DNA from: a virus
Length of the DNA: 64,000 nt
Strand: one strand, 5' to 3'
Virus record (IMG/VR): IMGVR_UViG_3300017917_003339
Span: 28,495-92,494 of that record
Shown here piece after piece: positions 1 through 64,000 of this stretch. The notes beneath the pieces were generated by a model. The model was not told the origin of the DNA. It worked only from the letters and a program-made list of their open reading frames with translations, and did no database searches. A program made the translations under genes and the position numbers. How positions within the stretch are numbered: position 1 is the first letter of the stretch; the number at the start of each line of letters is the position of its first letter.

Positions 1-219
1 GAATTTACCACCTCTTGATTCCAAATAGGAAACCATTTTGGTCATTTCAGTACCGTAAAACTCATGATGCGAATACTTGTAAGCATCAGAACAAAGAATT
101 AAATTCTCTGGTTTTTCTAGGATTTTAGCAATTGGTTTTGCTAAGGATTCAACCAACGCCATGTCGTTGATTTCAATCGCTTCCCTAAGTCGCTCAATAA
201 GATATTTTTTTAGTCTCAT
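1..219 (-). CDS. nadV: nicotinamide phosphoribosyltransferase (NAMPT), N-terminal part; runs off the window edge
   Basis: Manual translation from ATG 219 gives MRLKKYLIERLREAIEIND...NLILCSDAYKYSHHEFYG...VSYLESRGGKF; DxYKxSH is the NAMPT N-terminal motif. Confidence 0.8.
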   Translation of the reverse strand, partial: MRLKKYLIERLREAIEINDMALVESLAKPIAKILEKPENLILCSDAYKYSHHEFYGTEMTKMVSYLESRGGKF

Positions 220-261
220 ATTAATTAAAATTTATGCAAATATACAATTTTATTTTTGTTC

Positions 262-606
262 CTACAAATTATTTGTGTTAATTATCAACACTTTTTTTCC
301 TAGTTTTTCCGCTTTGGATATGGAATCCTTGGTACCCTTAGATTCCATATCCCAGAAAGCAACTACAAATTCAGCTTCTTCAATTATTTGAGTATTGCGT
401 TTAAAACCAGCTGATTTACCATACTTTTCCCAATCAGGTAAAAAGATTTTTGTCGGTATGTTGTTTTCGTTGGCAAAGCGCTCACCTAATTTGTCAGCAC
501 CAACAGCGCCACCGCTAACTATTTCGGTTATTTTTAACCCTGATAGCGTTTCAACAACTTTATCATAGTTGTTAAACCCTCTTGAACCAACCACAGCTAC
601 TTTCAT
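262..606 (-). CDS. SLOG-family (YspA/DUF2493-like) protein
   Basis: VAVVGSRGF, IVSGGAVGAD, AGFKRN, FWDxxSKGT motifs. Confidence 0.8.
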   Translation of the reverse strand: MKVAVVGSRGFNNYDKVVETLSGLKITEIVSGGAVGADKLGERFANENNIPTKIFLPDWEKYGKSAGFKRNTQIIEEAEFVVAFWDMESKGTKDSISKAEKLGKKVLIINTNNL

Positions 607-2103
607 TCTAACACACCATTTTCGTTTCTAACCGCAAAGTACTCTGTGGTTAACTTTGATGGTTCTTTAACCCCAGCAGCAGCCAATAACTCTTTCATTT
701 CGTGCATAACAGCCTTGTGGTAGTTGTACACCCTAACTTTTTTGTCTTCTGGGTTAAGACCCTTGATAAGAATTTTGTTTTGGGTTGCTATACCTACTGG
801 GCATGTGTTTTTATTGCACTCTCTAGCTTGAATACATCCAAGGCTAAGCATGAACGCTCTAGCAGCGTTTACAATGTCAGCACCGTTGGCTCTTAGCTTA
901 AGTATGTCATAAGCTGACGTGGCTTTACCAGAAGCTATAACTCTGATATCCTCTCTAAGTCCAAACAAAGACAATGTTTCATCAACATAACGCAACGCAT
1001 CCATAAGTGGCATACCAACATGGTTGGTGAATACTATTGGAGCAGCACCAGTACCGCCTTCACCACCGTCAACTGTTATGAAATCTGGCCACATTTTATG
1101 AACAGCCATTTCATTACAAAGTCTTTTAAATTCATATTCATCACCCAAACACAATTTAATTCCGATTGGAAGACCATTGCTAAGGCTACGCAAACGTGCA
1201 ATAAAGATTAATAATTCTTTTGGATTTGAAAAAGCAGAGTGAAATGGTGGGCTTAACACATCAGTGTTTGGTTCTACACCACGAATATCCGCAATTTCTT
1301 GTGTATTCTTGGCAGCTGGCAATATACCGCCGTGACCAGGTTTGGCCCCTTGTGACAGTTTAATTTCCACCAACTTAACGTTGGCTTTTTTGATAGAAGC
1401 TAAGAATGCTTTCTCATCAAAAACTCTTTTACCATCAATGGTTTTACCAGCTCCAAAATACCCTGTACCTATTTGGAAACACAAATCACCACCGTTTTTG
1501 ATATGGTATGGGGAAATCCCACCCTCACCAGTATTGTGATAAAATTGTCCCAACTTGGCACCACCATTCAAAGCCAACACAGCAGCGTTGGACAATGCGC
1601 CATAACTCATGGCGCTGATATTGAAGATAGAAGCTGAATAAGGCTTCTTACAAAATTTTGAACCTATTTGTATTCTAGGGATTGTTACATCGTCAACAGA
1701 TACTGGGTACATAGAATGTCTAAGGAATTCGTACCCTTTTTTGGTATACGTCTAGCTGAGTTCCAAATGGTGTGCTATTGACATCACCCTTGGCTTTTTG
1801 GTAAACGTCAGAGCGTTTCTCTCTGTTGTAAGGCGTTCCGTTAGTATCGTGTTCAATAAAGTATTGCTGTATCTTTGAACGCTCGTGTTCAAAAACCCAT
1901 CTAAGCCTACCCAATAGTGGATAGTTTCGTAACAACGCGTGTTTTGTTTGCATAATGTCGTGAATAACAACAACCAAACAAACAGCTGAAATAGTTGCCA
2001 AAGCCCATAACACAGGACTTTGTAGGAAGTATGATGCAAATCCGAAGATAAACATCCAAGCGATAAAAAATGTCAGTATTTTATCTCTAGTAAGATTGCT
2101 CAT
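603..2103 (-). CDS. FMN-binding glutamate synthase family protein, split into ORFs 1720-2103 and 603-1712 by a frameshift near 1737-1742
   Basis: N-terminal part has TM helices and HALLRNYPLLGRLR; C-terminal part has ISAMSYGALS, NTGEGG, EIKLSQGAKPGHGG, DGGEGGTGAA and CIQARECNKNTCPVG. Confidence 0.85.
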
Positions 2104-2105
2104 GA

Positions 2106-2711
2106 TTATTTAATTTTTACGTTCTCAAAATCAACGTGTAAGTCTGTGGTAAATTCTTTACCGAATCTGTTTTTAACAACTTTTAAAGTTGTGTTAGGTC
2201 TTTTCTTCCAAAACAAAAGAAAATCATACCATTTTTTTCCGTGGTTAACTCTTTTAATAGCGACAAACATGTCAGCAAGATGTAATTGAGAACGATTGGT
2301 TTGAAAACTATCGTTCTTTGGTGCAAAACGTTTTAACTGAGTTGAGACGAATATTGGTGTATTGTAGTCTTGAGACAGACGAGCCAAATCTTCATAATTT
2401 ATAATCGGAAAATCAATTATCACCAAATCAAATCCCTTTTGGAAAAAAGGTTTTAAGTTAGTTTCAGGTAAGACCACAGAGTCAATAGTGATAGCACCAT
2501 TAACATCTACTTTTTTACCCAAATATTTCTCAATTCTTTTTAAGATTGGTTTAGATTTTGTTTCGGTAAGATATAATACTTTCTTCCCATCTAAATAAAC
2601 CTCAGCGGCCAATATAGAAAGCAATGTGGTTTTACCACTACCAGCGTATGAACCAAAAAACACTTTTGGTTTGTCTTCTAGGTTTAGCCCTAGTAATTTT
2701 AATAATTTCAT
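2106..2711 (-). CDS. P-loop NTPase, RecA/DnaB C-terminal-like
   Basis: AGSGKTT Walker A, LVIID Walker B, STQLKR, VVKNRFG. Confidence 0.65.
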   Translation of the reverse strand: MKLLKLLGLNLEDKPKVFFGSYAGSGKTTLLSILAAEVYLDGKKVLYLTETKSKPILKRIEKYLGKKVDVNGAITIDSVVLPETNLKPFFQKGFDLVIIDFPIINYEDLARLSQDYNTPIFVSTQLKRFAPKNDSFQTNRSQLHLADMFVAIKRVNHGKKWYDFLLFWKKRPNTTLKVVKNRFGKEFTTDLHVDFENVKIK

Positions 2712-3694
2712 TTTAAAGCAATCAATTTGTCGGTTACTACTTTTTTCAAGAATGTTTTCATAAGTTCAATATGCTCTGGAACGATTTTATCCTCCAATTT
2801 CCATGTGTATTTGATTGGTGGTACGTGACCGTCGCCAAGACTTGGTTCTTGTTCATGTTCAAACAAATCAGTCAAATCAAAATATTTAACCTCAGCAATA
2901 TCGTCAGAAGCCTCAGGTTTTCCCATTTGGTCCCATTCATAGAACAAGAACAATGTTGTCATGATACCAGAATCTTCTCTCTCATAACGCCAATCCTTGA
3001 TTTGTTGACTGGCAACATACGTTGGTTTAAGGCCAGATAATTTGGTTTCTTCAAACAACTCTCTACGAGCAGCGGTTTCATAACAATCATCCGTTCTGTC
3101 GACAAACCCACCAACAAATCTAAATTTGTCTTCTGCTGGTTTTCTCGCTAAAAGGATTTGTCCGTTATAGTTGGCTACAACAATGTCAACAGTTGGATAA
3201 GTTACTGGTCTTTGTTTTGAAATACCGTAGATGACCCCAGCTCTGAAATCCTCAGAGTCTAACACTTCACTAGAAGCATTTGCTCTAATATCTGTAGCGT
3301 TGTGTGAAGACACTTGGTCTAGCATTTCTGTTTTGTGTTCCCCTGAATAGAAAGGAATAAATGAATCTCTGCTACCATACAAGATAGCTTGTTTTTCAGG
3401 GAATATCGTTGCAAGAGTGTTGTCAACATTTTCAGACCATTTTTCATCGCTTCTATGGTCTGGCAACGCCATAACAATAACCTCTGGGTATCTTTCTTGG
3501 ATTAATTTTCTACGAGTTGCAAAATCCAATGGATTTCTTTTTGTGTTTTGAATTCTAGGGATTCCCAAGAAAACAACAACGTTTGAGTGCATTTCACATA
3601 CTTTGTCTAAAACGCTAGTATGTCCTTCGTGTAAATATGGTGTTTGGAATCTTCCAATCATTACACCAACTTCTGGTTTTTTAATATCTTCCAT
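2708..3694 (-). CDS. bifunctional NMN adenylyltransferase / ADP-ribose pyrophosphatase (NadM-Nudix)
   Basis: IGRFQ..HEGH, RNPLDF, Nudix box GGFVD...AARRELFEET. Confidence 0.9.
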   Translation of the reverse strand: MEDIKKPEVGVMIGRFQTPYLHEGHTSVLDKVCEMHSNVVVFLGIPRIQNTKRNPLDFATRRKLIQERYPEVIVMALPDHRSDEKWSENVDNTLATIFPEKQAILYGSRDSFIPFYSGEHKTEMLDQVSSHNATDIRANASSEVLDSEDFRAGVIYGISKQRPVTYPTVDIVVANYNGQILLARKPAEDKFRFVGGFVDRTDDCYETAARRELFEETKLSGLKPTYVASQQIKDWRYEREDSGIMTTLFLFYEWDQMGKPEASDDIAEVKYFDLTDLFEHEQEPSLGDGHVPPIKYTWKLEDKIVPEHIELMKTFLKKVVTDKLIALK

Positions 3695-3762
3695 TTTTTA
3701 TTCTTTTACGATGCAAATATACACAAAAAATCCCAATAAAAAAATTTATTGGGACTTTTTTT

Positions 3763-5124
3763 TTAGTTAATAAAACCCATTTTGGATTTTTCTTTGTCTA
3801 CTTGGCTCATATAGAAGCCTTTGTACGACTCTTTGATAAGACTCACAGTGTCTTCAAGGGTCCAATTTTCATCTTCTTCTGACATTTCAATGATGTTGTC
3901 AGCCAAGTTAGCAATAAACGCACCAGTAATATTTGGTTTTTTACCACCAATGTTTTCGGTTAACGCATCATATACTTCTTTGATTCTCCATTTCTCTGGT
4001 AAGTGGATATCACAAACTTTGATGATTTGTTCTTCGTTCAAGAATGTGTAATCCAAAGTGAAGTTGAAACGACCTGGTCTCTCTGCCGCTTTGTCAACAA
4101 GTCCTTTGTCGTTGGTTGAAGCCAAAAGGCTGATTTTACGTTTCTTAACACCATCAAAGAATGATAAGAATTGACCAAGCATTCTTGTGTAGGACCCGTT
4201 ATCACGAGAACCCAAGTACAAGTCGATGTCGTCCATGATGATTACAGCGCTTTCAAAAATCTCACATGCTTCCATGATTGAATTCAAGTCACCAGTAGTG
4301 GTAAAGTCTGGAATCACAAAGGTAACATCTGGGATAAGACGACGACAGATTTCACGGATACTTTCGGTTTTTCCCGTACCAGGCTCGCCATTCAATAAGT
4401 ATCTAGCACTACCACCTCTGGCCACACGAGTAATAAAGTGTTCAATGTATCTACGTTGAACAGGAGTCATAATTAACTCGTTAGACGCCTCTTTGATGTC
4501 GATTACAGAGATACCCTTAAAACGACCCTCGATAAGAGAAATTTTAATACACTTGCCTTTGTACTCAGAGTTGTTGAACGCAAGAGATTTGATTTTCTTG
4601 AACGCTTCTTCGAACTCTTTGTATTTGAGACCTTTCTTGCTTGTGATGTGGATTTGGTTAATTAAATCACCTCTACCATCTGTAAACATTTTGGTTTGGA
4701 TAAACCACTCATTTTCATCCTCGGCAAACGTACAGTTAAACCAGAAAGAATCAATGTTGTTGAAAGAACCACCAATAGTAATTCTACCGATGTTATCAGT
4801 GTCACCGTACATTCTAACACTGATGTCTTTGTTGTTTTTTTTGACGTATGCGTCATGAAGAAAAGAATTTACGATAGCAAATTCAACAAACGATACTTCT
4901 TCTGTGTGTTCGTTGCTAGTATAGTCATCAAATTCATCTTCATCTAGGTCGATTGGCTTAGATTCTGGGTCCGTATAAGTAATTTCTGGTTCTTGCATGT
5001 TTTTACTTTTTTTATTTGATTTTAAAGAGTTAACAATGTCTTCAAATGGTAACTCTATTGTTTTAATCTTATTTGACATAAAATTTGTTTTAATGGTTAT
5101 TTTAATGGTGGTCAACTGATTCAA
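3763..5124 (-). CDS. AAA+ ATPase (true start probably 5079, MSNKIK)
   Basis: GEPGTGKT, IIMDDID, ASTND, AAERPGRF. Confidence 0.85.
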   Translation of the reverse strand: MNQLTTIKITIKTNFMSNKIKTIELPFEDIVNSLKSNKKSKNMQEPEITYTDPESKPIDLDEDEFDDYTSNEHTEEVSFVEFAIVNSFLHDAYVKKNNKDISVRMYGDTDNIGRITIGGSFNNIDSFWFNCTFAEDENEWFIQTKMFTDGRGDLINQIHITSKKGLKYKEFEEAFKKIKSLAFNNSEYKGKCIKISLIEGRFKGISVIDIKEASNELIMTPVQRRYIEHFITRVARGGSARYLLNGEPGTGKTESIREICRRLIPDVTFVIPDFTTTGDLNSIMEACEIFESAVIIMDDIDLYLGSRDNGSYTRMLGQFLSFFDGVKKRKISLLASTNDKGLVDKAAERPGRFNFTLDYTFLNEEQIIKVCDIHLPEKWRIKEVYDALTENIGGKKPNITGAFIANLADNIIEMSEEDENWTLEDTVSLIKESYKGFYMSQVDKEKSKMGFIN

Positions 5125-5692
5125 TTTCTCTACTTTTCATAATCTCTTTGATTTGAGAATAGCTGACTGGCTTATAATCCCATCCGTTGCAACCCATATC
5201 CAAAACTTTACGTTTGTAATACTCTGGGTTGTTTGGTACCAGACTCTGGTGACAGTGACCGTGCAAATGCCAATCACCGTGGTGTGCTTTGTCCCATGAT
5301 AATATAGGATAGTGCATTATCATTATCCCTTGATATTTTCTTGGGTTATCAGTGTCTAACACCGATAAGTTAATGTAATCGCTTACTGTTTCAAATCTGC
5401 CTAGTTTGCGTATGTCTTTTTCATTGTCATGATTACCCAATACGAAGTGTATCTTACCGTTTAGCTGGTCTACAATCGCCTTTGCAGCACCGCCAGAGCG
5501 GTCGAAGCATAAGTCACCCATGTAGATTACTGTATCGTTTACACCAACCAATTCGTTCCAATTCTCTATGAGCGTATGGTCCATCTCTTGCGAGTTGGCG
5601 AATGGTCGGTTATCGTATTTAATAACGTTAGTATGACAAAAATGATAATCAGACGCAAACCAAACGTTTTGGTTATCTATTTTTAATCTCAT
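5102..5692 (-). CDS. calcineurin-like metallophosphoesterase
   Basis: SDYHFCH, MGD, GNHD, HGHCH. Confidence 0.9.
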   Translation of the reverse strand: MRLKIDNQNVWFASDYHFCHTNVIKYDNRPFANSQEMDHTLIENWNELVGVNDTVIYMGDLCFDRSGGAAKAIVDQLNGKIHFVLGNHDNEKDIRKLGRFETVSDYINLSVLDTDNPRKYQGIMIMHYPILSWDKAHHGDWHLHGHCHQSLVPNNPEYYKRKVLDMGCNGWDYKPVSYSQIKEIMKSREIESVDHH

Positions 5693-6275
5693 TTTTTTCT
5701 AACTGTTCTTTTAATTTTAACAGCGCTTCACTGGCGTCACCCAATGAATATGTTGCACCATGTTTTTTTGTTTCTAATTTTTTTACTTTGTTTTGGATGT
5801 TCTCGTCTCCAATTTGTTTTGCTCTTTCTAAGAAAGACTCACGTCTGATGTCACCCAACAACCAATTGATGTGTTTATCACCTCTAAGTGATTTGGTGAT
5901 AACCCAATCAAAAAATTCTTGATAGGCATCGATAGACATGAACGTTGTGGTTTTTTCGCCAGTCACCCCAAGTTTTCTATCACCAACTAATTTTTTCATT
6001 GGTGTAATGCTAGGTGCCTTGTCATCCAACGCTAGTTTAAGACTTTCCAAAAAGTCTTTTTTGAACTGCTCAGTTTGTGTTCCTTCAAGGATGTCTTGGA
6101 TTGAGAATAGTTTATCCCCAGTTAAAACACAAACGAATGGTCCTTTTGGTCTGTCGAAAACTTTTTCAGCTTTGTTTATTGGTACATATGAACGTACCAA
6201 ATGGTTTAAAAAGTTTCTCTTTTTGTTGTCGGTTAGCATAGCATCTAGCTTTGCGAAAATTTCTTGTTTGTCCAT
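5673..6275 (-). CDS. hypothetical protein
   Basis: 200 aa ORF in tight operon. Confidence 0.7.
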   Translation of the reverse strand: MDKQEIFAKLDAMLTDNKKRNFLNHLVRSYVPINKAEKVFDRPKGPFVCVLTGDKLFSIQDILEGTQTEQFKKDFLESLKLALDDKAPSITPMKKLVGDRKLGVTGEKTTTFMSIDAYQEFFDWVITKSLRGDKHINWLLGDIRRESFLERAKQIGDENIQNKVKKLETKKHGATYSLGDASEALLKLKEQLEKNEIKNR

Positions 6276-6277
6276 TT

Positions 6278-6673
6278 TTATGATAAAATTATGTAATTAA
6301 ATACTGCAAAAATTTGAAGATAATGTAACCATTGGTCAAAGCCTATGGTGGTGAAAAACTGCCTATATTTTTTGTTTTTGTAATATCTTCCAGTGATACG
6401 ACTGGTGATGTAATCCGTAATAAAATGCATCACAAATATCGACAAAGCTGCTATTACGTATTGTAATAAGGTTGCATGTAAGCCAACTATCGAAAATAGT
6501 ATAAACCATGATAGAATAGTCGTTAAAGTATAAACACCTACATGCATCCCTAACCAATAATTGCTGGTACTTTTATTGTTAGCCATTTGTTCGGTTTGCA
6601 AAACGAAATCCGCAACCCAATGAACAAATAGGAAAAATAATACGTAAGCAAAAAATATAGTAACTAAATCCAT
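6278..6673 (-). CDS. DUF3307-like membrane protein
   Basis: HWVADFVLQ, MHFITD, GFDQWLH. Confidence 0.8.
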   Translation of the reverse strand: MDLVTIFFAYVLFFLFVHWVADFVLQTEQMANNKSTSNYWLGMHVGVYTLTTILSWFILFSIVGLHATLLQYVIAALSIFVMHFITDYITSRITGRYYKNKKYRQFFTTIGFDQWLHYLQIFAVFNYIILS

Positions 6674-7065
6674 TACACTTCTGCAATTATAGTAGAAACT
6701 AGCTTCATATCAGCTAACCCTTTATATTCTTTGCTAAACAAGCCCATGATTTGACCTGCGTTTGTAAAACCGCTATTTTTGTAACCACTGATGATTTCTC
6801 TGATTTGAGCTTCATCCATCAATTGTGGTAAATACGGTTTTAAGTATTCCAACTCAGTCAAAGATTGTTCGTTGTCAGTTTGTTTAAGCGATTTTTCCAA
6901 TCTACGTAGAATAGTCAATGTGTTACCGTCATTGCTAACCACATTTGGTCGCATTTCTTCATTTTGGATTTCACTCTTTAAGAGACCCAAAAAATTCTTT
7001 CTATCCATGTCCTTGGCTTTAAACGCTTCGATAAAATCTGCGTTAATTCTTTCTTTAATTGTCAT
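6673..7065 (-). CDS. GatB/YqeY domain protein
   Basis: AFKAKD, ELEYLKPYLPQLM, GQIMG...KGLAD. Confidence 0.85.
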   Translation of the reverse strand: MTIKERINADFIEAFKAKDMDRKNFLGLLKSEIQNEEMRPNVVSNDGNTLTILRRLEKSLKQTDNEQSLTELEYLKPYLPQLMDEAQIREIISGYKNSGFTNAGQIMGLFSKEYKGLADMKLVSTIIAEV

Positions 7066-7070
7066 GATAA

Positions 7071-7409
7071 TTAATGTTTGTTTATGAAATAATAATGATA
7101 AGCGTTGTCTCCGTCAACAGCATAATACGCTAAAGTTAACTCACCTTTTTGTACTCTATCGGCTATGTGTTTTCTTTCTTCGATATCAGCATTGGATGCG
7201 ACTCTTATCGTTTTAAAATCTGTTTTTTTTCTTTTTTCTTCTTTTGGTTTTGGTTCCTCTATAGAAACCTCAACGGGTTTAACTTCCTCAACTTTAGGTT
7301 TTGTAACTCTAGTCTTAACGGGTTTTGGTTCCTCAACTTTCTCCCTTTTTTTAGGAACTATGGGTTTAACCACTGGTTTAAGTTCTGCTTTTTTTCTTTC
7401 CTTAGCCAT
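7071..7409 (-). CDS. hypothetical K/E/P-rich protein
   Basis: ORF. Confidence 0.6.
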   Translation of the reverse strand: MAKERKKAELKPVVKPIVPKKREKVEEPKPVKTRVTKPKVEEVKPVEVSIEEPKPKEEKRKKTDFKTIRVASNADIEERKHIADRVQKGELTLAYYAVDGDNAYHYYFINKH

Positions 7410-7436
7410 ATGTTACAAAGTTACTAAATTAAAATG

Positions 7437-7943
7437 TTAAAAACAATCTTTTAGTTGTTTTTTTTCGTATAATTCAAATCTGAATTTAAGACCATTTTCT
7501 TCGTGCATCTCACTACCTTCAACAAGACACCAATCTTCTGAGTTTAACCCTTCCAAAAAGACATCACCTTCAATCTCGTGGTGTATTTGAGTCAAATACA
7601 ATCTGTGAGCGTATTTAAACGCTTCTCTGTACAATTCAGCACCACCAATTATGAAAACTTGGTCATGGCTATTTTCGTTTGATGTTAGGATTTGTTCTAA
7701 GTCATTTGACACAATAGCACCGTTGGCCACATAATTTTCATCTCTAGTCATCACAATGTTCTTACGATTAGGCAAAGGTCTGAATTTTTCTGGTATACTC
7801 TCCCAACACTTACGACCCATAACCACAGTGTGTCCCTTGGTTGTGTCTTTAAAGTATTTCATGTCTGTTGGCAAATGCCATGGCAAATCGTTATCTTTAC
7901 CGATAACTAAATTAGTTGACGCTGCTACGATTATGTTTATCAT
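7437..7943 (-). CDS. folA: dihydrofolate reductase
   Basis: IGKDNDLPWHLPTDMKYFK, VMGRK.WESI, PLPNRKNIV, IIGGAELY. Confidence 0.97.
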   Translation of the reverse strand: MINIIVAASTNLVIGKDNDLPWHLPTDMKYFKDTTKGHTVVMGRKCWESIPEKFRPLPNRKNIVMTRDENYVANGAIVSNDLEQILTSNENSHDQVFIIGGAELYREAFKYAHRLYLTQIHHEIEGDVFLEGLNSEDWCLVEGSEMHEENGLKFRFELYEKKQLKDCF

Positions 7944-8121
7944 CTTCTTGTTGTTTTAAGGTTTCGTCTGTTATTGATACTAGAGTGTTTTTATCGTAAG
8001 TCATTACATCAAAAACAACTGAGCGGCCTTGGTTTAGCCAGCGTTTGAAAATGAGTTCTCCTTTTCCATTGAATAAGTACAACTCGTTTCCGTGAATTTC
8101 TTTTCTAAATGTCCCTTCCAT
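7912..8121 (-). CDS. hypothetical protein
   Basis: ORF in operon. Confidence 0.55.
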   Translation of the reverse strand: MEGTFRKEIHGNELYLFNGKGELIFKRWLNQGRSVVFDVMTYDKNTLVSITDETLKQQEDDKHNRSSVN

Positions 8122-8123
8122 AA

Positions 8124-9035
8124 TTATGATTTTAAGGTTTCAAGCATTGTTTTAAACAATTTATGTGTTGGTAAATCGTTAGGGTCTCCAGCAAACGGAT
8201 TTTCAATCTCACTACTGATAATCTCAACCCCAGCAATTATATAATATATCAACATTACTAGTGGAACTGACCAGATACCTAAGTCATGGAACATACCGAA
8301 TGGCAATGTTAACAAATAAATCATCACACTAACTTTGATATGAAACACGTAAGACAAAGGGATTGGTGTGTTTTTGATTCTTTCCAATTGGTTAGAATAT
8401 TCCATCAATTTTAAGAAAGAATTATTTAACATACCCTTTACGTTATCGTCTTGTTTAAGATATGAAACGTTTCTAAACAAACTTTCCAAGTAATTTTTTT
8501 GTTTTACATGAAAAGCAAGTGAATGTTGATTGTCTTGACCAATGGTAAGGTAATTTCTAAGTGATAATAGAAAATCATTCAATTGTTTCTTTATTTCACG
8601 TACATGGTCCGATTCATATATATCTAAATGTGATATTCTTAAACTATTAAGTCTAGCTGTTACGATTGATACTTCGCTGGCTACACTAGCGATAATCTTT
8701 CTACCATCCCACCAACGGTCATACGCTGTATTGGTTCTAAATACTAACAATAAACCAATCACGATACCAATAAGGCTGTGCATAGCTGATGGGATTGTAA
8801 AAGATGTTAATTCAAAATATTTTATTGAATACCAAACAACAAATGTAAACAACCCCATCCCTAGTGTTCTGTATAACAAAACCTTCAAGTAAATGTTCGG
8901 TTTAGCAAACAATAAATAAAAAATGTTACCCTTGATTTTACTCTGAATCTCGTTGGATTTAATATCTGAAATCACAACTAAGTTCTTGCCTTTTTTCGTT
9001 AAGCTTTTCAACCAATTTGGTATAAAATTCTTCAT
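8124..9035 (-). CDS. bestrophin-family ion channel
   Basis: LLVFRTNTAYDRWWDGR, ERIKNTPIP, EIENPFAGDPNDLP. Confidence 0.92.
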   Translation of the reverse strand: MKNFIPNWLKSLTKKGKNLVVISDIKSNEIQSKIKGNIFYLLFAKPNIYLKVLLYRTLGMGLFTFVVWYSIKYFELTSFTIPSAMHSLIGIVIGLLLVFRTNTAYDRWWDGRKIIASVASEVSIVTARLNSLRISHLDIYESDHVREIKKQLNDFLLSLRNYLTIGQDNQHSLAFHVKQKNYLESLFRNVSYLKQDDNVKGMLNNSFLKLMEYSNQLERIKNTPIPLSYVFHIKVSVMIYLLTLPFGMFHDLGIWSVPLVMLIYYIIAGVEIISSEIENPFAGDPNDLPTHKLFKTMLETLKS

Positions 9036-9189
9036 TGTTTGTTTGTTGTTTAAAATTTTCTAAATAGTTTGCAGCATTCTTTACATGCACACATGTTGTA
9101 CATGAAGCTATAATGTTACTAGCCTTGTTAACCGCTTTTGTTAAATCAAGTTTATTCATATTATTCCTCTTTAAGAGAAAGCTTTTCAA
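8959..9189 (-). CDS. hypothetical protein
   Basis: ORF in operon. Confidence 0.5.
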   Translation of the reverse strand: MKSFLLKRNNMNKLDLTKAVNKASNIIASCTTCVHVKNAANYLENFKQQTNNEEFYTKLVEKLNEKRQELSCDFRY

Positions 9190-9580
9190 AACTCAAATTG
9201 TGGTGGTGAGATTTTTTGTTTTTCATACTAACAAACGTAAAGTTAGCAGCACATATTTCTTCAACTTCACCAGTTTGGCTTTCTCGCGTTACTGTAATTT
9301 TGATTTGGATAGAAGAACGACCTAGTCCCTTAATCTCAGCTTTCATTGTAATTAAATCACCTAAGAAGGCTGGTTTCTTGAAGTCGATTTTGTCGACACT
9401 AGCGGTAACCGCCCCATCACATTCTGTGTCATATAATGCTCTACGAACAACCTTAACACCAGCAACGTCCATCTCGGCCATTACTTTACCACCAAATAGT
9501 GTATCAGCATAATTTAAGTCTTGCGGGAACACTGTGAATGAATGAGTGGCAGTTAATCTATCACCTTTAAATTTTTCCAT
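9161..9580 (-). CDS. acyl-CoA thioesterase (hotdog fold)
   Basis: VFPQDLN..TLFGG, VTASVDKIDFKKP. Confidence 0.9.
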   Translation of the reverse strand: MEKFKGDRLTATHSFTVFPQDLNYADTLFGGKVMAEMDVAGVKVVRRALYDTECDGAVTASVDKIDFKKPAFLGDLITMKAEIKGLGRSSIQIKITVTRESQTGEVEEICAANFTFVSMKNKKSHHHNLSFEKLSLKEE

Positions 9581-9867
9581 TACTTTAATTCTTTATTTAG
9601 TCTAACAATAATTTTTGTAATCATGTCATTCCCATTGACGTATCCGTTGTCTTCGGCCACACCAACCATAAAACATAACGCTTCTGTTAAACAGTTTATG
9701 TCTGTGGTAATCACCTCTTTAGCTTCTTCAGCTGTTGTTGGTGGTGCCACATCCTCAGGTTTGTTTATTGAAATCGGAGTTTTGCTTTCTGTGTCGATGG
9801 TAATGTTTATTACGGTTTTCATACTAATATTTTTTGCAAATATACTAATTATTTCAACAAATACCAA
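9580..9867 (-). CDS. hypothetical protein
   Basis: ORF; likely start MKTVIN. Confidence 0.55.
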   Translation of the reverse strand: MVFVEIISIFAKNISMKTVINITIDTESKTPISINKPEDVAPPTTAEEAKEVITTDINCLTEALCFMVGVAEDNGYVNGNDMITKIIVRLNKELK

Positions 9868-9890
9868 TATTTATAGTAAAAATTAATGTT

Positions 9891-10043
9891 ATGGCTAAAA
9901 CACAATCAAAATCAACAAGCGTTTCTGTTAGAATTGCAAAACCTAAGAAAAAAAGACCAGGCGTACACGCAAAGTCAAAGTCGTCAAAATTAAAGAAATC
10001 TAAAAATTACTTGAAAAAGTACAAAGGACAGGGTCAAAATTAA
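9891..10043 (+). CDS. 50-aa very basic protein
   Basis: Manual translation MAKTQSKSTSVSVRIAKPKKKRPGVHAKSKSSKLKKSKNYLKKYKGQGQN, preceded by ATATTTATA motif and followed by a bidirectional terminator. Confidence 0.7.
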   Translation: MAKTQSKSTSVSVRIAKPKKKRPGVHAKSKSSKLKKSKNYLKKYKGQGQN

Positions 10044-10069
10044 AAAGAGGGGTCAAACCCCTCTTTTTT
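10042..10069. terminator. bidirectional intrinsic terminator
   Basis: aaaaagaggggtcaaacccctctttttt between convergent genes. Confidence 0.85.
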
Positions 10070-11523
10070 TAATATGTGTATTTAAACCACGTTTCATAAT
10101 TTTTACCTAACGCATCCAGCGCTAACTCAACTTCTTTTAAACATTCGTTGATACCGCCACCGACGAGAACTATATTGTTAAGTCTATCTATAAAATCCAT
10201 AAGGTCTGGAATGTTAATACAATCATCAGAATCTTCCATAAGTTCTCTTATGTTCTCTGAACCATATTCATCAACAAACGCCCCCCAAAAATCCTCATCT
10301 AGCTCCCTAGAATCGTTTATGTTGTTATCACGCATGAATTTAACTAAGTTTACTAGTTCTTCATCATCACCACCACGGTCCATACAATTCCTAAAGAAGG
10401 CATAACCCTTGTCGTATAAAGTAGCTTCATAAGCTATATCTTCATCAAGCCCATTTTCAAAAAGCCAATTTCTATACTCACCTTCTGATACCATACCTAA
10501 AGTGTCATAACCATTGTATAAGAATGTAAGACCAGCTAACTCATCTATGTGTTGGTTGATATATTGAAACAATTTATATTGCATACCACCCATATATGGT
10601 GCGTACTCTGGTTGAACATCTACCACGACTAAGTGTCTACCAACAGCGCTTTCTTTAATAAGGTCAGATTCTTTAAGTGTTTTTTGTTGTAATTTGTCTA
10701 CCCCTCTATTTAATAACTTTTCCCTTACAGAGATATAATAGGTGTATAGTCGTTTAATTAAACGAGTAGCCATTTTAGGTTTAATAACTTTAAACCCTTC
10801 AAATTTTTGTTCAAATTCGTTTTTTACCCTATCAAAAGGCACCATATCAAAAGAACCATCGCTTTTTTTAAAGATTAATCTTAGATTTTTAATTGTTTCT
10901 GTGAATCTAGCGTTTATTTCGTGTGGTAACCTTAAATAATCTTTGTATTGTTGTGGTGTGATTGGAGCGTTTTCATCTGGATAATCAGCTCTATATTTTG
11001 CAACAGTCTTATTAGCCACATATTTTCTTTTGCTTCTCCAAGCATCATAAGCATGTTGTAATTCATGTGCAACCGTATCACGCATATCATTGGTTATAAT
11101 ATCTTTATAAACATTATCAACCATTTGTTCAATTGATTCTTGGGTGATAGGTCCTGATAACTTTGTTAACACATGTCTTTCTAACGATTCTTTAATTTGT
11201 TGTGGAGACAACCTTAATATTAACAAACCATCATCATCTGAATATGGTTTGAATTTCCCTGCGGTGCTATCATCACCTAATGACCTACTAAATTTAACAA
11301 CTAATTTAAAATTACTTAAAAAATCATTTATTTTAGTGTATATAGCTTTGGTTTTATCAAATATATTAAAAATAGATGTAAAAACGTTTAAAGCACTTCT
11401 TTGTCGTATTGCAAGATTAACAATATTCCTAATAGCCGCTTTTAAGACATCAGCGCTCAACACACTGATATCCGTAATTGTTTCAAAATCTTCTTTTAAT
11501 AGTTTTTTGATTAAATCTCTCAT
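10069..11523 (-). CDS. putative late/virion protein with HExxH domain and cysteine-hydrolase-like C-terminal domain
   Basis: MRDLIKKLLKE N-terminus, VAHELQHAYD, LVVVDVQ. Confidence 0.55.
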   Translation of the reverse strand: MRDLIKKLLKEDFETITDISVLSADVLKAAIRNIVNLAIRQRSALNVFTSIFNIFDKTKAIYTKINDFLSNFKLVVKFSRSLGDDSTAGKFKPYSDDDGLLILRLSPQQIKESLERHVLTKLSGPITQESIEQMVDNVYKDIITNDMRDTVAHELQHAYDAWRSKRKYVANKTVAKYRADYPDENAPITPQQYKDYLRLPHEINARFTETIKNLRLIFKKSDGSFDMVPFDRVKNEFEQKFEGFKVIKPKMATRLIKRLYTYYISVREKLLNRGVDKLQQKTLKESDLIKESAVGRHLVVVDVQPEYAPYMGGMQYKLFQYINQHIDELAGLTFLYNGYDTLGMVSEGEYRNWLFENGLDEDIAYEATLYDKGYAFFRNCMDRGGDDEELVNLVKFMRDNNINDSRELDEDFWGAFVDEYGSENIRELMEDSDDCINIPDLMDFIDRLNNIVLVGGGINECLKEVELALDALGKNYETWFKYTY

Positions 11524-11697
11524 TTGATTATTTTAATTTACTTAGAATTTCTTCGTTTTGTCTGATTAATTTAATTCTTTTTACAATGTTACCTCTGTTA
11601 GGTTTTGCTTTGGGTTTTTCTTTTCTTCTTGCCATAATATTGTTTTTACTATAAATATCTGGCCTAAATAAAAAAACCCATCATATGATGGGTTTAG

Positions 11698-11822
11698 TGG
11701 AGGGGGCGGGAATCGAACCACGCGTTTTTCAAATTTACAGTTTGCTTGATAATAAATTTATTTGCTGCAAACATTCTTTAACAGAAGCAGAATGTGTGTT
11801 TAACCAACATTTCAACCCCTCC
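11698..11822 (-). tRNA. tRNA-Tyr(GUA)-like RNA with inserted helix+CAGCA module
   Basis: Acceptor GGAGGGG/CCCCTCC, loop CTGTAAA, T-loop TTCGATT; ~50-nt insertion after the D arm. Confidence 0.6.
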
Positions 11823-11830
11823 TTGTTTTA

Positions 11831-11945
11831 GAGCCTAGCAGAGGACTCGAACCTCTCCTTATTCACCTAACGCAGCTTGTACAATGCCACTTGGTTCTCT
11901 TTCTGCTGGGATTTGCAGCGTGCTCCCTGATACACTAACTAGGCA
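11831..11945 (-). ncRNA. tRNA-like RNA with expanded anticodon region
   Basis: Acceptor GCCTAGT/GCTAGGC, D arm, T arm AGAGG-TTCGAGT-CCTCT; no 7-nt anticodon loop. Confidence 0.5.
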
Positions 11946-11963
11946 AATTCATGAAGCTTTTTC

Positions 11964-12050
11964 ACACCTGACAGGATTCGAACCTGCAATCTGGGGCTAT
12001 CTAAAACGCAAGTGCTGGGTCCCCATGTGATACCCTTTCACTACAAGCAT
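11964..12050 (-). ncRNA. tRNA-like RNA with expanded anticodon loop
   Basis: D arm GTGA..TCAC, stem TGGGG/CCCCA enclosing ~24 nt, T arm GCAGG-TTCGAAT-CCTGT. Confidence 0.5.
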
Positions 12051-12271
12051 AATACTCACTTCAAGACTACTCAGTACACGTACTAACCATACCTACGCAT
12101 CTTTTTACTCATTTACCATTCTTTACCGCTTTTTCCCAAAATACCTTATCATGCCCTTCCCATGATTTGGTTTTTAAAGCCTTTGCGTTTGATATATTCT
12201 GGAATACTCACAGCACGCCTTGATAAACTTTCAATCAACTCTCAATATGCTTTTCAACATACCTTTCATAG

Positions 12272-12303
12272 AGCGGATGACGGGATTCGAACCCGCGACC
12301 TCT
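12272..12303 (-). pseudogene. 3' half of a disrupted tRNA (Gly-type acceptor)
   Basis: GAGGTC-GCGGG-TTCGAAT-CCCGT-CATCCGC-T; complements the 5' half at 12838-12867. Confidence 0.8.
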
Positions 12304-12304
12304 G

Positions 12305-12376
12305 AGCGACTAACCAGAATCGAACTGGCATCCTCGACTTGGCAAGCCGATGCACTAACCGTTGTGCTATAGTCGC
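12305..12376 (-). tRNA. tRNA-Gly(GCC)
   Basis: Cloverleaf, loop TTGCCAA. Confidence 0.9.
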
Positions 12377-12377
12377 G

Positions 12378-12788
12378 TTATTTTTTTTCTTGTCTCTTTA
12401 CCCTACGTAATTCTCTACCATTACCTTTATTCAGCGCACCAAATGTTGGTGTTAGAGAATGACAATTAGGGCAAAGTAACTTTAAATTATCCAAAGAATT
12501 ATTATCAGAATTCCCATCAATATGTTCTAATTGTATTGGAACGTTATTGGTGATTGGGTTTCTTTCATTCCAACCACATTCCATACATTTTTCACCATAT
12601 TTGAAAATTAAATAATTTCGATAATTATTGATATAAAGAGTGGTATCACCTTTTTCAATATTTTCAAATATTAATTTTCTTTTATGTTCACCTTGGCAGT
12701 TATTATTACAGTATACATTCCTATTAGGGATTTTACCACCGCAATTTAAACATTCTTTTTCTAATTTTTCTCTTTCTCTCACGGACAA
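12378..12788 (-). CDS. HNH homing endonuclease (start approximate; ORF-track start 12863 lies inside a tRNA half)
   Basis: CxxC, LEHIDGNSDNNSLDNLKLLCPNCH. Confidence 0.88.
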   Translation of the reverse strand: MSVREREKLEKECLNCGGKIPNRNVYCNNNCQGEHKRKLIFENIEKGDTTLYINNYRNYLIFKYGEKCMECGWNERNPITNNVPIQLEHIDGNSDNNSLDNLKLLCPNCHSLTPTFGALNKGNGRELRRVKRQEKK

Positions 12789-12837
12789 CCTTATTTTATT
12801 ATAAATATCGGTCGTCCGTGAAAAAGTTAAAAAAAAT

Positions 12838-12867
12838 TTGGCGCTCAACCAGCCGAGCTCCATCCGC
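12838..12867 (-). pseudogene. 5' half of a disrupted tRNA (Gly-type acceptor)
   Basis: GCGGATG-GA-GCTC-GGCTGGTT-GAGC-G-CCA. Confidence 0.8.
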
Positions 12868-12947
12868 AGTTTGTGGCACTCTCGCCACCCGTCACCTTAT
12901 CCTGTGTTGTTTAATTTCGGACGTTTAAGGTCACACCGACGTACTTC

Positions 12948-13754
12948 TTACCAATACCACCATTTAGCTTCGTTTCTTGGTCTGTATTTGAACTCGTAGA
13001 AGTCTTGACTCCAAGCACTTGCACAAGCCCAATTGGTCCAATCACTATCGGTGATAAATTCTTTTTCAGACATCTCAACACCTTGTTCTTTATACCACTC
13101 ATAAGAGTCGTTAATGAAATCAGTGTTAAGGTTCTTTTGAAGAGCCATTTTATCATTTCTTCTGTTGGCTTTTTTGTATCTTTTCAAAAATCTAGAATAA
13201 CCGCTGTCGTTCCATGGTTTCATTCTAACTTCAATAGCCCAGATTTGGTCTTTGATAAAAGCTCTTTCACTTTCCAACTCACCATCTACCACTTTGCGGT
13301 GAGTGATGTAGCTGTTTTTGATTTTAGTAACCAAGTAGTGTTGTGGGATGTAAGGAACATAGTAACTATATTCTTGTCCCCAAACAAACTCGGTTCTTTT
13401 GTGAAGATACTCTTGAACCCATGGTAAAAAACCATCGTATTCTTTTTGAGTGACTCTTCTAAAGTATGGTCTTTTGTCCCACACTTTACCTTTTTTGTTT
13501 TTGATATAGAACTCTTTGGTTCTAGACCAAGTTTCAACTGCAAAGTTGTCAATAAAGTATTGGTATAACCAAGCTACTCTATCTTCTCGTTTTGCAACAT
13601 CTTCTCTTAGAGTTAAGAAAGCGTTGTAACCGTGATGTACTGGTTTTTCAAGCTCAACATAACCTAAATTTCTGATGGCTTGGATAAGCTCATCTTCTCT
13701 TTCGCGTAACGCTAATAAGCGTTTGTAATCTTTGTGTTTTGTGTTTTTACTCAT
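12948..13754 (-). CDS. hypothetical protein
   Basis: 268 aa ORF. Confidence 0.7.
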   Translation of the reverse strand: MSKNTKHKDYKRLLALREREDELIQAIRNLGYVELEKPVHHGYNAFLTLREDVAKREDRVAWLYQYFIDNFAVETWSRTKEFYIKNKKGKVWDKRPYFRRVTQKEYDGFLPWVQEYLHKRTEFVWGQEYSYYVPYIPQHYLVTKIKNSYITHRKVVDGELESERAFIKDQIWAIEVRMKPWNDSGYSRFLKRYKKANRRNDKMALQKNLNTDFINDSYEWYKEQGVEMSEKEFITDSDWTNWACASAWSQDFYEFKYRPRNEAKWWYW

Positions 13755-13818
13755 TGTTCTCGGTGTTGGTAATTAGTACCTTACCACCTCGAACCTTTAA
13801 AAATTGCCATCATAGTTT

Positions 13819-14127
13819 TTATTTTAAATCAATTTTACCAACTATTGTAAAACCCTTAGGTTTCCATCTTTCTTTTTCTTTGTCACTTATTGTGTTGCCG
13901 TTTTTACCGACATGAAATTTATGACAAGACTTGCATTTATACGCCACCACTTTGAATTTTCTTTCAGGTAGTGCGTTCACACTCTTAGCGTGCTTGATAG
14001 CTTGCTCAAGTGTGTCGAAGGCTTTTTTAGGTTTATCAACCAATTGACCGTTTATTCTACTTACTACTTGAGTTGTGCAATCCATTATGAATTTTCTTTG
14101 ATGTATCTTCTGATTACCGCTTCGCAA
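13819..14127 (-). CDS. hypothetical protein with CxxC-H motif
   Basis: AYKCKSCHKFHVG. Confidence 0.6.
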   Translation of the reverse strand: MRSGNQKIHQRKFIMDCTTQVVSRINGQLVDKPKKAFDTLEQAIKHAKSVNALPERKFKVVAYKCKSCHKFHVGKNGNTISDKEKERWKPKGFTIVGKIDLK

Positions 14128-14312
14128 TCACGCTCAACATCTGGTTGTTTTCTTTTTTTCTTTTGACTTTCCCATTTGTCTTTCTCAACTTCTTTGAAAA
14201 ACAAATCATCAAAAATTTCTACATAACCAATAATTTTATCTTGATAAAGAATATATGTTAAATTGTTGGTTGAATAGAATTTTGGTACGATTCTGAAATC
14301 TTCTCTATTCAT
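14085..14312 (-). CDS. hypothetical protein
   Basis: ORF downstream of promoter at ~14331. Confidence 0.6.
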   Translation of the reverse strand: MNREDFRIVPKFYSTNNLTYILYQDKIIGYVEIFDDLFFKEVEKDKWESQKKKRKQPDVERDCEAVIRRYIKENS

Positions 14313-14351
14313 AATATTTACGTTTTATGATGCAAATATACGAATTATTTT

Positions 14352-14645
14352 TTAAATACCAAAATTTTCTTCACCCATTTTTTTTATTAACACAGCTTCA
14401 GAAATAGCATGTTTAGCATCTTCTAAATCCTTGGCAAATGTAACAACCTCACCATCCCATAGGGTTATTTTAATATAACCATCTTCACCCTTTTCAATGA
14501 CAGTGTTTTTCATATCTTCAACCATCTTAGCCAATCGTCTATTTCTACTTTCCCAGTCTCTGAGAAATCTTTTCTTTCCTTCTTCGGTCATAAAACGACC
14601 AGTAAAACTTAACCCTTTCATAATACTTAAATTTAATTTGAGCAC
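14352..14645 (-). CDS. hypothetical protein
   Basis: ORF; likely start MKGLSF. Confidence 0.55.
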   Translation of the reverse strand: MLKLNLSIMKGLSFTGRFMTEEGKKRFLRDWESRNRRLAKMVEDMKNTVIEKGEDGYIKITLWDGEVVTFAKDLEDAKHAISEAVLIKKMGEENFGI

Positions 14646-14713
14646 TAGACGGGCCTCGAACCCATGACCTCTCCCATACCAAGGGAGTGTTCTGCCTACT
14701 GAACTACAAGTGC
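14641..14713 (-). tRNA. tRNA-Thr(GGU)
   Basis: CTCCC-TTGGTAT-GGGAG. Confidence 0.9.
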
Positions 14714-14719
14714 ATTTAG

Positions 14720-14793
14720 AGCCTCCGACAGGAATCGAACCTGCGACCTTCTCCTTACAAGGGAGTTGCTCTGGCCTGCTGAGCTACGGAGGC
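14720..14793 (-). tRNA. tRNA-Thr(UGU)
   Basis: CTCC-CTTGTAA-GGAG. Confidence 0.92.
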
Positions 14794-14857
14794 ATAACGG
14801 CCTATAACGTTTGCCATTCGGTGCATTTTGTTTCTCGCAGAACACTTACTGCTTGTG

Positions 14858-14940
14858 TGAGAGTAGTAGGATTCGAACCTACTCAGGCATAGCCAACGGT
14901 TTTACAGACCGCCCCAGCTCTCCAACTCTGGCGTACTCCC
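14858..14940 (-). tRNA. tRNA-Tyr(GUA)
   Basis: GCGGT-CTGTAAA-ACCGT, long V arm. Confidence 0.92.
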
Positions 14941-14949
14941 AATATTTAG

Positions 14950-15028
14950 TGGGCCTAGTAGGAATCGAACCTACAAGAATTAACACGATTTTACAGACCG
15001 CTGAGCTCACCACCTGCTCAATAGACCC
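14950..15028 (-). tRNA. tRNA-Tyr(GUA)
   Basis: GCGGT-CTGTAAA-ATCGT. Confidence 0.85.
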
Positions 15029-15097
15029 AAGTTCAGGGTGGTGTATCGGTTTCAAATTAAAAGTTTGATGATAATGATTGCTGAAACCACCCTTTAG

Positions 15098-15169
15098 TTG
15101 GAGGATAGGGACTCGAACCCTAAAAACGACAGTCAAAGTGTCGTATGTTGCCAATTACATCATCCTCCA
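15098..15169 (-). tRNA. tRNA-Gln(UUG)
   Basis: CGACA-CTTTGAC-TGTCG. Confidence 0.9.
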
Positions 15170-15178
15170 ATATGTTAG

Positions 15179-15260
15179 TTGGGAAAGAGGGACTCGAACC
15201 CCCATGTACTTCGCGTCTTCTGGCTCAAAACCAGAGGTGTTACCATTACACCATTTCCCA
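15179..15260 (-). tRNA. tRNA-Gln(UUG) with extended variable region
   Basis: TCTGG-TTTTGAG-CCAGA. Confidence 0.85.
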
Positions 15261-15316
15261 AAATTTCTAATTCTATGCTTGTCCTCACGCAACTCTATGA
15301 ATTAGTAACAGTCTCA
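15261..15316 (-). repeat. tRNA-spacer structured repeat, copy 1
   Basis: GAGACTGTTA-CTAATTC-ATAG...GCATA-GAATTAG-AAATTT. Confidence 0.8.
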
Positions 15317-15323
15317 TCAACTG

Positions 15324-15396
15324 AGCGGAAGACGGGACTCGAACCCGCAACCCCCGACTTGGAAGGACGGTGCTCTACCAATTGAGCTACTTCCGC
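15324..15396 (-). tRNA. tRNA-Gly(UCC)
   Basis: loop CTTCCAA, GCGGAAG/CTTCCGC. Confidence 0.92.
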
Positions 15397-15455
15397 AAAT
15401 TTTTAATTCTATGCAGACACTTACAAATGGGCCCCTATGAATTAATAACAGTCTC
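15397..15455 (-). repeat. tRNA-spacer structured repeat, copy 2
   Basis: GAGACTGTTA-TTAATTC-ATAG...GCATA-GAATTAA-AAATTT. Confidence 0.8.
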
Positions 15456-15461
15456 TTCTCG

Positions 15462-15537
15462 TCGGGATGACTGGACTCGAACCAGCATGATGTCCTGCTC
15501 CCAAAGCAGGCGACTTAACCAATTAGTCCACATCCCG
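15462..15537 (-). tRNA. tRNA-Pro(UGG)
   Basis: CCTGC-TTTGGGA-GCAGG. Confidence 0.9.
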
Positions 15538-16074
15538 TTTAAATTTTTCTACATATTCTAAAACCGTTTCTTCTATTAAATTTCTATACCTACTATGCCA
15601 ATAAGCATGATGTGTTGCACATAGAGGTATTAAATTCTCAGGTTTATTATTGTTTCTATCCCCATCTAAATGGTGAACATCTAACAATAATTTTTCATCA
15701 CAAACAACACATTTATGTTCGTGGTGTAAGAAACATGTTGACCTGTATGCATGTTCTTTCCAGTTTGGGTTTTTATCACCACTTCTAAAGAAAGAGTTTG
15801 CACAAGCATGAGAACATGTAATTTTTTCTCTTTTTGAACCTGATTGAGTTTCAAATTCATTCTCACAAACAGGACAAATTTTAATTATTCGTTCATATTT
15901 GAGAAAATGTTTTTTCTTTCTATTAGGTTCAAATTTTAAACCATTTATTTCAAATAACGCATCTAACTTTTTATACCCAGCACCATTATTGCTGATATTT
16001 AACCTTTTACAAGCTTCATTTTTAGAACTACATTCTAGTATAATTTTTTCTAATTCTTCTTTTTCGATATTCAT
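15523..16074 (-). CDS. HNH homing endonuclease
   Basis: DVHHLDGDRNNNKPENLIPLCATHH; stop codon lies inside the downstream tRNA-Pro. Confidence 0.88.
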   Translation of the reverse strand: MNIEKEELEKIILECSSKNEACKRLNISNNGAGYKKLDALFEINGLKFEPNRKKKHFLKYERIIKICPVCENEFETQSGSKREKITCSHACANSFFRSGDKNPNWKEHAYRSTCFLHHEHKCVVCDEKLLLDVHHLDGDRNNNKPENLIPLCATHHAYWHSRYRNLIEETVLEYVEKFKRDVD

Positions 16075-16137
16075 AACTTATTTTTATTATAAATATCATC
16101 AAATGTCGAAAAAATCACTTTTGGGAAATTTTATTTT

Positions 16138-16181
16138 CTGCATCCCAAATGCAGCGGATTAGCCAACTTTCCCACTACCCG
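16138..16181 (-). pseudogene. truncated tRNA-Pro(UGG), 5' part only
   Basis: CGGGTAG..D arm..CTGCA-TTTGGGA-TGCAG, followed by AT-rich HNH upstream region; no T arm. Confidence 0.8.
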
Positions 16182-16190
16182 TAATATTTG

Positions 16191-16264
16191 TACCCCCGAA
16201 GGGACTCGAACCCATGACCCCCCGCTTAAAAGGCGGGTGCTCTAACCAACTGAGCTACGAAGGC
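16191..16264 (-). tRNA. tRNA-Lys(UUU)
   Basis: CCCGC-CTTTTAA-GCGGG. Confidence 0.92.
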
Positions 16265-16269
16265 ATTTG

Positions 16270-16342
16270 TTCCCCCGACGGGCCTCGAACCCGCTACCCA
16301 CTGGTTAAAAGCCAGTTGCCCGTCCACATGAGCTTCGAAGGA
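16270..16342 (-). tRNA. tRNA-Lys(UUU)
   Basis: ACTGG-CTTTTAA-CCAGT. Confidence 0.88.
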
Positions 16343-16359
16343 ATTTATATTTCTATTTG

Positions 16360-16431
16360 TTCCCCCGCCCAGAGTCGAACTGGATTCCGTAGATTAAAAG
16401 TCTACTGCATCACCACCAATGCTTCGAGGGA
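16360..16431 (-). tRNA. tRNA-Lys(UUU)
   Basis: GTAGA-CTTTTAA-TCTAC. Confidence 0.85.
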
Positions 16432-16515
16432 ATATGTATCTTGCCCCTCAAAACATTGAGGGAATTACTGTTTACTCTTTATCTTCTTTATTGTTTTCAT
16501 TGTTTTTATTTTATT

Positions 16516-16592
16516 TGGCCTCCCAGAAGGATTCGAACCTTCCATCCATAAGCCCCCAATGGGCTGCGCTTTTCCTACTAAGCTATGGGACG
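16516..16592 (-). tRNA. degenerate tRNA, possibly Gln(UUG)-derived
   Basis: Good D and T arms; AGCC-CATTGGG-GGCT loop lacks U33. Confidence 0.5.
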
Positions 16593-16607
16593 CATATTTT
16601 ATTTTTG

Positions 16608-16702
16608 TCTGGTAAACAGGATTCGAACCTGTGGTAGACACTACCTTTGTGCCCACATCGGATTCCAAGTCCGACCGCTTAAACCATCTCGCGCATTACC
16701 AG
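16608..16702 (-). tRNA. tRNA-Pro(UGG) with long variable arm
   Basis: TCGGA-CTTGGAA-TCCGA; acceptor CTGGTAA/TTACCAG. Confidence 0.75.
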
Positions 16703-16716
16703 TTATTTTGTTGCAT

Positions 16717-16753
16717 AAAAAAACCCAGTTTAGATTTTACTCTGAACTGGGTC
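16717..16753 (-). terminator. attenuator terminator of tRNA operon 1
   Basis: GACCCAGTTCAGA-GTAAAA-TCTAAACTGGG-T7. Confidence 0.9.
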
Positions 16754-16777
16754 TATAATTTGTACTTGCGTACTTTA

Positions 16778-16879
16778 TTATATTGTTGTCAAGTCTGAAA
16801 ACATGACATACCCAGTCGACCTGAACGGTTTCCCGCCCTTAGGTTGATATTGCGTTTGATATGTTTTAGTTGTTTTCAT
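16778..16879 (-). CDS. leader peptide 1 (K/T/Y/Q/P/G sensor): MKTTKTYQTQYQPKGGKPFRSTGYVMFSDLTTI
   Basis: Manual translation; lies between promoter and terminator; contains antiterminator ACTGGGT at 16810-16816. Confidence 0.88.
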   Translation of the reverse strand: MKTTKTYQTQYQPKGGKPFRSTGYVMFSDLTTI

Positions 16880-16954
16880 AACTTTGTTTTTTGTTTTGTT
16901 TATAAATATGTTGTTTTTTAAAAAAATTCTGTTTTTGTTTATTAATTTTTACAA

Positions 16955-16990
16955 TGCAAAGATACTAACTATTATAATACAAGTCAAGTT
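16955..16990 (-). promoter_or_regulatory. promoter of tRNA operon 1
   Basis: ACTTGACT...GTATCTTTGCA (TAnnTTTG -7 box); same arrangement at all four leaders. Confidence 0.75.
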
Positions 16991-17021
16991 TTTTTGTAAA
17001 AAAATTTAAAATATTTTATAA

Positions 17022-17570
17022 CTACTTGAATTTCAGTTTAATATCCATTGAAATTTTTTCTGGCGCTGGGGTTGAACCACCGAAATATGGGTTTAATTGG
17101 TATCTTACAAAATCCCATGATGAGGTTCTTTTTGCCGCCACAACTGATTTATTGATTCTTATCTTGTAATAATCGTCAAGAATATCAATTGCAAAATAGT
17201 GTTGTTTGTTAGGTTCCACGTGTGTTATTGCAAACACACTTCTAACGGTATTGTTGTAAATTATCCCAACTATCTCAACCATGTCTGGATATCTTGGGTT
17301 GTATCTCCAACCGATTCTAACGCTATCAATATGGTGTGACCAGCTATCTGATAACCCAATTAGTTTGTTTGAATCCTTTTGTTTTGGTATTGAATACTTG
17401 TAACCATCTATAAAGGTAAAGACCCCACTTATGGAGTCTTTGATAGTGAACGTTGGAATCAACGTACTTCTATGTTTACCTTTATTGATAGTGTATATCA
17501 TTTTCTTCTGTAAGAGTTTATCGCAAAATATGTTAGTGCTATAAAGCTGTAACCGATGTATAGACCACAA
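17022..17570 (-). CDS. hypothetical protein (likely start ~17501, MIYTINK)
   Basis: ORF. Confidence 0.65.
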   Translation of the reverse strand: MWSIHRLQLYSTNIFCDKLLQKKMIYTINKGKHRSTLIPTFTIKDSISGVFTFIDGYKYSIPKQKDSNKLIGLSDSWSHHIDSVRIGWRYNPRYPDMVEIVGIIYNNTVRSVFAITHVEPNKQHYFAIDILDDYYKIRINKSVVAAKRTSSWDFVRYQLNPYFGGSTPAPEKISMDIKLKFK

Positions 17571-17674
17571 GGGATTGTTATAAATTTAGACCAAGCTTCA
17601 TCTTGGAAAAGAAGACCTACAAAACCTAGTATGGCCGATGTTACTAATAAATATAAATTTACTTTCATTTATTT

Positions 17675-18115
17675 TTATTTTTTTGCTTTATTAGCGTTTC
17701 GCTTTGCGATTCTATCTCTTAGCTTTGCCGCCAACTCGTAATTTTCTTCTTTAACCGCAGTTTCCAATTGTTGTTCCAATGGGATTCTAGGTTTCTTGGT
17801 GTTTGTTTTGTTTTTTGATTCAGAAAACGGAACATCTGATATAACCGTCTTAATAATTTTACCGTGTTGTGTTTCCCAAATTCTTTTTTGGTAATACATA
17901 CCACCTTCCTCATAGCTTTCCACCTTGTCTGGCTCACCCAAAGAAGAATCAAAATTCTTAAGAGCCTTAATGTGGTCAAAAATGTCTCTGTCGCTGATAT
18001 CACCATTATCGTTTAACTTATTAAAAAGTTTATCCATAAAGTTTTCAGCCTCGTTTTTTTTATTGTTTGACTTATCATTCATAAAGTCATTGAACAATGA
18101 ATCGAAATCACTCAT
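17675..18115 (-). CDS. UVR (UvrB/UvrC motif) domain protein
   Basis: LEQQLETAVKEENYELAAKLRDRI. Confidence 0.8.
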   Translation of the reverse strand: MSDFDSLFNDFMNDKSNNKKNEAENFMDKLFNKLNDNGDISDRDIFDHIKALKNFDSSLGEPDKVESYEEGGMYYQKRIWETQHGKIIKTVISDVPFSESKNKTNTKKPRIPLEQQLETAVKEENYELAAKLRDRIAKRNANKAKK

Positions 18116-18594
18116 TTTTTAGCAGATTTATTTGTTAGTTTCTTTTTTGTTTTAATAGTACTGTATTTTAGAATTCTATAAACATTTATCTTTGACAAAT
18201 AAATGAATAAACCGAAAAATACTGTAGCCAAAAAATACATTATTGACATTGTGTACCAATAGTTTTGTGTTAGTTGGTTTATACCGTAAACAACCCAATC
18301 GTAACCTAACGGATTTAAAAATAACCCTACCGTTACCAACATGTTGCCTACAGCTCTTTTGTTTGTTTTAAAGAAGTAGTAAGACAAGGATAACGCTAAC
18401 AGCGCCAACCCATATAGAACGTACATTGTACTCCAATAATCGTTGGTCAATTGAGTCAGTTTGTATACCAAAATATCGAACCCAAAAGGGTTTAGAAAGG
18501 TCGCCATCATCAAGCTGGCTGTCGCCATTTTCTTTCTCATTCCTGTAACTATCACCTTCCATACATTTGTGTTTAATGACATGTCGGGTAACAC
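18112..18594 (-). CDS. membrane protein with internal duplication
   Basis: Two repeats FLNPxGxD...QLTxxYWxTM. Confidence 0.7.
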   Translation of the reverse strand: MLPDMSLNTNVWKVIVTGMRKKMATASLMMATFLNPFGFDILVYKLTQLTNDYWSTMYVLYGLALLALSLSYYFFKTNKRAVGNMLVTVGLFLNPLGYDWVVYGINQLTQNYWYTMSIMYFLATVFFGLFIYLSKINVYRILKYSTIKTKKKLTNKSAKK

Positions 18595-18657
18595 ATCATA
18601 TTGTTACCCAACATCTTATTTTATTATAAATATACTGAAATATTTATTTTTGTCAAC

Positions 18658-19479
18658 TTATGAGTTTAACAAAATTTCTTTCATTTCAGTCACTAACTTT
18701 CTATGACCCTCACCGTACTGTGTCCAAGCCAACCCCATTTGTTTTAGGTCATAGTGTTTCAATACTGTACTGTAGTCTTCAACACCCTCTGGTCTACCGA
18801 TGATATAGATACTGTCAGCTAATTCAGCCGCAAGTCTAATATCGTGTGTTGAGAACATAATGGTGTTAGACTCATGTGCAGCACCAATTCTTTCAAAGGA
18901 TTGTTTAACCTTTTCAATGTTACCAACATCCAAACCAGAGAATGGTTCATCAAGAATCATAAAGTGTTTGTTGGTAAGCATTTGCTCAATAATCGCTGTG
19001 CGCTGTCTTTGACCACCCGACAATTCACAAGGGTATTTGTCTTTGTGTTCTAACAACCCCCATTCAGTTAAGTAATCCGTGATGATTGTGTCCTTTTCAG
19101 CTTTTGATAAGTTTGATTTACGCATAGCGTATTGACAAATCTGAGTCACGGTCTTGTGTCTGAAAAGCGTGTATTTTTGGTCCACAAAACCTACATCACC
19201 CTCATCAAGTTGTTTGGCATCATTCACATCGTCTGTGTTCATGTTGGCCAAAAGGATTTGGCCAGATATTGGTTTTAACAACCCAGTTAACACTTTAAAC
19301 AATGTTGATTTACCACGTCCAGAACGACCTAATACTGCAATCACTTGACCAGTTGAGTCGATGTCTTTTCTGATAACATTCTTTTCAATAATGCTAATGT
19401 CTTTGATGATAACCTTACCATCGTAGCCAGCGCTTACGTTATCAACGTATAATAGCGTTTCATTTGTTGTATATGGCAT
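18658..19479 (-). CDS. ABC transporter ATP-binding protein (NitT/TauT type)
   Basis: GRSGRGKST, LSGGQRQR, LDEPFSGLD, STHD. Confidence 0.93.
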   Translation of the reverse strand: MPYTTNETLLYVDNVSAGYDGKVIIKDISIIEKNVIRKDIDSTGQVIAVLGRSGRGKSTLFKVLTGLLKPISGQILLANMNTDDVNDAKQLDEGDVGFVDQKYTLFRHKTVTQICQYAMRKSNLSKAEKDTIITDYLTEWGLLEHKDKYPCELSGGQRQRTAIIEQMLTNKHFMILDEPFSGLDVGNIEKVKQSFERIGAAHESNTIMFSTHDIRLAAELADSIYIIGRPEGVEDYSTVLKHYDLKQMGLAWTQYGEGHRKLVTEMKEILLNS

Positions 19480-19490
19480 AATTCTTAGTT

Positions 19491-20324
19491 TTAGAAGTTA
19501 GAATATCTGAAAATTAACTTTCTTAATTTAGTCATTAAGAAGTCCAATAAAATCCCTACAAGGATAATAACAATCTGTACCGCAATAACTCTACCGTTAT
19601 CACCCACTTTGTCACCATTTTTGATAAGTACACCCAAACCACCAGCAGCGATAAGGATACTTTCAATACTTACAAGCATCATCCATACAATCGCAAGGTT
19701 TTGTCTTACCAATTCAAATACGTAGTCAAAACGACCTTTGATTACCACTTCCCAAAGCATTTCCCATCTGTTACAACCCAACGTTCTAGCATGGTCAAAT
19801 TCTTCTTGTGGAATGTCTTTAATCATCTGTACAAGGCTTGTAATCAAATAAGTCGACATGAACATTACAAGCACCCATACTTGGATAGTTCTTGCGCTAG
19901 AAAGGATAATAGTAATGTAGAACGTAATACCAGCCAGAGGTAAGAATCTAAGTTTTGAAATGAAATCAGCCCAACCCTTAAAGAATGGCAACGTACTCAA
20001 ATAGGTGAAAAACAAAGAGATAATCACCGATAGTACAACAGCTTGAGCACACAATGACAAAGAACTGAACAAATGTACAATAAGACCATCGTTCCAGATT
20101 GTACTAAAACCCTTCAACACCTGTGCTGGTGTTGGAAACAAATTTGTCGTCCCAGTAGACGATAAACCCCAAAAAGCAAACAATAGACCTAACCAAATGG
20201 TCAGCATCAATGTTTTACTAGAACCCTTTACTGACTGAAAGGGGATAAACATTTTCAATACGTTTTTCATTATTGTTATTTTTAAATTCTTTACAAAAAT
20301 ACGATTTAATTTCCATTCTACCAA
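19491..20324 (-). CDS. ABC transporter permease (NitT/TauT type)
   Basis: FPTPAQV, ARTLG, AAGGLG; multiple TM helices. Confidence 0.88.
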   Translation of the reverse strand: MVEWKLNRIFVKNLKITIMKNVLKMFIPFQSVKGSSKTLMLTIWLGLLFAFWGLSSTGTTNLFPTPAQVLKGFSTIWNDGLIVHLFSSLSLCAQAVVLSVIISLFFTYLSTLPFFKGWADFISKLRFLPLAGITFYITIILSSARTIQVWVLVMFMSTYLITSLVQMIKDIPQEEFDHARTLGCNRWEMLWEVVIKGRFDYVFELVRQNLAIVWMMLVSIESILIAAGGLGVLIKNGDKVGDNGRVIAVQIVIILVGILLDFLMTKLRKLIFRYSNF

Positions 20325-20384
20325 ATAATTAGGTAAAAAAAAAAATCCCTGATTTCTCAGGGACTTTTTAATTAAGCATAAGCA

Positions 20385-22199
20385 TTATTTCAAGAGAGTA
20401 ATTTCTACACGTCTGTTTTTAGCTTTACCTGACACGGTGTTGTTGTCACCGATAGGTTGAGTATCACCTCTACCGTCTACCAATTGGAAACGTTCTTTTG
20501 AGATACCACGGCTAGTTAAGTATTCAACTACTGAGTTAGCACGACCTCTAGACAATACTAAGTTTGAATCTGGGTTACCTACGTTGTCAGTGTGACCAAC
20601 AATTTTAAGTTTAGTTTCCTCAGCTTGAACTAACAAGTTGTAAATGGTTTCTAAGTCTTTTTCGGAACCTTGGATAGCAGTACTACCAGTTGCGAAGTTG
20701 ATATTCCATTGACCGTTAGCCAATACTTTAGTTTTTGTTTCAGCATATGAAATCTTTTCAACTTTACCAGCATCACCGATGTTGATTGATTTCAAGAAGT
20801 ACAAGTTAACTGCATCATCGTAAGGTACTACACCGTCAGGACACATACCGTTGAAATCCATAGGGTTCAAGTCGGTTAAGTAAGCAGAAACTTGGTCGTA
20901 CACAGCTTTATATCTGTTGTTACCGTCAGAGATACCGTTGTATTGCATCGCATCAGCGTAGTTGAATACTCTTGTACCACCGATATCGTAACCTAAACCA
21001 GCTTTGGTACCTTTTTGCCCTTTGAACATGTTGTACCAATATTCAGGTGTTTCAGCATTGTATGTTTTAGCGACACATTCAGCAGCTTTACGAGCCCACT
21101 CGTCATATTGTTTGATTTGGTTACAAGCCACGTAAGTTTGTTTCAATAAGTTGATAACTTCTTTATCGTGTTGTACAGCCCACTCTTTGATGATTACAAG
21201 TGTAGTAGCCATTTGATTTACGAACTCTTTAGTTGATACCACATCGGTGAAACCTGTTAGAGCATCGAAAGCCATTTTGTCACCTGGAGTCCACGTAGTG
21301 GCACCATCAATTTTACGGTTAACTGTTTTACCAGTCAATTTACCATCTTTAACCTCTTTCAAAGGCACAGTGTAACCTGCGGTTTGAGATTTAATTAAGT
21401 CTTTTACAGACTCAATGAAATCATCGTTTGGTGATGGAACGAAGTTAATCGCATTAGGGTCGTAAGTTTTAGGGTCTGGGTTTACTGGAATTTTGTTAGC
21501 GAACGCATAGTTACAAGCTACAACCCAGTCACCGTCACCGATTACAGAAGAGATAACACAACCTTTCATCGATTGAGGATTATCTTTCCAAATTTGTGGA
21601 CCAATCAACTTGTCCTCACCGTATGATAAACCATATTGTGCGATAGCTTGAACGTGGTATTTACCCTTACCGAATTTTTCGTCTAATGATTTCTGAGTAG
21701 TTGTGATATAGAACGGTACACCATCACCCATGATAGATACAGCTACAGCTGATTTATCAGATTTAGGATAAGCGGCACCACCGTCAAATTCCTCAACAAA
21801 CTTGATTTGCATATCACGTAAACCACCAACCATGTCTTGACGAACGATTTCTAAGTTTACACCTGCGGCTTCCATAAGTGACCCCTCAGTTGTACGAGGA
21901 CCACCGTTGGCTACAATCATACCAGAGTTACCATTCCATGCATACTCTGCAATTCTAATAAGACCTTTTGAAGCAACTTCACTTGATGGAGCGCTAGATG
22001 GCAAAGGCAATTTAGCACCAGCCGTTACGTTGTTCAAGTTTTCGGAATTAAGTTCCAAACCACCAAGGGTTTTTGAAACTTCCACTCGTAGACCTGGTGA
22101 AACGAAATACACCACAGCCATTACCAATACTGCTCCAAGAGCAACTAAAGCACCTTCTGCGAAGGTTGTCAATTTCTGAATTTTAAGGATTCTTCCCAT
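20385..22199 (-). CDS. ABC substrate-binding protein fused to C-terminal OmpA-like domain
   Basis: N-terminal TM helix; C-terminal GHTDNVG..NLVLSRGRA..NRRVEI. Confidence 0.88.
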   Translation of the reverse strand: MGRILKIQKLTTFAEGALVALGAVLVMAVVYFVSPGLRVEVSKTLGGLELNSENLNNVTAGAKLPLPSSAPSSEVASKGLIRIAEYAWNGNSGMIVANGGPRTTEGSLMEAAGVNLEIVRQDMVGGLRDMQIKFVEEFDGGAAYPKSDKSAVAVSIMGDGVPFYITTTQKSLDEKFGKGKYHVQAIAQYGLSYGEDKLIGPQIWKDNPQSMKGCVISSVIGDGDWVVACNYAFANKIPVNPDPKTYDPNAINFVPSPNDDFIESVKDLIKSQTAGYTVPLKEVKDGKLTGKTVNRKIDGATTWTPGDKMAFDALTGFTDVVSTKEFVNQMATTLVIIKEWAVQHDKEVINLLKQTYVACNQIKQYDEWARKAAECVAKTYNAETPEYWYNMFKGQKGTKAGLGYDIGGTRVFNYADAMQYNGISDGNNRYKAVYDQVSAYLTDLNPMDFNGMCPDGVVPYDDAVNLYFLKSINIGDAGKVEKISYAETKTKVLANGQWNINFATGSTAIQGSEKDLETIYNLLVQAEETKLKIVGHTDNVGNPDSNLVLSRGRANSVVEYLTSRGISKERFQLVDGRGDTQPIGDNNTVSGKAKNRRVEITLLK

Positions 22200-22452
22200 T
22201 TTGTTATAAATTTTAATGTTATTGTTTTACGGTACAAATATACGAACTAATTTTTAATGTACCAAATTTTCTTTTGTTTGTTAACTTTTTTTTAATGTTC
22301 GCCAGTTAGAGGAACTACCCATGCGGTATAAAACTCTTCTGACTTCCTACTTACGTATATTGGCTCGGCAATCCTCATTATTATGTCCACCACTTTGCTT
22401 GGGGATACATGGTCAACCCACAGCTACTCGAACAGTTCTTTATTGTTTTTGA

Positions 22453-23583
22453 TTAGAACAACTCACCAAAACCACCAGATTTTTGTCTGTCAGTTGATGA
22501 CAACACATACTCTGGGTTGTTGTATTGTTTTGCGCTAGGGATGATATCTTCTCCCACTTTGATTTTGTCAGCAACAGCATTCAAGTTAGCGAACAACTCA
22601 TCAGAGTCTAACGTGTAGTTAGTGGTAAGTGTTTCGATATCCTTCAAATTACCAGCGGTAATTGCGATATCAGCGGCAATTGTTGATGTTACTACGTCAA
22701 GGGCATAGTCGAACTCCCATCCTTTGGTGAAGCCCATTGCGTTTTTAGCGGCAGTTGTAGCAGCGTTTGATTTACGACCAAACTCGTAGTCTTTCTTAAG
22801 CATTTCAACGGTAGCGTCAAAATCAGAGATTTTAATCTCCATGGCAGTTTCAACCATTGTCAACTTGTGACCCATTTTCTTCATGATGTTGGCACGGGTA
22901 CCATATTTTTGCACGAAGTCTTTGGCTTGAGTCAATTTGTTTGACACACGCAACGCTTCAGCGTTTACTTTTTGGAATTCAGCGGCCAAGTTTACATATT
23001 CATCTTCACCTCTAGCTTCAACACCACCCTTTTGAACCATTTCGTCCATTCTGGTTTTGATTTTTTGTGCTTTAGCTTGAAGTCTTAGAATAGACTTTTG
23101 CCCTTCCTCAGCTTCTGTTTGTGCTCTACTAGCTTCCAATTCCATGTCGTTTTTCAACTGAGCGATGTTACCCTTAGCAACTCTAAATGTTTGTTGGTTG
23201 GCAATCATCTTTTGACGCTCAATGTCCAACTGAGCAAAAGGGTCGTGACGGATAATCATCTTGTGAAGACCTCTTGTAAGCGCTCTAAGACCCTTAAGGA
23301 TTACTGGTGCAGCGATTATAAGACCTACAATCATTACCCCAGTTGCGGCAACAGCAAGCATGTGACCGATGGCTTGGAATACGGTTGGTAATACATATTT
23401 CCATAACCCGTATCCAATAGCACCAAATGCGGCTAATTTAATGAACCAGAAAAGGTTTTTTTCACCTTTACGGAAAGTGTCTACCTTAGTAGCAATTTGA
23501 TTTTGGTCAAAGTGCTTAAGGATTGGTAACTCCATCAAATTGGCATTCAATGTAGTTTGTTTGAATTGTGTTTGTGTACTCAT
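22453..23583 (-). CDS. membrane-anchored coiled-coil protein
   Basis: Two TM segments followed by long heptad-rich region. Confidence 0.65.
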   Translation of the reverse strand: MSTQTQFKQTTLNANLMELPILKHFDQNQIATKVDTFRKGEKNLFWFIKLAAFGAIGYGLWKYVLPTVFQAIGHMLAVAATGVMIVGLIIAAPVILKGLRALTRGLHKMIIRHDPFAQLDIERQKMIANQQTFRVAKGNIAQLKNDMELEASRAQTEAEEGQKSILRLQAKAQKIKTRMDEMVQKGGVEARGEDEYVNLAAEFQKVNAEALRVSNKLTQAKDFVQKYGTRANIMKKMGHKLTMVETAMEIKISDFDATVEMLKKDYEFGRKSNAATTAAKNAMGFTKGWEFDYALDVVTSTIAADIAITAGNLKDIETLTTNYTLDSDELFANLNAVADKIKVGEDIIPSAKQYNNPEYVLSSTDRQKSGGFGELF

Positions 23584-23584
23584 C

Positions 23585-24307
23585 TTATTTAATGTTTATG
23601 TTAATTCCAGATTTTACTGTTTCGATAGCTTCAACAATTTTGTTTTTAGCAATAGTGTTAGCATTTAACTTGCTATCAACTTCATCCAACTGTGGTTGGT
23701 ATTTACCATCAATGTCTTGAAGCTTGGATTGTCTGTCAGCAATTTGAATTTGCAACGCTTCCAATTGTTGTTGGAACATTGTCAATTCGTTAGCTAGAGT
23801 TTGATTCTCAGATTCTTTTTGTTTCAAAAGATTGTCTTTTTTACCCTTACCCTTAGCAACGTTTTCATCGTATACTTTGGTAATCTCACCAATATAGAAA
23901 TCAGCTTGAGAGATAAGTTTCTCTTTGCTAATCGTTTTATCCATTGCCGTACCCATAGCGTATGCCATTGCATATACTTGTGGATTGGTCATACCACCAT
24001 GTGATACTGATTGGAAAAACTCATAGAAATCAAAACCATCTTGGTTAAGGGAGTTAAAACCATTCTCATACAATTCAACAGCTTTTTCTAAGTGTTCTTG
24101 AGACACGTTAGCTTGCGATGCAAATGTTGGTTGTGGAGTTGGTGCTGAAGTTGGAAACGAGAAAACAGGTGTTGCAACCTCAGATGTTTGCGCATTTTCA
24201 GGAAACTTTGTAGCAGTTTGCTGTTTAGCAGGTGCTGGCGCTTGTTGACTAGTACCCTCACTAGAATTTTCATCTTGAGTGAAGATTAGATTTCTTAAAA
24301 AACTCAT
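23585..24307 (-). CDS. coiled-coil protein
   Basis: GFDFYEFFQ motif, Q/E-rich C-terminus. Confidence 0.65.
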   Translation of the reverse strand: MSFLRNLIFTQDENSSEGTSQQAPAPAKQQTATKFPENAQTSEVATPVFSFPTSAPTPQPTFASQANVSQEHLEKAVELYENGFNSLNQDGFDFYEFFQSVSHGGMTNPQVYAMAYAMGTAMDKTISKEKLISQADFYIGEITKVYDENVAKGKGKKDNLLKQKESENQTLANELTMFQQQLEALQIQIADRQSKLQDIDGKYQPQLDEVDSKLNANTIAKNKIVEAIETVKSGININIK

Positions 24308-24542
24308 TTTGTAATTGTTTATGTTTTACGATGCAAATATACGAAGTGTTTTTGTGTGTACCAAATTTTTAATGTTAACTGATTGTTAACAAAGACAGCG
24401 GCACGTGGGAATGACAAAACCTAAGTTCTAGAAACCGTTCACTCGTAAACGAGCTACACGCGCTTGTCTTTTTTATTAAGTTTAGAGGTAGCTTTACCGA
24501 TAAAGTCAATGGACGATATCAATACATTTTACTAAACTAGTA

Positions 24543-24624
24543 CAAGGAGCAGGACTCGAACCTGCGACCCTTCGGTCTGGGATTTCTCCCTCGCCAACCG
24601 CTCTAACCAACTGAGCTACCCCCG
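24543..24624 (-). ncRNA. tRNA-like RNA with non-canonical anticodon arm
   Basis: Canonical D arm TAGCTCAGTTGGTTAGAGC and T arm; anticodon region replaced by a GGGA-GAAA-TCCC hairpin. Confidence 0.55.
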
Positions 24625-24628
24625 TATA

Positions 24629-24780
24629 TAGGCAACAAGATTAACTTTTTAATACGCGCTCTAAACCAACTGAGCTACCACCCGAAATCTTTAATCTAGT
24701 TGGGTGGGAAGGACTCGAACCTCCGACCTCGTGCTTAAGAGGCTATTGATTTAAATTGCTGAAATAATCTTTTATACCTA
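24629..24780 (-). tRNA. circularly permuted tRNA-Lys(CUU) framed by helix+CAGCA module
   Basis: 3' half (24700-24743) precedes 5' half (24654-24684); acceptor GGGTGG/CCACCC; flanks pair TAGGTA..AAGATTA/TAATCTT..TGCCTA. Confidence 0.75.
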
Positions 24781-24784
24781 TTTT

Positions 24785-24964
24785 TTAAGCCTTAACTTTG
24801 GCTTTTAAAATGTCAATCTGTTTGTTGATGCGTTGTCTATCCGCATCGGTCAAAGCAACCTTTACGTCACTTGTACCCTTTTGGGTTTTTACACCACTTT
24901 TAAGTTGCGCCTCAAATTGCGCTAATGCTCTAGCTTGTCTAGATTTTTGTGCTAATGTAGCCAT
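24785..24964 (-). CDS. 59-aa basic hypothetical protein
   Basis: Manual translation MATLAQKSRQARALAQFEAQLKSG...KAKVKA. Confidence 0.65.
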   Translation of the reverse strand: MATLAQKSRQARALAQFEAQLKSGVKTQKGTSDVKVALTDADRQRINKQIDILKAKVKA

Positions 24965-24985
24965 ATTTAAAAATTAATAATTTAG

Positions 24986-25061
24986 TCGAGGAGAAGGGAC
25001 TCGAACCCTTCAGCAACTAGTATACACCCCGCAATGAGGCTGCCGCACCAATACCATCCCC
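24986..25061 (-). ncRNA. tRNA-like RNA (acceptor and T arm, atypical core)
   Basis: CGGGGA/TCCTCG, GAAGGG-TTCGAGT-CCCTTC. Confidence 0.45.
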
Positions 25062-25235
25062 GTGTTTTGGTGCTAACTTTCCCACGATAGCACCGTTGCA
25101 GTCTTTTCTTTGGGAGAGGGTCCGAACTGCAAACCCAGAAGTTGTAGCACTTCCTCAGCTGTTACGCTCATTTCCTTTTAACACCTTCCATGGTATGTTA
25201 AAATTCTTTACGTAAGTGTAACCGTCTTACTGTAG

Positions 25236-25308
25236 TGGTACCGACTGGAATCGAACCAGTGACACATGGATTTTCAGTCCATTGCTCTACCAACTGAGCT
25301 ACGGTACC
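25236..25308 (-). tRNA. tRNA-Phe(GAA)
   Basis: ATGGA-CTGAAAA-TCCAT. Confidence 0.93.
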
Positions 25309-25536
25309 TTGAATGGATAAACATTTCCAAGTGTTTACCCTAGCAGTTTTTACGCACTAGCACGGCTAAAAAACTACAAAAAACCTACTCGATGTTTTAT
25401 GCTTGGACAAGGGGCTGCACGAGCAACAACCCAGTTGTTCTGGTACAACTTTAAACCCCAAACTTGAGTCGTTGGCACTGAGTCAATAGTTCCGACACAA
25501 AGATTCCTAGGTTTTTGTGTGTTTCCTATTTAGTCG

Positions 25537-25613
25537 TGGGGGAAGCTGGACTCGAACCAGCGACCTTTCGCTCTCCTAAGACAGCGAACATCTGCCAACT
25601 GAAATATTCCCCC
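25537..25613 (-). ncRNA. tRNA-like RNA with 10-nt anticodon loop
   Basis: TTCGCT-GTCTTAGGAG-AGCGAA; good acceptor and T arm. Confidence 0.55.
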
Positions 25614-25842
25614 GATTGCCTCGGTTAAAAACCGAGGGCTTGTTCCGTGACGCTACCGCCCCAGAGATTTACGTCTTTGTGTTTGATACCACCGCCAGTA
25701 CAAAGTTTCATTATCACAAAGATAAGAGGAGGAACTTTCCTATTGGCTACTACTCTCAAACACCCTACGATGTCTAATTAAAATTACAATGCAAATATAC
25801 TAAGTGTTTTTCAATCTTGCAAGTTTTTTAAAAGTTTTTTTT

Positions 25843-26469
25843 TTAAGAGTTAGGGTAATTTATCAACTTTTCACTAAAATAGTAAAAACTTGTTTTACCC
25901 ATTCTTTTAAACCCTAAATTTTCCCAAAACTTTTTAACTCTTTTATGGCTTGCTTTGTTTTCTCTGTCGTCAATCGCAAAAGGTATAACAACAAACAAAC
26001 TATCAGGTTTACCTATAGTGTCTATTATTTCATGTATTACAGCAGAACCAATACCCATACCTCTATTTTTTTCATTTATTCTAAATAAATCAATATAGAT
26101 ATATTCACTAAACTCTTCCAAACTAAATTTAGTTTTGCTTCTGCTATCAGAATCTTTGAAACACGCATCGAAACCATCCACAAAGTTTTGTGATATAATA
26201 TCACAAAAATCATAAGCTTCTTCAAACCCCATCCAAGAAATGTGACGCATAAAATTTATTTTAACTTCACCAATTTCTTCAACGACATCTTTATTTGTCT
26301 CTTCGTCATATGAATAATTATCAACTATTTTAACGTTAATATCTTTTATATGACCCTCACATTCATAATGGATAGATGTTGAATAGTTTATTTCTATCAA
26401 GTTTTCTCTCAAAAGTTCAATAGAATCTGCCACATCTTCACCTAGCATTAACTCAAAGTATTGTTCCAT
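25843..26469 (-). CDS. GNAT acetyltransferase
   Basis: NRGMGIGS, KFWENLGF. Confidence 0.8.
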   Translation of the reverse strand: MEQYFELMLGEDVADSIELLRENLIEINYSTSIHYECEGHIKDINVKIVDNYSYDEETNKDVVEEIGEVKINFMRHISWMGFEEAYDFCDIISQNFVDGFDACFKDSDSRSKTKFSLEEFSEYIYIDLFRINEKNRGMGIGSAVIHEIIDTIGKPDSLFVVIPFAIDDRENKASHKRVKKFWENLGFKRMGKTSFYYFSEKLINYPNS

Positions 26470-26537
26470 TTTTTTTATTATTATTATTATTAATACAATG
26501 CAAATATACTAAGTGTTTTTTAATGTTACAAGTATTT

Positions 26538-27053
26538 TTAAAATTTTTTTCCAATCAACAGATAATAGTTTGAATTTGTTTTTCTTACAGATGTTGATTC
26601 TGATGCGTATATAGGTTCATCAGAATCAATATAGTAATCACGTACTATATCATCTAAAACCTCTTTCAAACTACAACCATCTTCTGAAAAATAAAGTTCA
26701 GCATAGTTTACGTAATCATCCTCATCGATTCCAACAGTGTCTTCAATCATCGATGTATCACAATCATCACTAGTGATGACAATAATGTTATCCGAATTAT
26801 GTAAACTTTTTCTTGAAAAAGCTTCAATTTGTTCATAAAGACCCTTACCGATAATCGCGAAATCTTCACACGCATCAACTTCTGCTGGTACGATAACCAT
26901 TTGGTCACATTCCAATAATTGTTTATGTGAATAGGTACCACCTTTGAATTCAACTATTTCCAAGTTGTAATTGGAAAGAGTTTGGCGAACTCTAGCCACC
27001 ACATCTGGGTTAGCTTTGTTAGACTTCGCCAAGTACACTTTCATCTTTTTCAT
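26538..27053 (-). CDS. hypothetical protein
   Basis: ORF. Confidence 0.65.
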   Translation of the reverse strand: MKKMKVYLAKSNKANPDVVARVRQTLSNYNLEIVEFKGGTYSHKQLLECDQMVIVPAEVDACEDFAIIGKGLYEQIEAFSRKSLHNSDNIIVITSDDCDTSMIEDTVGIDEDDYVNYAELYFSEDGCSLKEVLDDIVRDYYIDSDEPIYASESTSVRKTNSNYYLLIGKKF

Positions 27054-27059
27054 AGCAGA

Positions 27060-27452
27060 TTACTTTTCAGTTTCTTCTTCACCGAAGTATTCGTTGTAGA
27101 TAGCTTCGGCTTCAGCCAATTCAACCTCTTTCAAAGCTAAATCCATACGACATTGGTGTAATTCGGAAACCCATTTAGCTGGTTCGAAATCTGGATGACC
27201 AGGTCTCAACGATGTTGTGTTTTCTGGTGCCAAGTCGGTTAACTTGTTGATAGTGCTTTTTAATTTAGATTTCTCTTTTTTCAAGTTGTTGATGAAAGAG
27301 TTTAACTCCAATACAACATCTTCTGCCAAGTCGCTTGCTCTATTAGCCAATGTAGCTGAATTGCTAGACGAAATCATTTTTTCAAATTTACTCATAAAGT
27401 TTATTTTTAATGTTATAATTAATACATTGCAAATATACGAGTAATTTTCCAA
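27060..27452 (-). CDS. hypothetical coiled-coil protein (likely start 27395, MSKFEK)
   Basis: ORF after promoter at ~27428. Confidence 0.65.
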   Translation of the reverse strand: MENYSYICNVLIITLKINFMSKFEKMISSSNSATLANRASDLAEDVVLELNSFINNLKKEKSKLKSTINKLTDLAPENTTSLRPGHPDFEPAKWVSELHQCRMDLALKEVELAEAEAIYNEYFGEEETEK

Positions 27453-27463
27453 TCTAGCAAATC

Positions 27464-29791
27464 TTACTTAAGAAATTTTTTGATTTTTTTGATTTCTTCA
27501 AATAATTTGTAGTTTTTGAAGTAAGAAGGGATATCTTTGATAAACATGAATCCATTATAGGTGCTGTTATCATCCTTATGGACCACAGTGGTATATATTG
27601 AACCGTTGGTTTTGATTTTGCTTCTGTCGAAGACAATTCTAACCAATTCGTTTTCTATCTCATTGGTGTTTTCATCTTGACCTAAATTTTTAAGTGTTTT
27701 TTCAAAAGCGGTAAGAATATCGTACTTGGTTTTCTTCAGAGCTTCAATTTCATCTTCTGAACGTTCATCTTCCTCATCGTTATCATATATTTTGTCATCT
27801 ATGATTTCGTAGATTTCATCTTTTATACGTTGCTCTATCGCAGCACTATCAATATTCATGTTATTATGTTCTCTTATGGTTTCCCATAATTCATCATAAC
27901 TGCTCGGTAACTCAGCTTGTTCAAGCATGTCCTCCAACAAAGATTCAAAAGCACTTTCAAAGTCTGTTTTGTCTTTGGTTAAAATATCAGCATCTGAAAT
28001 CAACGCACCAATAAAATTAGGTATTGCTATTGTTATCTCTTTATAGTCTCTACTACGATAACTATATCTATTTGATTCATATGTTATTATTTTTTGAAAC
28101 TTATTACTAAGGTCTGTAAAGGTTTCTTCTTCAGCTTCATCTTGAGCATTTGAATATACTTCGTCTATGTATTCTTTGATTGAATCTTCTACCCCAAATT
28201 TTTCTAACATAGAAGCTACAATTTCTTGTGTTGGGTTGATTCCATTTTTTCTTAACCTCGTAACCAATTCTGAATCTGTTAAGACTCTTTCAATAAAATG
28301 CTGATATTCTTCGTCAAGACCATCTCTCCATCCTTCAAAATAACTATCATTCCATGACTGCCAATTGCTATCTGACAATTCAGACATTAAGTCTTCCAAA
28401 TTATGACCAAACTTAACATCAGAACCAAATTCAAATGTAAGTTTATCTGAATAATCGCCATATGTAACAGATACTGTATCTGGTAGCATTTCATTTAAAG
28501 TTTCAATGGTCGCATCATCTTCTTTATACCTATGTTCAGCACTATGTTTTAACCCATCGATAATTGGTTTAATTTCAGAATAGTTTTTTACCAATTTACC
28601 AGAAGCATGTTTTTCAAGCATTTCTAATTTATCAGCACCGTTAATAGCAATGAAATTACCAATTTGTTTTTTGTTTAGGCTACTTAAATACGCTGAAATT
28701 CTATCGTCTGGTAAAACAACCAACTCAGTATACATCATACGTAGCCTTTTTCTATTCCAATTGTCAGCGTTCAAATAAGTGTCCAATTTTCTATCACTAA
28801 TTTGTGCATAACGCTTAACAAGTTTAGAATTGTTTTTGATACTAGCAAATTGCTCATCATCCAATCCAATACCAAATGAAACATACAAATTCTTTAAGTC
28901 ATCTGGCAGCATCAAGAATTGGTTAGTTGAAATTGGCCTTGCAATTGTTGGGTATATATCCAAATAAGCCTTTTTATCTTCGTAGCTAAGACTTTTAAAT
29001 TCGTTGTCGCTTATCCCTTTTTTGAATCTCTCATGTTGAGCTCTTTCTTCTGGTGTGAACGGTTTTGGTTTTAATACTTCTTTGATACCAGCTAACTTAG
29101 GGTTTATTTCAAGTATTTGGTTCCAACTCATTTGATTATCACCATCATTGTTTGCTGATGTAACTATGTATTGTGGTGTTTCGTTATCCTCAGGGTTAAG
29201 GTTCTTAGGTACTTGAATAACAAAGAAGTGGTATCTATTTTCAAAACCACCACTAACACCGCCTTTTTTTGCAATAGCAGCCAATTCTGTTTCAGTTGCT
29301 TTAACATCCTTAACAAAATAAAATGCTGGTTCGTATGGTTTAAATCTGTAAGTATAGAACATGTTTGAAGAGTCTGACCTTGCGACACACCAGCTATATG
29401 GCATACTACCCTTGTATTTGATACAAGCTCTTGGGCTATCAGCATAAAACACTTCTATACCATTTTTGTTGTACACAGCTTCACCAGTAACTTCAATGTC
29501 ATTTTGTTTCGACATAGTTGTTTTTACTGGTCTTTGACCTGACACATAATCTACAAGAGTTTCAAGGGAATTAAATGTTGGATAAGCGTCAATATCAAAA
29601 CGCTTTTCAACTGGAACGTTGATATTTAAGTCTGGATTAAGAGCTTCACGGTATTTACCATCTCTAATGTGTTTGAATTTTTCAATATAACTTCTAACAA
29701 TCTCTGGGTCATAATTTTGAGATATGAATTTCTGAGTTTGACTCTTGAAATCTTCGTTTAATAAATCCTTGAATATATGTGATAATTTCAT
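27464..29791 (-). CDS. large putative late/virion protein
   Basis: 775 aa; MKLSHIFKDLLNE N-terminus; ATATTTATA upstream; YSWCV motif. Confidence 0.6.
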   Translation of the reverse strand: MKLSHIFKDLLNEDFKSQTQKFISQNYDPEIVRSYIEKFKHIRDGKYREALNPDLNINVPVEKRFDIDAYPTFNSLETLVDYVSGQRPVKTTMSKQNDIEVTGEAVYNKNGIEVFYADSPRACIKYKGSMPYSWCVARSDSSNMFYTYRFKPYEPAFYFVKDVKATETELAAIAKKGGVSGGFENRYHFFVIQVPKNLNPEDNETPQYIVTSANNDGDNQMSWNQILEINPKLAGIKEVLKPKPFTPEERAQHERFKKGISDNEFKSLSYEDKKAYLDIYPTIARPISTNQFLMLPDDLKNLYVSFGIGLDDEQFASIKNNSKLVKRYAQISDRKLDTYLNADNWNRKRLRMMYTELVVLPDDRISAYLSSLNKKQIGNFIAINGADKLEMLEKHASGKLVKNYSEIKPIIDGLKHSAEHRYKEDDATIETLNEMLPDTVSVTYGDYSDKLTFEFGSDVKFGHNLEDLMSELSDSNWQSWNDSYFEGWRDGLDEEYQHFIERVLTDSELVTRLRKNGINPTQEIVASMLEKFGVEDSIKEYIDEVYSNAQDEAEEETFTDLSNKFQKIITYESNRYSYRSRDYKEITIAIPNFIGALISDADILTKDKTDFESAFESLLEDMLEQAELPSSYDELWETIREHNNMNIDSAAIEQRIKDEIYEIIDDKIYDNDEEDERSEDEIEALKKTKYDILTAFEKTLKNLGQDENTNEIENELVRIVFDRSKIKTNGSIYTTVVHKDDNSTYNGFMFIKDIPSYFKNYKLFEEIKKIKKFLK

Positions 29792-29823
29792 GCTAATTTT
29801 TTAATATAAATATCACAAAAAAA

Positions 29824-30348
29824 CTAAACAGACATCCTTTTAACCATCTTTCTGTATATTCTATCTTCAAAATCTTTCATCAAAGAATCTGGGATTCTAA
29901 TTCCTTTAGATTCGAATTCACCTATAATCTCACGTTTAAGAAATGTACCCTCAACAATTCCATCACCCCATTGGTCACACCAAAGTCCCCAGCTTTTCTT
30001 ACCAACAATCACAGCCTTGACTATGTTTGGGTGTCTGGTTACTATGGGTTTTCCACCAGAGTATTGTCCGTTATCGAATTTTCTAAATGTGTTTTTACCT
30101 TCGGATTCATTGACATCAAATTCAACATTGACGATAGAACCGCAAAAGGTAAGAATACCTTTCCTATAAGAAGATAGAAAGAAATTGAAGATTTCATTGA
30201 AGTTGTCGGAATACTTTGATAACTTTCTATCAAGTCTGTTACCAGTTTCCTTTTTGCGTAATTCAATACGCTCTTGTTTTGTTAGGCTCCCAAGCGGTCG
30301 CCTCCTGATTGTGTTGTTTTCATATTCTTGTGTTTTTTGTTTAACCAA
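29824..30348 (-). CDS. hypothetical protein
   Basis: ORF. Confidence 0.6.
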   Translation of the reverse strand: MVKQKTQEYENNTIRRRPLGSLTKQERIELRKKETGNRLDRKLSKYSDNFNEIFNFFLSSYRKGILTFCGSIVNVEFDVNESEGKNTFRKFDNGQYSGGKPIVTRHPNIVKAVIVGKKSWGLWCDQWGDGIVEGTFLKREIIGEFESKGIRIPDSLMKDFEDRIYRKMVKRMSV

Positions 30349-31085
30349 TTTAATTTATTCAAGTCAATACTTGAATTAGATTTTACAATATGACCATCTG
30401 GAAAATGTTTTATCATATCAGACATACTCAATACTGGAAAATCTTTGTCAAAGTTTGCGTTTGGATGTGACCAACCAAATTTAAACAACCAATTCAACAA
30501 CGCATCAACATCATAGTCATTATAATCATCCGTAGTACAGTTACCAGTTCTTTTAGATAACTTACTACCCTTATAAAACAATAAACCAGCATGTTGAACA
30601 TTTGGAAATTGTTTTTGACCATATACGTTGCAAATCATATCCCACAACTTTTGTTGTTTTGGTAAATTTGTAATGTGGTCCACACCTCTGATTATGTCTG
30701 TAATGTCATAATCATAGTCATCTAATATCGAAGCAAAATTATAGGTTGGATAACCGTTATCTCTAAGGATAACCATATCGTAATCTCCCATGTTTACGTT
30801 TAACGTACCATCGTCTTTTTTAAACCCTATAGCTGTTGCCACTTGTTTGTATCGGTCAAGTCTGCTACTTTGCTTAAATGTTACATCATAATTTAACCCA
30901 AAGTAATTCATTTGTTGATATATGAAATCTACATCTGAATCATTGTTCCTAGACAAATCTGTGTCATCGATTCTAAGGATAAAATTACCATCATTTGATT
31001 TACTCAATAAATAATTGAATAAAGCAGTACGTAATGTCCCTAAATGAAATTTGCCCGTTGGTGAAGGGGCAATTCTTGTTTTCAT
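30282..31085 (-). CDS. glutamyl-tRNA synthetase-like catalytic-domain protein (GluRS/GluQ-like)
   Basis: TRIAPSPTG.FHLG, LRIDDTD, IIRGVDH, KLSKR; no anticodon-binding domain. Confidence 0.85.
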   Translation of the reverse strand: MKTRIAPSPTGKFHLGTLRTALFNYLLSKSNDGNFILRIDDTDLSRNNDSDVDFIYQQMNYFGLNYDVTFKQSSRLDRYKQVATAIGFKKDDGTLNVNMGDYDMVILRDNGYPTYNFASILDDYDYDITDIIRGVDHITNLPKQQKLWDMICNVYGQKQFPNVQHAGLLFYKGSKLSKRTGNCTTDDYNDYDVDALLNWLFKFGWSHPNANFDKDFPVLSMSDMIKHFPDGHIVKSNSSIDLNKLNWLNKKHKNMKTTQSGGDRLGA

Positions 31086-31106
31086 AATACTATTTTTTAT
31101 ATTTTG

Positions 31107-31179
31107 TGGAGCTGACGGGAGTTGAACCCGCATCCTCTACCTTGCAAAGGTAGCGCTCAGCCAGTTGAGCTACAGCCCC
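31107..31179 (-). tRNA. tRNA-Ala(UGC)
   Basis: CTACC-TTTGCAA-GGTAG; G3:U70. Confidence 0.92.
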
Positions 31180-31180
31180 A

Positions 31181-31235
31181 AAATTTCTAATTCTACGCTT
31201 ACAATATGTAGTTCTATGAATTAGTAACAGTCTCA
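31181..31235 (-). repeat. tRNA-spacer structured repeat, copy 3
   Basis: GAGACTGTTA-CTAATTC-ATAG...GCGTA-GAATTAG-AAATTT. Confidence 0.8.
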
Positions 31236-31241
31236 TCTGTG

Positions 31242-31362
31242 CGGACGCAGTGGGACTCGAACCCACAGCTTTTTCGTGACAGGAAAATTAACTAATGCTG
31301 CTGGAGATAACCTTGTCAGGTTATGACTTGTTTTTAACATGTTACCCTTACACCATACGTCC
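31242..31362 (-). tRNA. tRNA-Asp(GUC) with inserted helix+CAGCA module
   Basis: GGACGTA/TGCGTCC, TTTTC-CTGTCAC-GAAAA; ~50-nt insertion after the D arm. Confidence 0.7.
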
Positions 31363-31500
31363 AAAAATACCTTTACATTTCAAAGGTTAAGCAGGTTTAG
31401 TTGCGGACTTTCCTTCCAGTCAGTGCTTCTTTTTCCAGAGATTGCCTCTATACGCACGTTATCTGACAATTTTAACACGAAGCGACCGTGTTAGCAATCG

Positions 31501-31574
31501 TGGAGACTGCGGGAGTCGAACCCGCGACCTTCTGCGTGCAAGGCAGACGCTCTAGCCAGCTGAGCTAAGTCCCC
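31501..31574 (-). tRNA. tRNA-Ala(UGC)
   Basis: TCTGC-CTTGCAC-GCAGA. Confidence 0.93.
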
Positions 31575-31584
31575 AAATATTTTA

Positions 31585-31655
31585 GAAGCGCAATTGGTTT
31601 CGAACCAATGTTTCCAGCTACGCGCCAGCGTCCTAAGCCCCTAGACGATACACTT
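31585..31655 (-). pseudogene. degenerate tRNA (Glu/Asp-type D arm, collapsed anticodon loop)
   Basis: TCGTCTAGGGGCTTAGGAC D arm, ATTGG-TTCGAAA-CCAAT T arm. Confidence 0.5.
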
Positions 31656-31757
31656 TAACTACTCTCAATACAACTGCCATCATATATTGAGTAGAATGGC
31701 CTTGTTACTTCACCTTTCAGTTGGCAGACCTACTTGGTTTTTCACTCACCTTTTTTG

Positions 31758-31831
31758 CCGAGATACTGGGATTCGAACCCAGTTCGCACGCCGTGACAGG
31801 GCGGCATCCTTCGCCAGTGGACCTTACCTCG
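31758..31831 (-). tRNA. tRNA-Asp(GUC)
   Basis: CGCC-CTGTCAC-GGCG. Confidence 0.8.
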
Positions 31832-31837
31832 AATCTA

Positions 31838-31914
31838 TGGCGGTCTGTACGGGACTCGAACCCGTGACCTTCGCCGTGACAGGGCGACATTGTAACCAAC
31901 TCTACTAACAGACC
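31838..31914 (-). tRNA. tRNA-Asp(GUC)
   Basis: TCGCC-CTGTCAC-GGCGA, encoded CCA. Confidence 0.92.
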
Positions 31915-31920
31915 AAATAT

Positions 31921-31996
31921 TGGTAGTCTGTACGGGATTCGAACCCGTGTTTTACCCGTGAAAGGGGCACGTCCTGACCAACTAGACGAACAGACC
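31921..31996 (-). tRNA. tRNA-Glu(UUC)
   Basis: GCCC-CTTTCAC-GGGT, encoded CCA. Confidence 0.92.
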
Positions 31997-32030
31997 ATTT
32001 AGATTTTTGATTACTGGAATCTTAACCAGA

Positions 32031-32669
32031 TTATTTTCTCCCTTTTAACCAACCTTCGTTTAAATAAGTTTCAAGGTCTTCTTTTTTAATTTTTTTGTTA
32101 GTACCATCCTTGGTTATCCAACATGTACCATATTGACTGTTTGTTTCACCAGTCCCAGTACCTTTTCTTTTTTCTGATATTAATTGTTTAGTTTCTTCCG
32201 AATGACATTTACCTTCAAAAGTATTATAATTAATTTTACCTAATTTATGTGCTTTTTTTAATGTTTCAGATGATATTTCTGTATGTTTTTTAAAAAACTC
32301 TTCATCAATTTTTAATTTGTCAGAAAACGCTTTTCCACCAGCCTTAATACATTTCTCCATATGTTCTTTATTAGCAAAACCACCTTGACCACCTTCTTTT
32401 AAATTCATACATAAACCATCAGATATCAACTCTTTTGTTATAATTTCAATCTCTCTAAGAACTAATTTTTCTCTTGTTGGTAAAAATTCTAATATTTCTT
32501 TTGTATGGTTTTCAACACCATATTTCCTAATACTATATCTTAATATCTTACCACTTCCCATGTAACCGTCATCTAATTTCGTAGTTGAATGCATTCCAAT
32601 ATACCATCTTCCTGTTACATTACATGTTGTTTTATATATGTAATGTATATTTGCTTTTTTTCTTGCCAT
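32031..32669 (-). CDS. GIY-YIG (Seg-like) homing endonuclease with NUMOD3
   Basis: YIYKTT..WYIGMH..YMGSG; HSEETKQLISE. Confidence 0.9.
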   Translation of the reverse strand: MARKKANIHYIYKTTCNVTGRWYIGMHSTTKLDDGYMGSGKILRYSIRKYGVENHTKEILEFLPTREKLVLREIEIITKELISDGLCMNLKEGGQGGFANKEHMEKCIKAGGKAFSDKLKIDEEFFKKHTEISSETLKKAHKLGKINYNTFEGKCHSEETKQLISEKRKGTGTGETNSQYGTCWITKDGTNKKIKKEDLETYLNEGWLKGRK

Positions 32670-32726
32670 TTCAGTTTATCTTTAATAATAAATATCAAGA
32701 TAAACTGAAAAGTACAAAAAAGTTTA

Positions 32727-32805
32727 TGGTAGCCTCGACGGGGCTCGAACCCGCATTGCACACCTTGAAAGGATGGCTTCCTAGTCCGATTTAGAAGACA
32801 AGGCC
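32727..32805 (-). tRNA. tRNA-Glu(UUC)
   Basis: CATC-CTTTCAA-GGTG, encoded CCA. Confidence 0.85.
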
Positions 32806-32862
32806 ATGTTTATCGTTTCGGTTACCCCCACGCAGTGCACTTACGCAGGGACCTACTCCTTG

Positions 32863-33026
32863 TAGGAATGAGTGGATTCGAACCACTGACCTTCTCCCTT
32901 ATGATGGGAGTCGTTCTGAATGTGTTTTTTCAACCAACTTAATGGTAATTCATTAAGCACACACCCCGATTGTTGTTATTTACCATCTCCTTAAGGAGCC
33001 AATCAGACCGCTGAACGTACATTCCT
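32863..33026 (-). tRNA. tRNA(CAU)-like RNA with ~90-nt insertion in the D loop
   Basis: AGGAATG/CATTCCT, D stem CGTTC/GAACG, CTCCC-ATCATAA-GGGAG, canonical T arm. Confidence 0.65.
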
Positions 33027-33028
33027 AG

Positions 33029-33101
33029 TGGTACCTCCCAGATTCGAACTGGGGACACCTGCATCTTCAGTGCAGTGCTCTACCAACTGAGCTAAGGTAC
33101 C
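33029..33101 (-). tRNA. tRNA-Phe(GAA)
   Basis: CTGCA-CTGAAGA-TGCAG. Confidence 0.93.
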
Positions 33102-33104
33102 TTT

Positions 33105-33165
33105 TAATTTCGTTGCAAAGATACAACTTATTTTTTAATCTCCAAATTTTCAATGAACTTTTTTT
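33105..33165 (-). promoter_or_regulatory. internal promoter cassette, near-identical to 55065-55125
   Basis: GTTGTATCTTTGCAACG within a ~60-nt repeat. Confidence 0.7.
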
Positions 33166-33180
33166 ATTTTTTTTTTCTTG

Positions 33181-33251
33181 TGGAATCAACGGGAGTCGAC
33201 CCCGTGTCTCTGGCTCTTCAGGCCAGCGCTAAACCCCTCAGCTATGACTCC
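33181..33251 (-). tRNA. tRNA-Phe(GAA)
   Basis: CTGGC-CTGAAGA-GCCAG; variant T loop GTCGACT. Confidence 0.8.
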
Positions 33252-33264
33252 AATTTTTGTACAT

Positions 33265-33295
33265 AAAAAAAGCCTGACTTATTAGGGTCAGGCTT
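33265..33295 (-). terminator. attenuator terminator of tRNA operon 2
   Basis: AAGCCTGAC-CCTAATAA-GTCAGGC-T7. Confidence 0.9.
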
Positions 33296-33323
33296 GTTAC
33301 TATGGTTGAGTTATTTCTAACTG

Positions 33324-33413
33324 TTAACTATTGGCAACACACGACCCTCCAGAAGAGCAATCCTCCTCGGCAGCAAAAAATGCAAAATCAAATATGTTAG
33401 CAAAAGTTCTCAT
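33324..33413 (-). CDS. leader peptide 2 (F/A/D/E sensor): MRTFANIFDFAFFAAEEDCSSGGSCVANS
   Basis: Manual translation; antiterminator AGGGTCG at 33342-33348. Confidence 0.88.
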   Translation of the reverse strand: MRTFANIFDFAFFAAEEDCSSGGSCVANS

Positions 33414-33488
33414 AGTAATATTTTTATGTTTGTTTATAAATATGTTCTTTTTTTAAAAAGTTTATTTTTTGTTTGTTTTTAAATTCTT

Positions 33489-33525
33489 TGCAAATATACG
33501 AACTATTTTAATACTAGTCAAGTTT
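33489..33525 (-). promoter_or_regulatory. promoter of tRNA operon 2
   Basis: ACTTGACT...GTATATTTGCA. Confidence 0.75.
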
Positions 33526-33548
33526 TTTTGCAACTTTTTTAAATTATT

Positions 33549-34136
33549 TTATAATTCGTTGTTTCTCAATTGATTAAGATAAGCTTCCATTTCATCTTTT
33601 TCATCGTATTTGAATGTTTTTAACACTCTCACGCTTTTGGTTGAAATTGATTTACCACCAGCTGCTCCTTTCCTAACATATATTCTATCAGAATCTAACT
33701 GATGTGCTGGTACAGCTTGATAGTAATATTTAGGGTCTAAATATGCCATTGGTATTATGATTTCAATAACTGCATAATCTGGACCTTCAAATTCTTCTGT
33801 CATGTTGAATAAATCATCGTGGTGTTTATGTTTGAATTTAACACCTAAGTCAGTCATCATAGAAGGAACGTATTTTGCATCTGGATGTTGTTGTTTAATA
33901 TACTGCATCATCTTAGAACCAATTCCTAACCTTCTATATTTTGGTAAGACTATAATATTACCAACAGTCAATTCACCATCGTATATTGTGTATTGTACCA
34001 TTCCAAGAATGTCATCATTCAAATACACACCCAACTCATAATCATCTTGACCATGGTGATAACCCATGTGTTCTGTTCTATAATCTAACTCGCCAGTGAG
34101 CCCTTCTCTTAACAATTTTTTTATTAGTGCTTTCAT
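33549..34136 (-). CDS. GNAT acetyltransferase with MKALIKKLLRE N-terminus
   Basis: VLPKYRRLGIGSKMM; start corrected because the ORF-track start lies in tRNA sequence. Confidence 0.75.
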   Translation of the reverse strand: MKALIKKLLREGLTGELDYRTEHMGYHHGQDDYELGVYLNDDILGMVQYTIYDGELTVGNIIVLPKYRRLGIGSKMMQYIKQQHPDAKYVPSMMTDLGVKFKHKHHDDLFNMTEEFEGPDYAVIEIIIPMAYLDPKYYYQAVPAHQLDSDRIYVRKGAAGGKSISTKSVRVLKTFKYDEKDEMEAYLNQLRNNEL

Positions 34137-34165
34137 ACTAATAAATATGTCAAAGAATTGATTTG

Positions 34166-34248
34166 TACCGCTGACTGGACTCGAACCAGCACACCCTTTC
34201 GGGCACCAGATTCTTAGTCTGGCGTGTCTACCATTCCACCACAGCGGC
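34166..34248 (-). tRNA. tRNA-Leu(AAG)
   Basis: CCAGA-CTAAGAA-TCTGG, long V arm. Confidence 0.9.
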
Positions 34249-34254
34249 AGGTAC

Positions 34255-34340
34255 AAGATAGTTAATTTTGTGGATTTGAACCACTTCGTTCGCATTTTAA
34301 GTGTGAATTTTTAACCAATTTTGTTTGCTGAAACTATCTT
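34255..34340 (-). ncRNA. mini tRNA-Leu(UAA) mimic closed by helix+CAGCA module
   Basis: AAGATAG-TTT-CAGCAAA...TTCACA-CTTAAAA-TGCGAA..GTGG-TTCAAAT-CCAC...CTATCTT. Confidence 0.6.
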
Positions 34341-34343
34341 TTG

Positions 34344-34418
34344 TAGGTCTGGAGGGATTCGAACCCCCGACTTTTTCCTTGTAAGAGAAACACTCTGAAC
34401 CAACTGAGTTACAGACCC
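34344..34418 (-). tRNA. tRNA-Val(UAC)
   Basis: TTTCT-CTTACAA-GGAAA. Confidence 0.9.
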
Positions 34419-34427
34419 ATTATATTG

Positions 34428-34510
34428 TACCGCTGGCGAGACTCGAACTCGCACGCTTATTTCAGCACTGGTTTCTAAGACCAGCGGGTCTACCATTCCC
34501 CCACAGCGGC
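34428..34510 (-). tRNA. tRNA-Leu(UAG)
   Basis: CTGGT-CTTAGAA-ACCAG. Confidence 0.9.
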
Positions 34511-34694
34511 ATATATGATGTTAAGCTTCTTCTAGCTCAACATCTTCAATTTCTTTATCTTGTTCTAATTTTTTAGCACATGTAATGTGCATAAATTTTT
34601 TGTCTACTACTAAAGCAGCACCGTGGATAACACCACCACATTCACAACAATTAAACTTCATACTTCCATAATTTTAATTAACACGTTATTTTTG

Positions 34695-34778
34695 TAGCCA
34701 GAGTGGGAATCGAACCCACACGTCCTTGCGGACACCAGATTTTGAGTCTGGCGCGTCTACCAATTCCGCCATCTGGCC
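34695..34778 (-). tRNA. tRNA-Leu(CAA)
   Basis: CCAGA-CTCAAAA-TCTGG. Confidence 0.93.
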
Positions 34779-34783
34779 AGTTG

Positions 34784-34869
34784 TAGCCGAGGAGGGACTC
34801 GAACCCTCACGCCCATTACTGAGCACGGGATTTTAAGTCCCGCGTGTCTACCAATTCCACCACTCGGCC
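34784..34869 (-). tRNA. tRNA-Leu(UAA)
   Basis: CGGGA-CTTAAAA-TCCCG. Confidence 0.93.
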
Positions 34870-34970
34870 ATTTATGTGTTGTGAGAACTGTACCGTAGGC
34901 TATTCTCCGCATACCACATGGGTATTGTTCTATCGCCATAGCAGCCTCCATAAAGGACAACACATATTTT

Positions 34971-35048
34971 TGGTACACCCAACTGGATTCGAACCAGTGG
35001 CCTCTTGCGTGTAAAACAAGCGCTCTCAACCAACTGAGCTATGGGTGC
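34971..35048 (-). tRNA. tRNA-Val(UAC)
   Basis: CTTGT-TTTACAC-GCAAG, encoded CCA. Confidence 0.9.
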
Positions 35049-35060
35049 ATATGGTAGGGT

Positions 35061-35378
35061 TTAACCTACCTTGATAAAATCTTCATTATCGATGGCTCTT
35101 TCAATCCATCTGATTAATTCTGAACCCTTGATTTCTGCATCGAATGTGGTTGTACCCAAATCCTCAGCCAATACTAGTGTTGCAATTTTTTCTCTTTCAA
35201 AAGAATCCATTACAAATGATTTTTGTACAGTTTTGATTGGAAACTGATAGGTTCCATCCAACACATCAACTTTATAATATAGGTTCCCACCTACATAGTG
35301 ACTAAATTTAGCCAGATTCTTTGACTTATACAAGTCTTTTTTAATTTCATTCTTTTCCATTGTTTCACTCTTTATCAT
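35061..35378 (-). CDS. hypothetical protein within tRNA operon 3
   Basis: ORF. Confidence 0.7.
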   Translation of the reverse strand: MIKSETMEKNEIKKDLYKSKNLAKFSHYVGGNLYYKVDVLDGTYQFPIKTVQKSFVMDSFEREKIATLVLAEDLGTTTFDAEIKGSELIRWIERAIDNEDFIKVG

Positions 35379-35380
35379 TG

Positions 35381-35451
35381 AGGCGCCGACTGGATTCGAA
35401 CCAGTGTACGGGGTTTTGCAGACCCCTGCCTAGCCACTCGGCCACGGCGCC
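35381..35451 (-). tRNA. tRNA-Cys(GCA)
   Basis: GGGGT-CTGCAAA-ACCCC, U73. Confidence 0.95.
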
Positions 35452-35464
35452 ATTGTTATAAAAT

Positions 35465-35492
35465 AAAAAACCCATCTGGTTAGGATGGGCTT
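35465..35492 (-). terminator. attenuator terminator of tRNA operon 3
   Basis: AAGCCCATC-CTAACCA-GATGGG-T6. Confidence 0.88.
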
Positions 35493-35518
35493 TTTGAGAG
35501 ATACTTATCTTATTCAGA

Positions 35519-35602
35519 TTAGTTAACACACAAGTAGCCCAGCTGTGTTTCCACTAGCAAGCATAAACCTAAAAGGACTAATATGTTAAAAGTATTTCTC
35601 AT
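35519..35602 (-). CDS. leader peptide 3 (L/V/C sensor): MRNTFNILVLLGLCLLVETQLGYLCVN
   Basis: Manual translation; antiterminator TGGGCT at 35536-35541. Confidence 0.88.
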   Translation of the reverse strand: MRNTFNILVLLGLCLLVETQLGYLCVN

Positions 35603-35631
35603 TGTTTTTTATGTGTTTCTAATTAAATATA

Positions 35632-35668
35632 TGCAAAGATACTAAAAGTTCTAATACAAGTCAAGTTT
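35632..35668 (-). promoter_or_regulatory. promoter of tRNA operon 3
   Basis: ACTTGACT...GTATCTTTGCA. Confidence 0.75.
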
Positions 35669-35694
35669 TTTTTGAAAAAAATTTTTAAAAAATT

Positions 35695-36147
35695 TTAATT
35701 TACGTCTTTTAGTGAGTCACCACCCATGGTTTGTCCAGTAGAACAACTACCCTTTTTCTCCCCACGTTTACAAGCCTTATTCACTTCTAGGCCGTCTAAC
35801 CCAACATCTGGTTTTCTAGCTAATTTTTTTAAATATCTCTTGTATTCCTCTTCATCTGTAAAACCAGCCGCTGCCATAGTTCTTAAGAAGTCTTCACGTT
35901 TTTTACCAGATATTTCATCACGGTTTAATTGAACTATTTTTTGAATTTCAGCTCTTTTCTCTTGTGGTGAAAGAGTGGTGATTTTTTGGATTGAATCAAT
36001 CTTAGCTTTATATTCTGGTTTTATTTGTCCCCATGATAATCCAGTCATCATAAGAAGACCAGCCAAGAATGGTTTTATACCTTCTTCTATTGGTTCTTCT
36101 TTTTTCAATAAGGATTCTCTAAGTAGTTGTTTTATTAAAGGTTTCAT
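35695..36147 (-). CDS. putative late protein (MKPLIKQLLRE) with hydrophobic segment
   Basis: N-terminal motif, ATATTTAT upstream. Confidence 0.6.
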   Translation of the reverse strand: MKPLIKQLLRESLLKKEEPIEEGIKPFLAGLLMMTGLSWGQIKPEYKAKIDSIQKITTLSPQEKRAEIQKIVQLNRDEISGKKREDFLRTMAAAGFTDEEEYKRYLKKLARKPDVGLDGLEVNKACKRGEKKGSCSTGQTMGGDSLKDVN

Positions 36148-36199
36148 ATCTTTGTTTTAGTAATAAATATTTACATATCATAAAAACATCGATATATTT

Positions 36200-36529
36200 A
36201 TGATTATGGGATATGTTTATTTACTACTACAGATTGATTTTGAAGGCAAAGAGTCTTATAAGATTGGTATTACCAAAAATGACCCAAACCTTAGAGTTAA
36301 ACAACTTCAAACGGGGAACCCAAACAAGATTAGTCTTCATAGAAAATATGAAACACCTAACTACTTAAAGGTAGAAAAATGGCTTCATAGACAATACTTT
36401 GAAAAGACTGAGGCTAAAAATGAATGGAGAACACTTACAGATGAGCAAGTATTCTCCTTTCTTGATGACTGCCAAGCAGCCGATAATACCATTCAATTCT
36501 TGTTAGACAACAACAGCTTCTACAAATAA
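36200..36529 (+). CDS. GIY-YIG / T5orf172-family protein
   Basis: GYVYLL..YKIGIT..RVKQLQTGNP..EW. Confidence 0.85.
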   Translation: MIMGYVYLLLQIDFEGKESYKIGITKNDPNLRVKQLQTGNPNKISLHRKYETPNYLKVEKWLHRQYFEKTEAKNEWRTLTDEQVFSFLDDCQAADNTIQFLLDNNSFYK

Positions 36530-37021
36530 TACGTTGTACGCTTCTAAGAATGTTTTTTTGGCTTTTGCGTGGTCCCAACATTGAAAAATTTTGGTATCAT
36601 CTAATACCAAATTTTCCCATTCAATTTGTAACATTCTAGCATCAATTTCTTTTACCGTTTCATTCAACGGATATTCAAAACCAAATTTGTCAGCAATCAT
36701 AAGCATAAGATTGTGTTCACATTCTTTGTATTCTGGTAGTCTAGCTTTTATGGGTGTTGGAATGTCGCCCAAATAAGCTTCACTCGCATCATGCATAAGT
36801 GCAGCTTTTTTGTCTTCAAAAGAAGATGCTTTCATCATACACATAACACTGTGTTGTGCTACGGAATAATGCCTGTTCAAATGACCACCAAATCTAGGCA
36901 CCGATGCCAATGCATGTGCTATGTCTTCAATAGCGATGACATCTTTTGTTGGTTCAAAAACATTTATAAAGAGTCCAGAATTAGTTCTGATACATCCTTT
37001 AGGTGATTCGTGTATATCCAT
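36503..37021 (-). CDS. HD-domain phosphohydrolase (YfdR/5'-deoxynucleotidase-like)
   Basis: IAHALA..RFGGH, YSVAQHSV, LMHDASEAYLGDIPTP. Confidence 0.9.
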   Translation of the reverse strand: MDIHESPKGCIRTNSGLFINVFEPTKDVIAIEDIAHALASVPRFGGHLNRHYSVAQHSVMCMMKASSFEDKKAALMHDASEAYLGDIPTPIKARLPEYKECEHNLMLMIADKFGFEYPLNETVKEIDARMLQIEWENLVLDDTKIFQCWDHAKAKKTFLEAYNVLFVEAVVV

Positions 37022-37024
37022 AGA

Positions 37025-38275
37025 TTAAAAATTAAATGGCCAAAAATTGAATTTGGACTTTTTAGGTTTGTAAAACTCTTTTCTGATTTTGGTAAGAAGT
37101 TTATTTACCAACTCTTTGTCTACGTTATTAGGTAGATTTGAGTTTTCGAATACTTCATCCATATTTTCAATGGCTTTGTCAGCGATGTCAATGAGCGAGT
37201 CTAAATCAACTTCACCACGTCTGATTGCTAGAAGTTCTTGAGCATCTGGTCGTCTTACGATAATACCCTTACCTTCACCAATTTCAGTAGCCATTCTAAT
37301 AAGACGCATACAGTGCATCATATTCTTACCGTCAATTCTTTGACCATGTTCTTGAGTTTCAACGTAACGAGCTTCGTTACGGTTCTCAAGCCATTCTTGG
37401 TATTCTTTGTAATCCTTACAGTGTTCTGAATAACCGTCTTTGTTATAAACGATTGTACAGATTGATTTCTCACCCTTTGGAATACTAGAAAGACGTAGTT
37501 GGTTAGAGATACCGTAGTTAACCTTACCATCTTCATCTTCATGACCAGTGTTAACAAGTCCTTTATACCCAAGACCCATTGGCTTGCCAGCATCTTTGAG
37601 AATTTGTTTCATTTTCTCTCTGGTTTCTTCATCATTAGCATTTGTATGAATCATTGCTGCTGTTCTATCATAAAACAAAGCATAAACATCTCTAGCGTTT
37701 GGTACATTTACAGCACCGATGAATTTTTCGTTGAAACCACGACCTTTGTTCCATTTTCTCCATGGGATTGATTTTTCACCTTCAAGAACATAACAGAAGT
37801 CTAACAAGTCTTTTCTTGTTACCTTGTCTTTCTCCCAGTTTTGTTTCTTGTTAAGACCCTTGGCTTTCTTGATTTGCTGTCTTGCATAACCACCAAATGA
37901 ATCCTTACAGATTTTGGTAATGAAGTCTTCTTTGTGCGCAAGAATAAGGTCAAAAAGCGGGTGCTTATGAACAATACAATCCTCTGGGCTGTTAAGAAGT
38001 TCAAGAACTGTTGGGTTGTTAGAACCCATTAGTTCAAGGAAACGCCTAATCTCCCAACCAGTGTAATCTTTATTTACGTTAATTTGTTCTACATACCCAG
38101 TACCTAGGATGTAATCCTCAGGCAATATGTAAACAAATTTCTTGTCGATGTCACTTGCAGGTGTTTGCGTACCGTATGCTTGAGAACCGATAATGGTTTC
38201 AAACAAGATAAGGCCGTTTTCCACAAGGAACTCATGTGTTATTTGTTTACTCATAATTCTTTTAATTTTTTGCAA
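37025..38275 (-). CDS. nucleotidyltransferase domain protein
   Basis: GSQAYG..SDID, NPTVLELL, KNMMHCMRL. Confidence 0.85.
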   Translation of the reverse strand: MQKIKRIMSKQITHEFLVENGLILFETIIGSQAYGTQTPASDIDKKFVYILPEDYILGTGYVEQINVNKDYTGWEIRRFLELMGSNNPTVLELLNSPEDCIVHKHPLFDLILAHKEDFITKICKDSFGGYARQQIKKAKGLNKKQNWEKDKVTRKDLLDFCYVLEGEKSIPWRKWNKGRGFNEKFIGAVNVPNARDVYALFYDRTAAMIHTNANDEETREKMKQILKDAGKPMGLGYKGLVNTGHEDEDGKVNYGISNQLRLSSIPKGEKSICTIVYNKDGYSEHCKDYKEYQEWLENRNEARYVETQEHGQRIDGKNMMHCMRLIRMATEIGEGKGIIVRRPDAQELLAIRRGEVDLDSLIDIADKAIENMDEVFENSNLPNNVDKELVNKLLTKIRKEFYKPKKSKFNFWPFNF

Positions 38276-38323
38276 AGATACATAATTTATTTCTAACCAC
38301 CAAATATTTATAATAAAAACGTC

Positions 38324-38665
38324 ATGTGGAAAGAAATTAAAAAATTTTTTGGAGAGACATTTAAGGATGAGCGTGGTCGTTATTCATCTAAGCGTCTTAT
38401 TGGTATTATCGCAGGTTTAACACTATGCGTTACTCTAGTTTTAAATAGTTTTTACAATGAATCAATTAAACCATCAGATACGCTAGTCTATGCTGTAGCT
38501 ATGTTGTCATTTGGTTGTTTGGGGCTTGCCTCAATTGATAAAATCTGGGGTAGAGTGCAAATGCCATATACACCAAAAGAAAACGAATATAATTCAGATA
38601 CTTACCCTGACACTGGGACCAACACAGTACCAGATAGTGAAGAACCACTTATTACACCACAATAA
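38324..38665 (+). CDS. two-TM membrane protein (holin-like)
   Basis: SSKRLIG followed by two hydrophobic helices; ATATTTATA upstream. Confidence 0.55.
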   Translation: MWKEIKKFFGETFKDERGRYSSKRLIGIIAGLTLCVTLVLNSFYNESIKPSDTLVYAVAMLSFGCLGLASIDKIWGRVQMPYTPKENEYNSDTYPDTGTNTVPDSEEPLITPQ

Positions 38666-38675
38666 TTTAAAAGGG

Positions 38676-39200
38676 CTATTTTATGTAGCCCTTTTTTATT
38701 AACTCATGCAAGTATTCTGAGTGTTCTATATTTTTTTCGTTGGCATACCCAATACTCATGTGCATTCCAAAAAAGGGTCTCCCTAATCCTAACTCAGTTC
38801 TTATGGATTGTAACAATTCTCTTTCTTCGTGAGGAATATTAAACCACCATGTTCTACCATCAGTCCTTGGGTCCAAATCAATCACAAGTGGAATTTTTTT
38901 CCCATGCCATTTTTGTTTGGTAGTTTCCCACGCATTTAAAACCTCTTCCTCGGACTTTTCTCCGTTCTGGGTTAAATCCTTCATACTGTCGTTAATAAAC
39001 GAAATATGAGCCCCTCTGAGTGGTTTATTGAGCGGTAAGTTGTATCTTCTTTTTATAAACCATGCGTAATATTCGCATATCTCACCATCCACCATAACCA
39101 TGGCTACTTTTTTCCATGATGCTTGATTTAAGTGTTTCTTTGTCTTGTCCTCAGGCTCAAACTCAATCTTGCCTGTAAGGTGTAATATTTTGGTTTCCAT
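38676..39200 (-). CDS. hypothetical protein, possible 2H-phosphoesterase fold
   Basis: HISF and HMSI motifs. Confidence 0.55.
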   Translation of the reverse strand: METKILHLTGKIEFEPEDKTKKHLNQASWKKVAMVMVDGEICEYYAWFIKRRYNLPLNKPLRGAHISFINDSMKDLTQNGEKSEEEVLNAWETTKQKWHGKKIPLVIDLDPRTDGRTWWFNIPHEERELLQSIRTELGLGRPFFGMHMSIGYANEKNIEHSEYLHELIKKGYIK

Positions 39201-39582
39201 TGATTGCTAATAAATCGTTAATAATTTGTCTATCAATCTCGTTTGCTATTTCTTGGGCTAATAAATTTTCTAGTTCAGCTGTTACATCAATTCCATGGAA
39301 CTCTTGTAAGTCTTGTGCCATTTCAACAGACCAATAAACTGGTCTCTTGTAGGCTGAACCAAAAGAATCTTTATCTAATCCATTAGCAAACGCCCATCTT
39401 CTAAATACTTTTTCACAAGCTAAAATGTCAAAATCAAAAACAATATGACACTCAAGGACTATGTCCTGACCATATTCTAATTGAGTTGTGTTGACATGAT
39501 AAAATTTATTATCACGAACGTAATAATGTCTGTCTAAGTATTTGTTTAGGGTTTTTTTAATGTCAATGGGTTTCATACACAA
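39163..39582 (-). CDS. protein carrying a gp23-like major-capsid segment
   Basis: WSVEMAQDLQEFHGIDVTAELENLLAQEIANEIDRQIINDL. Confidence 0.7.
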   Translation of the reverse strand: MCMKPIDIKKTLNKYLDRHYYVRDNKFYHVNTTQLEYGQDIVLECHIVFDFDILACEKVFRRWAFANGLDKDSFGSAYKRPVYWSVEMAQDLQEFHGIDVTAELENLLAQEIANEIDRQIINDLLAINGNQNITPYRQD

Positions 39583-39612
39583 TTATACGAAACCCATAGA
39601 TATTAGTAAATG

Positions 39613-40374
39613 TTAAGCTAACCTAAGTGGTTTTAAATAATCTCTTAAAAAGACATTTTTTTCACCACCAACTCTTTCAACCCATGCAGCGTAGTTTTTG
39701 TTGTTGGCTTCTTCCCACTTTGCATACTCTTTGTCAGATGGTGTTTTGTGTGATGGCCAAGTGTATGGTGTTCCAACAAAGTCTGGGTATAACTCTCGGT
39801 TGAATACTCTTTCATCCACCAAGAATACAACAGCTGTTAATTGGTCACCCAAGTCTGGTTCGTTAAACTCTGCTGTTAACACACCGTTGTCTTTTAGAGT
39901 CTGAGCGTGTTTGTTTAGAGTACCAAGTCTGTCAATCGTATTGTTGGTTGTACCACCGTTAAGGATAATAAATGTTTTATCATTCTTAGCCCATTTGTTG
40001 TAAATATCAACATGCGGCTTCATATCACGAGTGTTTTGTTGGTACTCAACCACAGCATGACCAAACTGAATACCTTGTTGAATCGGACTCAAATTGTAAG
40101 GTACGAGACCGTACATTCTGTATTCCAAATACATTTCAGTTTTTCTTGGCATCGAGTTCGCTTTTACCTTGCATTGTGACAACGCTTCAAGAAATTCATC
40201 CTTAGGCATTGATGGAAATGTAAAGTAATGTTTCTCTTTTGAACCGTCCAATTCTAGTGGCCATTCATTTAGGTCCAAGACTCTTATTTTAAGTTCTAAA
40301 CACCATTGGTATGGTGATTTAAATTCTAATTCTTCCATTAGTTTTCCATTTGTATTAAGTGAGAAATTGTACAT
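39613..40374 (-). CDS. Pth2-like (peptidyl-tRNA hydrolase II fold) domain protein
   Basis: LSPIQQGIQFGHAVVE, FNEPDLGDQLTAV. Confidence 0.6.
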   Translation of the reverse strand: MYNFSLNTNGKLMEELEFKSPYQWCLELKIRVLDLNEWPLELDGSKEKHYFTFPSMPKDEFLEALSQCKVKANSMPRKTEMYLEYRMYGLVPYNLSPIQQGIQFGHAVVEYQQNTRDMKPHVDIYNKWAKNDKTFIILNGGTTNNTIDRLGTLNKHAQTLKDNGVLTAEFNEPDLGDQLTAVVFLVDERVFNRELYPDFVGTPYTWPSHKTPSDKEYAKWEEANNKNYAAWVERVGGEKNVFLRDYLKPLRLA

Positions 40375-41627
40375 TGCGCTGGGTTGTAAACGATGAACTC
40401 ATCATTTCTTAAGTCAGCACCACCATGAGCATACACACTATCAAAATTGTCTTTTTGAATGTTTGAATAACTCAAAGTGTAGCATGAAGAATCATGCTTG
40501 TAGATGTGTTTCTCGTTTCCTAAATGCACATCAAACAAGGCTAGGAAACCTACGTTAGAGTTACCTCTGGTCCAATAAGAACCAGAGAGTGAACTGTAGC
40601 CTAACGATTTTTGGCTTTTGTTGGCGAAATAAATACCGTCACCAAACATCGAACCTGTGTAAACAGCACCTGAAGGTCTAATCATAAGACCAGTCTGGAT
40701 GATGTTAAACCAGTTCTCATTTCTTGAACCGTGCCAGTAAAGTCTTTTCTTTTTAACTCTGGCCGTGTTAAAGTGTTTGTCGAAGCGTTCTTGGGTTGCA
40801 ATGTTAACAACCTTGAAAATCTTCTTGGCTTTGCTGGCGTTATCACCCAACAATTTGGTAATAAGACTTAGCATTTCAGCGTCTTTCTCAACCTCAACCT
40901 TAAGACCCATTTGAGTAAGAATGTCAATGTCTGACATTTCTTTACCAGTAGTCTCCACAGATTGTTTTTGTTGTTTGATAAGCTTAACTTGACCAGCCAT
41001 GGTGTCCAACGCACTTTGTTCTTCACCCAAGAGTCTTTGGGCTTTTTCCAATTGGTCGTCATTGTCAAGACCTTGCACCAAGTGGTTCTTTACGTTGTCC
41101 ATTTTACGTGGAATGATTGTAAATAAACGTAACAACTCGTTGTTCACCTCTTTGGTATCACCACCAACCTTAAGCATAGCGGTAATCTTAGATAACACTT
41201 CTTGTGCGGCATCAACTTGTTGTTCAGAAACAGCGTCTTGAGTAACCTTATAGTTCTTCTGAATGGATTTATTCGCGTATGCCATAAGGTCTTGAACCAA
41301 TTTCTTAACCATGGCATCTTTGATGGCATCTACCGCATTGTTTTTTGGGTCACCGTTTGTGTTATCAACAACTGGTTCGGCCAATAACTCAGTTACATCA
41401 GTGTAACCCTTGGTAGATGAGGTTTTTTCTCTTAAGATTTTATCCCATTCATGTTTGTTTTTGTAAACAACAGACATGTTTTTACCAACACGACCGTATT
41501 CACATTTAATTCTACCATCAGCAAGCTCTTCCATGATATAGACTTTGTTGCTGTTATCTGTTTTGCCATTGTCGACCGATACGTGAATCAACTTGGCATA
41601 TCTTAAACCGTTTTCTTTAACAATCAT
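40338..41627 (-). CDS. WGR + PARP regulatory + PARP catalytic domain protein
   Basis: YGRVG, FTIIPR, YWHGSR, GSMFGDGIYFA, NDEFIVY (H-Y-E triad). Confidence 0.9.
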   Translation of the reverse strand: MIVKENGLRYAKLIHVSVDNGKTDNSNKVYIMEELADGRIKCEYGRVGKNMSVVYKNKHEWDKILREKTSSTKGYTDVTELLAEPVVDNTNGDPKNNAVDAIKDAMVKKLVQDLMAYANKSIQKNYKVTQDAVSEQQVDAAQEVLSKITAMLKVGGDTKEVNNELLRLFTIIPRKMDNVKNHLVQGLDNDDQLEKAQRLLGEEQSALDTMAGQVKLIKQQKQSVETTGKEMSDIDILTQMGLKVEVEKDAEMLSLITKLLGDNASKAKKIFKVVNIATQERFDKHFNTARVKKKRLYWHGSRNENWFNIIQTGLMIRPSGAVYTGSMFGDGIYFANKSQKSLGYSSLSGSYWTRGNSNVGFLALFDVHLGNEKHIYKHDSSCYTLSYSNIQKDNFDSVYAHGGADLRNDEFIVYNPAQCTISHLIQMEN

Positions 41628-41679
41628 ACTTTCACATTTATTTTTGCAAAGATATTAAATCTTTTTTATACTTCCAAAT

Positions 41680-41886
41680 TTATTTCCATTTTTTTGTAAC
41701 GTCTTCCAAGATACTTTGATTCTCATTGACAAAACGTAAGAATAATGGTTGTAGTTCTGGTGGCAATGGATAACCATTCATATAAACCACATCCATAACG
41801 ACTTCGATTTCTTGACCAGCTTGAAGTGGCATATTTCTAGCCACCTCAACATTTTTGGTCAATTTAAAAACTTTCTCAGTAATCAT
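41680..41886 (-). CDS. hypothetical protein
   Basis: ORF. Confidence 0.6.
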   Translation of the reverse strand: MITEKVFKLTKNVEVARNMPLQAGQEIEVVMDVVYMNGYPLPPELQPLFLRFVNENQSILEDVTKKWK

Positions 41887-42323
41887 TATGCACCAAGAGA
41901 TTTTCTGATTTCTTCAAGCTCCATTTGTGCTCTAAGCTCTGGGCTGATTAATTTGTTAAGACGTTCCTCAAGCATTTCCAACTCTTTTTTCTTCATTGTA
42001 ATCTCGATTTTGTCGATTCTTGTTTTGATGTCTTCAGCCCAATCATCAAATGTGAAGTTAAACCATTTGAACTCTAAGTTGGTTCCGATGATTTTTTGTG
42101 CCTCATTGAACGCGTTGCGTTTCTCACATAAGAACCCTAAGATGTTAACCAAGTCTTCCACGTTACCACATACTTGTAGGTTGATGCTGGCAGCTGAATC
42201 TTTGCTGTATCTGAAAGCACAGTTAGTGTTCCAGTTAGGTCTTTCAGCCTTAGCGATGGCTGCTTTTTTCTCGTTAACAATCTTGGTTAACTCTTGTACT
42301 AATTTGTCGTTGTTTGCACTCAT
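41886..42323 (-). CDS. hypothetical protein
   Basis: ORF. Confidence 0.7.
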   Translation of the reverse strand: MSANNDKLVQELTKIVNEKKAAIAKAERPNWNTNCAFRYSKDSAASINLQVCGNVEDLVNILGFLCEKRNAFNEAQKIIGTNLEFKWFNFTFDDWAEDIKTRIDKIEITMKKKELEMLEERLNKLISPELRAQMELEEIRKSLGA

Positions 42324-42325
42324 AA

Positions 42326-43672
42326 TTAAAATACTAATACTCTGTTTTTGTTATTTTTATTTACTGTTACTAATTTTAGTTTCATATCCTTAAGTGTTTG
42401 GTATGAAATCTTTTCGATTAATTTTGGTTTGATGGTTTTCAATTTAATATCACCATCTTTAATAGTGACAACTTTTTTAGCTGTCAACTTGTAAGTCTTA
42501 ATTCTATTTCTAGAATTTCTATTGTAATAATAGCTAGCGTTAGGATACTCAACATCATCTGTTTCTAAAACATATTCTTCGTATTGGTTATTACCCAAAG
42601 GTAAATAACAATGACCAATAGTCTCATGTGAATGATGTGAATACATTAACTCTGTTGGGATATAAGCATCAATCTCTTCAACGTTGCTAATAACACCACT
42701 GTGTTTAGAAGCGTTGAATTCATCCAATAATTCAGCATAGTTTGATACTGGGGTGTCACTTGTTCTCATCGCAAATTTGGTAAGACCATTAAACGATTCA
42801 ACTCTTTCACCATATCTAGGTTTTTCAACCTTGTAGAATACATGTCTTTTTACACAGCTAACTTTATCATGTCTGTCAGAACTGTATCTGTAATGTTCTT
42901 CAAACCAATTGAATCTACCCAAATATATGTAATCTTCCATTTGTTTGGTTCTGTATGTACAACCCTCAACCAAGTCTTTAACACCGATTTTTTGTGATTG
43001 CATTTCAGTGAACTTCTGTGATTCTTGGTAATCAGAACTGGTTGTTGGTAACAATACCAAATCCTTACCATCCCAAGCGTAAACAAAAGTACCTTCAAGA
43101 CCCTTACCTTTCATCGCGTTGCATTCTTGAAGAATGAACAATAAGTTAGGAACACTGATTTCAAATTCGAAACCTCTTGGGTCGTAAACACGACAATAAG
43201 TTGACCTGTGGTCCCAACCATTAGAATAACCACCAACTTTTTTGTTCAATACAAAACCCTCAGTTGGTACGTTGTCAAACTCGATTGGTTTTAAACCTTC
43301 ATCAGAAGAAACTCTACCAAGACTAGGTTGGTATTTTTCATAAGCAGGGACTCTTTGATTAATATACTCTTCTTCTGTCATTTCAGCATATTGTTTATAC
43401 CAAGAATATCTGTTAGGGTCTTGAGCATAAGACTTAACATAATCAGCATGGTTTTTTTTCTCTCTAGCAATATTGTCGTTATATTGCTGTCTTCTTTTTT
43501 GTTGATAAGTATCATCATCCATAAAATGATATCTCCAACCATCCCATGATGGTTCTTTACGCCATTTTTTACCGTCAAAGCCGATAACATAACCCAATTT
43601 TCCACTATAAGTATCGGTTCTTGGGTTAAAACCAACCTTAACTTTTTCTGCAATAAATAGTTTTGAATTCAT
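42326..43672 (-). CDS. hypothetical phage protein
   Basis: 448 aa; RVYDPRGFEFEIS motif. Confidence 0.7.
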   Translation of the reverse strand: MNSKLFIAEKVKVGFNPRTDTYSGKLGYVIGFDGKKWRKEPSWDGWRYHFMDDDTYQQKRRQQYNDNIAREKKNHADYVKSYAQDPNRYSWYKQYAEMTEEEYINQRVPAYEKYQPSLGRVSSDEGLKPIEFDNVPTEGFVLNKKVGGYSNGWDHRSTYCRVYDPRGFEFEISVPNLLFILQECNAMKGKGLEGTFVYAWDGKDLVLLPTTSSDYQESQKFTEMQSQKIGVKDLVEGCTYRTKQMEDYIYLGRFNWFEEHYRYSSDRHDKVSCVKRHVFYKVEKPRYGERVESFNGLTKFAMRTSDTPVSNYAELLDEFNASKHSGVISNVEEIDAYIPTELMYSHHSHETIGHCYLPLGNNQYEEYVLETDDVEYPNASYYYNRNSRNRIKTYKLTAKKVVTIKDGDIKLKTIKPKLIEKISYQTLKDMKLKLVTVNKNNKNRVLVF

Positions 43673-43766
43673 TCGTTTTTTTTATTATTAATATACGTTA
43701 TTTTCTAAAAAAATAAAGAGTTTTCACCAAAAAAAGCGAACTTTTTTCAGCTACTAACTCTTTGAT

Positions 43767-44807
43767 TTACACCAACTTAAAGAACATATCTCTAACCTTA
43801 GAAGAGATATATTTGTTCACATCTTTTGGTTCAATTTTGTTGTCAACCATGGTATCCATTTCCTCTTTGATAACGTCATTTACCACCCATCTGATTACAT
43901 CACCCAACTTGTTGTTTTGGATTGGTTCTTCGTTAGGGAAAACGTTTTCAAGCGCTTGGTTGAAACGGCTTTCAGTTACAGCGTATTCAACAAACTTTTG
44001 GATTGATTCCAATTTTTCGGTATCAACAGCAGCAAGTGTTTTTACTTTGCTTGAACTGTGTTTCTCACCCTTTACTTTGAAACGGTGTACGTTTCCGTTG
44101 AGAGTTGTTGACCATACGATACCTTCACCAATACCAGAGAAACCAAATGCCTTAGCAACTGGACATTCTTCTTCAACCGCAAGGGTAAGTTCTGACAATT
44201 TGTTTTGAACCAACTGAGGCATGTTGAAGTCGATATCGATTGTCCATGTTGGGTAATCGTCAATGTTGAAAATTCTGTTTTCTGGGCTTTTCAAGTATGA
44301 GTAATCAACCCAATAAGCTGGTTTAACTTTAGCATCTTCTTCTGTTGTGGTGTGAGGTGTAACTTTAACACCAAAGATGAAGAATGATTTTTCAATGTTA
44401 GTGATACCAACACCCTTTTGAATGTTACCACCAGCCCATTCACCGTAAATAGTTACAGTATTTTCAAGCATGTCGATTTCGTTTTTGGTGAAAATGCTAG
44501 CAATCAACTCAGTGAATAGTTCTTTGTTTGATTCAACAAAAAATGCGAAACCAGCGTTGTCTTTTTTAGGTGTGATAATGTTTTCACGAGACTGAGCCCA
44601 AATACCATCTGATAAATTACCAGATACAGCAGCGTTTGTACCGTGAAGTTTAACGGTACCCTTAAACGTAAGCGTTGGCTTTGGTCTGGTGGTATCATAG
44701 ATTGCATCACCGTTTTCGTCAAGACCAGCAAAATTGTATTGTCTAAGAACAGTAGCAACTACACTTCTGAATTGTTCAATAGACGGAAATTTAATCATTT
44801 TTTTCAT
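43767..44807 (-). CDS. RNA ligase (Rnl2-like)
   Basis: KLHGTN motif I, YGEW, GEGIVW, FKVKG. Confidence 0.85.
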   Translation of the reverse strand: MKKMIKFPSIEQFRSVVATVLRQYNFAGLDENGDAIYDTTRPKPTLTFKGTVKLHGTNAAVSGNLSDGIWAQSRENIITPKKDNAGFAFFVESNKELFTELIASIFTKNEIDMLENTVTIYGEWAGGNIQKGVGITNIEKSFFIFGVKVTPHTTTEEDAKVKPAYWVDYSYLKSPENRIFNIDDYPTWTIDIDFNMPQLVQNKLSELTLAVEEECPVAKAFGFSGIGEGIVWSTTLNGNVHRFKVKGEKHSSSKVKTLAAVDTEKLESIQKFVEYAVTESRFNQALENVFPNEEPIQNNKLGDVIRWVVNDVIKEEMDTMVDNKIEPKDVNKYISSKVRDMFFKLV

Positions 44808-44887
44808 AATCGTTAATTTTTACCTAGAAAAAATGGGTGCTGTTACACACCCATTTTTGTTTAAATTTATAATAAAATGGTTTGTGT

Positions 44888-45382
44888 TTAGAACGCTAAA
44901 CTAACACTTGGTGTTACATAATTCACACCATTCCAGTTGCTGTATGATAAACCGTAGCTTAAATCACCATAGCTTTTAGATACACCTAAACCGTATTCAA
45001 TAAAACCAGCGTCAGATGTTGCAAAGTAGCTACCAGCACCTAAAATTACACTACCAGTTACTGAACCCAAAGGAAATGTTGGTTGTACTCTTACTTCCCA
45101 GAAATAGTTTCTGAAATTTTCACCAGTTGTGTTTGACATTACATCACCGTTTAACTGGCCACGACCAACTGCTAAACCGTACATAACACCCTTACGAACG
45201 ATACCATACTCAACGCTGGCATAAGTGCTTTGACTGAAAGCTTGATGGTTATCACCTGTTCCAGCATTTGCCAAGGACAAACTTGCCGATACGTAATTTG
45301 TTTTTTCTTTTTTAGTTTCTTGGGCTTGTGCCGTAACTGTTAACGCGATGAACGCGATTAATGCATAAAATAAATTTTTCAT
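44888..45382 (-). CDS. secreted / outer-membrane beta-barrel protein
   Basis: Signal peptide MKNLFYALIAFIALTVTAQA, alternating beta strands, C-terminal F. Confidence 0.7.
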   Translation of the reverse strand: MKNLFYALIAFIALTVTAQAQETKKEKTNYVSASLSLANAGTGDNHQAFSQSTYASVEYGIVRKGVMYGLAVGRGQLNGDVMSNTTGENFRNYFWEVRVQPTFPLGSVTGSVILGAGSYFATSDAGFIEYGLGVSKSYGDLSYGLSYSNWNGVNYVTPSVSLAF

Positions 45383-45482
45383 AATTTTCTTGTTTTTGTG
45401 TTTAAAATTAAATTTTTTGTTATTAGGTTACAAAGTTACGAATTTATTTTAACTCTGTCAAATTTTTAATGTTATTTTTTTG

Positions 45483-46883
45483 TTATTCTACCAAAAGAGT
45501 CTTTGCCATGTTCTCAATTTCTTTGATAGACTCAAGTGTATCACAAGTGTCTTTATCATCTCTGAACCCAGCAAATGAAGGGTATAACAATGAATAGTTA
45601 CCGTCAACATCATGTGACAAACCGTTACATTTACATTGAATTACAGACCCCAACAAATTCTCTTGGTTGTCAGTAACATACTGCATCAATTCTTCAGTAA
45701 GACCTTGTGGTCTTGTCTTAACAAGTCCATCAGCAGATTCACAGTTAAGACTTGAGATTACATTCTCGTTCTTGGTACCCTTGGTCCCGTAGTTAAACCC
45801 AACGATACGTAAATCGACATCCATTTCAAGTTTCATTTTGATTTGCCATGTTGGTTTACCGTCTTTCCACTCACCGTCCCATGCTTTAAGGATTGTACCT
45901 TCTTCGCCAGCTGACAACACTTCTTGGAAATGTGTCATGGCTTGTGCATAGTTGTGAACAATCAAACCTTCGATGATGTTTACGTGAGTTGAACCGACCT
46001 TCTCAATCGCTCTTTCCAAATAAGCTAAACGCTCAGCATATTTAAGTTTTGATGATTTGTTGAAGTATTCATCAACTGTGATACGGTCCCAAACAGTGTA
46101 ACGGATTTTATCCAACGCCTCTTCAACTGAACCATGTTTGTCAGTAAACGCTTTTAATTTCTTCTCGTTTTCTTTTTCAGTTCTTGAATCTTTTTTACCC
46201 AAGATATCAATAAGAGAAGCGATGATACCGTTTGATTCATAACGAGGTGTATCAATCATTGTTAACTCACCATTTAACACACAATCTTCGAAGTATGTTA
46301 ATTCTTCCAAGAACTTAGCGCCAGTAAGAATTGTTGGTTCACCTTGACGAGATTCCAATTCCACTTCACCGCTACGGATAACAGCGTTACAGTAACGACC
46401 ATCCATTTTGATTTGAGAAATACCCTTACCGCCTTTTTCAAAGATTTTACGAGCTTTCTTCTCATCGAAAGAGACAGCGCCCATATAAGGTGTTTCTTCA
46501 ATAAGACCCTTGAATACTTTGTTCATGAATGTGGTACCCATACCAATCTTACAATCTTTCTCGATGATACGTTCGATAATATAAGCATCATCATGAGAAA
46601 CACCACTTAACAAAACTACTAACCAGTTTATCGCTTGGGTTCCAGTGTATTCTCTGTTCGATATTTTTTCAAGTCCAGCTAAAGCCCATTCAAGGGTTTC
46701 TGAACCTTCATTATCTGGTGTGTATTCTGGAACACGTTTCAAATAGAATTTAACTCGTTTAGAGTTTGCCATGTAAAGGACTTTCTTTAATAACTCATTG
46801 TCTGAGTATTTTCTAAGGATATCAACCTTAGCGTTGTTACCGCTCTCAGCGGCAATCTCGTCAAATATTTGTTTTATCGTCAT
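45483..46883 (-). CDS. ATP-dependent DNA ligase (T4 gp30-like)
   Basis: KMDGRY, LNGEL, EEGTILK, IKMK, FRDDK. Confidence 0.92.
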   Translation of the reverse strand: MTIKQIFDEIAAESGNNAKVDILRKYSDNELLKKVLYMANSKRVKFYLKRVPEYTPDNEGSETLEWALAGLEKISNREYTGTQAINWLVVLLSGVSHDDAYIIERIIEKDCKIGMGTTFMNKVFKGLIEETPYMGAVSFDEKKARKIFEKGGKGISQIKMDGRYCNAVIRSGEVELESRQGEPTILTGAKFLEELTYFEDCVLNGELTMIDTPRYESNGIIASLIDILGKKDSRTEKENEKKLKAFTDKHGSVEEALDKIRYTVWDRITVDEYFNKSSKLKYAERLAYLERAIEKVGSTHVNIIEGLIVHNYAQAMTHFQEVLSAGEEGTILKAWDGEWKDGKPTWQIKMKLEMDVDLRIVGFNYGTKGTKNENVISSLNCESADGLVKTRPQGLTEELMQYVTDNQENLLGSVIQCKCNGLSHDVDGNYSLLYPSFAGFRDDKDTCDTLESIKEIENMAKTLLVE

Positions 46884-46888
46884 GTTGA

Positions 46889-47140
46889 TTAAAGTTTTGT
46901 TATTGGGTCTACTTCACATGTAACTTCGTCACCAGTGAATTCTTTTTGTAATTTTGCCAAAGCATCAATAAATTCTTTTACAGTTTGCTTCGCATTTTCA
47001 CCGTGAGCCTTTAGGGTTATCTCCCATTCACCAGTAATAGTTTGTTTTGCTTTAAACTCAGCAGCAGCCTTGGCCATGTTCTTGGCTTCTTGTTCACGCA
47101 TAGAGGCTTCAGCTCTGTCGTTTTTCCAATCGTCACTCAT
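46889..47140 (-). CDS. hypothetical protein
   Basis: ORF. Confidence 0.55.
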   Translation of the reverse strand: MSDDWKNDRAEASMREQEAKNMAKAAAEFKAKQTITGEWEITLKAHGENAKQTVKEFIDALAKLQKEFTGDEVTCEVDPITKL

Positions 47141-47147
47141 ATTTGTA

Positions 47148-47456
47148 TTAATTTAAGATTATCGAATCACCCTCTTTCTTGTTTAGGTACAAGTCTGGGT
47201 TTATTGTATAGACATCCTCACCCTTTTGGGTTCTGATTACCATTTTATTGTTAGGGAGTTTTTTGGTCACAAGACCACGTGTTGGCGGTTCTGGTTCTCT
47301 TGTCGCTAAGAAGTATACACCACCAATAATCAAACATAATATGATTGTCATAAATAAACAACCCATACCAGATTTCTTGTTACCAGAACCACTAGCGGCC
47401 TCAAGGCCTAATTCTGCAACACCTACTATTATCTCACCGATTGCTTCGTGTGCCAT
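47148..47456 (-). CDS. single-TM hypothetical protein
   Basis: Hydrophobic helix. Confidence 0.6.
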   Translation of the reverse strand: MAHEAIGEIIVGVAELGLEAASGSGNKKSGMGCLFMTIILCLIIGGVYFLATREPEPPTRGLVTKKLPNNKMVIRTQKGEDVYTINPDLYLNKKEGDSIILN

Positions 47457-47494
47457 GATGTTATTGTTTTAGGTTACAAATATACGAAAAATAT

Positions 47495-47998
47495 TTAACC
47501 CTCCAAACTTTTACCCAATAATTTTTCCAAGTGGTCCCACATTGGTCTAGCCCCTATTGGTGTGTTTAAATACAAAGCACCTTTAAACTCAGCGTATTCC
47601 TTGGCATACATGTCAATTTTACCACCATGTTCAATGTTGGCAATTCTATCAGCCAATTTAAGAATAATCGCATCTGGATTGCTGGCAGTCTTAGGAAGAG
47701 TTTTCTCTTTTTTCTCTTTTCTGTTTCTACCAAGCTCGTCAGTTACACAGAAAACCATTTCAGCAACTTCAATACCGAAGTGTTTTTTGATGTCGTTATA
47801 GCTAATACCATCGTCCTCTATGCTATCATGTAGATAACCAGAAACAATGTATTTTCCAGAATACCCAAAACGCTTCAACACATCAACAACATCGTCTAAG
47901 TGTTTTTCGTATGGGAATATTTCGTCATAGGATTGGTTGCTGTGTGCTTTAACAGCTACCATTCTAGCTTCTTTGTATGTTTTATCTGTGTAAATCAT
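47495..47998 (-). CDS. small alarmone hydrolase-like HD protein (SpoT/Mesh1 family)
   Basis: AH..Q..PY..H, LHDSIED, VTD, KLADRIAN. Confidence 0.85.
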   Translation of the reverse strand: MIYTDKTYKEARMVAVKAHSNQSYDEIFPYEKHLDDVVDVLKRFGYSGKYIVSGYLHDSIEDDGISYNDIKKHFGIEVAEMVFCVTDELGRNRKEKKEKTLPKTASNPDAIILKLADRIANIEHGGKIDMYAKEYAEFKGALYLNTPIGARPMWDHLEKLLGKSLEG

Positions 47999-48183
47999 TA
48001 TCGTCTGATTAAAAGGTATTTGTATTTGTTTTCTTTCTCTTTGACTTCTGGTAAATCAATACCAGTCGCTGGACTAATTTTAATATCTGGAAAATTCCAG
48101 TTAGGGTAATAGTTATTATAACCCATTAGTTGTCCATATTCGTTGATTACATTACCGTATTGGTCTATTTTGTTCATCTTCAT
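47998..48183 (-). CDS. small protein ending NKYKYLLIRR
   Basis: ORF. Confidence 0.6.
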   Translation of the reverse strand: MKMNKIDQYGNVINEYGQLMGYNNYYPNWNFPDIKISPATGIDLPEVKEKENKYKYLLIRR

Positions 48184-48521
48184 CGTCTGATTAAAAGGTA
48201 TTTATAATTATTTTTTGGTACTTCTTGTGATGGAACATCAGTTGCTTCTAATTCCCAACCGTATCGTTCAAATTTACGTGGAGCGTAACCTCCATTACAT
48301 TTTCTCCACCTTTTTTCAGTGGTTGCTGTAAGATTACAACCATTTAGAGAACCAATGTGACTAGCGGTAGTTAAACTCCCGTCATTGTGTCTAACCACAT
48401 CTACTTCCCAACCACCACCATCTCGGAAATAACCATAATGTTTACCATCATAAGTTAACCTTAACGCAGTATTACCGTTCATCAATACGAACTGTGGATA
48501 TAAGGGTGTTATTTTTGCCAT
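48180..48521 (-). CDS. protein ending NNYKYLLIRR
   Basis: ORF. Confidence 0.6.
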   Translation of the reverse strand: MAKITPLYPQFVLMNGNTALRLTYDGKHYGYFRDGGGWEVDVVRHNDGSLTTASHIGSLNGCNLTATTEKRWRKCNGGYAPRKFERYGWELEATDVPSQEVPKNNYKYLLIRR

Positions 48522-48559
48522 ATTTTTTATTTTAAGAGTTATGCTCTAACCCCTTAGGA

Positions 48560-49684
48560 TTAGAGCATTTTGTATAACAATTTGTCATCGTAGTTAACAA
48601 TGAAGTTTTCTACTGAATCAACTTTACCATCAACAAGACCGAAATACAACCCAGTGAATTGTTTCAAGTCATATTTACCACAAACTTCAAAGACAGCCGC
48701 AGCATATCTTTTCTTTTCTTCTTTGGTAATGTTTTTTGGTTTACGAGCGCTTAACTCAACCCAAACTTCATTCAACTTATCAACCAACTTATCGTAATTT
48801 TCTTTAAGTCTGAATAATTCATCTTTTCTTTCTGGGAAAGTTGAAGCGAATTCTTCAATCTCGTTAGATTTAACGATAGTTATGATGTTGTGTTCAGCTG
48901 TTTTACCTTTCAAGTGGTGAACCGCAACGTAAGCTGGGTTTTTTATCTTGATACGGTTGAAGTTAGCGTCAACTACAACGTAGCCTTCGTCGTGCCATAT
49001 CATGTTTTCAAAGGTTCTTAACAAAACACCAACGTTGTTAGCGTTTAAGTCAAATCTTTTAACAAGTGGTACTCTCAACGATTCTGCAATCATAGTTAAG
49101 TCTTTCCATGAAACTTCTTGCAAAGTAACAAGGTTTCTAACAGTCAACAAAGTTGCTGATGATTCACCGTGTGGTTTTACAACGATGTTGTATGGAGTTG
49201 TTAACTCGAATACATACACGTGGTCTTTATCAAGCATGCATGGGTTTAACGCATATTGTTTTGTAACAGTGTCCCAAAACAACGAGTTGAATGTAGTTCC
49301 CATTTTGTTGTTAACTTCACCTTCACCCTCAGCTGTACCAGTGGTACCAGCAAACCATTCGTTTTTATGCCAATCCCAATATAGTTGGATAAGTGTACCG
49401 TCAAGTTTTTCTAATACGTGCGCTGTGTTCCAATCTACTTTATGTGCGTTTGATTCCTCAGCGTTGAAGAATTTGGTGAACGCCAATGACATAACATCCC
49501 ATGAACCTTTTTCAAGGATAAGTCCTCTACATTCTTGAACTTCTATGTTTGACATAAGAGTTGGTGCAGACAATTGGTCGTATTTCAATAACACTTTGTA
49601 GTCGTATTCACGAACCTTTAATTGAAATTTGTTAACGGCTGCATTTAAACCGTGTTGTCTTATGTAATTTTGTATCTGTAACAT
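48560..49684 (-). CDS. RNA ligase 1 (T4 Rnl1-like)
   Basis: ECRGLIL, KFFN, EKLDGT, FEL, EGYVV, KIK. Confidence 0.9.
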   Translation of the reverse strand: MLQIQNYIRQHGLNAAVNKFQLKVREYDYKVLLKYDQLSAPTLMSNIEVQECRGLILEKGSWDVMSLAFTKFFNAEESNAHKVDWNTAHVLEKLDGTLIQLYWDWHKNEWFAGTTGTAEGEGEVNNKMGTTFNSLFWDTVTKQYALNPCMLDKDHVYVFELTTPYNIVVKPHGESSATLLTVRNLVTLQEVSWKDLTMIAESLRVPLVKRFDLNANNVGVLLRTFENMIWHDEGYVVVDANFNRIKIKNPAYVAVHHLKGKTAEHNIITIVKSNEIEEFASTFPERKDELFRLKENYDKLVDKLNEVWVELSARKPKNITKEEKKRYAAAVFEVCGKYDLKQFTGLYFGLVDGKVDSVENFIVNYDDKLLYKML

Positions 49685-49747
49685 AACTTTTTATTTTTTG
49701 TGCAAATATATGTGTTTTTTTCTAATGCACAAAAATATTTGCGTTAA

Positions 49748-50206
49748 TTATTTATCATCTTCTTCATCATCGATATCATCATCGTTGTCAAGGTCATCGA
49801 GTTTACCGTTTCTGGCATCATCGATTAAACCATCAATACCACCTAGGATGTTTTCGTAAGTGTCCGATTCAGCTTTTTTTCTGATAGCCATAAGCACTGG
49901 GTCTCTGTCTTCTTCTAGCGATTCAACCAATTTTTTTGCTGAATACATTGAAACCAAATCACCAAATTTCATAACGTCTTCGTCATCAAAACAAATACCA
50001 CCTAAAAAAATAATCATACTCCCTAATTGAGCTATGATAGGGTCCTCTTTTTCTCTACCTTCTTCAACTAAGGCTTTACCCATTTGAACAAATTTTGACG
50101 TAAGTTGAAGACGTCTTTCTGGATTTTTCATATAATAAGATTTTTGCAAATATACTAAATAAACAAATACGATACAACTATTTGCTGTAATAATAACGTG
50201 GTACAC
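49748..50206 (-). CDS. acidic hypothetical protein (likely start 50131)
   Basis: ORF after promoter. Confidence 0.6.
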   Translation of the reverse strand: MYHVIITANSCIVFVYLVYLQKSYYMKNPERRLQLTSKFVQMGKALVEEGREKEDPIIAQLGSMIIFLGGICFDDEDVMKFGDLVSMYSAKKLVESLEEDRDPVLMAIRKKAESDTYENILGGIDGLIDDARNGKLDDLDNDDDIDDEEDDK

Positions 50207-50855
50207 TAACCTTTACACCATATCTAGCACCTATGGCTTCTATACCATCTGTAAATTTTGTGTCAATATCACATGTTTCTTCAGAAACACCTCTTAAATA
50301 AAGCGTGTATTGAGACTTTCCTAGCCAATTTTTTTCTTTTCGTAAATCTTTAACACTTACAGTATTACCATCAAATTTGTGGATTTCCATGAAAGCGTTT
50401 AAGTCGTCTTTTAGTGTTTCTACATCAATATCCATTTGAAATGGTACACCCATTGACAGCAAGGATTCACTTACCAATTCATTGTATCTACCAAAACTTC
50501 CGTTGATTAGAACTTGCATAGGAACCCATTTAACAACATGTGGTTCGTTATGGTTTATTTCACCAGAATACTTGGCCAAATATGTATAACCCATATTACC
50601 GCTCTTGTGGATAGCAAAAACCAATTGTAAATCTGAAACATCTAAACCAGTTTCTTCTTTACATTCTCTTATGGCTGTAACCATTGGGTCGTTGTTATCC
50701 TCTGGGTCCATCTTACCACCTGGTAAACCGAAATCAGTGTGGTTGTCTTTTCTAGACACACCAAGGATGAGTCCTAGTTCGTTAATTAAAACTACTTGTG
50801 CTGTTATCATAATATCTTTTTTTGCAAATATACGATATATTATCAATATATGCAA
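50178..50855 (-). CDS. Nudix hydrolase
   Basis: LPGGKMD...AIRECKEETG. Confidence 0.88.
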   Translation of the reverse strand: MHILIIYRIFAKKDIMITAQVVLINELGLILGVSRKDNHTDFGLPGGKMDPEDNNDPMVTAIRECKEETGLDVSDLQLVFAIHKSGNMGYTYLAKYSGEINHNEPHVVKWVPMQVLINGSFGRYNELVSESLLSMGVPFQMDIDVETLKDDLNAFMEIHKFDGNTVSVKDLRKEKNWLGKSQYTLYLRGVSEETCDIDTKFTDGIEAIGARYGVKVSVPRYYYSK

Positions 50856-50870
50856 ATAAAAAAAGGGGTC

Positions 50871-51809
50871 TTAAGACCCCTTTTTAACATCCGTTACAAC
50901 ACCCATTATATTAAATGGTTTTATTTTTTTCCAGTTGGTTATGTCATTGGACATAACTGGTTTTCCACCATCTGGATTTATGGCAATTGTAACGTGTGGT
51001 ATTTGTTTGGTTGATGGATATCCATCAACCTTTACAGCCATTGCCATATCTGACAACCCTAACTCAGTTACAGTTAAAGTTACTTGCTTACCCAAGTCTT
51101 CTTGGTTTGGTACTGGTTTACCCAACGCAATAGTCATGTGGTGAGCAATAACTTTCCAATCATCAGGAATTAAATCATCAACTCTCGACAACAAAGCTGC
51201 TCTGGACCCTTCATCCAATACAACAGCTGAGTATAAGATATCAGACTGTTTGTACATGTCTTTGGATTCCAACACGCTTTTAAGTGTCATAGCACCTTGT
51301 CCTTTGTGTGATTCAATCATTGATTTAATTTTTTCAAGAGGAACACCGTGAGTGTTTCTTCCAGCCAATTGCTCAGCTGTAAGACCACCAGTACCAACAT
51401 CAACGAATTTTATGTTGTGGTCCGCTAAACCCAATTCCAATGCAGCCTTAACAGCGGCCTTTGGTTCGTTTTGTTTGATGTTTGTGTTATCAAGGATAAC
51501 TGGTGAAACACCTTCTTTTAACGAAGCTACAACGTTTTTCAAGTTGGTTGAGTGCGCACGTGACAATGGTGTGAAATCCTTAGATTCAACCATCAATTCG
51601 AAAAATTTGTTGTAGTCACCTTGTGATTCTATAACAGTATCTGTTGAATGGATAACTCCTTCACCTACTAGTTCTTTGGCTTTTGTTGATTTGCCAGAAC
51701 CAGGTATACCACGCATCACGATAAGCACTTGGTCTGGTCTTGAAACCGAAACCCCTAATGAGTTTTTTAACATACCTTCTCTTAATATTGTTCTTATTTC
51801 TTTTTTCAT
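50871..51809 (-). CDS. P-loop kinase fused to 2H phosphodiesterase (RNA end-healing enzyme)
   Basis: GIPGSGKST, LDNTN, RNTHGVP; HHMTI and HVTIA 2H motifs. Confidence 0.85.
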   Translation of the reverse strand: MKKEIRTILREGMLKNSLGVSVSRPDQVLIVMRGIPGSGKSTKAKELVGEGVIHSTDTVIESQGDYNKFFELMVESKDFTPLSRAHSTNLKNVVASLKEGVSPVILDNTNIKQNEPKAAVKAALELGLADHNIKFVDVGTGGLTAEQLAGRNTHGVPLEKIKSMIESHKGQGAMTLKSVLESKDMYKQSDILYSAVVLDEGSRAALLSRVDDLIPDDWKVIAHHMTIALGKPVPNQEDLGKQVTLTVTELGLSDMAMAVKVDGYPSTKQIPHVTIAINPDGGKPVMSNDITNWKKIKPFNIMGVVTDVKKGS

Positions 51810-51836
51810 GATGCAAATATACTACTTATTTTTAAA

Positions 51837-52598
51837 CTACAAAACTTTTTTAGGTTTTGCATACATTAATTTTTTAACGTTCGGGGTTATTGAGAAATTT
51901 GGGACTTCTTTTTCACACCATCTTAAATAATTTGGATTTGTTTTGGCAACTTCACCAAGGGTTTTACCCTTATGTTTTCCAAACGGTAAAACGTCATCCT
52001 CATCTAAGGGTTTATATTTCTTTGTCGGTTTAGGTTTTTTATCTTCTTTTAACACATCTTTGGTGTTTTTTAAACCGACCATGTGTAAAAGTATCTTAGC
52101 CTCATCTTTAGCATCAACCCCAGCCCTATGTTCTTCAATGTAAACTTCCCCATCTTTCATGAAAAACTGGTTGTAAATTTCTTCTACTGATGGTTTTTTA
52201 ACTTTGCCATTTTTGTCTTTGTATTGTGAATATTGAGTCGCGGTATGCATTAAGCACTTAACATCATCCATTTTAAAACCAGCCGCTTTTAAAAACCTAA
52301 GGTCAAACGACTTATTATAAGCTGTCATTTTGTATTTATCAAACAACGCTTGAATCTCGTCTTTATAATCACTTAATGGCTTTGCGTTTTCAACATCCTC
52401 AACTGTGAGGGTTGTGTTTTGGAATATCCAAGCGTTTTTATGTTTTTTTGAGTTAAATTTATCGTGTTTGATAACATTATCAAATACCAATTCAATTTGT
52501 TTTGTTTCAGTGTCAACTAGAGCAATACCTATTTCTACTATTGCATCCGAATTAACAAAAAACCCTGTTGTTTCAATGTCTACTACTAATAATTTCAT
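51837..52598 (-). CDS. DEDDh 3'-5' exonuclease
   Basis: DIETTG, YNKSFD, HRAGVD; C-terminal PFGKHKG..YLRW module. Confidence 0.88.
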   Translation of the reverse strand: MKLLVVDIETTGFFVNSDAIVEIGIALVDTETKQIELVFDNVIKHDKFNSKKHKNAWIFQNTTLTVEDVENAKPLSDYKDEIQALFDKYKMTAYNKSFDLRFLKAAGFKMDDVKCLMHTATQYSQYKDKNGKVKKPSVEEIYNQFFMKDGEVYIEEHRAGVDAKDEAKILLHMVGLKNTKDVLKEDKKPKPTKKYKPLDEDDVLPFGKHKGKTLGEVAKTNPNYLRWCEKEVPNFSITPNVKKLMYAKPKKVL

Positions 52599-52649
52599 GT
52601 TTTTGTGTTAAAAACAAAGATACTAATTTTGTTTTAAACTGTAAACATT

Positions 52650-53333
52650 TTAACTGTAATAAGTGTCAATACCATCCCAAGTTATCCCATAATCAATAAG
52701 AACAATAGTATCAACACCATCTCTTTTAACAAGCCCATATGAACTAAGTCTTTTTAAGTCACCAACTGGTGTGTCATAACCACCCATAAACGTGAAAATA
52801 TCGTAAATAAATTCGTTGTCCCACATGGCATCATATTTTGCTTGGTCTAAATCTGAACGACTCCAACTTCTACGAGCTCTTTGTGGGTTAGCAGCTTCAA
52901 AGTATTTGTCTAAACCAGCACAATAGTCGTCAAAACTAACACCAACAACTTTTTCAAATATCTTGGGTGTTACTTTTCTAGCCAATTCCATCTCAACCCA
53001 TAAGTTGTTTTGGTCATATGCGAATACTTGAGCTGTAATGTCTTTTATGTCGTAGTAGTTTGAATACTCAGCTTCAATCTCATTTTGATTAAGACCCTTC
53101 TCATTTCTTGCAATCTTAAGCACTTTGGTATCATCAACCATATACACAATTCTAGACGAACCAGATGATATTCTTTTAAGCCTTTCTTGACAGTATTGGA
53201 TTCTTTTGTTGAAGCTAGTTAATTTTGAGAATTCTTCCAAATCAAAATTAGACGGGTAATCCTCTTCAAGATATGACTCGATTACCTCGTAAACTAAACT
53301 CTCTGATAATTTTTGTTTAATAAAATGTTTCAT
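52650..53333 (-). CDS. protein kinase-like fold protein
   Basis: SSGSSRIVY..VLKIA, QNEIE, GDL, IDYG; start corrected because the ORF-track start lies in tRNA-Ser. Confidence 0.65.
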   Translation of the reverse strand: MKHFIKQKLSESLVYEVIESYLEEDYPSNFDLEEFSKLTSFNKRIQYCQERLKRISSGSSRIVYMVDDTKVLKIARNEKGLNQNEIEAEYSNYYDIKDITAQVFAYDQNNLWVEMELARKVTPKIFEKVVGVSFDDYCAGLDKYFEAANPQRARRSWSRSDLDQAKYDAMWDNEFIYDIFTFMGGYDTPVGDLKRLSSYGLVKRDGVDTIVLIDYGITWDGIDTYYS

Positions 53334-53378
53334 TACCGATATTTTTAAATAAATATCTGAAAATAATGAATAAGACAG

Positions 53379-53463
53379 CGGAGAGTGTGGGATTCGAACC
53401 CACGGGCCCCTTTCGAGGCCACGGTTTAGCAAACCGCTCCAATAACCACTCTGGCAACTCTCC
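53379..53463 (-). tRNA. tRNA-Ser(GCU)
   Basis: GCGGT-TTGCTAA-ACCGT. Confidence 0.93.
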
Positions 53464-53667
53464 ATAAATAAAATAACAATCCCACCCTTGGGTCGTGACG
53501 GGCTACAAAGGGATTAGTGGAATTCCGTGTGTAAGTCACCACTGTACCAGTCCGTATCTACCTTGAATTTAATCAGTCACTGTTGGGAGGCTACCCCTAT
53601 CAACACACCTAGTTTCTTTTCAGGAATATCTTGAAGGTGAAACAAACCTTGATTGTTATTTTATTTG

Positions 53668-53740
53668 TACCCCCACAGGGATTCGAACCCCGATTATACA
53701 TCTTAGAAGGATGTTGCATTTCCATTTATGCTATGAAGGC
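53668..53740 (-). tRNA. tRNA-Arg(UCU)
   Basis: ACATC-CTTCTAA-GATGT. Confidence 0.85.
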
Positions 53741-53747
53741 ATGTATT

Positions 53748-53824
53748 TGGTGACTCTGGTAGGACTCGAACCTACGACCCACAGATTAGAAATCTGTTGC
53801 TCTATCCAACTGAGCTACAGAGCC
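53748..53824 (-). tRNA. tRNA-Arg(UCU)
   Basis: ACAGA-TTTCTAA-TCTGT. Confidence 0.93.
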
Positions 53825-53834
53825 AATTATTTAG

Positions 53835-53908
53835 TGACCACGGTAGGATTCGAACCTACAACCTCCGCAGTCGTAATGCGGTGCGCTATCCAGTTGCGCC
53901 ACGTGGCC
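53835..53908 (-). tRNA. tRNA-Arg(ACG)
   Basis: CCGCA-TTACGAC-TGCGG. Confidence 0.93.
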
Positions 53909-53916
53909 AATTTTAG

Positions 53917-53986
53917 TACCGCATTCGGGAGTCGAACCCGATTATTCATCTTTATGAGGGATGAACGTTTTCCAATAACCTGCGGC
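53917..53986 (-). tRNA. atypical tRNA(CAU)
   Basis: loop CTCATAA, weak D arm. Confidence 0.55.
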
Positions 53987-54131
53987 TTCTTTCAATCTTT
54001 GCTTTAATCTCAGCAATCTTTTCTGGACTTGGATTTCGGTCTACTGTATAGGTAACACCCATTTTATCCAAGTAATCATAAAGACGCTGCATATCAGCTT
54101 CACTTGTCTTTTCCATTTTTGTTTTATTTTG

Positions 54132-54205
54132 CGGCCTCGACAGGACTCGAACCTGTAACCCTTGAGTTAACAACTCACCGCTCTAACCATTATAGCTACG
54201 AGGCC
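54132..54205 (-). tRNA. tRNA-Asn(GUU)
   Basis: TGAG-TTGTTAA-CTCA. Confidence 0.9.
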
Positions 54206-54215
54206 TTATTATTTG

Positions 54216-54288
54216 AGGGCGGAGTGGGACTCGAACCCACGACCAGTTGATTAACAGTCAACTGCTCTACCGACTGAGCTATCCACCC
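54216..54288 (-). tRNA. tRNA-Asn(GUU)
   Basis: GTTGA-CTGTTAA-TCAAC. Confidence 0.9.
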
Positions 54289-54296
54289 TTTTCTTG

Positions 54297-54368
54297 CTCT
54301 TCGGGGGAATTTTGAAATCCCGACCATCGCCTTAACAGGGCGCCGCTCTGCCTCTGAGCTACCGAAGA
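54297..54368 (-). tRNA. tRNA-Asn(GUU)
   Basis: CGCC-CTGTTAA-GGCG; variant T loop TTCAAAA. Confidence 0.85.
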
Positions 54369-54476
54369 ATTTAATATTTTTACCGAAACACCGAGTACCA
54401 CAATTACGGTGTGCCTCCACGCCATTCCGTGGACCAATGCTGTTTTTACCCGTGGTTACACCATTCGGTAGGGTAG

Positions 54477-54574
54477 TGGATGTACTGGGACTCGAACCCA
54501 GACTAACGGTACAGACTTACCTCTCCATAGAGTAATTCCAATTGATTATGTCAGTCTTATTAGTAATTACACCC
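54477..54574 (-). ncRNA. tRNA-like RNA (acceptor and T arm, replaced core)
   Basis: GGGTGTA/TACATCC, CTGGG-TTCGAGT-CCCAG. Confidence 0.45.
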
Positions 54575-54579
54575 TTTAG

Positions 54580-54653
54580 TGGTCCATACAGGGCTCGAAC
54601 CTGTGACCTTCGCGTTATGAGCGCGCCGCTCTAACCAACTGAGCTAATGGACC
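54580..54653 (-). tRNA. tRNA-Met/Ile2(CAU)
   Basis: CGCG-CTCATAA-CGCG. Confidence 0.9.
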
Positions 54654-54896
54654 CTATTTTAATTTATCGAAAAGATACCTTAAATAATCTTCGTTAATAT
54701 CATCATTGAATTCATCTTCTTCTAAATAGCTTTCTTCTATTTCAACATTTTCGTCTAATCTTTTATCCAGAACATCAAGAGCAATTTTTGTTACTTCTTT
54801 TTCTCTACCTTTTAATTCTGGAGCGTCAATCAAAATAAATAAACCAACCAACGATTCAACAATTTTTATTACGTTCTCACTGTATTCTCTTTTCAT
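54654..54896 (-). CDS. acidic hypothetical protein within tRNA operon 4
   Basis: MKREYSENV... Confidence 0.6.
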   Translation of the reverse strand: MKREYSENVIKIVESLVGLFILIDAPELKGREKEVTKIALDVLDKRLDENVEIEESYLEEDEFNDDINEDYLRYLFDKLK

Positions 54897-54898
54897 AG

Positions 54899-54982
54899 TT
54901 GTGACGATGGGACTCGAACCCATATTGTGCTATAAGCACCCAGCGTATCAGGCTGGTGACTAAACCATTCATCCACGTCACA
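54899..54982 (-). tRNA. tRNA-Ile(GAU) with long variable arm
   Basis: CCAGC-CTGATAC-GCTGG; V arm GTGCT-TAT-AGCAC. Confidence 0.8.
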
Positions 54983-54989
54983 GTGTTTG

Positions 54990-55063
54990 TAGGACCGAGC
55001 GGACTCGAACCGCTAACCTCTTGAGTATCAGTCAAGTGCTCTAACCAGTTGAGCTACGGTCCT
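54990..55063 (-). tRNA. tRNA-Ile(GAU)
   Basis: CTTGA-CTGATAC-TCAAG. Confidence 0.92.
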
Positions 55064-55064
55064 A

Positions 55065-55125
55065 TAATTCGTTGCAAAGATACAACTTATTTTTTAATTT
55101 CCAAATTTTTCAACGAACTTTTTTT
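55065..55125 (-). promoter_or_regulatory. internal promoter cassette, near-identical to 33105-33165
   Basis: GTTGTATCTTTGCAACG. Confidence 0.7.
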
Positions 55126-55126
55126 G

Positions 55127-55213
55127 AAGAGAGGGTGGGACTCGAACCCACACACCTCTAGGGCCTACCGCTTTCAAGGCGGTTGCAGTTAGGCCAACTC
55201 TGCTTACCTCTCC
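55127..55213 (-). tRNA. tRNA-Ser(UGA)
   Basis: CCGC-CTTGAAA-GCGG. Confidence 0.85.
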
Positions 55214-55222
55214 ATTATTTAG

Positions 55223-55293
55223 CACGGCCACTAGGACTCGAACCTAGAACTTTGGTTTTGGAGACCAAGATTATACCATTTCACTATGGCCGT
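55223..55293 (-). tRNA. tRNA-Trp(CCA)
   Basis: TTGGT-CTCCAAA-ACCAA. Confidence 0.88.
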
Positions 55294-55301
55294 ATTTAAT
55301 T

Positions 55302-55395
55302 TGTTATCGAGGGATTCGAACCCTCACACCCTCACAGGGGTTACGGTTTACCTGCCGCAGTCATTACCCAGTTTACTCTTTTGACTCAGATAACA
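55302..55395 (-). ncRNA. degenerate class-II tRNA-like RNA
   Basis: TGTTATC/GATAACA, canonical T arm, irregular anticodon loop. Confidence 0.5.
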
Positions 55396-55402
55396 AATTT
55401 AG

Positions 55403-55475
55403 GGTGAACGAGGAATTTTGAAATCCCGACCTTCTGAATCACAATCAGACGCTCTGCCTCTGAGCTACGCACACC
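55403..55475 (-). tRNA. tRNA-His(GUG)
   Basis: TCTGA-TTGTGAT-TCAGA, G-1/C73. Confidence 0.85.
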
Positions 55476-55479
55476 ATGT

Positions 55480-56127
55480 TTATTTTCTCCCTTTTAACCA
55501 ACCATCATTTAGATAAGTTTCAAGGTCTTCTTTTTTAATCTTTTTATTAGCACCATCCTTGGTTATCCAACAAGTACCATATTGACTATTTGATTCACCA
55601 ACACCAGTACCTTTTCTTATTTCAGATATCAACTGTTTAGTTTCTTCAGAATGTTTTTTCCCATTCCAATCATAATTAACATTCCTATCAATTTTACCTT
55701 CTTCATATGCTTTTTTAATCGATTTAGACAACGTATCACTTTTTTTCTTATTCCACTCTGGGTCTTGTCTTAAAAGTTTTTGTTTTTCATTTGATTTAAT
55801 AGCATTTAATTTTTGTTCTTCACTAGTAAACCCACGACCACCTTCACCGCCAACAATTAAATTCATACATAAGTACTCTTTAATTAATTCTTTATTAACT
55901 ATCTCACGTTCTCGCTTAGCTAATTTTTCTCTAGTTGGTAAATATTCAAGGATTTCTTTTGTGTGGTTTTCTACGCCATACTTTCTAATTGAATATCTCA
56001 ACCTTTTACCACTTCCCATATAACCATCTTCTAGGTTACACGTACTATGCATCCCTACATAATATTTTCCAGTTACATTACATGTTGTTTTATATATGTA
56101 ATGTATTGTTTTTTCTTTTCTTGCCAT
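55480..56127 (-). CDS. GIY-YIG (Seg-like) homing endonuclease, paralog of 32031-32669
   Basis: MARKEKTIHYIYKTTCNVTGKYYVGMH; near-identical C-terminus. Confidence 0.9.
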   Translation of the reverse strand: MARKEKTIHYIYKTTCNVTGKYYVGMHSTCNLEDGYMGSGKRLRYSIRKYGVENHTKEILEYLPTREKLAKREREIVNKELIKEYLCMNLIVGGEGGRGFTSEEQKLNAIKSNEKQKLLRQDPEWNKKKSDTLSKSIKKAYEEGKIDRNVNYDWNGKKHSEETKQLISEIRKGTGVGESNSQYGTCWITKDGANKKIKKEDLETYLNDGWLKGRK

Positions 56128-56180
56128 TGTCGTATATCTTTTTAATATAAATATACGACAAAGTACAAAAAAGTCAAGTG

Positions 56181-56255
56181 GGTGACTGATGGGGTTCGAA
56201 CCCACGGCCTTCTGAACCACAATCAGACGCTCTAACCAGCTGAGCTACAGCCACC
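56181..56255 (-). tRNA. tRNA-His(GUG)
   Basis: TCTGA-TTGTGGT-TCAGA. Confidence 0.93.
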
Positions 56256-56324
56256 ATGTTTAATTTACTTTCACCGCATTTTTGCGGTGATTATCACCGC
56301 TATTCACCGCATGTGTAAATTTTG

Positions 56325-56415
56325 CGGAGGAGGTGAGACTCGAACTCACACGTCCCTTTCGGGTACCCTCGGTTTTCAAGACCGCTGCCGCTAGGCCAAC
56401 TCGGCTTACTCCTCC
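56325..56415 (-). tRNA. tRNA-Ser(UGA)
   Basis: CGGT-CTTGAAA-ACCG, G73. Confidence 0.93.
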
Positions 56416-56596
56416 GTATTTATAATAACAAAAATTTCAATGAACCCACCTTCTTTTTTAAATTTCAGTTCGCCAGTATATCCACTAGCATCTGCCATTT
56501 TTCTGTACTTGTCAACTATGAGGTCAAAATTCTCTGTTAAGTCGACAGCTTTTTCTCTACCTAAACATTTTACTAATTCACCCATAGTCTTAAAAT

Positions 56597-56631
56597 AAAA
56601 AAACCCGACTTAGTTTTAACTTGTCGGGTTT
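56597..56631 (-). terminator. attenuator terminator of tRNA operon 4
   Basis: AAACCCGAC-AAGTTAAAACTAA-GTCGGG-T7. Confidence 0.9.
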
Positions 56632-56653
56632 ATGTTTTATATTGTTTTAAGGT

Positions 56654-56755
56654 TTAGGTCCAAGTCCCTCCACCTTTACAATTAGACATACCCGACTCTG
56701 GGTGACTATTGCGTCTCCAATTTCTCGAAATCATATGTATGTTAATTGTTCTCAT
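56654..56755 (-). CDS. leader peptide 4 (R/I/N/H/M/S/W sensor): MRTINIHMISRNWRRNSHPESGMSNCKGGGTWT
   Basis: C-terminal part of track ORF 56654-56836; antiterminator GTCGGGT at 56690-56696. Confidence 0.88.
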   Translation of the reverse strand: MRTINIHMISRNWRRNSHPESGMSNCKGGGTWT

Positions 56756-56791
56756 TGTTGTTTTATTTTTAATGTTGTTTTTTAAATTCTT

Positions 56792-56828
56792 TGCAAAGAT
56801 ACGAAGACTTTTTATACGAGTCAAGTTT
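56792..56828 (-). promoter_or_regulatory. promoter of tRNA operon 4
   Basis: ACTTGACT...GTATCTTTGCA. Confidence 0.75.
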
Positions 56829-57045
56829 TTTTGCAATTTTTTTTCTATTTTTTTCTTTTTACCGTTGCTCTAGAAACTTGAACTGTTTTTCTACTGTTAG
56901 TTGTACCTTTTCTTGTTTCTATAACTCTAGTGTGCGCTTTTCTTTTATGTGTCGGCATATCGTTTTATATTAAATATGCTTAAAGATAAAAAAGTTTCAA
57001 AAAATGTAAATATTATTTTAATTATATATGACCATTTAAATTTCG

Positions 57046-57354
57046 TTAGCGTTCAATATATTTTTTACCGTTAAAAGAAACTTCAACAAAAGACCATGTT
57101 GGGTTTAATACTTCTTTTAATATTTCATTAACTTTTTCATGAACTTGTGACACACAAAGATTAACCCTTTCATCGGTTGTAACTTCTGGGTTATCATAGT
57201 TTATATTTATTTTAGCAAATGAATATTGACCGATATTTTCATTTAAACTAGTTTCATCAGTATTTTCATTTATCAACCCCTTTGATTCTAAATATCTTTG
57301 TTCAGTCAGCAAATTAGCTTTTTTAATATTTTTAATTTTATCAAATCTTCTCAT
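57046..57354 (-). CDS. putative late protein
   Basis: MRRFDK..LLTEQRYLE; ATATTTATA upstream. Confidence 0.55.
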   Translation of the reverse strand: MRRFDKIKNIKKANLLTEQRYLESKGLINENTDETSLNENIGQYSFAKININYDNPEVTTDERVNLCVSQVHEKVNEILKEVLNPTWSFVEVSFNGKKYIER

Positions 57355-57386
57355 ATCAATAATTTAATTATAAATATCATAAAAAT

Positions 57387-57836
57387 TTAAAAAATTTCTG
57401 CTGTGATATAAACTTCATTTGTAGTTCCAACCAATTCTCTTCGTTTGAGCCAATCGTTTAAGTTATTAAGACCCTTGAATTGTTGGCCCCAGATATAACC
57501 ATAACCCAAAGATTTTGGGTAGTCTTTTAGTTTGTTACCCCAGCCTTGTCCTCTCACTGATTCATCAACAGCTAGAAGTAAACCTTCAACACCTATAAGA
57601 CCAACGTATTTGTCTTGTACGTATTGTGATGGCAACTGATGGTTTCCTAGTATATAAACACCCTTTATATTGTCATCATCATCCAACAGCAAGGCTGATT
57701 GTTTCCAATTAGCATTGGCTAGGTCTCTCATATAATAATCAAAACCACCTCTGGAGATTACGTGTTTAAAAAAAGGGAAACTGAAATCTAAGACTTCTTG
57801 AACTTGGTTTAAATTGATACCTTGTTTAATTTTCAT
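57387..57836 (-). CDS. GNAT acetyltransferase
   Basis: AVDESVRGQGWG. Confidence 0.7.
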   Translation of the reverse strand: MKIKQGINLNQVQEVLDFSFPFFKHVISRGGFDYYMRDLANANWKQSALLLDDDDNIKGVYILGNHQLPSQYVQDKYVGLIGVEGLLLAVDESVRGQGWGNKLKDYPKSLGYGYIWGQQFKGLNNLNDWLKRRELVGTTNEVYITAEIF

Positions 57837-58314
57837 TTGTTAATATTTCAAAAAATTGATACTGTCTTGGGGACCAAATGTGGTCGAGTTGTTCTTGTGT
57901 GTATTGTATTTGACCGAGCCATGGGTCAAGTATGTTGTATTTTTCGTTATCATACCCATTTACAATTATCCAATGTGGAACCCCTTGTGTGATTGTTCTA
58001 ACAATTGGAATATTTTCAGAATCAATAACACTTTTTAACAATAAGTATGGGTTGGGAGAGTGTACGTATTCAACATATTTCATATCGTACTTCTCAAAGC
58101 CTCTTACCATTCTTTCTGGTGGCGTTCCTACCACCCAATCAGTTCCACAATCTTCAGCGATTTCTTCTATGGGCTTTGTGATAAATACGTCAAAAGGTAA
58201 GTCGTTGGGTTTATTGATTATGTAGTTAAGCGCCATGTACAAACATGTTGGTCCACATGTGTTGCCAGTTGGTTGCTGCTTATAACTAATCGTAATCTTC
58301 TTCATAATCGTCAC
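57826..58314 (-). CDS. C39-like cysteine peptidase
   Basis: QQ...TCGPTC, HWIIVNGYD, DPW. Confidence 0.85.
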   Translation of the reverse strand: MTIMKKITISYKQQPTGNTCGPTCLYMALNYIINKPNDLPFDVFITKPIEEIAEDCGTDWVVGTPPERMVRGFEKYDMKYVEYVHSPNPYLLLKSVIDSENIPIVRTITQGVPHWIIVNGYDNEKYNILDPWLGQIQYTQEQLDHIWSPRQYQFFEILTNEN

Positions 58315-58672
58315 CGTAGTTGTCGTACATATCGTCTATATCGTCTTCGTCGTCATCAAAGTCTGAATCATCTTCATCGCCTATGATTTCTTCTAAGAAT
58401 GCTTCATCAATAAATACTCCGAATGAATCACCAAACAATTTTTTAAGTGATTTAGCTTCTTCGTTTGTGATTTCTTTAAAATCGATTCTTGATAAGAAAT
58501 CATCTCCACTTGAAAATTCTAATTCGTCTTGACCCATTGCGTATACGAAAGGCCATGTAATGCTCATCGCGGTTTCTTCAAAGCTATCAACCTCTTTTTC
58601 GGTCATAACGGTAAAACCGTTGATTTCAATATCATCTAACGTGTCAGTAAATGTTACTAAAAATTTTGTCAT
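58286..58672 (-). CDS. acidic hypothetical protein
   Basis: D/E-rich ORF. Confidence 0.65.
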   Translation of the reverse strand: MTKFLVTFTDTLDDIEINGFTVMTEKEVDSFEETAMSITWPFVYAMGQDELEFSSGDDFLSRIDFKEITNEEAKSLKKLFGDSFGVFIDEAFLEEIIGDEDDSDFDDDEDDIDDMYDNYGDDYEEDYD

Positions 58673-58709
58673 ATTCTTTTTGGTTTATACGAATAAATAT
58701 ACTAACACG

Positions 58710-59288
58710 TTAGTTGAAATCAAGTTTATTTTTCATAAATTGTTTAAAACGTTCAAAGTCTTTTTTTGAACCTAATATATGAGTTTTATTTGCAAATCTT
58801 ATTGCAAAATCTGCCGAATGTAAAGACAACACAAATTCTAACGATTTTGGTTTATTGATATCAAATGTTTGATATATTAAATCAGCGCCTTCTGGAAATA
58901 TACCACGTTGAAAATCATCAAAAGACACAGCTTTTGGGTTCGATACGTCAATGACAACCGCTTTAGTGTTTCTACCCCAATGATTTACATTTTCTTCATC
59001 TCTATTATTCGTTAAAAATATACCTTCTCTAGCAGTAAAGTCTTTATCAACAAATTTTCTTCTTGGTGCTCTGTCATTGAATTCATCAAAATCGTTATTT
59101 GTACCATGATAAAGAATATTTTTAACTTTACTATTAGGAAAAATAGTTTTTAAATATTCGGAATATTCTTTTGGTGTCCCAATTGAATTAAATTCAGGGT
59201 GTTGTTCATATACAAAATACACACCAGAATCAATGTCATTATTAATGTCATTGACTTTGTCTATCATTTTACGAATATTTTCACTCAT
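58710..59288 (-). CDS. possible ADP-ribosyltransferase-fold protein
   Basis: LYHGT..FDEF, GIFLT. Confidence 0.5.
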   Translation of the reverse strand: MSENIRKMIDKVNDINNDIDSGVYFVYEQHPEFNSIGTPKEYSEYLKTIFPNSKVKNILYHGTNNDFDEFNDRAPRRKFVDKDFTAREGIFLTNNRDEENVNHWGRNTKAVVIDVSNPKAVSFDDFQRGIFPEGADLIYQTFDINKPKSLEFVLSLHSADFAIRFANKTHILGSKKDFERFKQFMKNKLDFN

Positions 59289-59296
59289 GTGTTTAA

Positions 59297-60514
59297 CTAT
59301 TTTAATAATTTTTCAAAGTTAGCTGTTTCCATTTTTTGAATGGCTTTACCCAACTCAGGACCTGGTTTCAAGTCGAACTTCTCCATTGCCTCAGGGCCGC
59401 TAACACTAAGTCTGTATTGTTCAAAAGCGTTTAGCAATTTTTCTGGTATGTTTTCTTTCTCACCAAATTCTATAATTTGTTTATCAGAAACACCCGCAGT
59501 TTGTTGCATCTTTTTAAGCAAGTATGCTGTATCAACACTCAACTTTAACAATGAAATCAAAAACACAATAGCTTTGATTTCGTTATCTGAGTATTTCAAT
59601 TCATTTAGCTTTTTTCTTAATAAATCAATATCATTATCCTTTAACAAACTAGCCAATTCAACAATATAACTATCAGCTTTACCAGATTTATTAGTGTACG
59701 CTTTTTTGTTCAATAACATGTTAGGTAATATCCATCTGAATAAATCATATTTATCTAACATTTCCATGTATTTTTTAAGTGATTTAGCTGATATGATACC
59801 TTTAATGAATTCATCTCTTATACGCTCTTGGGAAATATTTTTTGAAGTTTTTGAACCATCTGGATTTATATAAACTGGAAAACCACCTAATCTAGAATCT
59901 TTTTTTAGGGCAGCATCTGTTTCTGGTTCTAAATCTTTCCCAAATAAACCAGCAAATCGTACTGCTCTAAGTATTCTAAGTCTATCTTCACCAAATCTAT
60001 CTTCTGGGGCACCAACTGTTCTAACTGTACCGTTTTTAAGGTCATCAACACCACCTACAAGGTCAACAATTTCTTTTGTATCTATGTCATAGAACAATGC
60101 GTTGATTGTTAAGTCACGTCTTTTAACGTCACCTTCTATGTTGGTAAATGAAACTGCGTCTGGTCTTCTGCCACTAGATAAATCTTCTCTAAATGTTGCG
60201 ATTTCGTATTCCCCTTGGTCTGTAAACACGTTGATAACACCGAATGCTTTACCCGTTGGTAGAGTTCTGAACCCCGCATCTTGCATTATTTCTTCAACTT
60301 TGTCAGGAACAGCGTCTGTTGCTAAGTCAAAGTCTTTAGGTGTTTTACCCAAAAGAGCATCACGCACAGCGCCACCAACCACATATAATTTGTATCCGTT
60401 TTTGGTAAACACCTTTTGGATTTCAATTATATCTGACGGTATCTGGAAGTCGAATTTAATTCTTTCTTCCATGACAAGCCCTTCTCTAAGTATTTGTTTT
60501 ATTTGTGTTTTCAT
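59297..60514 (-). CDS. cca: CCA-adding tRNA nucleotidyltransferase
   Basis: VGGAVRD..DFDLAT, DVKRRDLTINAL, EDRLRILRAVRF. Confidence 0.92.
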   Translation of the reverse strand: MKTQIKQILREGLVMEERIKFDFQIPSDIIEIQKVFTKNGYKLYVVGGAVRDALLGKTPKDFDLATDAVPDKVEEIMQDAGFRTLPTGKAFGVINVFTDQGEYEIATFREDLSSGRRPDAVSFTNIEGDVKRRDLTINALFYDIDTKEIVDLVGGVDDLKNGTVRTVGAPEDRFGEDRLRILRAVRFAGLFGKDLEPETDAALKKDSRLGGFPVYINPDGSKTSKNISQERIRDEFIKGIISAKSLKKYMEMLDKYDLFRWILPNMLLNKKAYTNKSGKADSYIVELASLLKDNDIDLLRKKLNELKYSDNEIKAIVFLISLLKLSVDTAYLLKKMQQTAGVSDKQIIEFGEKENIPEKLLNAFEQYRLSVSGPEAMEKFDLKPGPELGKAIQKMETANFEKLLK

Positions 60515-60536
60515 TTTGCAAAGATACGAATTGTTT

Positions 60537-61730
60537 TTAAATAAAAAAATTTCTTAGTGATTTTTTTATTTCATTTAAATTTCTAGACACTTGTTTTTTC
60601 TCTTTTGGTTGTTTAATTCCAAAATCCATTATCTTCATGGCCGTTGGTAAATCTAGATAAGTTTCAATCATTCTATTTACAAAGCTATCATAAATTTCAC
60701 CATCATCGTTAGAATCACCCATATCTCTGTTAGCCATATTGTATAATCTTCCAGCATCCCCACCATAATCTGAATAATCATACATAAGCGGTTTTGTAAG
60801 CACATGCATGAAATTTTCTGAGTCTGAAGGATATGAAAAATCTATAATTATGTAACAATATCCGTTGGTAGAATTTTTATACCAATCTTCCAGATTATTA
60901 GAACTACCTTTTTTATTGTAAGTAAAACACCAAACAGAATTACAACCAATTTGTTTTATACCTTCTGGTCCAGAAACTTCGATAATCATTATGTTACCTT
61001 TGTTGTATTTAACTTTTAACTCATTAGCGTTCTGTTTATCTTGTTTAAGGATTTGTTGTATTTGTTCTCTACTTAAATCGAAACCACCCAATAGACTATC
61101 TTTGTTGTAAAGGAAATCCATTACGTCATCAAGCGTTGTGTTGTTTGTGAATATCTTAGCTAGAATTCTACGTCTGGCATCTTCATTTCTATTGTTTAAT
61201 TGACTAAGATATCTATCACCATTTTCCAACATATCTCTATAACGGTTCATTTCGTTACCATCTCTCTCTTTTCGTATATCAGCTTTCATGTTTCGCTTTG
61301 CGATTGATGGCCATTCGTTAAAAATGTTAATTATCTTTGCGCGCTGAGTTAATGCTCTGATTAAACCATTTGTATCTTGAACACCGTTTATGTTGAATCC
61401 TTTGATTGGAAAGACATTTTTATTATATTCTTTTAATTGGTTGTATAACGGTCTTAATTTTTTTAAGTCTTCAATATTCATAACATCATTCTCTGGTTTT
61501 TCAGTTTCTTGATGTTCTGGGTCAATCTGTTTTAAAGCCCAATCACCAGTTCTATGATTATTCATTAACATTGTATGATAAATGTCAGTCATAATTTTAG
61601 TGTATGGGTCTCCATTGGTGACGCGTAATATTATTTCTCTAACTCTAGGTGATAATTCACCAGAATTAAAATAAACTTTATCAGCCAATTGTAGGTTTTC
61701 TTTAAGTAATTTCTTAATCAGTTGTTTCAT
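60537..61730 (-). CDS. putative late/virion protein (MKQLIKKLLKE)
   Basis: N-terminal motif; SVWCF motif resembling 27464-29791. Confidence 0.6.
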   Translation of the reverse strand: MKQLIKKLLKENLQLADKVYFNSGELSPRVREIILRVTNGDPYTKIMTDIYHTMLMNNHRTGDWALKQIDPEHQETEKPENDVMNIEDLKKLRPLYNQLKEYNKNVFPIKGFNINGVQDTNGLIRALTQRAKIINIFNEWPSIAKRNMKADIRKERDGNEMNRYRDMLENGDRYLSQLNNRNEDARRRILAKIFTNNTTLDDVMDFLYNKDSLLGGFDLSREQIQQILKQDKQNANELKVKYNKGNIMIIEVSGPEGIKQIGCNSVWCFTYNKKGSSNNLEDWYKNSTNGYCYIIIDFSYPSDSENFMHVLTKPLMYDYSDYGGDAGRLYNMANRDMGDSNDDGEIYDSFVNRMIETYLDLPTAMKIMDFGIKQPKEKKQVSRNLNEIKKSLRNFFI

Positions 61731-62925
61731 CTTTTTTAAATGGATTTGTGTTGCCAATTCCGTTGGCCTCATAATACAGGTCCCAATCCAATATTGATTC
61801 GTTGGTAGCTCTAGCGTTTATTTTTGACATAACATCTGATTGTTCATCATCCTTAGCCAGAGCATATAGTTTGTGTATTTTTTTTATCATTTTATCACTA
61901 AAATACTTGAAACGTTTTTCTTCATATTTAAAGAATTGTTGGTAAGAATCGAATTTATCTAAGTTTTTTTGATATTTTTGTATTTCTTTTCTAGCAACTC
62001 TATTCATTTGTAATAACATACTAATAAATGGGTCGTTTAATCTAGCTGAGGATTTGTAGCTTTCAACCTTATGACTTCTGATTAGGTCAAATGTTACTTT
62101 CAATAGTAAACTAATCAATTCGTCTTCAGTCGGTGGAATATCATAACCAGCATCATCTAATATTTTTGCTATGCGTCTTCTATATGGTCTTAAATCGTTT
62201 ATAAGACCTTCTAATGAGAATGAATTTATTTTCTTTAAATTGTTGTAAGTATCATTTGTTTTTAAGAACTCCAAGAATTGTTTTTTGGTAATGTCTAATT
62301 GCTCAATATATGAGGCAACTTCAGTGGCTCTAACAGCATATTCTATTTCTGTCATAAAATACAAATCATGAATGAATTCATCCAATGGTGGTATTTGTGT
62401 TTGTATCTGTGTATAGACTCTATACTCACTATCCGATTGTATTGGCCTAGATTTGATTTTTGTGAGGTCAAAAGCGTGTTTAAGTTCATGAGTTATCGCC
62501 ATTGTAAGTTTAGGTTGTTCTTTTTCCAAGGAAGCAAGAACATCACCAACAGTCGTTGTTGGGCTCACAGCGATGTTTATAAATAATTTTGTTTGACCTT
62601 CTTTATTTATAACAATGTTTCTAAATTTATCTGGGTCAAAACTACTTCGATTTCTTACACTCATACCATATACTACTGGTAACGATGGGTCTGGTCTTTG
62701 GATTGTATTTAAATTGATTTCAAGTTTTATCTTACTAAACACTACATCACCGATTTTATATTCACCTCTTAATGTAGTTTTTTTCTTTATTGCAAAGATA
62801 CTTGCATCAGAAGGTTGTTGTCTAAAATATTCCAATAATTCACCATATACTTGAATTCCAACTTTGGTCAAGTTTTCTGGTACCCCTAGGGCTTCTCTAA
62901 GTAATTGTTTAATTATATTTTTCAT
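61714..62925 (-). CDS. putative late protein with HExxH motif (MKNIIKQLLRE)
   Basis: ITHELKHAFD. Confidence 0.6.
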   Translation of the reverse strand: MKNIIKQLLREALGVPENLTKVGIQVYGELLEYFRQQPSDASIFAIKKKTTLRGEYKIGDVVFSKIKLEINLNTIQRPDPSLPVVYGMSVRNRSSFDPDKFRNIVINKEGQTKLFINIAVSPTTTVGDVLASLEKEQPKLTMAITHELKHAFDLTKIKSRPIQSDSEYRVYTQIQTQIPPLDEFIHDLYFMTEIEYAVRATEVASYIEQLDITKKQFLEFLKTNDTYNNLKKINSFSLEGLINDLRPYRRRIAKILDDAGYDIPPTEDELISLLLKVTFDLIRSHKVESYKSSARLNDPFISMLLQMNRVARKEIQKYQKNLDKFDSYQQFFKYEEKRFKYFSDKMIKKIHKLYALAKDDEQSDVMSKINARATNESILDWDLYYEANGIGNTNPFKKDETTD

Positions 62926-62975
62926 ACCTATAAATATTCAGTAAAATAAAAAAGGGCTTGTTACAGCCCTTATTT

Positions 62976-63347
62976 TTATTGTTTTACCAACTCTAATTCT
63001 TTAACTTTAGATTTGATTTTTTCAACTAAGTTCTTGTTGTCAGTAAGACTTAATTCGCTTTCAATCGATTCTACCAAATTTCTCATCGCTTTGAAATATG
63101 GAATTGATGAAGTCTTAACGTATTGTGGGAACAAACTGTGTTTTAAATCCCATTTATATCCGTTGGTGTTAACCACTCTGATATTTACGTTTTCACCAGC
63201 AATTGTAAGTGTTGCGTAGTGTAATTCACCATCTCTAGTAAAAGGGATGATTTTGTAAAATGTTTTTTCGTTGATAACGAATAAGTGTTGTGCTGATTTA
63301 GCAATGTAAGCCTTAGCTTCTTTGATTTTTTGTTCTTGTGTTTTCAT
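62976..63347 (-). CDS. hypothetical protein
   Basis: ORF. Confidence 0.6.
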   Translation of the reverse strand: MKTQEQKIKEAKAYIAKSAQHLFVINEKTFYKIIPFTRDGELHYATLTIAGENVNIRVVNTNGYKWDLKHSLFPQYVKTSSIPYFKAMRNLVESIESELSLTDNKNLVEKIKSKVKELELVKQ

Positions 63348-63408
63348 TTTTGTCCAAGTTTAAGTTTATTTTTATTATTTTTCGTTAGTCTTGGACAATA
63401 ATTAAAAC

Positions 63409-63864
63409 TTAACATCTTTTTTTACCACAATATGTTTCTGTTTGAGAATGACAATTAGCACACAAAAACCTTAAGTTTTCTAATCTATTGTCATTATTAA
63501 CACCATTTATATGGTCTAACTGTAATGAAAGAGGTTTACCCATCCATTCACCTAAGTTTCCGCAAGTTTTACATTTGTATTCTAATTTTTCTTCTTGTAC
63601 TAACCTAATTTTTAATCTAAAATTATTTGTGTATTCAGAATTTTCTACTAATATATCTTCCAACGGTACTCTATGGTTTCCACAAACCCATCTATTTGAG
63701 GTTATGGTTAACCCCTCACTGGTGATTCTTTCTTTTATTCTTTTAAAATTGTAACCAGTTTTGGTATAGTTTAGTTTTTGACAAATCTCACCAATACTAG
63801 TTGACGTATCAACTAAATATTTAATTTGTTCAGATGTTTGTTCGTCTATTTTTGTTTTTTTCAT
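63409..63864 (-). CDS. HNH homing endonuclease
   Basis: LQLDHINGVNNDNRLENLRFLCANCHSQT. Confidence 0.9.
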   Translation of the reverse strand: MKKTKIDEQTSEQIKYLVDTSTSIGEICQKLNYTKTGYNFKRIKERITSEGLTITSNRWVCGNHRVPLEDILVENSEYTNNFRLKIRLVQEEKLEYKCKTCGNLGEWMGKPLSLQLDHINGVNNDNRLENLRFLCANCHSQTETYCGKKRC

Positions 63865-64000
63865 AATATTTTTTTATTATAAATATACAATAAAGACAAA
63901 AAGTTTTAATTGTTGTCCAAGATAGTGTCCAAGTTAAAACAAACTTAATTTGGTGGTCGTGCAATCTACATCATGATTTCTATGTTTTAAGTGTTAATAA

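Follow-up and report, generated by a model that had tools for sequence, protein, structure and literature searches.

A nested HNH nuclease and tRNA cassette inside a broken phage tRNA-Gly(GCC) gene: a candidate natural home-and-rescue element

Homing endonucleases are known to persist either hidden in self-splicing introns and inteins or beside their target. Moreover, phage genes split by nuclease genes are known, namely by mobE in nrdA of phage Aeh1 and by mobA with gene 60 in phage T4. MobE has been mentioned in previous work (PMC2330249; PMC2790892). SegB of phages T4 and T6 is a free-standing GIY-YIG homing endonuclease encoded in the phage tRNA gene cluster, where it cuts tRNA genes of relatives lacking SegB and drags neighbouring tRNA genes along (PMC2330249; PMC13096335). 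A hairpin occludes the ribosome site of the SegB transcript and the ORF abuts a downstream tRNA gene, so that tRNA processing trims the mRNA (PMC2330249); additionally, SegB is able to generate repeated tRNA-plus-nuclease units (PMC13096335). The tRNA region of phage T5 carries the HNH ORFs F-TflI, F-TflII and F-TflIV (PMC2330249). Furthermore, the synthetic HomeR and cleave-and-rescue gene drives consist of a nuclease which disrupts a needed gene and of a recoded, resistant copy of that gene carried along with it (PMC7968924; PMC10592828).

The window analyzed here, i.e., the whole stretch of 64,000 nucleotides, was taken from a 92.5-kb IMG/VR virus record (bases 28495-92494) with an estimated completeness of 26%, and it is therefore regarded as a piece of a giant-phage genome. 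Its 46 tRNA genes are all encoded by the minus strand and interspersed with ORFs, and several of the ORFs amid this array are homing-endonuclease genes. Only one of the 46 was recognized as split by the split-tRNA finder described below, namely a tRNA-Gly(GCC) gene holding an HNH gene. We consider it likely that a free-standing HNH homing-endonuclease cassette was inserted into the anticodon arm of this gene together with a replacement for it, with cleavage, immunity and biased inheritance being inferred. The best reading of the locus is that the element acts as a natural "home-and-rescue" system, although cutting by the nuclease, immunity of its tRNA cargo and drive are likewise inferences and not demonstrated. 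All features of the split gene and of the cassette lie on the minus strand, and they are given here in the order of transcription:

12868..12947, minus strand: conserved upstream flank between the gene for a 268-aa protein and the tRNA gene, with a small hairpin bearing a GAGAG-type loop
12841..12867, minus strand: retained 5' half of the resident tRNA gene (nt 1-27), comprising the acceptor strand, the D arm, G26 and C27; 27/27 nt identical to contigs L005, L078, L080 and L082
12305..12840, minus strand: inserted cassette of 536 bp, which replaces nt 28-40 (13 nt) of the resident gene
12780..12820, minus strand: leader hairpin with 11-bp arms (12820-12810 and 12790-12780) and a 19-nt loop
12795..12808, minus strand: promoter-like motif ATATTTATAATAAA in the hairpin loop, recurrent in the window
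12378..12782, minus strand: HNH homing-endonuclease gene, 134 aa, with a GTG start at 12782 and a TAA stop at 12380-12378
12305..12376, minus strand: cargo tRNA-Gly(GCC), intact, called by ARAGORN and by the Rfam tRNA model (66.3 bits, E 3e-13)
12272..12304, minus strand: retained 3' half of the resident tRNA gene (nt 41-73), running from the final 3 nt of the anticodon stem through the variable loop and the T arm to the acceptor strand with U73

Like SegB, the cassette of the window represents a selfish nuclease gene in a phage tRNA array, with a hairpin over its start and an ORF abutting a tRNA gene. However, SegB belongs to the GIY-YIG and not to the HNH nucleases, cuts at the T-arm or 3' end of tRNA genes and lies between intact tRNA genes, whereas the cassette is located inside a broken one; moreover, the cassette has a dedicated replacement copy with the same anticodon nested in the target, which has not been described for SegB. 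The HNH proteins of T5-like tRNA regions share superfamily and habitat with the window HNH, and similarity is detectable at the level of DNA and protein, but identity amounts to about 36-44% only. Unlike the window, the T5-like phage SpoonbillGilly encodes its HNH between intact tRNA-Ala and tRNA-Leu genes with no gene being split. Homing endonucleases of group I introns and inteins resemble the window case in being inside the targeted gene, the pieces of which are usable as homology arms; there, splicing restores the host gene, whereas in the window the target is dead and its function would come from a second, divergent gene within the element. Similarly, mobE and mobA are free-standing nuclease genes inside a host gene without an intron, but in those cases both gene pieces are functional and their products reassemble, whereas the pieces found here lack the anticodon and are useless. 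The logic of a resistant copy of the disrupted gene at the same site is that of HomeR and cleave-and-rescue; those, however, are engineered systems based on Cas9 in diploid animals or plants, whereas the window encodes a natural, protein-guided phage nuclease whose activity is inferred. In the literature on such nucleases and on rescue drives, no description of a nuclease-plus-replacement-tRNA cassette nested in its target was found. We regard the cassette as a variation on free-standing homing-endonuclease biology, and the reading first made from the sequence alone is supported to a large extent. The cassette may represent a third way of persistence, in which the element resides within its target, inactivates it and provides in exchange a divergent copy that presumably cannot be cut, a logic which engineers reached independently for home-and-rescue gene drives.

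Evidence for an insertion comes from relatives in which the resident gene is unbroken. Contig L005, located via a pattern joining the two acceptor-side pieces, contains the same 27 nt and 33 nt contiguously within a 73-nt tRNA-Gly(GCC) gene that both ARAGORN and Rfam (62.8 bits) recognize and that lies directly downstream of a homolog of the window's 268-aa gene. A BLAST comparison of the window with this contig aligned 14088-12841 at 84% identity and then 12304-12269 at 100% identity, with 13 nt between the aligned blocks in L005 as compared to 536 in the window. Nine further metagenome contigs were obtained with a 35-nt anchor from the upstream flank (12868-12947). In L078, L080 and L082 as well as, with one change, in L081, the gene is intact, and the sequence on either side of it shows homology to the window at 83-91%; alignment with the relatives carrying the intact gene ends at 12841. 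Thus, the empty-site allele that the first-pass annotation had proposed to look for in related phages does exist (L005, L078, L080, L081 and L082), with the GCGGATG...CATCCGC tRNA-Gly(GCC) uninterrupted. Since the gene is uninterrupted in relatives, the state of the window is a 536-bp insertion accompanied by the loss of 13 nt, and since the relatives keep the gene unbroken, the element replaces what was broken and does not splice itself out. The halves are identical to the intact gene (27/27 and 36/36 nt), whereas the flanks are identical at 83-91% only, which is in line with a recent insertion and with selection on the gene up to that time.

The locus itself is variable. The closest relative of the window, L083, with flanks that are 95.6-97.4% identical, has a different intact tRNA-Gly(GCC) gene at this site, and other Gly tRNA genes are found there in L026, in L076/L077 and in L075/L079. 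Taken together, the site holds a Gly tRNA gene in all 12 genomes, at least five tRNA-Gly alleles can be distinguished, the content downstream varies, and the gene is interrupted in the window alone. The nuclease gene thereby shows a presence/absence polymorphism: the locus is filled in 1 of the 12 genomes, i.e., in this contig, and the cassette is absent from the 11 related contigs with homologous flanks (L005, L026 and L075-L083). Because only a single filled allele is available, a near-identical donor is lacking and the best HNH relatives are 68% and 55% identical, current mobility of the cassette remains unproven.

The two retained halves were confirmed to be parts of a single 73-nt tRNA-Gly(GCC) and not the product of chance pairing. 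Read from 12867 to 12841, the 5' half consists of the acceptor strand GCGGATG, GA, the D arm GCTC/GAGC and GC; the 3' half, read from 12304 to 12272, consists of CAG, the variable loop, the T arm GCGGG/CCCGT, CATCCGC and the discriminator T. All seven acceptor pairs between the halves are Watson-Crick pairs, and each half occurs once in the window as compared to an expectation of 0.00 in shuffles. The 3' half is 100% identical to L005 over 36 nt and is also identical in L078, L080, L081 and L082; since the 3' piece matches the window's own tRNA-Gly(UCC) at 26/29 positions, it is of the Gly type. The halves make up 60 of the 73 nt (27 + 33) and no anticodon loop is left, and ARAGORN and Rfam detect the inner tRNA-Gly(GCC) at 12376-12305 only. 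What was lost are the 13 nt from nt 28 to nt 40, i.e., the anticodon stem-loop except for C27 and C41-G43, which are kept. Hence, the initial description of two halves pairing perfectly as a Gly-type acceptor with U73 holds, as is borne out by their contiguity in the tRNA-Gly(GCC) of L005, and both halves are real, while their limits had to be shifted: the 5' half ends at 12841 and not at 12838, its last 3 nt belonging to the insert, and the 3' half starts at 12304. Likewise, the anticodon arm had been described as replaced, which is correct for nt 28-40 but not for C27 and C41-G43. The claim that the target tRNA was destroyed was upheld: the gene is intact in relatives, and because the anticodon is deleted the resident gene in the window is dead.

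At the junctions, the shared sequence does not exceed 1-2 nt, and the boundary of the cassette is uncertain by 1 nt as the C at 12304 can be assigned either to the cargo (C74) or to the target (C41). With at most 1-2 nt of junction microhomology, the repair route is unclear. The cassette starts with C-AAAT followed by a T run, a type of spacer found after most tRNA genes of this phage, and it covers exactly the interval between two successive tRNA 3' ends, with the discriminator of the cargo abutting the 3' half. Noncoding space is restricted to 58 nt ahead of the start codon, counted from the 5' half, and to 1 nt between stop codon and cargo.

The protein encoded by the cassette meets the criteria for an HNH (His-Me finger) endonuclease as far as its sequence is concerned, cutting being inferred; this class is characterized by a beta-beta-alpha-metal motif with a catalytic His, Asn residues and zinc-binding cysteines (CxxC...CxxCH). 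PHROG HNH families matched it at E 3e-16 to 1e-15, and Pfam HNH PF01844 scored 21.2 bits, 0.2 bits short of the cut-off of 21.4; no significant sequence match to solved structures was obtained. All 15 family-invariant residues, with invariance determined across 14 to 16 relatives, are retained (15/15), and the HNH motif residues comprise two CxxC pairs, C66-x2-C69, H87-x-D89-G90, N94, N99 and C104-P-N-C-H108. Many relatives have a Myb-like module at the N terminus, which the window HNH, a short form, lacks; short forms are also encoded by L016 and L066, and the GTG start of the window gene falls on the ATG when aligned with the ortholog in L066. At least 397 relatives were detected in viral contigs, of which 20 loci and later 80 were retrieved, and tRNA genes were present in 19 of the first 20 loci, the exception being L022. 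Homologs are also encoded by isolates, among them several giant phages, and in T5-like phages, Streptomyces phages, cyanophages and other isolates the gene was located within tRNA regions. The best isolate homolog, from Enterococcus phage iF6, was rejected as a nested case since its HNH gene is on the strand opposite to the tRNA genes and is not nested. The nearest relatives are those of L006 (68% identity) and L066 (55% identity), and protein-pattern scans of viral contigs did not yield an HNH closer than 68%; similarly, no near-identical donor cassette was found in viral contigs. A tRNA-Gly(GCC) gene adjoins the HNH gene in L006-L013, in L066 and in Streptomyces phage Jollison. In L066, the short-form ortholog has the same 5' leader hairpin and is located downstream of a tRNA-Gly(GCC) gene 90% identical to the cargo. 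This gene order, with HNH downstream of tRNA-Gly(GCC), is shared by L066 and L006-L013 and is opposite to that of the window, so that the order in the cassette requires an extra rearrangement. These arrangements suggest that the nuclease and this type of tRNA are old companions whose order differs.

With regard to the leader, the 3' arm of the hairpin contains an AAGG purine run and the GTG start codon. The fold of 12845-12760 has a minimum free energy of -31.7 kcal/mol (z = -8.87), and none of 200 shuffled sequences folded as well; an equivalent hairpin with other stem letters precedes the orthologous HNH genes in L066 and L006. The loop motif ATATTTATAATAAA has 12 matches in the window when up to one mismatch is allowed, as compared to 0.49 expected, and six of its copies are exact. 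Of the 12, nine share the strand of the coding sequence and lie 8-25 nt ahead of a start codon, and the motif precedes four endonuclease genes, namely the cassette HNH, the HNH genes at 16074 and 63864 and an endonuclease gene at about 56130. We regard ATATTTATAATAAA as a recurrent promoter-like element of this phage; late-type timing is unproven.

The cargo tRNA-Gly(GCC) begins 1 nt past the HNH stop codon and extends up to the point where the 3' half starts. Its identity is 67% to the broken gene and 90% to the L066 tRNA-Gly(GCC) beside the orthologous HNH. It has the bacterial Gly identity set, i.e., G1-C72, C2-G71, G3-C70, U73 and C35-C36. Judged by these sequence features alone, the cargo can substitute for the broken gene, which agrees with the proposal in the first-pass annotation that a substitute is carried: it is a high-scoring tRNA-Gly(GCC) with the anticodon of the broken gene, and the same agreement is seen in every other nested case that can be named. 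Nevertheless, the need for a rescue copy is an assumption, since tRNA-Gly(UCC) is also encoded by the same phage and the host has tRNAs of its own. Cargo-type tRNA genes were found in 35 viral contigs, mostly without a nuclease, and are paired with the orthologous short HNH only in L066, in reversed order. As compared to the target, the cargo differs in four of five anticodon-stem pairs and also in the D stem, a difference known at the sequence level only. The hexamer GAGCGC at the junction of D stem and anticodon stem, just 5' of the break, is present in both mapped targets and absent from all 12 HNH-linked tRNAs (12/12), which may be taken as a weak hint to the HNH recognition site. However, GAGCGC also occurs in two intact tRNA genes of the window, for Ala (31106-31179) and Val (34971-35048), and therefore the hexamer alone cannot be the recognition site, which must extend further.

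The same nested design was found elsewhere. With a split-tRNA finder, in which a T arm and 3' acceptor strand were searched for their complement plus D arm 100-3000 nt upstream, the window case was recovered along with cases in other uncultured phages:

L018, Val: HNH of the window's family and tRNA-Val(UAC) inside a tRNA-Val(UAC) gene, nt 29-40 lost
L150, Val(UAC): same Val cassette as in L018, 86% identical, in a different Val allele and with different junctions
L118, Ala: tRNA-Ala(UGC) gene split exactly between nt 34 and nt 35, with a tRNA-Ala(UGC) cargo
L106, Thr: cargo and target both Thr(UGU), insertion after nt 36
L136, Thr: nested layout with a Thr cargo
L018, second case, Lys: DUF559-type nuclease with a tRNA-Lys(UUU) cargo, the target being probably Lys(UUU)

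In L107, L109 and L116 the layout is nested as well and no cargo was called by ARAGORN. For the Val target of L018, no exact match to both halves was obtained, and with the 5' half alone six copies were retrieved, in which the gene is intact (L085-L089 and L091). An intact allele of the Lys target of L018 was searched for and not found. The break in the L018 Val gene (nt 29-40) is at the same site as that in the window (nt 28-40), with HNH proteins of the same family. L150 and L018 have the same cassette in different alleles, which is the pattern expected of a moving unit. In every case where both could be named, the anticodon of the cargo equals that of the target (Val, Ala and Thr, and Lys as probable), and each nested case has a nuclease gene, two nuclease families being represented. 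The insertions in L118 and L106 are precise anticodon-loop insertions without loss of exon bases. Some candidates were rejected upon inspection: the 3' end belongs to an intact tRNA-Ser gene in L028 (SpoonbillGilly) and lies within an Rfam-called tRNA in L163, and pairs of neighbouring paralogous tRNA genes in the window were false positives.

Passive shuffling of the tRNA array has to be weighed against homing, i.e., an array fragment with HNH and tRNA-Gly genes could have been pasted in by illegitimate recombination with the nuclease gene as a mere passenger. This would be in line with junctions that are nearly without microhomology, with an insert that corresponds to one array unit from the post-tRNA spacer C-AAAT to the 3' end of the cargo, and with a locus that is a hot spot having at least five tRNA-Gly alleles and variable downstream content. 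We nonetheless consider it unlikely, as an independent Val case with the same HNH family is broken at the same tRNA position (nt 28/29-40), the anticodons of cargo and broken gene agree in all nameable cases, a nuclease gene from one of two families is present in every nested case, and the only split tRNA among the 46 of the window is the one holding an HNH gene. The assembly of the contig is of concern too because the window derives from a metagenome-derived virus record, in which tRNA-like repeats might have been joined into a chimera. Such an artefact is hardly credible: two joins would have to fall within a single tRNA gene, in register and at positions that are not repeated, L083 is collinear with the window on both sides of the locus at 96-97% identity, the cassette bears the phage's own promoter-like motif with its six exact copies in the window, and the same design is present in independent assemblies from different samples (L018, L019, L150, L118 and L106).

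Alternatively, the HNH gene might once have resided in a group I intron of the anticodon loop whose ribozyme was lost, with a compensating tRNA gene captured later. Introns in tRNA genes typically occupy anticodon-loop positions such as those of the insertions in L118 (nt 34/35) and L106 (after nt 36), and in both insertions all exon bases are kept, which would favour such a decay. For the window, a decayed intron seems quite improbable in view of the 13 missing exon nt, anticodon included, of the 58 nt plus 1 nt of noncoding sequence that leave no room for a ribozyme, and of the intron-free intact gene in close relatives. Moreover, no Rfam match to a group I or group II intron was obtained in window positions 11000-17000 with E allowed up to 1, and there was none in 26 related loci at permissive thresholds. 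A present-day group I intron in the anticodon loop was rejected on the same grounds, i.e., the lack of a ribozyme core and exons without nt 28-40, and a broken gene with neither anticodon nor ribozyme cannot be restored by splicing; the initial view of an intronless cassette is thus sustained. Neither is the insert an integrase-borne island at a tRNA gene: it holds only the HNH ORF and a tRNA gene, without an integrase gene or a flanking repeat, and an insertion in the anticodon arm with a deletion is unlike the direct repeat which restores the 3' end of a tRNA gene. An archaeal-type split or permuted tRNA was discarded as well, because the halves add up to no more than 60 of 73 nt, without the anticodon loop.

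For the homing cassette with its replacement tRNA, we propose that during co-infection the HNH would act on tRNA-Gly(GCC) alleles lacking the cassette and cut or nick them within or close to the anticodon stem-loop, that the break would be resected, accounting for the 13 nt lost, and that repair would copy the cassette from the cassette-bearing genome. For cleavage close to the insertion site the evidence is merely indirect, consisting of the loss of these 13 nt and of the Val case, in which an HNH of this family is associated with a break at the same tRNA position. The first insertion would have proceeded with little or no homology, and in later homing the two tRNA halves and the outer flanks could serve as homology arms. 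The cargo tRNA gene, differing at the presumed cut site, would thus escape cutting and would maintain decoding of GGC and GGU, making the insertion cheap or harmless for the phage. By analogy with T4 nucleases including SegB, with whose described features the hairpin with its promoter and the ORF abutting a tRNA gene agree, read-through transcripts of the tRNA array may fold the hairpin and hide the start codon, while transcripts starting from ATATTTATAATAAA in the loop would lack the 5' arm and hence be translatable (PMC2330249). Cleavage by RNase P at the cargo tRNA would leave an mRNA that ends 1 nt past the stop codon. SegB-like tandem repeats of tRNA plus nuclease (PMC13096335) may offer a route from the tRNA-nuclease order to the nuclease-tRNA order. 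That the cassette unit is cut out, or defined, at tRNA 3' ends instead of arising by ordinary gap repair is considered less likely. An origin of the cassette ends by RNA processing or another RNA-mediated route was rejected, since the cassettes of L018 and L150 extend on the right past the cargo by 4-7 nt or about 170 nt; the exact coincidence with the cargo end in the window is therefore not general.

Whether such cassettes constitute a distinct and widespread class of phage mobile elements can only be answered tentatively. In that case, they would represent a natural home-and-rescue drive made of a nuclease and a cleavage-resistant tRNA copy, with the dead halves as homology arms and with repeated rounds explaining array duplicates and multi-allelic loci; we find this possible, with the doubts at present slightly prevailing. 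If the nuclease is active, this could explain the turnover of tRNA genes in phages, the many duplicates with the same anticodon in giant-phage arrays, and those tRNA fragments which are overlooked by annotation pipelines or mistaken for introns. In practical terms, compact natural nucleases recognising tRNA genes might be of use.

With respect to the surroundings of the cassette, a 161-aa open frame beginning at an ATG at 12863, inside the 5' half, is probably accidental, because the conserved leader hairpin and the start of the L066 ortholog indicate GTG 12782 as the start codon. In the upstream flank, the letters of the small hairpin stem, as read by eye, vary among the relatives yet remain complementary.

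Comparison of the window with the related contigs L005, L026 and L075-L083, which carry no cassette at this site, showed that the position 3' of a conserved gene coding for 268 aa is occupied by no fewer than five distinct genes for Gly tRNA, and homology of the flanks was kept. By anticodon, the Gly alleles found at the 12272-12867 site in the window and its close relatives comprise four GCC types and one UCC type. Contig L083 is the nearest relative as judged by the flanks (96-97%), and its Gly allele differs from the broken one of the window. The region directly 3' of the Gly tRNA is variable as well between L026 (4547-5600), L005 (6908-7624) and the window. In L026 it holds an ORF in which class-I aminoacyl-tRNA-synthetase-like HVGH and KMSS motifs were read by eye and in L005 a DUF3223 protein, in place of which the window has tRNA-like elements.

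A few bases 5' of the Gly tRNA lies a small hairpin whose loop is of the GAGAG type (12868-12895 in the window); it occupies the same place in L005, L026, L075, L076 and L078. Since the letters of its stem change between relatives while complementarity is kept (GTGGC/GCCAC, ATGC/GCAT, CCTG/CAGG, GTG/CAC), sequence comparison suggests that this hairpin is a conserved RNA or DNA signal.

Nested cassettes were also detected elsewhere: the marine phage contig L018 carries two (764-1678 and 2809-3477), a Lys cassette, in which the nuclease is of the DUF559/PD-(D/E)XK type, and a Val cassette, in which it is an HNH; each of the two contains a T4-like TATAAATA motif. The Val cassette recurs in the related contig L150 (1339-2003), but is housed there in a different Val allele. 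In L018, the Lys cargo tRNA is separated from the 3' half of the split gene by a GC-richer stretch of about 170 nt whose nature is unknown. Related tRNA-array loci also harbor a GOLLD RNA (200.8 bits) enclosing a tRNA, motifs of manA RNA, and tRNAs with the amber-reading anticodon CUA (L163 754-1217; L018 4007-4178; L150 2827-2993; L009 5454-5528; L010 6292-6366).

Within the tRNA arrays of the window, four further homing-endonuclease genes were found, two of the HNH type and two belonging to phrog_314:

15526-16074, minus strand, homing-endonuclease gene
32034-32669, minus strand, homing-endonuclease gene
55483-56220, minus strand, homing-endonuclease gene
63412-63864, minus strand, homing-endonuclease gene

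The gene at 55483-56220 is flanked by two full tRNA-His(GUG) genes (56254-56180 and 55474-55402, minus strand), and the nuclease-plus-spare-tRNA theme may occur here in non-nested form.

The motif ATATTTATAWTAAA occurs 12 times in the window as compared to 0.49 expected and ends 8-25 nt before start codons, often with ACTTTTT about 12 nt upstream of it; it is probably the phage's own promoter type. At endonuclease genes it sits within hairpins covering the start codon. Example sites are:

16083-16096, minus strand, ATATTTATAWTAAA
18620-18633, minus strand, ATATTTATAWTAAA
29800-29813, minus strand, ATATTTATAWTAAA
56141-56154, minus strand, ATATTTATAWTAAA
63873-63886, minus strand, ATATTTATAWTAAA

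Four tRNA-like elements were missed by ARAGORN:

11963-12050, minus strand, tRNA-like element
11832-11944, minus strand, tRNA-like element
11700-11822, minus strand, tRNA-like element
31242-31362, minus strand, tRNA-like element

One reaches 38 bits against Rfam tRNA, but its anticodon arm carries a loop of about 24 nt. Two (112 and 120 nt) combine perfect acceptor, D and T arms with a long insert, and one, which reads GGAGGGG...CCCCTCCA and spans about 120 nt, has a terminator hairpin after it. In L080 and L083, the first three elements are conserved at 83-97%. Tandem same-anticodon tRNAs are numerous in the arrays at 14640-16702, 31106-35451 and 53378-56415, with duplicates for Thr, Tyr, Gln, Lys (three copies), Ala, Asp, Phe, Arg, Asn (three copies), Ile and His, and in such sets one copy is frequently over-long (Gln 83 nt, Pro 96 nt, Ile 85 nt). 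Additionally, a UCA-anticodon tRNA at 32727-32805 might read TGA, and the tRNA at 25536-25613 is unassignable.

Follow-up and report, generated by a model that had tools for sequence, protein, structure and literature searches.

Four paralogous leader-ORF and terminator units precede the tRNA operons of a giant phage and resemble ribosome-mediated attenuators

Results

Shared layout of four tRNA operons

Why would a phage place a short ORF and a transcription terminator between a promoter and each of its tRNA arrays? The question arises from the window, a 64,000-nt stretch of IMG/VR virus record IMGVR_UViG_3300017917_003339, where four loci, all on the minus strand, share the order promoter, ORF of 27 to 33 codons, hairpin with U-tract, and tRNA array. 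The window lies in a 92.5-kb contig that represents only ~26% of the genome of a giant phage. An earlier note had described these loci as leader-peptide attenuators with trp/his/pheST-type logic, and both the layout and the leader ORFs (16879-16778, 33413-33324, 35602-35519, and 56755-56654) were recovered exactly as it gave them. The four units are very likely paralogous ribosome-mediated transcription attenuators, one per phage tRNA operon; that the leaders are translated, that ribosomes stall on them, and which way the switch acts are inferences. In the lines below, region 2 is the leader segment that can pair either upstream or with the terminator, and regions 3 and 4 form the terminator.

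16955-16988, minus: promoter P1, exact motif match, Bacteroidota type CTTGAC ... TATCTTTGCA, -7 box TAnnTTTG
16778-16879, minus: leader ORF L1, 33 codons; codons 2-18 all K/T/Y/Q/P/G
16809-16822, minus: L1 region 2, core ACTGGGT at 16810-16816; partners are upstream sensor codons (1:2) or the terminator 5' arm (2:3)
16716-16752, minus: L1 terminator (regions 3 and 4), stem 16723-16752 plus U-tract; tRNA-Pro 13 nt downstream
33489-33522, minus: promoter P2, exact motif match
33324-33413, minus: leader ORF L2, 29 codons; codons 8-18 FDFAFFAAEED
33343-33348, minus: L2 region 2 core, AGGGTC
33263-33295, minus: L2 terminator, stem 33270-33295 plus U-tract; tRNA-Phe 11 nt downstream
35632-35665, minus: promoter P3, exact motif match
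35519-35602, minus: leader ORF L3, 27 codons; codons 8-17 LVLLGLCLLV
35535-35541, minus: L3 region 2 core, TGGGCT(A)
35459-35495, minus: L3 terminator, stem 35465-35495 plus U-tract; directly adjoins tRNA-Cys
56792-56825, minus: promoter P4, exact motif match
56654-56755, minus: leader ORF L4, 33 codons; 16 of codons 2-18 are R/I/N/H/M/S/W
56689-56697, minus: L4 region 2, AGTCGGGTA
56597-56631, minus: L4 terminator, ACCCGAC ... GTCGGGT plus U-tract

The 34-nt Bacteroidota-type promoter, CTTGACTNGTAT-N12-TATNTTTGCA, occurs without a mismatch at four sites of the window versus 0.02 expected, and allowing up to 2 mismatches revealed no match beyond these four in the entire 92.5-kb contig. Among cellular genomes, the motif is overwhelmingly found in Bacteroidota. 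The complete 362-kb genome of relative G001 carries it only at its four tRNA units, as three exact copies and one with a single mismatch, and every array-preceding promoter copy is accompanied by a leader ORF. The leader 5' untranslated regions are A-rich and lack a Shine-Dalgarno sequence. In units 1 to 3, only 11 to 13 nt separate the U-tract from the first tRNA, too little space for a second promoter before that gene.

Content of the tRNA arrays

Isotypes were assigned with ARAGORN and Rfam, a check that returned the following arrays.

11674-16702, minus: operon 1; tRNAs from 16702 to 14640 are Pro, Gln, Lys x3, Pro, Gly-UCC, Gln x2, Tyr x2, Thr-UGU, Thr-GGU
Distal part of operon 1, minus: HNH endonuclease gene, small ORFs, Gly-GCC (12304-12376), weak tRNA-like gene (11963-12050)
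11674-11695, minus: likely end terminator of operon 1
25235-33251, minus: array 2; tRNAs from 33251 to 31106 are Phe x2, odd gene, Glu, Asp x2, Thr(CGU)-like, Ala, 121-nt gene, Ala
32727-32805, minus: odd tRNA-like gene of array 2, SeC/tca (not CAU) by ARAGORN
31585-31655, minus: weak Thr(CGU)-like gene of array 2
31242-31362, minus: tRNA-like gene of 121 nt between the two Ala genes
Protein genes of array 2, minus: GIY-YIG/NUMOD3 endonuclease between the odd gene and Glu, GluRS-catalytic-domain protein (30282-31133), ORFs
25536-25613 and 25235-25308 (Phe), minus: distal tRNA-like genes of array 2, not established to be on the same transcript
34165-35451, minus: array 3; Cys, Val, Leu-UAA, Leu-CAA, Leu-UAG, Val, Leu-AAG
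53378-56585, minus: operon 4; starts with a conserved 59-aa ORF (56406-56585), then tRNAs from 56415 to 53378
Order of operon 4, minus: Ser-UGA, His, NUMOD3 endonuclease gene, His, Trp, Ser-UGA, Ile x2, CAU tRNA, Asn x3, Arg-ACG, Arg-UCU x2, Ser-GCU

The proposed division of all 20 amino acids among the four arrays (6+4+3+7) holds for canonical tRNAs only. The Thr(CGU)-like and aberrant genes of array 2 fall outside it and have no codon in their own leader, and the single CAU tRNA of array 4, which is not an initiator, could be Ile2 instead of Met. The earlier note had allowed one exception, an aberrant CAU tRNA-like RNA in array 2; the odd gene exists, but its CAU assignment was not upheld and it is not the only exception.

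Leader codons match the downstream tRNAs

Within codons 2 to 18 of the four leaders, 55 of 68 residues match isotypes of their own array versus 17.0 expected, and none of 200,000 random partitions reached this value (the highest gave 45), bearing out the claim that each leader is matched to its array. From codon 19 onward there is no enrichment (15 of 50 in-group versus 13.3 expected). The sensor exceptions are one out-of-group Gly in L3 and one Thr in L4; in L2 and L3, the conserved base of helix 1:2 is built from codons 2 to 7, most of which are out-of-group. The match extends below the level of amino acids: all 27 anticodon species of the arrays are sampled by leader codons (synonymous resampling, P = 0.009), including the rare codons GGC, GGG, CGC, CCG, ACG, TCG, and CTG and a codon for the remote Gly-GCC.

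Thirty distinct homologous leaders were compared, although they represent few related lineages and the counts are thus not independent. In the stretch that begins 16 codons before region 2 and ends 4 codons before it, their in-group fraction is at least 0.87; downstream of that stretch it falls to 0.23 to 0.5. Sensor enrichment stops where the footprint of a stalled ribosome would start masking region 2. Indels within the ORF of L4-type leaders are multiples of three.

Alternative folds and compensatory changes

All leaders are predicted to fold as a classical 1:2/2:3/3:4 switch. The full-length transcript adopts 1:2 plus 3:4, whereas a transcript cut before region 4 forms 2:3 without a ribosome in six of seven leaders, the exception being L3, where 2:3 forms only if a ribosome occupies the sensor codons. 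Masking codons ~17 to 27 with a ribosome abolishes 2:3 pairing, and the 1:2 fold is more stable than with codon-shuffled sensors (mean z = -2.3). The 2:3 helices are short (6 to 9 bp), and when the entire terminator is included in equilibrium folding, the terminator prevails in most leaders at any ribosome position. A peptide-leader switch would for this reason have to act kinetically.

A GGG segment complementary to the terminator 5' arm, noted previously, is present in all four leaders at codons ~20 to 26. In 30 of 30 leaders the best duplex between ORF and terminator arm lies inside codons 14 to 30, with its core at codons ~20 to 26 and energies of -9.9 to -16.5 kcal/mol, the value of -9.9 kcal/mol belonging to a weak, shifted pairing in the L2-type leader of G001. 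The paired sequences differ yet remain complementary: ACTGGGT/ACCCAGT, GGATTGGGT/ACCCAATCC, GCTAGGT/GCCTAGC, GTCGGGT/ACCCGAC, GCAGGT/ACCTG, GAATCAGG/CCTGATTC, AGGGTC/GACCCT, AGGTC/GACCT, and TCGGACT/AGTCCG. Mean duplex energy is -12.96 kcal/mol with cognate arms versus -9.30 kcal/mol with non-cognate arms, and none of 20,000 permutations did better (p < 5e-5). Two pair counts for 2:3 gave paired fractions of 89.6% and 83.8%, each including 3 compensatory pairs, and at most 54% when the partner was slid; helix 1:2 is 95% paired. The shuffle control was not significant for L4-type leaders, due to little variation. Compensatory changes thus maintain the 2:3 antiterminator, with region 2 of each leader changing in step with the terminator arm of that same leader.

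Leaders follow tRNA relocations among relatives

Comparison of divergent relatives indicates that leader composition co-varies with array content, the opposite of the leaders of unrelated composition that would have refuted the attenuator proposal. In G003 and L157, tRNA-Glu lies within the K/T/Y/Q/P/G array, and the leaders there contain E. G003 also has a merged Cys-Val-Leu-Asp-Phe-Ala array (arrays 2 and 3) behind a single leader rich in L/A/D/C/V/F and without E. In total, 45 of 51 G003 sensor residues are in-group versus 17; its distal Lys, Trp, and CUA tRNAs are absent from the codons of their own leader. One complete relative has seven additional tRNA-like genes lying outside arrays.

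Discussion

Alternative explanations

Attenuation is supported because all computable sequence-level predictions of the ribosome-mediated mechanism hold. Ordinary leaky terminators or insulators beside untranslated chance ORFs, with the leader/array match a coincidence or compositional by-product, would be compatible with the absence of direct evidence for translation, with an AT-rich genome in which short ORFs and U-tracts are consequently frequent, and with the terminator being favored at equilibrium. This is very improbable given a match that is far above chance (0/200,000), reaches anticodon sampling, ends where ribosome geometry predicts, and follows tRNA relocations, together with the co-variation of region 2 and terminator arm and the ORF at all array-preceding promoter copies. 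It is hardly credible that the ORFs encode small functional peptides (e.g., membrane or regulatory), with the terminator only ending their gene. The hydrophobicity of L3 and of the merged leader and the fair conservation of leader C-terminal parts inside families would fit such peptides, but these conserved codons overlap RNA helices 1:2 and 2:3, composition is wholly different in the four paralogues while fitting each array, and sensor residue order drifts with set membership kept (10 of 11 substitutions in-group, counted by eye in 33-codon L1-type leaders). Such peptides would also leave unexplained why tRNA arrays start 11 to 13 nt past the terminator.

Counter-defense as the main selected role, in which the attenuators induce a tRNA group under host anticodon nuclease attack alongside phage tRNA repair, takes up the nuclease response proposed by the earlier note and is a special case of attenuation and not a different mechanism. 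Matches to several tRNA repair or maturation functions are encoded in the stretch that separates array 3 from array 4:

37025-38275: nucleotidyltransferase match
43767-44807: RNA ligase match
48560-49684: second RNA ligase, family annotated 'RNA ligase and tail fiber protein attachment catalyst'
50871-51809: polynucleotide-kinase-like ATPase match

A kinase and a ligase make up the T4 repair set for PrrC-cut tRNA-Lys, and a four-channel sensor would permit a group-specific response. This role is possible but doubtful: sequence cannot distinguish nuclease attack from ordinary imbalance of demand and supply, the four groups do not obviously follow known anticodon nuclease target sets, and neither the host nor its defenses are known.

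Proposed mechanism

Under ribosome-mediated attenuation, host RNA polymerase would initiate at the strong Bacteroidota-type promoter, and a ribosome loading on the A-rich, Shine-Dalgarno-less 5' untranslated region would translate the leader, whose codons ~2 to 17 are nearly all predicted to be readable by tRNAs of the same operon. If any matching aminoacyl-tRNA were scarce, the ribosome would stall on the sensor codons and keep region 1 open, so that free region 2 (codons ~20 to 26) could pair with the terminator 5' arm, preventing termination and allowing read-through into the tRNA genes. With fast decoding, the ribosome would move across region 2 and reach the stop codon, leaving that region covered or recaptured by region 1, and the 3:4 terminator would end transcription 10 to 15 nt before the first tRNA. 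Architecture, statistics, and co-variation are observed directly, and the phage probably transcribes a tRNA block only upon slow decoding of matching codons, with regulated read-through inferred in the absence of expression, Ribo-seq, or Term-seq data. If true, this would create four-channel negative feedback from decoding capacity onto phage tRNA synthesis, answering any shortage of matching tRNA (codon-usage mismatch, host shut-off, or tRNA-cleaving defenses) and unavoidably being triggered by amino acid starvation as well.

Comparison with known systems

No published case of trp-operon-style control of tRNA genes was found in the literature, in agreement with the earlier note, and no Rfam leader family reached gathering score in the window. 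The closest comparisons include enterobacterial amino acid operon attenuators (trpL, hisL, pheL, and leuL), some of which are multivalent, such as the thr leader (Thr and Ile) and the ilvGMEDA leader (Ile/Leu/Val). Shared with these are a short leader rich in regulatory codons, translated in enterobacteria and inferred to be translated in the phage, three mutually exclusive helices (1:2 protector, 2:3 antiterminator, 3:4 intrinsic terminator), and sensing of more than one amino acid by one leader. However, enterobacterial attenuators regulate biosynthetic enzymes, whereas the phage units regulate tRNA genes, so that what they produce acts directly back on the sensor. The phage leaders also differ in their breadth, with six or seven amino acids sensed per leader and as many as nine anticodon species, in dividing the tRNA set over four paralogous units, and in being phage-borne, with a Bacteroidota-type promoter and without a Shine-Dalgarno sequence.

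Escherichia coli pheST, where the pheM leader attenuates phenylalanyl-tRNA synthetase, likewise regulates a translation-machinery component serving the sensed codon, but its target is a synthetase and not a set of tRNA genes, and only a single amino acid is sensed. The E. coli pheU and pheV tRNA genes were rejected as leader-attenuated precedents; in both, the promoter is directly before the tRNA, with no leader ORF. T-box riboswitches also use a terminator/antiterminator switch to report tRNA status for translation-related genes, binding one uncharged tRNA directly via a specifier codon without needing a ribosome, whereas the phage sensor is a multi-codon ORF; Rfam gave no T-box match in the window.

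In Anabaena sp. PCC 7120, translational stress induces the trn operon, a long tRNA array (PMC8421152, PMC10272220) that is controlled by the ribbon-helix-helix repressor TrcR (PMC10272220). It resembles the phage system as a supernumerary tRNA array held low and turned on upon impaired translation, but uses TrcR and not a leader peptide plus terminator, and forms one cellular array, whereas the phage tRNAs are sorted by isotype into channels.

Architecture of the four tRNA units

ARAGORN identified 46 tRNA genes in the window, and Rfam models at gathering score returned 47 tRNA matches and no other family. All attenuator and tRNA-array features lie on the minus strand, and the tRNA genes are organized in four blocks.

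tRNA blocks and their isotypes
16702 to 14640, minus strand: block 1, Pro, Gln, Lys, Gly, Tyr, and Thr, with Gly-GCC more distal at 12304
33251 to 31106, minus strand: block 2, Phe, Glu, Asp, and Ala, with distal genes to 25235
35451 to 34165, minus strand: block 3, Cys, Val, and Leu
56415 to 53378, minus strand: block 4, Ser, His, Trp, Ile, one CAU tRNA, Asn, and Arg

Each block is headed by a common 34-nt promoter (CTTGACTNGTAT-N12-TATNTTTGCA), found as four exact copies in the window versus 0.02 expected. No additional copy with up to 2 mismatches was present in the entire 92.5-kb IMG/VR contig, which has an estimated completeness of 26% (CheckV). An A-rich 5' untranslated region without a Shine-Dalgarno sequence follows, and 29 to 75 nt past the promoter motif a leader ORF begins. 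The four leader ORFs described in the earlier note (L1 to L4) were confirmed at the positions and lengths (33, 29, 27, and 33 codons, respectively) it had assigned. Next come GC-rich terminator hairpins (−10.2 to −14.4 kcal/mol) with a run of 6 to 7 T. In units 1 to 3, only 11 to 13 nt separate the end of the terminator from the first tRNA, too little for a further promoter, so read-through is the only way in which these tRNAs could be transcribed. In unit 4, a conserved 59-amino-acid ORF precedes the first tRNA (56406-56585, minus strand). It overlaps the first bases of the tRNA, its start is conserved in relatives, and it had no family match.

Apart from tRNAs, the genes behind the attenuators are this ORF, one gene with a GluRS catalytic domain, and homing-endonuclease-like genes that interrupt three of the arrays.

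Homing-endonuclease-like genes
15523-16074, minus strand: HNH endonuclease-like gene interrupting array 1
32031-32669, minus strand: GIY-YIG and NUMOD3 endonuclease-like gene interrupting array 2
55480-56220, minus strand: NUMOD3 endonuclease-like gene interrupting array 4

A GNAT acetyltransferase gene (33549-34295, minus strand) lies between array 3 and P2, the promoter of block 2. The search for minus-strand terminators found none where array 3 ends, so transcripts from the block 3 promoter, P3, may run into attenuator 2.

The TAnnTTTG box of the promoter is the Bacteroidota −7 element. In agreement with this assignment, the majority of the loci listed among 101 in cellular genomes that carry the promoter pattern belong to Bacteroidota. 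None of these cellular loci had the leader-tRNA layout, and the search was useful only for assigning a host phylum. A relaxed pattern yielded eight new loci in viral contigs, all without leaders and without tRNAs, and megablast against deposited phage genomes gave no match to the window.

Relatives were gathered by promoter-pattern scans of IMG/VR and metagenomes; among them, G001 is a complete genome of 362 kb, and others are contigs of 306, 248, and 205 kb. A leader ORF follows every promoter copy that precedes a tRNA array, giving 30 distinct leader sequences; these come from few lineages, and counts among them are not independent events. Indels within the ORF are multiples of three in the alignment of L4-type leaders. 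The promoter motif also occurs at loci without tRNAs (L050, at G005:C1:85472-85885, and L008, L009, L012, L021, L030, and L034). A 184-kb contig has it in tandem with a spacing of 380 nt, and neither a leader nor a tRNA follows; in another contig group it precedes a conserved short ORF (MRVIVGIDGILE...), again without tRNAs.

Leader codons match the tRNAs that follow

The composition of each leader had been claimed to match its own array, and a permutation test bore this out. In codons 2 to 18, the putative sensor, 55 of 68 residues are in-group, meaning that their isotype is encoded in the leader's own array. Across 200,000 random 6/4/3/7 partitions of the 20 amino acids, this count averaged 17.0 and never exceeded 45, and any other assignment of the actual leaders to the arrays scored 35 or less. 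Codons 19 to stop served as an internal control and showed no enrichment (15 of 50 in-group versus 13.3 expected).

The match extends to isoacceptors. All 27 anticodon species of the four arrays are read by at least one sensor codon, including the remote Gly-GCC (via GGC), both Thr, both Arg, both Ser, and all four Leu tRNAs. Given the peptide sequences and the phage codon usage, taken from 48 ORFs, full coverage has P = 0.009, and it needs codons that are rare in this genome, such as GGC (6%), CGC (2%), CCG (6%), and CTG (2%). Among 33-codon L1-type leaders, 10 of 11 sensor substitutions read from the alignment stay within the amino acid set; composition is kept, and residue order is not.

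Co-variation of leader and array in related phages had been set beforehand as a test that could refute the proposal, and relocation of tRNA-Glu supplied it. The related contig G003 has three arrays, not four. Its Cys-Val-Leu-Asp-Phe-Ala array is a merger of window arrays 2 and 3 minus Glu, served by one leader whose sensor (...LALLDCTAVLFDAFDAL) has no E. The three tRNA-Glu genes of G003 are housed in its Pro-Gln-Tyr-Lys-Gly-Thr array, the leader of which gained an E (KTYTTYQGTKQPKGEGQ). Similarly, in metagenome contig L157, an array of Pro, Gln, Tyr, Glu, Lys, and Thr follows a leader with three E residues (KTYYTTYQEKPEQEPKGTK). An E was never found in the sensor of L1-type leaders whose arrays are without Glu. 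The move of tRNA-Glu may be a single event, and the distal Lys, Trp, and CUA tRNAs of G003 have no counterpart in their leaders. As far as can be judged from these comparisons, the co-variation shows that selection maintains the match between leader and array.

Exceptions to the 20-amino-acid partition

The proposed division of all 20 amino acids among the four arrays is clean for canonical, high-scoring tRNAs, but not once weaker and aberrant genes are counted.

Odd or low-scoring tRNA-like genes
31585-31655, minus strand: weak Thr(CGU)-like gene in array 2; the equivalent is clear in a relative (locus L145)
31242-31362, minus strand: intron-like tRNA-like gene of 121 nt in array 2
32727-32805, minus strand: odd gene with an odd anticodon arm in array 2, conserved in relatives
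25536-25613, minus strand: tRNA-like gene with an abnormal anticodon loop in the distal part of array 2
24541-24625, minus strand: aberrant or low-scoring tRNA-like gene, Rfam only
11963-12050, minus strand: aberrant or low-scoring tRNA-like gene, Rfam only

The gene at 32727-32805 is the aberrant RNA that the earlier note had treated as the sole exception and read as CAU. Its oddity stands, but ARAGORN calls it SeC/tca, and it is not alone. In addition, array 4 contains a single CAU tRNA. With a G1-C72 pair and no GGG/CCC in the anticodon stem, it is not an initiator tRNA and may be Met or Ile2, an ambiguity that also touches the partition.

Outside its arrays, the complete genome of relative G001 carries seven further tRNA-like genes: two CAU, a Cys, a CUA suppressor-like gene, intron-bearing Ser and Thr genes, and one undetermined (ARAGORN "???"). 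Amber-suppressor-like tRNAs with a CUA anticodon (ARAGORN "Pyl") are found at G001:C1:44350-44423 and G003:C1:93271-93343, a hint that this phage group may reassign TAG. No CUA tRNA was seen in the fragmentary contig.

A conserved alternative RNA fold

Four regions were distinguished: region 1 is the sensor side, region 2 a GGG-containing segment, and regions 3 and 4 the 5' and 3' arms of the terminator, giving a protector (1:2), an antiterminator (2:3), and a terminator (3:4). The GGG segment had been said to be complementary to the 5' side of the terminator in the four leaders of the window. The relatives extend this: in 30 of 30 leaders the ORF pairs most stably with the 5' arm through a core at codons ~20 to 26 (−9.9 to −16.5 kcal/mol), and the sequence of this duplex varies by lineage with complementarity kept through compensatory changes. 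For example, in L4-type leaders TCGGGT/ACCCGA becomes GCAGGT/ACCTG(AC), with the 3' arm changed to match, or, in G003, GAATCAGG/CCTGATTC; in L1-type leaders ACTGGGT/ACCCAGT becomes GGATTGGGT/ACCCAATCC or GCTAGGT/GCCTAGC; and in L2-type leaders AGGGTC/GACCCT is replaced by AGGTC/GACCT. On average, pairing with the cognate arm is 3.7 kcal/mol more favorable than pairing with arms from other classes, with 0 of 20,000 permutations as good. The 2:3 helix is paired in 89.6% (L1-type) and 83.8% (L4-type) of cases, with three compensatory pairs each, versus at most 54% for a slid partner; for the L4-type pair counts, a shuffle control was not significant.

Region 2 also marks the end of the sensor. 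When the 30 leaders are aligned on it, the in-group fraction stays at or above 0.87 between 16 and 4 codons upstream and then falls to 0.23 to 0.5. This drop coincides with the position at which a stalled ribosome would begin to cover region 2 with its 3' edge.

In their minimum-energy folds, full-length leaders have region 2 paired to sensor codons, together with the terminator. The base of the 1:2 helix is a conserved (A)ACATA at codons 5 to 7, paired with TATGT or TGTGT just 3' of the GGG, and this role explains why the first codons of L2 to L4 (MR.T..NI) are alike and mostly out-of-group. Across all 30 leaders, 1:2 folds are more stable than those of codon-shuffled sensors (mean z = −2.3), and the probability of region 2 being paired upstream is 0.74. 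In the L4-type alignment the 1:2 helix is 95% paired versus at most 47% in the control.

With the complete terminator present, the terminator is usually favored at equilibrium at most ribosome mask positions, so the choice between folds must be kinetic, as it is in classical attenuators; no kinetic simulation was run. The equilibrium mask test was judged uninformative and replaced by folds of transcripts cut before region 4, using seven leaders (four from the window and three from G003). Six of the seven refolded to 2:3 as their minimum-energy structure without a ribosome, and L3 did so only with a ribosome footprint on the sensor codons. A footprint at codons ~17 to 27 abolished 2:3.

Between the L1 stop codon and the terminator is a mini-hairpin with a GNRA loop (GTAC-GCAA-GTAC; 16762-16773, minus strand), kept in relatives via compensatory changes (GTAG...CTAC and ATAC...GTAT). 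In the 2:3 fold, it makes the loop that separates regions 2 and 3 shorter, and it may be a pause or junction element.

Proposed attenuation aimed at tRNA genes

By its predicted anatomy, each unit is a classical leader-peptide attenuator. A ribosome stalled at sensor codons would leave region 2 free, 2:3 would form, and polymerase would read into the tRNAs. Smooth decoding would leave region 2 covered, or recaptured by region 1, and the terminator would form. Because the tRNAs produced decode the sensor, each unit would act as a negative-feedback loop on decoding capacity for one codon group. This stall-opens logic is the most likely one, and sequence analysis supports the attenuation interpretation as far as it can; leader translation and regulated read-through are inferred, without RNA or ribosome-profiling data. 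Late-gene demand, host shut-off, tRNA-cleaving defense, and starvation are all candidate triggers, with none singled out, and a sensor of this kind cannot distinguish a missing tRNA from an uncharged one.

To our knowledge, the regulation of phage tRNA genes is largely unknown. Phage tRNAs are usually viewed as constitutive, fitting codon usage or replacing tRNAs lost to defense systems. Mechanistically, the phage leaders come closest to the multivalent leaders of thr and ilvGMEDA and to that of pheST. Whereas classical leader-peptide attenuators target amino acid biosynthesis or aminoacyl-tRNA synthetase genes, the phage targets are tRNA genes. Sensor codons read by the controlled tRNAs would provide direct feedback from decoding speed to tRNA supply, extending textbook attenuation to a new target class with six to seven amino acids per leader. 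The units would also be compact, testable parts (~230 nt each) reporting the availability of defined tRNA groups in Bacteroidota, and could help establish what large phage tRNA sets respond to, be it demand, host shut-off, or anticodon nucleases. The window had no match to Rfam covariance models of the Trp, His, Thr, Leu, and Phe operon leaders at gathering score, nor to the T-box leader model (specifier loop plus T-box sequence) at its gathering threshold.

The earlier note knew of no attenuator on tRNA genes, and a full-text literature search likewise found no published account of tRNA genes or arrays controlled by a leader peptide or by attenuation. A Phe-rich leader attenuator at E. coli pheU/pheV was considered as a precedent and rejected; at the MG1655 loci the promoter lies directly before the tRNA, with no leader. 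The nearest functional analogue in print is an Anabaena tRNA array that is induced by translational stress and controlled by a repressor, TrcR (PMC8421152; PMC10272220).

Neighboring RNA-repair genes

Between arrays 3 and 4 there is a cluster of genes for RNA repair and maturation, assigned by PHROG matches.

RNA repair and maturation genes
37025-38275, minus strand: nucleotidyltransferase, possibly CCA-adding
43767-44807, minus strand: RNA ligase
45483-46883, minus strand: ATP-dependent DNA ligase
48560-49684, minus strand: family annotated "RNA ligase and tail fiber protein attachment catalyst"
50871-51809, minus strand: polynucleotide-kinase-like ATPase

A kinase and a ligase form the T4 tRNA-repair pair that counters anticodon nucleases, and the attenuator neighborhood fits a tRNA-centered module. 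A fuller reading is that the four units form a four-channel, codon-resolved gauge, in which each leader polls all isoacceptors of its array and any shortfall, including cleavage by an anticodon nuclease, would cause only that tRNA group to be transcribed. Together with the neighboring kinase, two RNA ligases, and nucleotidyltransferase, this would constitute on-demand counter-defense and supply. We advance this reading tentatively, and think it somewhat more apt to fail than to hold. If true, it would be the first example in which tRNA genes are governed by translation of the very codons they read.

Within array 2, next to tRNA-Glu/Asp/Ala genes, a 283-amino-acid protein (30282-31133, minus strand) comprises only a GluRS/GlnRS class I catalytic domain. 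It scored 224 bits against gltX_bact, below the cut-off, and more weakly against GluQRS models. Candidate identities are a GluQRS-like modifier of tRNA-Asp and a truncated GluRS, placed under the Phe/Glu/Asp/Ala attenuator.

Follow-up and report, generated by a model that had tools for sequence, protein, structure and literature searches.

The window analysed here spans the right-hand 64 kb of one virus contig of 92,494 bp, and all of its genes, attenuator 1 included, lie on the minus strand. Relatives of the contig include the 462-kb uncultured phage LR756500.1, in which a 604-aa protein of this contig has a homologue with 70% identity, as well as IMG/VR contigs of 205-362 kb. The completeness that CheckV assigns to related fragments likewise suggests a genome of several hundred kb. 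Taking both lines together, the contig is probably a fragment of a very large phage. The unit of interest places a promoter, a short leader ORF and a hairpin followed by a U-tract in front of an array of tRNA genes, with the following parts in the order of transcription:

16957..16987 (minus strand): promoter, with TTGACT (-33-like) and TATCTTTG (-7 box of the Bacteroidota TAnnTTTG type)
16898..16911 (minus strand): conserved 14-nt motif of the 5' UTR that includes ATATTTATA; role unknown
16778..16879 (minus strand): leader ORF of 33 codons plus stop; frame open in 8 related sequences, diverged ones included
16826..16876 (minus strand): sensor codons 2-18, K/T/Y/Q/P/G only (17/17 in set)
16851..16869 (minus strand): segment 1, the putative anti-antiterminator (ORF nt 11-29), predicted to pair with segment 2 in untranslated RNA
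16823..16838 (minus strand): GC-rich hairpin formed by the rare codons GGC, GGG and CCG; pairs invariant in 6 homologues
16810..16817 (minus strand): segment 2, the 5' strand of the antiterminator with ACTGGGT, codons 21-24; from folds of truncated transcripts
16754..16808 (minus strand): two hairpins within the antiterminator domain (16808-16787 and 16782-16754), the second holding the stop codon
16717..16753 (minus strand): intrinsic terminator, a 9+3 bp hairpin (-15.3 kcal/mol) followed by 7 U
14640..16702 (minus strand): array of 13 tRNA genes (ARAGORN and Rfam)
16074-15523 (minus strand): HNH homing-endonuclease ORF (Pfam), after the third Lys tRNA of the array

The -7 box TAnnTTTG with an upstream TTG presumably represents the promoter type of Bacteroides and Flavobacterium. 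About 55 nt around the promoter are nearly identical across all four leader units of the window, and the extended -7 motif is over-represented there (36 copies vs 8.6 expected), mostly on the minus strand and preceding ORFs. No other TAnnTTTG was found on the minus strand between 16964 and 14442. Therefore, array 1 lacks an internal promoter-like box and its 13 tRNA genes appear to be reachable only through the terminator. The 5' UTR is an A-rich stretch of about 70 nt that carries the conserved 14-mer. Within it, the motif ATATTTATA had been described in the initial annotation as late-type; the motif is indeed present upstream, at 16909-16901 (minus strand), but the label fails, because the T4 late consensus is found only on the opposite strand and the extended 14-mer occurs exactly twice in the 92-kb genome, in the UTRs of leaders 1 and 2. 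A role as T4-type late or general promoter was rejected on these grounds. The 14-mer is kept in the relatives L001 and L002, and its core in L014.

The leader ORF starts 78 nt downstream of the -7 box, and its codons 2-18 (ORF 16879..16778, minus strand) are exactly those first listed for it. The six amino acids of this sensor make up 31% of the residues in the long ORFs of the phage, so that 17 hits in 17 codons have a binomial probability of 2.4e-9. A genome-wide control was also carried out, in which 1,549 ATG-started open windows of 18 codons, from both strands of the 92-kb genome, were compared with four isotype sets. Leader 1 ranks first among the 1,549 windows for set purity, and leaders 1, 4 and 2 take ranks 1, 2 and 4 among the 6,196 genome-wide tests. 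The base composition of the region does not dictate this choice of codons, given that Asn, Ile and Arg, equally A-rich, are absent from the sensor of leader 1 although they dominate leader 4, while Tyr, Pro and Gly are present. For each anticodon of the operon, Gly-GCC at 12304 further downstream included, leader 1 contains a codon that it can read. It had also been proposed that the GC-rich synonymous codons of the leader sample several isoacceptors. The rarity of ACG, GGC, GGG and CCG holds (0.06-0.11 of their families), but AAG, at 0.23, is merely the minor Lys codon. The joint use of GC-rich codons is mildly unusual in leader 1 (P 0.026) and reaches only 0.17-0.49 in the other three leaders. 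Isoacceptor sampling is not supported as proposed, since the signal is significant in leader 1 only and cannot be separated there from a conserved hairpin built of the same codons. The invariance of the GGC, GGG, CCG hairpin in 6 homologues makes structure at least as good an explanation for the rare codons.

The order of the genes in array 1 is Pro, Gln, Lys (three), Pro, Gly, Gln (two), Tyr (two) and Thr (two). Its isotypes are exactly Pro, Gln, Lys, Gly, Tyr and Thr, which is the amino-acid set of the sensor. The first tRNA (16702) begins 14 nt past the U-tract of the terminator. When array 1 was compared by blastn with cultured and deposited phages, matches were obtained at the tRNA genes only. 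The two tRNAs that open the array are atypical, a point counted against reading the unit as an attenuator. One of them, at 16607-16702 (minus strand), measures 96 nt, has anticodon UGG (Pro) and carries an extra arm of 8 bp, which is very long; the relative L002 also has a long form. The other, at 16517-16592 (minus strand), is a low-scoring Gln-UUG tRNA in which position 33 is A in place of U and the acceptor stem has a G.G mismatch.

The RNA between the leader and the terminator of unit 1 is strongly folded (-45.2 kcal/mol, z = -5.5). In the fold predicted for the untranslated RNA, the terminator is present and nt 11-29, within the early codons, form a helix with nt 66-85. This helix between segments 1 and 2 (1:2) appears in the MFE and centroid folds of all units, with overlap limited to the early codons 4-10 and thin covariation; across 6 homologues, 83% of its cells are paired and there is one two-sided change. 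The pairing of ACTGGGT with ACCCAGT proposed in the initial annotation was borne out, in that the former (16816-16810) can pair with the latter (16752-16746), which is the 5' arm of a hairpin with the U-tract of a terminator. The duplex between segment 2 and this arm (2:3) is worth -12.8 kcal/mol, above 99.7% of shuffles (p 0.003), and the corresponding duplexes of the other three units gave p values of 0.049, 0.010 and 0.001. When the transcript is cut before the 3' arm of the terminator, nt 63-70 (ACUGGGU) are predicted to pair with the 5' arm, ACCCAGUU, and this pairing persists with or without a ribosome mask on the sensor. In fact, the antiterminator, at nt ~60-71, is the MFE fold of the transcript without the 3' arm in all four units. 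When the full transcript is folded at equilibrium, on the other hand, the terminator state has an advantage of 3-6 kcal/mol over the antiterminator state, and the terminator persists under every simulated ribosome mask. The check by constrained folding that had been suggested at the outset is thus split: the terminator is kept under all masks, which speaks against the switch, and the antiterminator is the MFE fold before the 3' arm exists, which speaks for it. Equilibrium masking being uninformative or negative, folds of truncated transcripts were used instead, and the preference for the antiterminator in them is the behaviour expected of kinetic attenuators. Since the terminator is favoured at equilibrium, the switch must be kinetic, with the antiterminator forming first; this is the usual assumption for attenuators, yet it remains a real uncertainty here. 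A further peculiarity is that the ORF passes through segment 2 and reaches its stop codon about 30 nt beyond it, so a terminating ribosome would not sit on segment 2, unlike in the textbook trp case. A ribosome stalled at codons 17-18 would start covering this segment.

The window contains three further units with a nearly identical promoter and an equal layout, whose leaders (minus strand) match their own arrays as follows:

ATG at 33413: sensor with 13/17 codons in F/A/D/E
ATG at 35602: sensor with 9/17 codons in C/V/L
ATG at 56755: sensor with 16/17 codons in S/H/W/I/M/N/R

In the complete matrix of four leaders by four arrays, the diagonal holds 17, 13, 9 and 16 of 17 codons vs 0-4 off the diagonal. 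The four isotype sets do not overlap and jointly comprise all 20 amino acids. Promoter-like -7 boxes also occur within arrays 2 and 4, at 33114-33124 and 55073-55083 (minus strand), and none within array 1; because of these boxes, parts of arrays 2 and 4 may escape attenuator control. In attenuator 4, the terminator is separated from the first tRNA by an ORF of about 57 codons (56410-56586, minus strand) that is conserved in L023, so that attenuator 4 would control a small protein too.

Relatives of the unit were sought in several ways. The neighbouring 182-aa protein, used as query, led to two IMG/VR contigs with the attenuator 1 unit, and a search with the promoter pattern returned 38 IMG/VR loci and more than 120 metagenome loci. 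All four leader types recur in relatives, each preceding the matching array, whereas blastn of the leader-1 and leader-4 units against cultured and deposited phages gave no matches. Among close homologues of leader 1, codons 2-5 vary only by K/T/Q exchanges, with one G-to-S exception; the counts of substitutions within the set are too small in close relatives to be given weight. More diverged copies are informative. In L055 and L061, the sensor is reordered and still consists of K/T/Y/Q/P/G only, over 22 and 16 consecutive codons, respectively. Another example is found in the leader-4 family, where an in-frame indel of 3 nt turns R into I-S, both of which belong to the set of unit 4. The changes in the C-terminal half of the leader are mostly non-synonymous, hence the peptide itself is not conserved. 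Such comparisons were counted as support for the inference that selection may act on the composition of the sensor and not on its sequence.

The helices of the switch were examined in the same relatives. Covariation among close relatives alone is not significant, there being too few changes. In L061, two columns of the 5' arm have changed, and both changes are compensated in the antiterminator partner as well as in the terminator partner. Over 9 sequences, 98.6% of the cells of the antiterminator helix are paired, with 2 two-sided changes, and 98.1% of those of the terminator helix, with 3 two-sided changes, a result equalled by 1 of 500 shuffles. A second lineage is provided by L016, of the leader-4 family, in which C is replaced by U in the 5' arm and both partners carry the matching replacement of G by A. 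That a single column should covary with two alternative partners is what specifically marks a terminator/antiterminator switch, and here this rests on the alignments of two lineages only. In addition, L001 shows a CG to GC compensation in the small GTAC/GTAC stem of the hairpins in the antiterminator domain.

Arrays of different content offer another comparison. In the 86-kb contig L014, Cys, Val and Leu genes are interleaved with Asp, Phe and Ala genes and there is no Glu gene; correspondingly, L, A, D, C, V and F account for 17 of 20 codons of its leader (positions 5-24, by manual count), and E is absent. LR756500.1 has a leader at about 118985-118854 (minus strand) in which H, E, V, W and L are abundant, and the genes behind it are those of His, Glu, Val, Trp and Leu tRNAs. 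This leader shares the predicted topology of helices 1:2, 2:3 and 3:4 (the last being the terminator) with the units of the window, with a weak antiterminator, and it also has six Ile codons and no Ile gene nearby. The duplexes between segment 2 and the 5' arm gave p values of 0.017 for L014 and 0.075 for LR756500.1. Leader composition thus appears, from these two cases, to follow array content in a correspondingly different manner. No tRNAs were found in the 40 kb around the homologue of the 604-aa protein in LR756500.1, the arrays being elsewhere in that genome. Two other candidates were set aside. The first, found downstream of the same promoter in six IMG/VR contigs, is an ORF of 21 codons that had been considered as a fifth attenuator and was taken to be an ordinary gene start; no tRNAs were found within 6 kb downstream in the six contigs, and the copy in L008 is followed by a long ORF with no terminator seen. 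The second, L044, a further leader candidate of LR756500.1 (reverse strand, position 897), is a loose match located 850 nt from the first tRNA.

Taken together, these observations favour the identification of the unit as a ribosome-mediated (leader-peptide) transcription attenuator of a phage tRNA operon, with a probability of roughly 0.8 in the absence of expression, ribosome-profiling or termination data. The properties by which membership of this class was tested are a promoter-near short ORF kept open in relatives, enrichment of its codons for the relevant amino acids, an intrinsic terminator between leader and regulated genes, and an antiterminator mutually exclusive with that terminator; each was met, the first with in-frame changes included and the last though the antiterminator is the weaker structure. 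The attenuator proposed in the initial annotation is in this way supported by the promoter, a conserved ORF with regulatory codons, the predicted switch topology and tRNA genes directly behind the terminator. What has been established is the anatomy, the match between codons and tRNAs, the conservation of that match and the covariation of the switch helices. The translation of the leader, its coupling to transcription and the direction of the response are inferred, and the function, as well as the size of the response, remains unproven.

The proposed mechanism would operate as follows. Transcription would start at the host-type promoter and a ribosome would translate the 33-codon leader. When Lys, Thr, Tyr, Gln, Pro and Gly aminoacyl-tRNAs are plentiful, the ribosome would run across segment 2; in the absence of a ribosome, segment 1 would sequester it. 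In either situation, the terminator hairpin would form and transcription would stop 14 nt ahead of the first tRNA gene. Under scarcity of any of the six, the ribosome would stall within codons 2 to about 16 and cover segment 1, segment 2 would then be able to pair with the emerging 5' arm of the terminator, and the polymerase would read into the 13 tRNA genes. The predicted outcome is a negative-feedback loop on the tRNA supply of six isotypes, and the three paralogous units may act likewise for the remaining 14 amino acids.

The equilibrium folds leave room for a simpler arrangement, in which the terminator is a fixed, leaky brake, the ORF has no regulatory consequence and the array is transcribed at a constant fraction of promoter activity. 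Thermodynamics does favour the terminator whichever ribosome mask is applied, and there are no expression data. Such a brake would nevertheless leave unexplained why each of the four leaders draws on the amino acids of its own array, why diverged copies reorder the codons and yet keep the set, and why the 5' arm of the terminator covaries with a second partner inside the ORF, and for these reasons it seems unlikely. A second possibility retains the codon-matched sensor and moves its output away from intrinsic termination, to RNA processing or stability or to a termination factor, with no role for helix 2:3. The codon match by itself does not specify the output, the stop codon lies far from segment 2, and A-rich unstructured stretches are present; against this stand the conserved hairpin with its U7 and the three-way covariation of the 5' arm with segment 2 and the 3' arm, and the proposal is considered quite improbable. 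The direction of regulation being inferred and unmeasured, the logic might also be inverted, so that efficient translation of the leader gives read-through and stalling gives termination, the tRNAs being made while translation works well. A ribosome crossing segment 1 would indeed free segment 2 transiently as well. However, segment 1 overlaps the early sensor codons, so it is the stalled ribosome that would free segment 2 for longest, whereas one that moved on would cover segment 2 and, after it, the hairpins inside the antiterminator domain; nor is there an obvious benefit in positive feedback on tRNAs whose supply is sufficient already, and little credence is given to this inversion. Finally, a functional small peptide as the product of the ORF, or an ORF arisen by chance in an A-rich leader, can hardly be maintained as an explanation. 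A-rich sequence does favour K, T, Q and N codons and the ORF is short, but the equally A-rich N, I and R are missing from the sensor, Y, P and G are there, the peptide is not conserved beyond the rule of the set and the ORF comes first in the genome-wide control.

As a probable ribosome-mediated attenuator, the phage unit can be compared with several known systems. Leader-peptide attenuators that respond to more than one amino acid include the thr leader (Thr and Ile) and the ilvGMEDA leader (Ile, Leu and Val), and the class also comprises trpL, hisL, leuL and pheL. The phage unit shares with these amino-acid operons the promoter-proximal short ORF, the regulatory codons, the predicted mutually exclusive helices 2:3 and 3:4 (with 1:2 only thinly supported by covariation), the intrinsic terminator before the regulated genes and the use of more than one amino acid per leader. 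Unlike them, it is a phage element and would regulate tRNA genes instead of biosynthetic enzymes, so that the output would restore the sensed molecule; its sensor serves six amino acids (seven in unit 4), four units partition all 20, the ORF crosses segment 2 and stops about 30 nt beyond, and there is no Rfam leader match. Another relevant example is the attenuator of pheST (pheM leader), which controls the phenylalanyl-tRNA synthetase of E. coli. In that operon, leader-peptide attenuation likewise acts on a component of the translation apparatus and not on a biosynthetic pathway, although the system is bacterial, controls a synthetase rather than tRNA genes and senses a single amino acid. T-box riboswitches likewise couple the sensing of tRNA and aminoacylation to a terminator/antiterminator switch before translation-related genes; unlike the phage unit, they bind uncharged tRNA directly and need neither ribosome nor ORF. 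A scan of the window at the gathering thresholds of Rfam, which includes the T-box (RF00230), returned tRNA matches only, and a permissive Rfam scan of 16690-17010 found no T-box and no leader family. With regard to tRNA genes under control, the trn operon of Anabaena sp. PCC 7120 is a stress-induced long tRNA array that stays silent until translation elongation is impaired (PMC8421152). It resembles the phage arrays in being an inducible accessory tRNA array and differs in that it is controlled at the promoter by a protein repressor, TrcR (PMC10272220); an attenuator, leader or terminator is not mentioned for it in these two papers (PMC8421152, PMC10272220). A full-text literature search found no report of leader-peptide control of tRNA genes, nor any published account of their attenuation in the style of the trp operon.

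Phage tRNA genes have been known for more than 50 years and their purpose is still debated. Codon compensation, replacement of tRNAs after host shut-off and evasion of defences that cleave tRNAs are among the functions proposed (PMC10264068). The coincidence of sensor codons and released isotypes would imply a demand-regulated tRNA supply in these phages, and the attenuator offers a direct experimental handle on the matter, namely the stresses that open each switch. It is conceivable, though no more than a tentative suggestion, that the four attenuators constitute a phage-borne monitor of decoding capacity for the 20 amino acids that serves mainly for inducible counter-defence. In such a scheme, a tRNA-cleaving host defence or host shut-off would deplete certain tRNAs, only the matching block of replacement tRNAs would be switched on, and it would be switched off again after decoding recovers. 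Independently of this suggestion, the attenuator reading would extend classical attenuation in that the molecule sensed is itself what the output restores and in that a single leader handles up to seven amino acids, and would offer compact, programmable 'codon-speed' sensors for Bacteroidota. The same architecture is present in many uncultured phage contigs and in the published LR756500.1, and it is therefore not a one-off.

Several minor observations concern the arrays and their surroundings. HNH and GIY-YIG/NUMOD3 homing-endonuclease genes are interspersed among the tRNAs of several arrays (15523-16074, 12378-12863, 32031-32669 and 55480-56220, all on the minus strand). Such nucleases have been reported to shuffle phage tRNA loci, and the interspersed genes agree with this. 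In array 2, ARAGORN calls a tRNA-SeC with anticodon UCA at 32727-32805 (minus strand; 37 bits in Rfam), which may be either a suppressor that reads UGA or a tRNA called wrongly. The Phe/Glu/Asp/Ala array ends with a gene (30282-31133, minus strand) for a 283-aa protein that contains only the catalytic domain of a class I Glu/Gln tRNA synthetase (Pfam, E 1.7e-46). By its size and its adjacency to the tRNA-Asp genes, it is reminiscent of GluQ-RS (YadB), a modifier of tRNA-Asp, a matter of likeness only. At 25613-25850 (minus strand), a promoter of the same type, with no leader ORF, precedes some 180 nt of RNA that is richer in GC, seems to be structured and runs into an odd tRNA-like gene with a 2-nt anticodon according to ARAGORN. 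Finally, the 604-aa protein, whose C-terminal ~100-140 residues match OmpA-family outer-membrane proteins (BLAST), is adjoined by a phage-borne ABC transporter ATPase and permease (18658-22199, minus strand).
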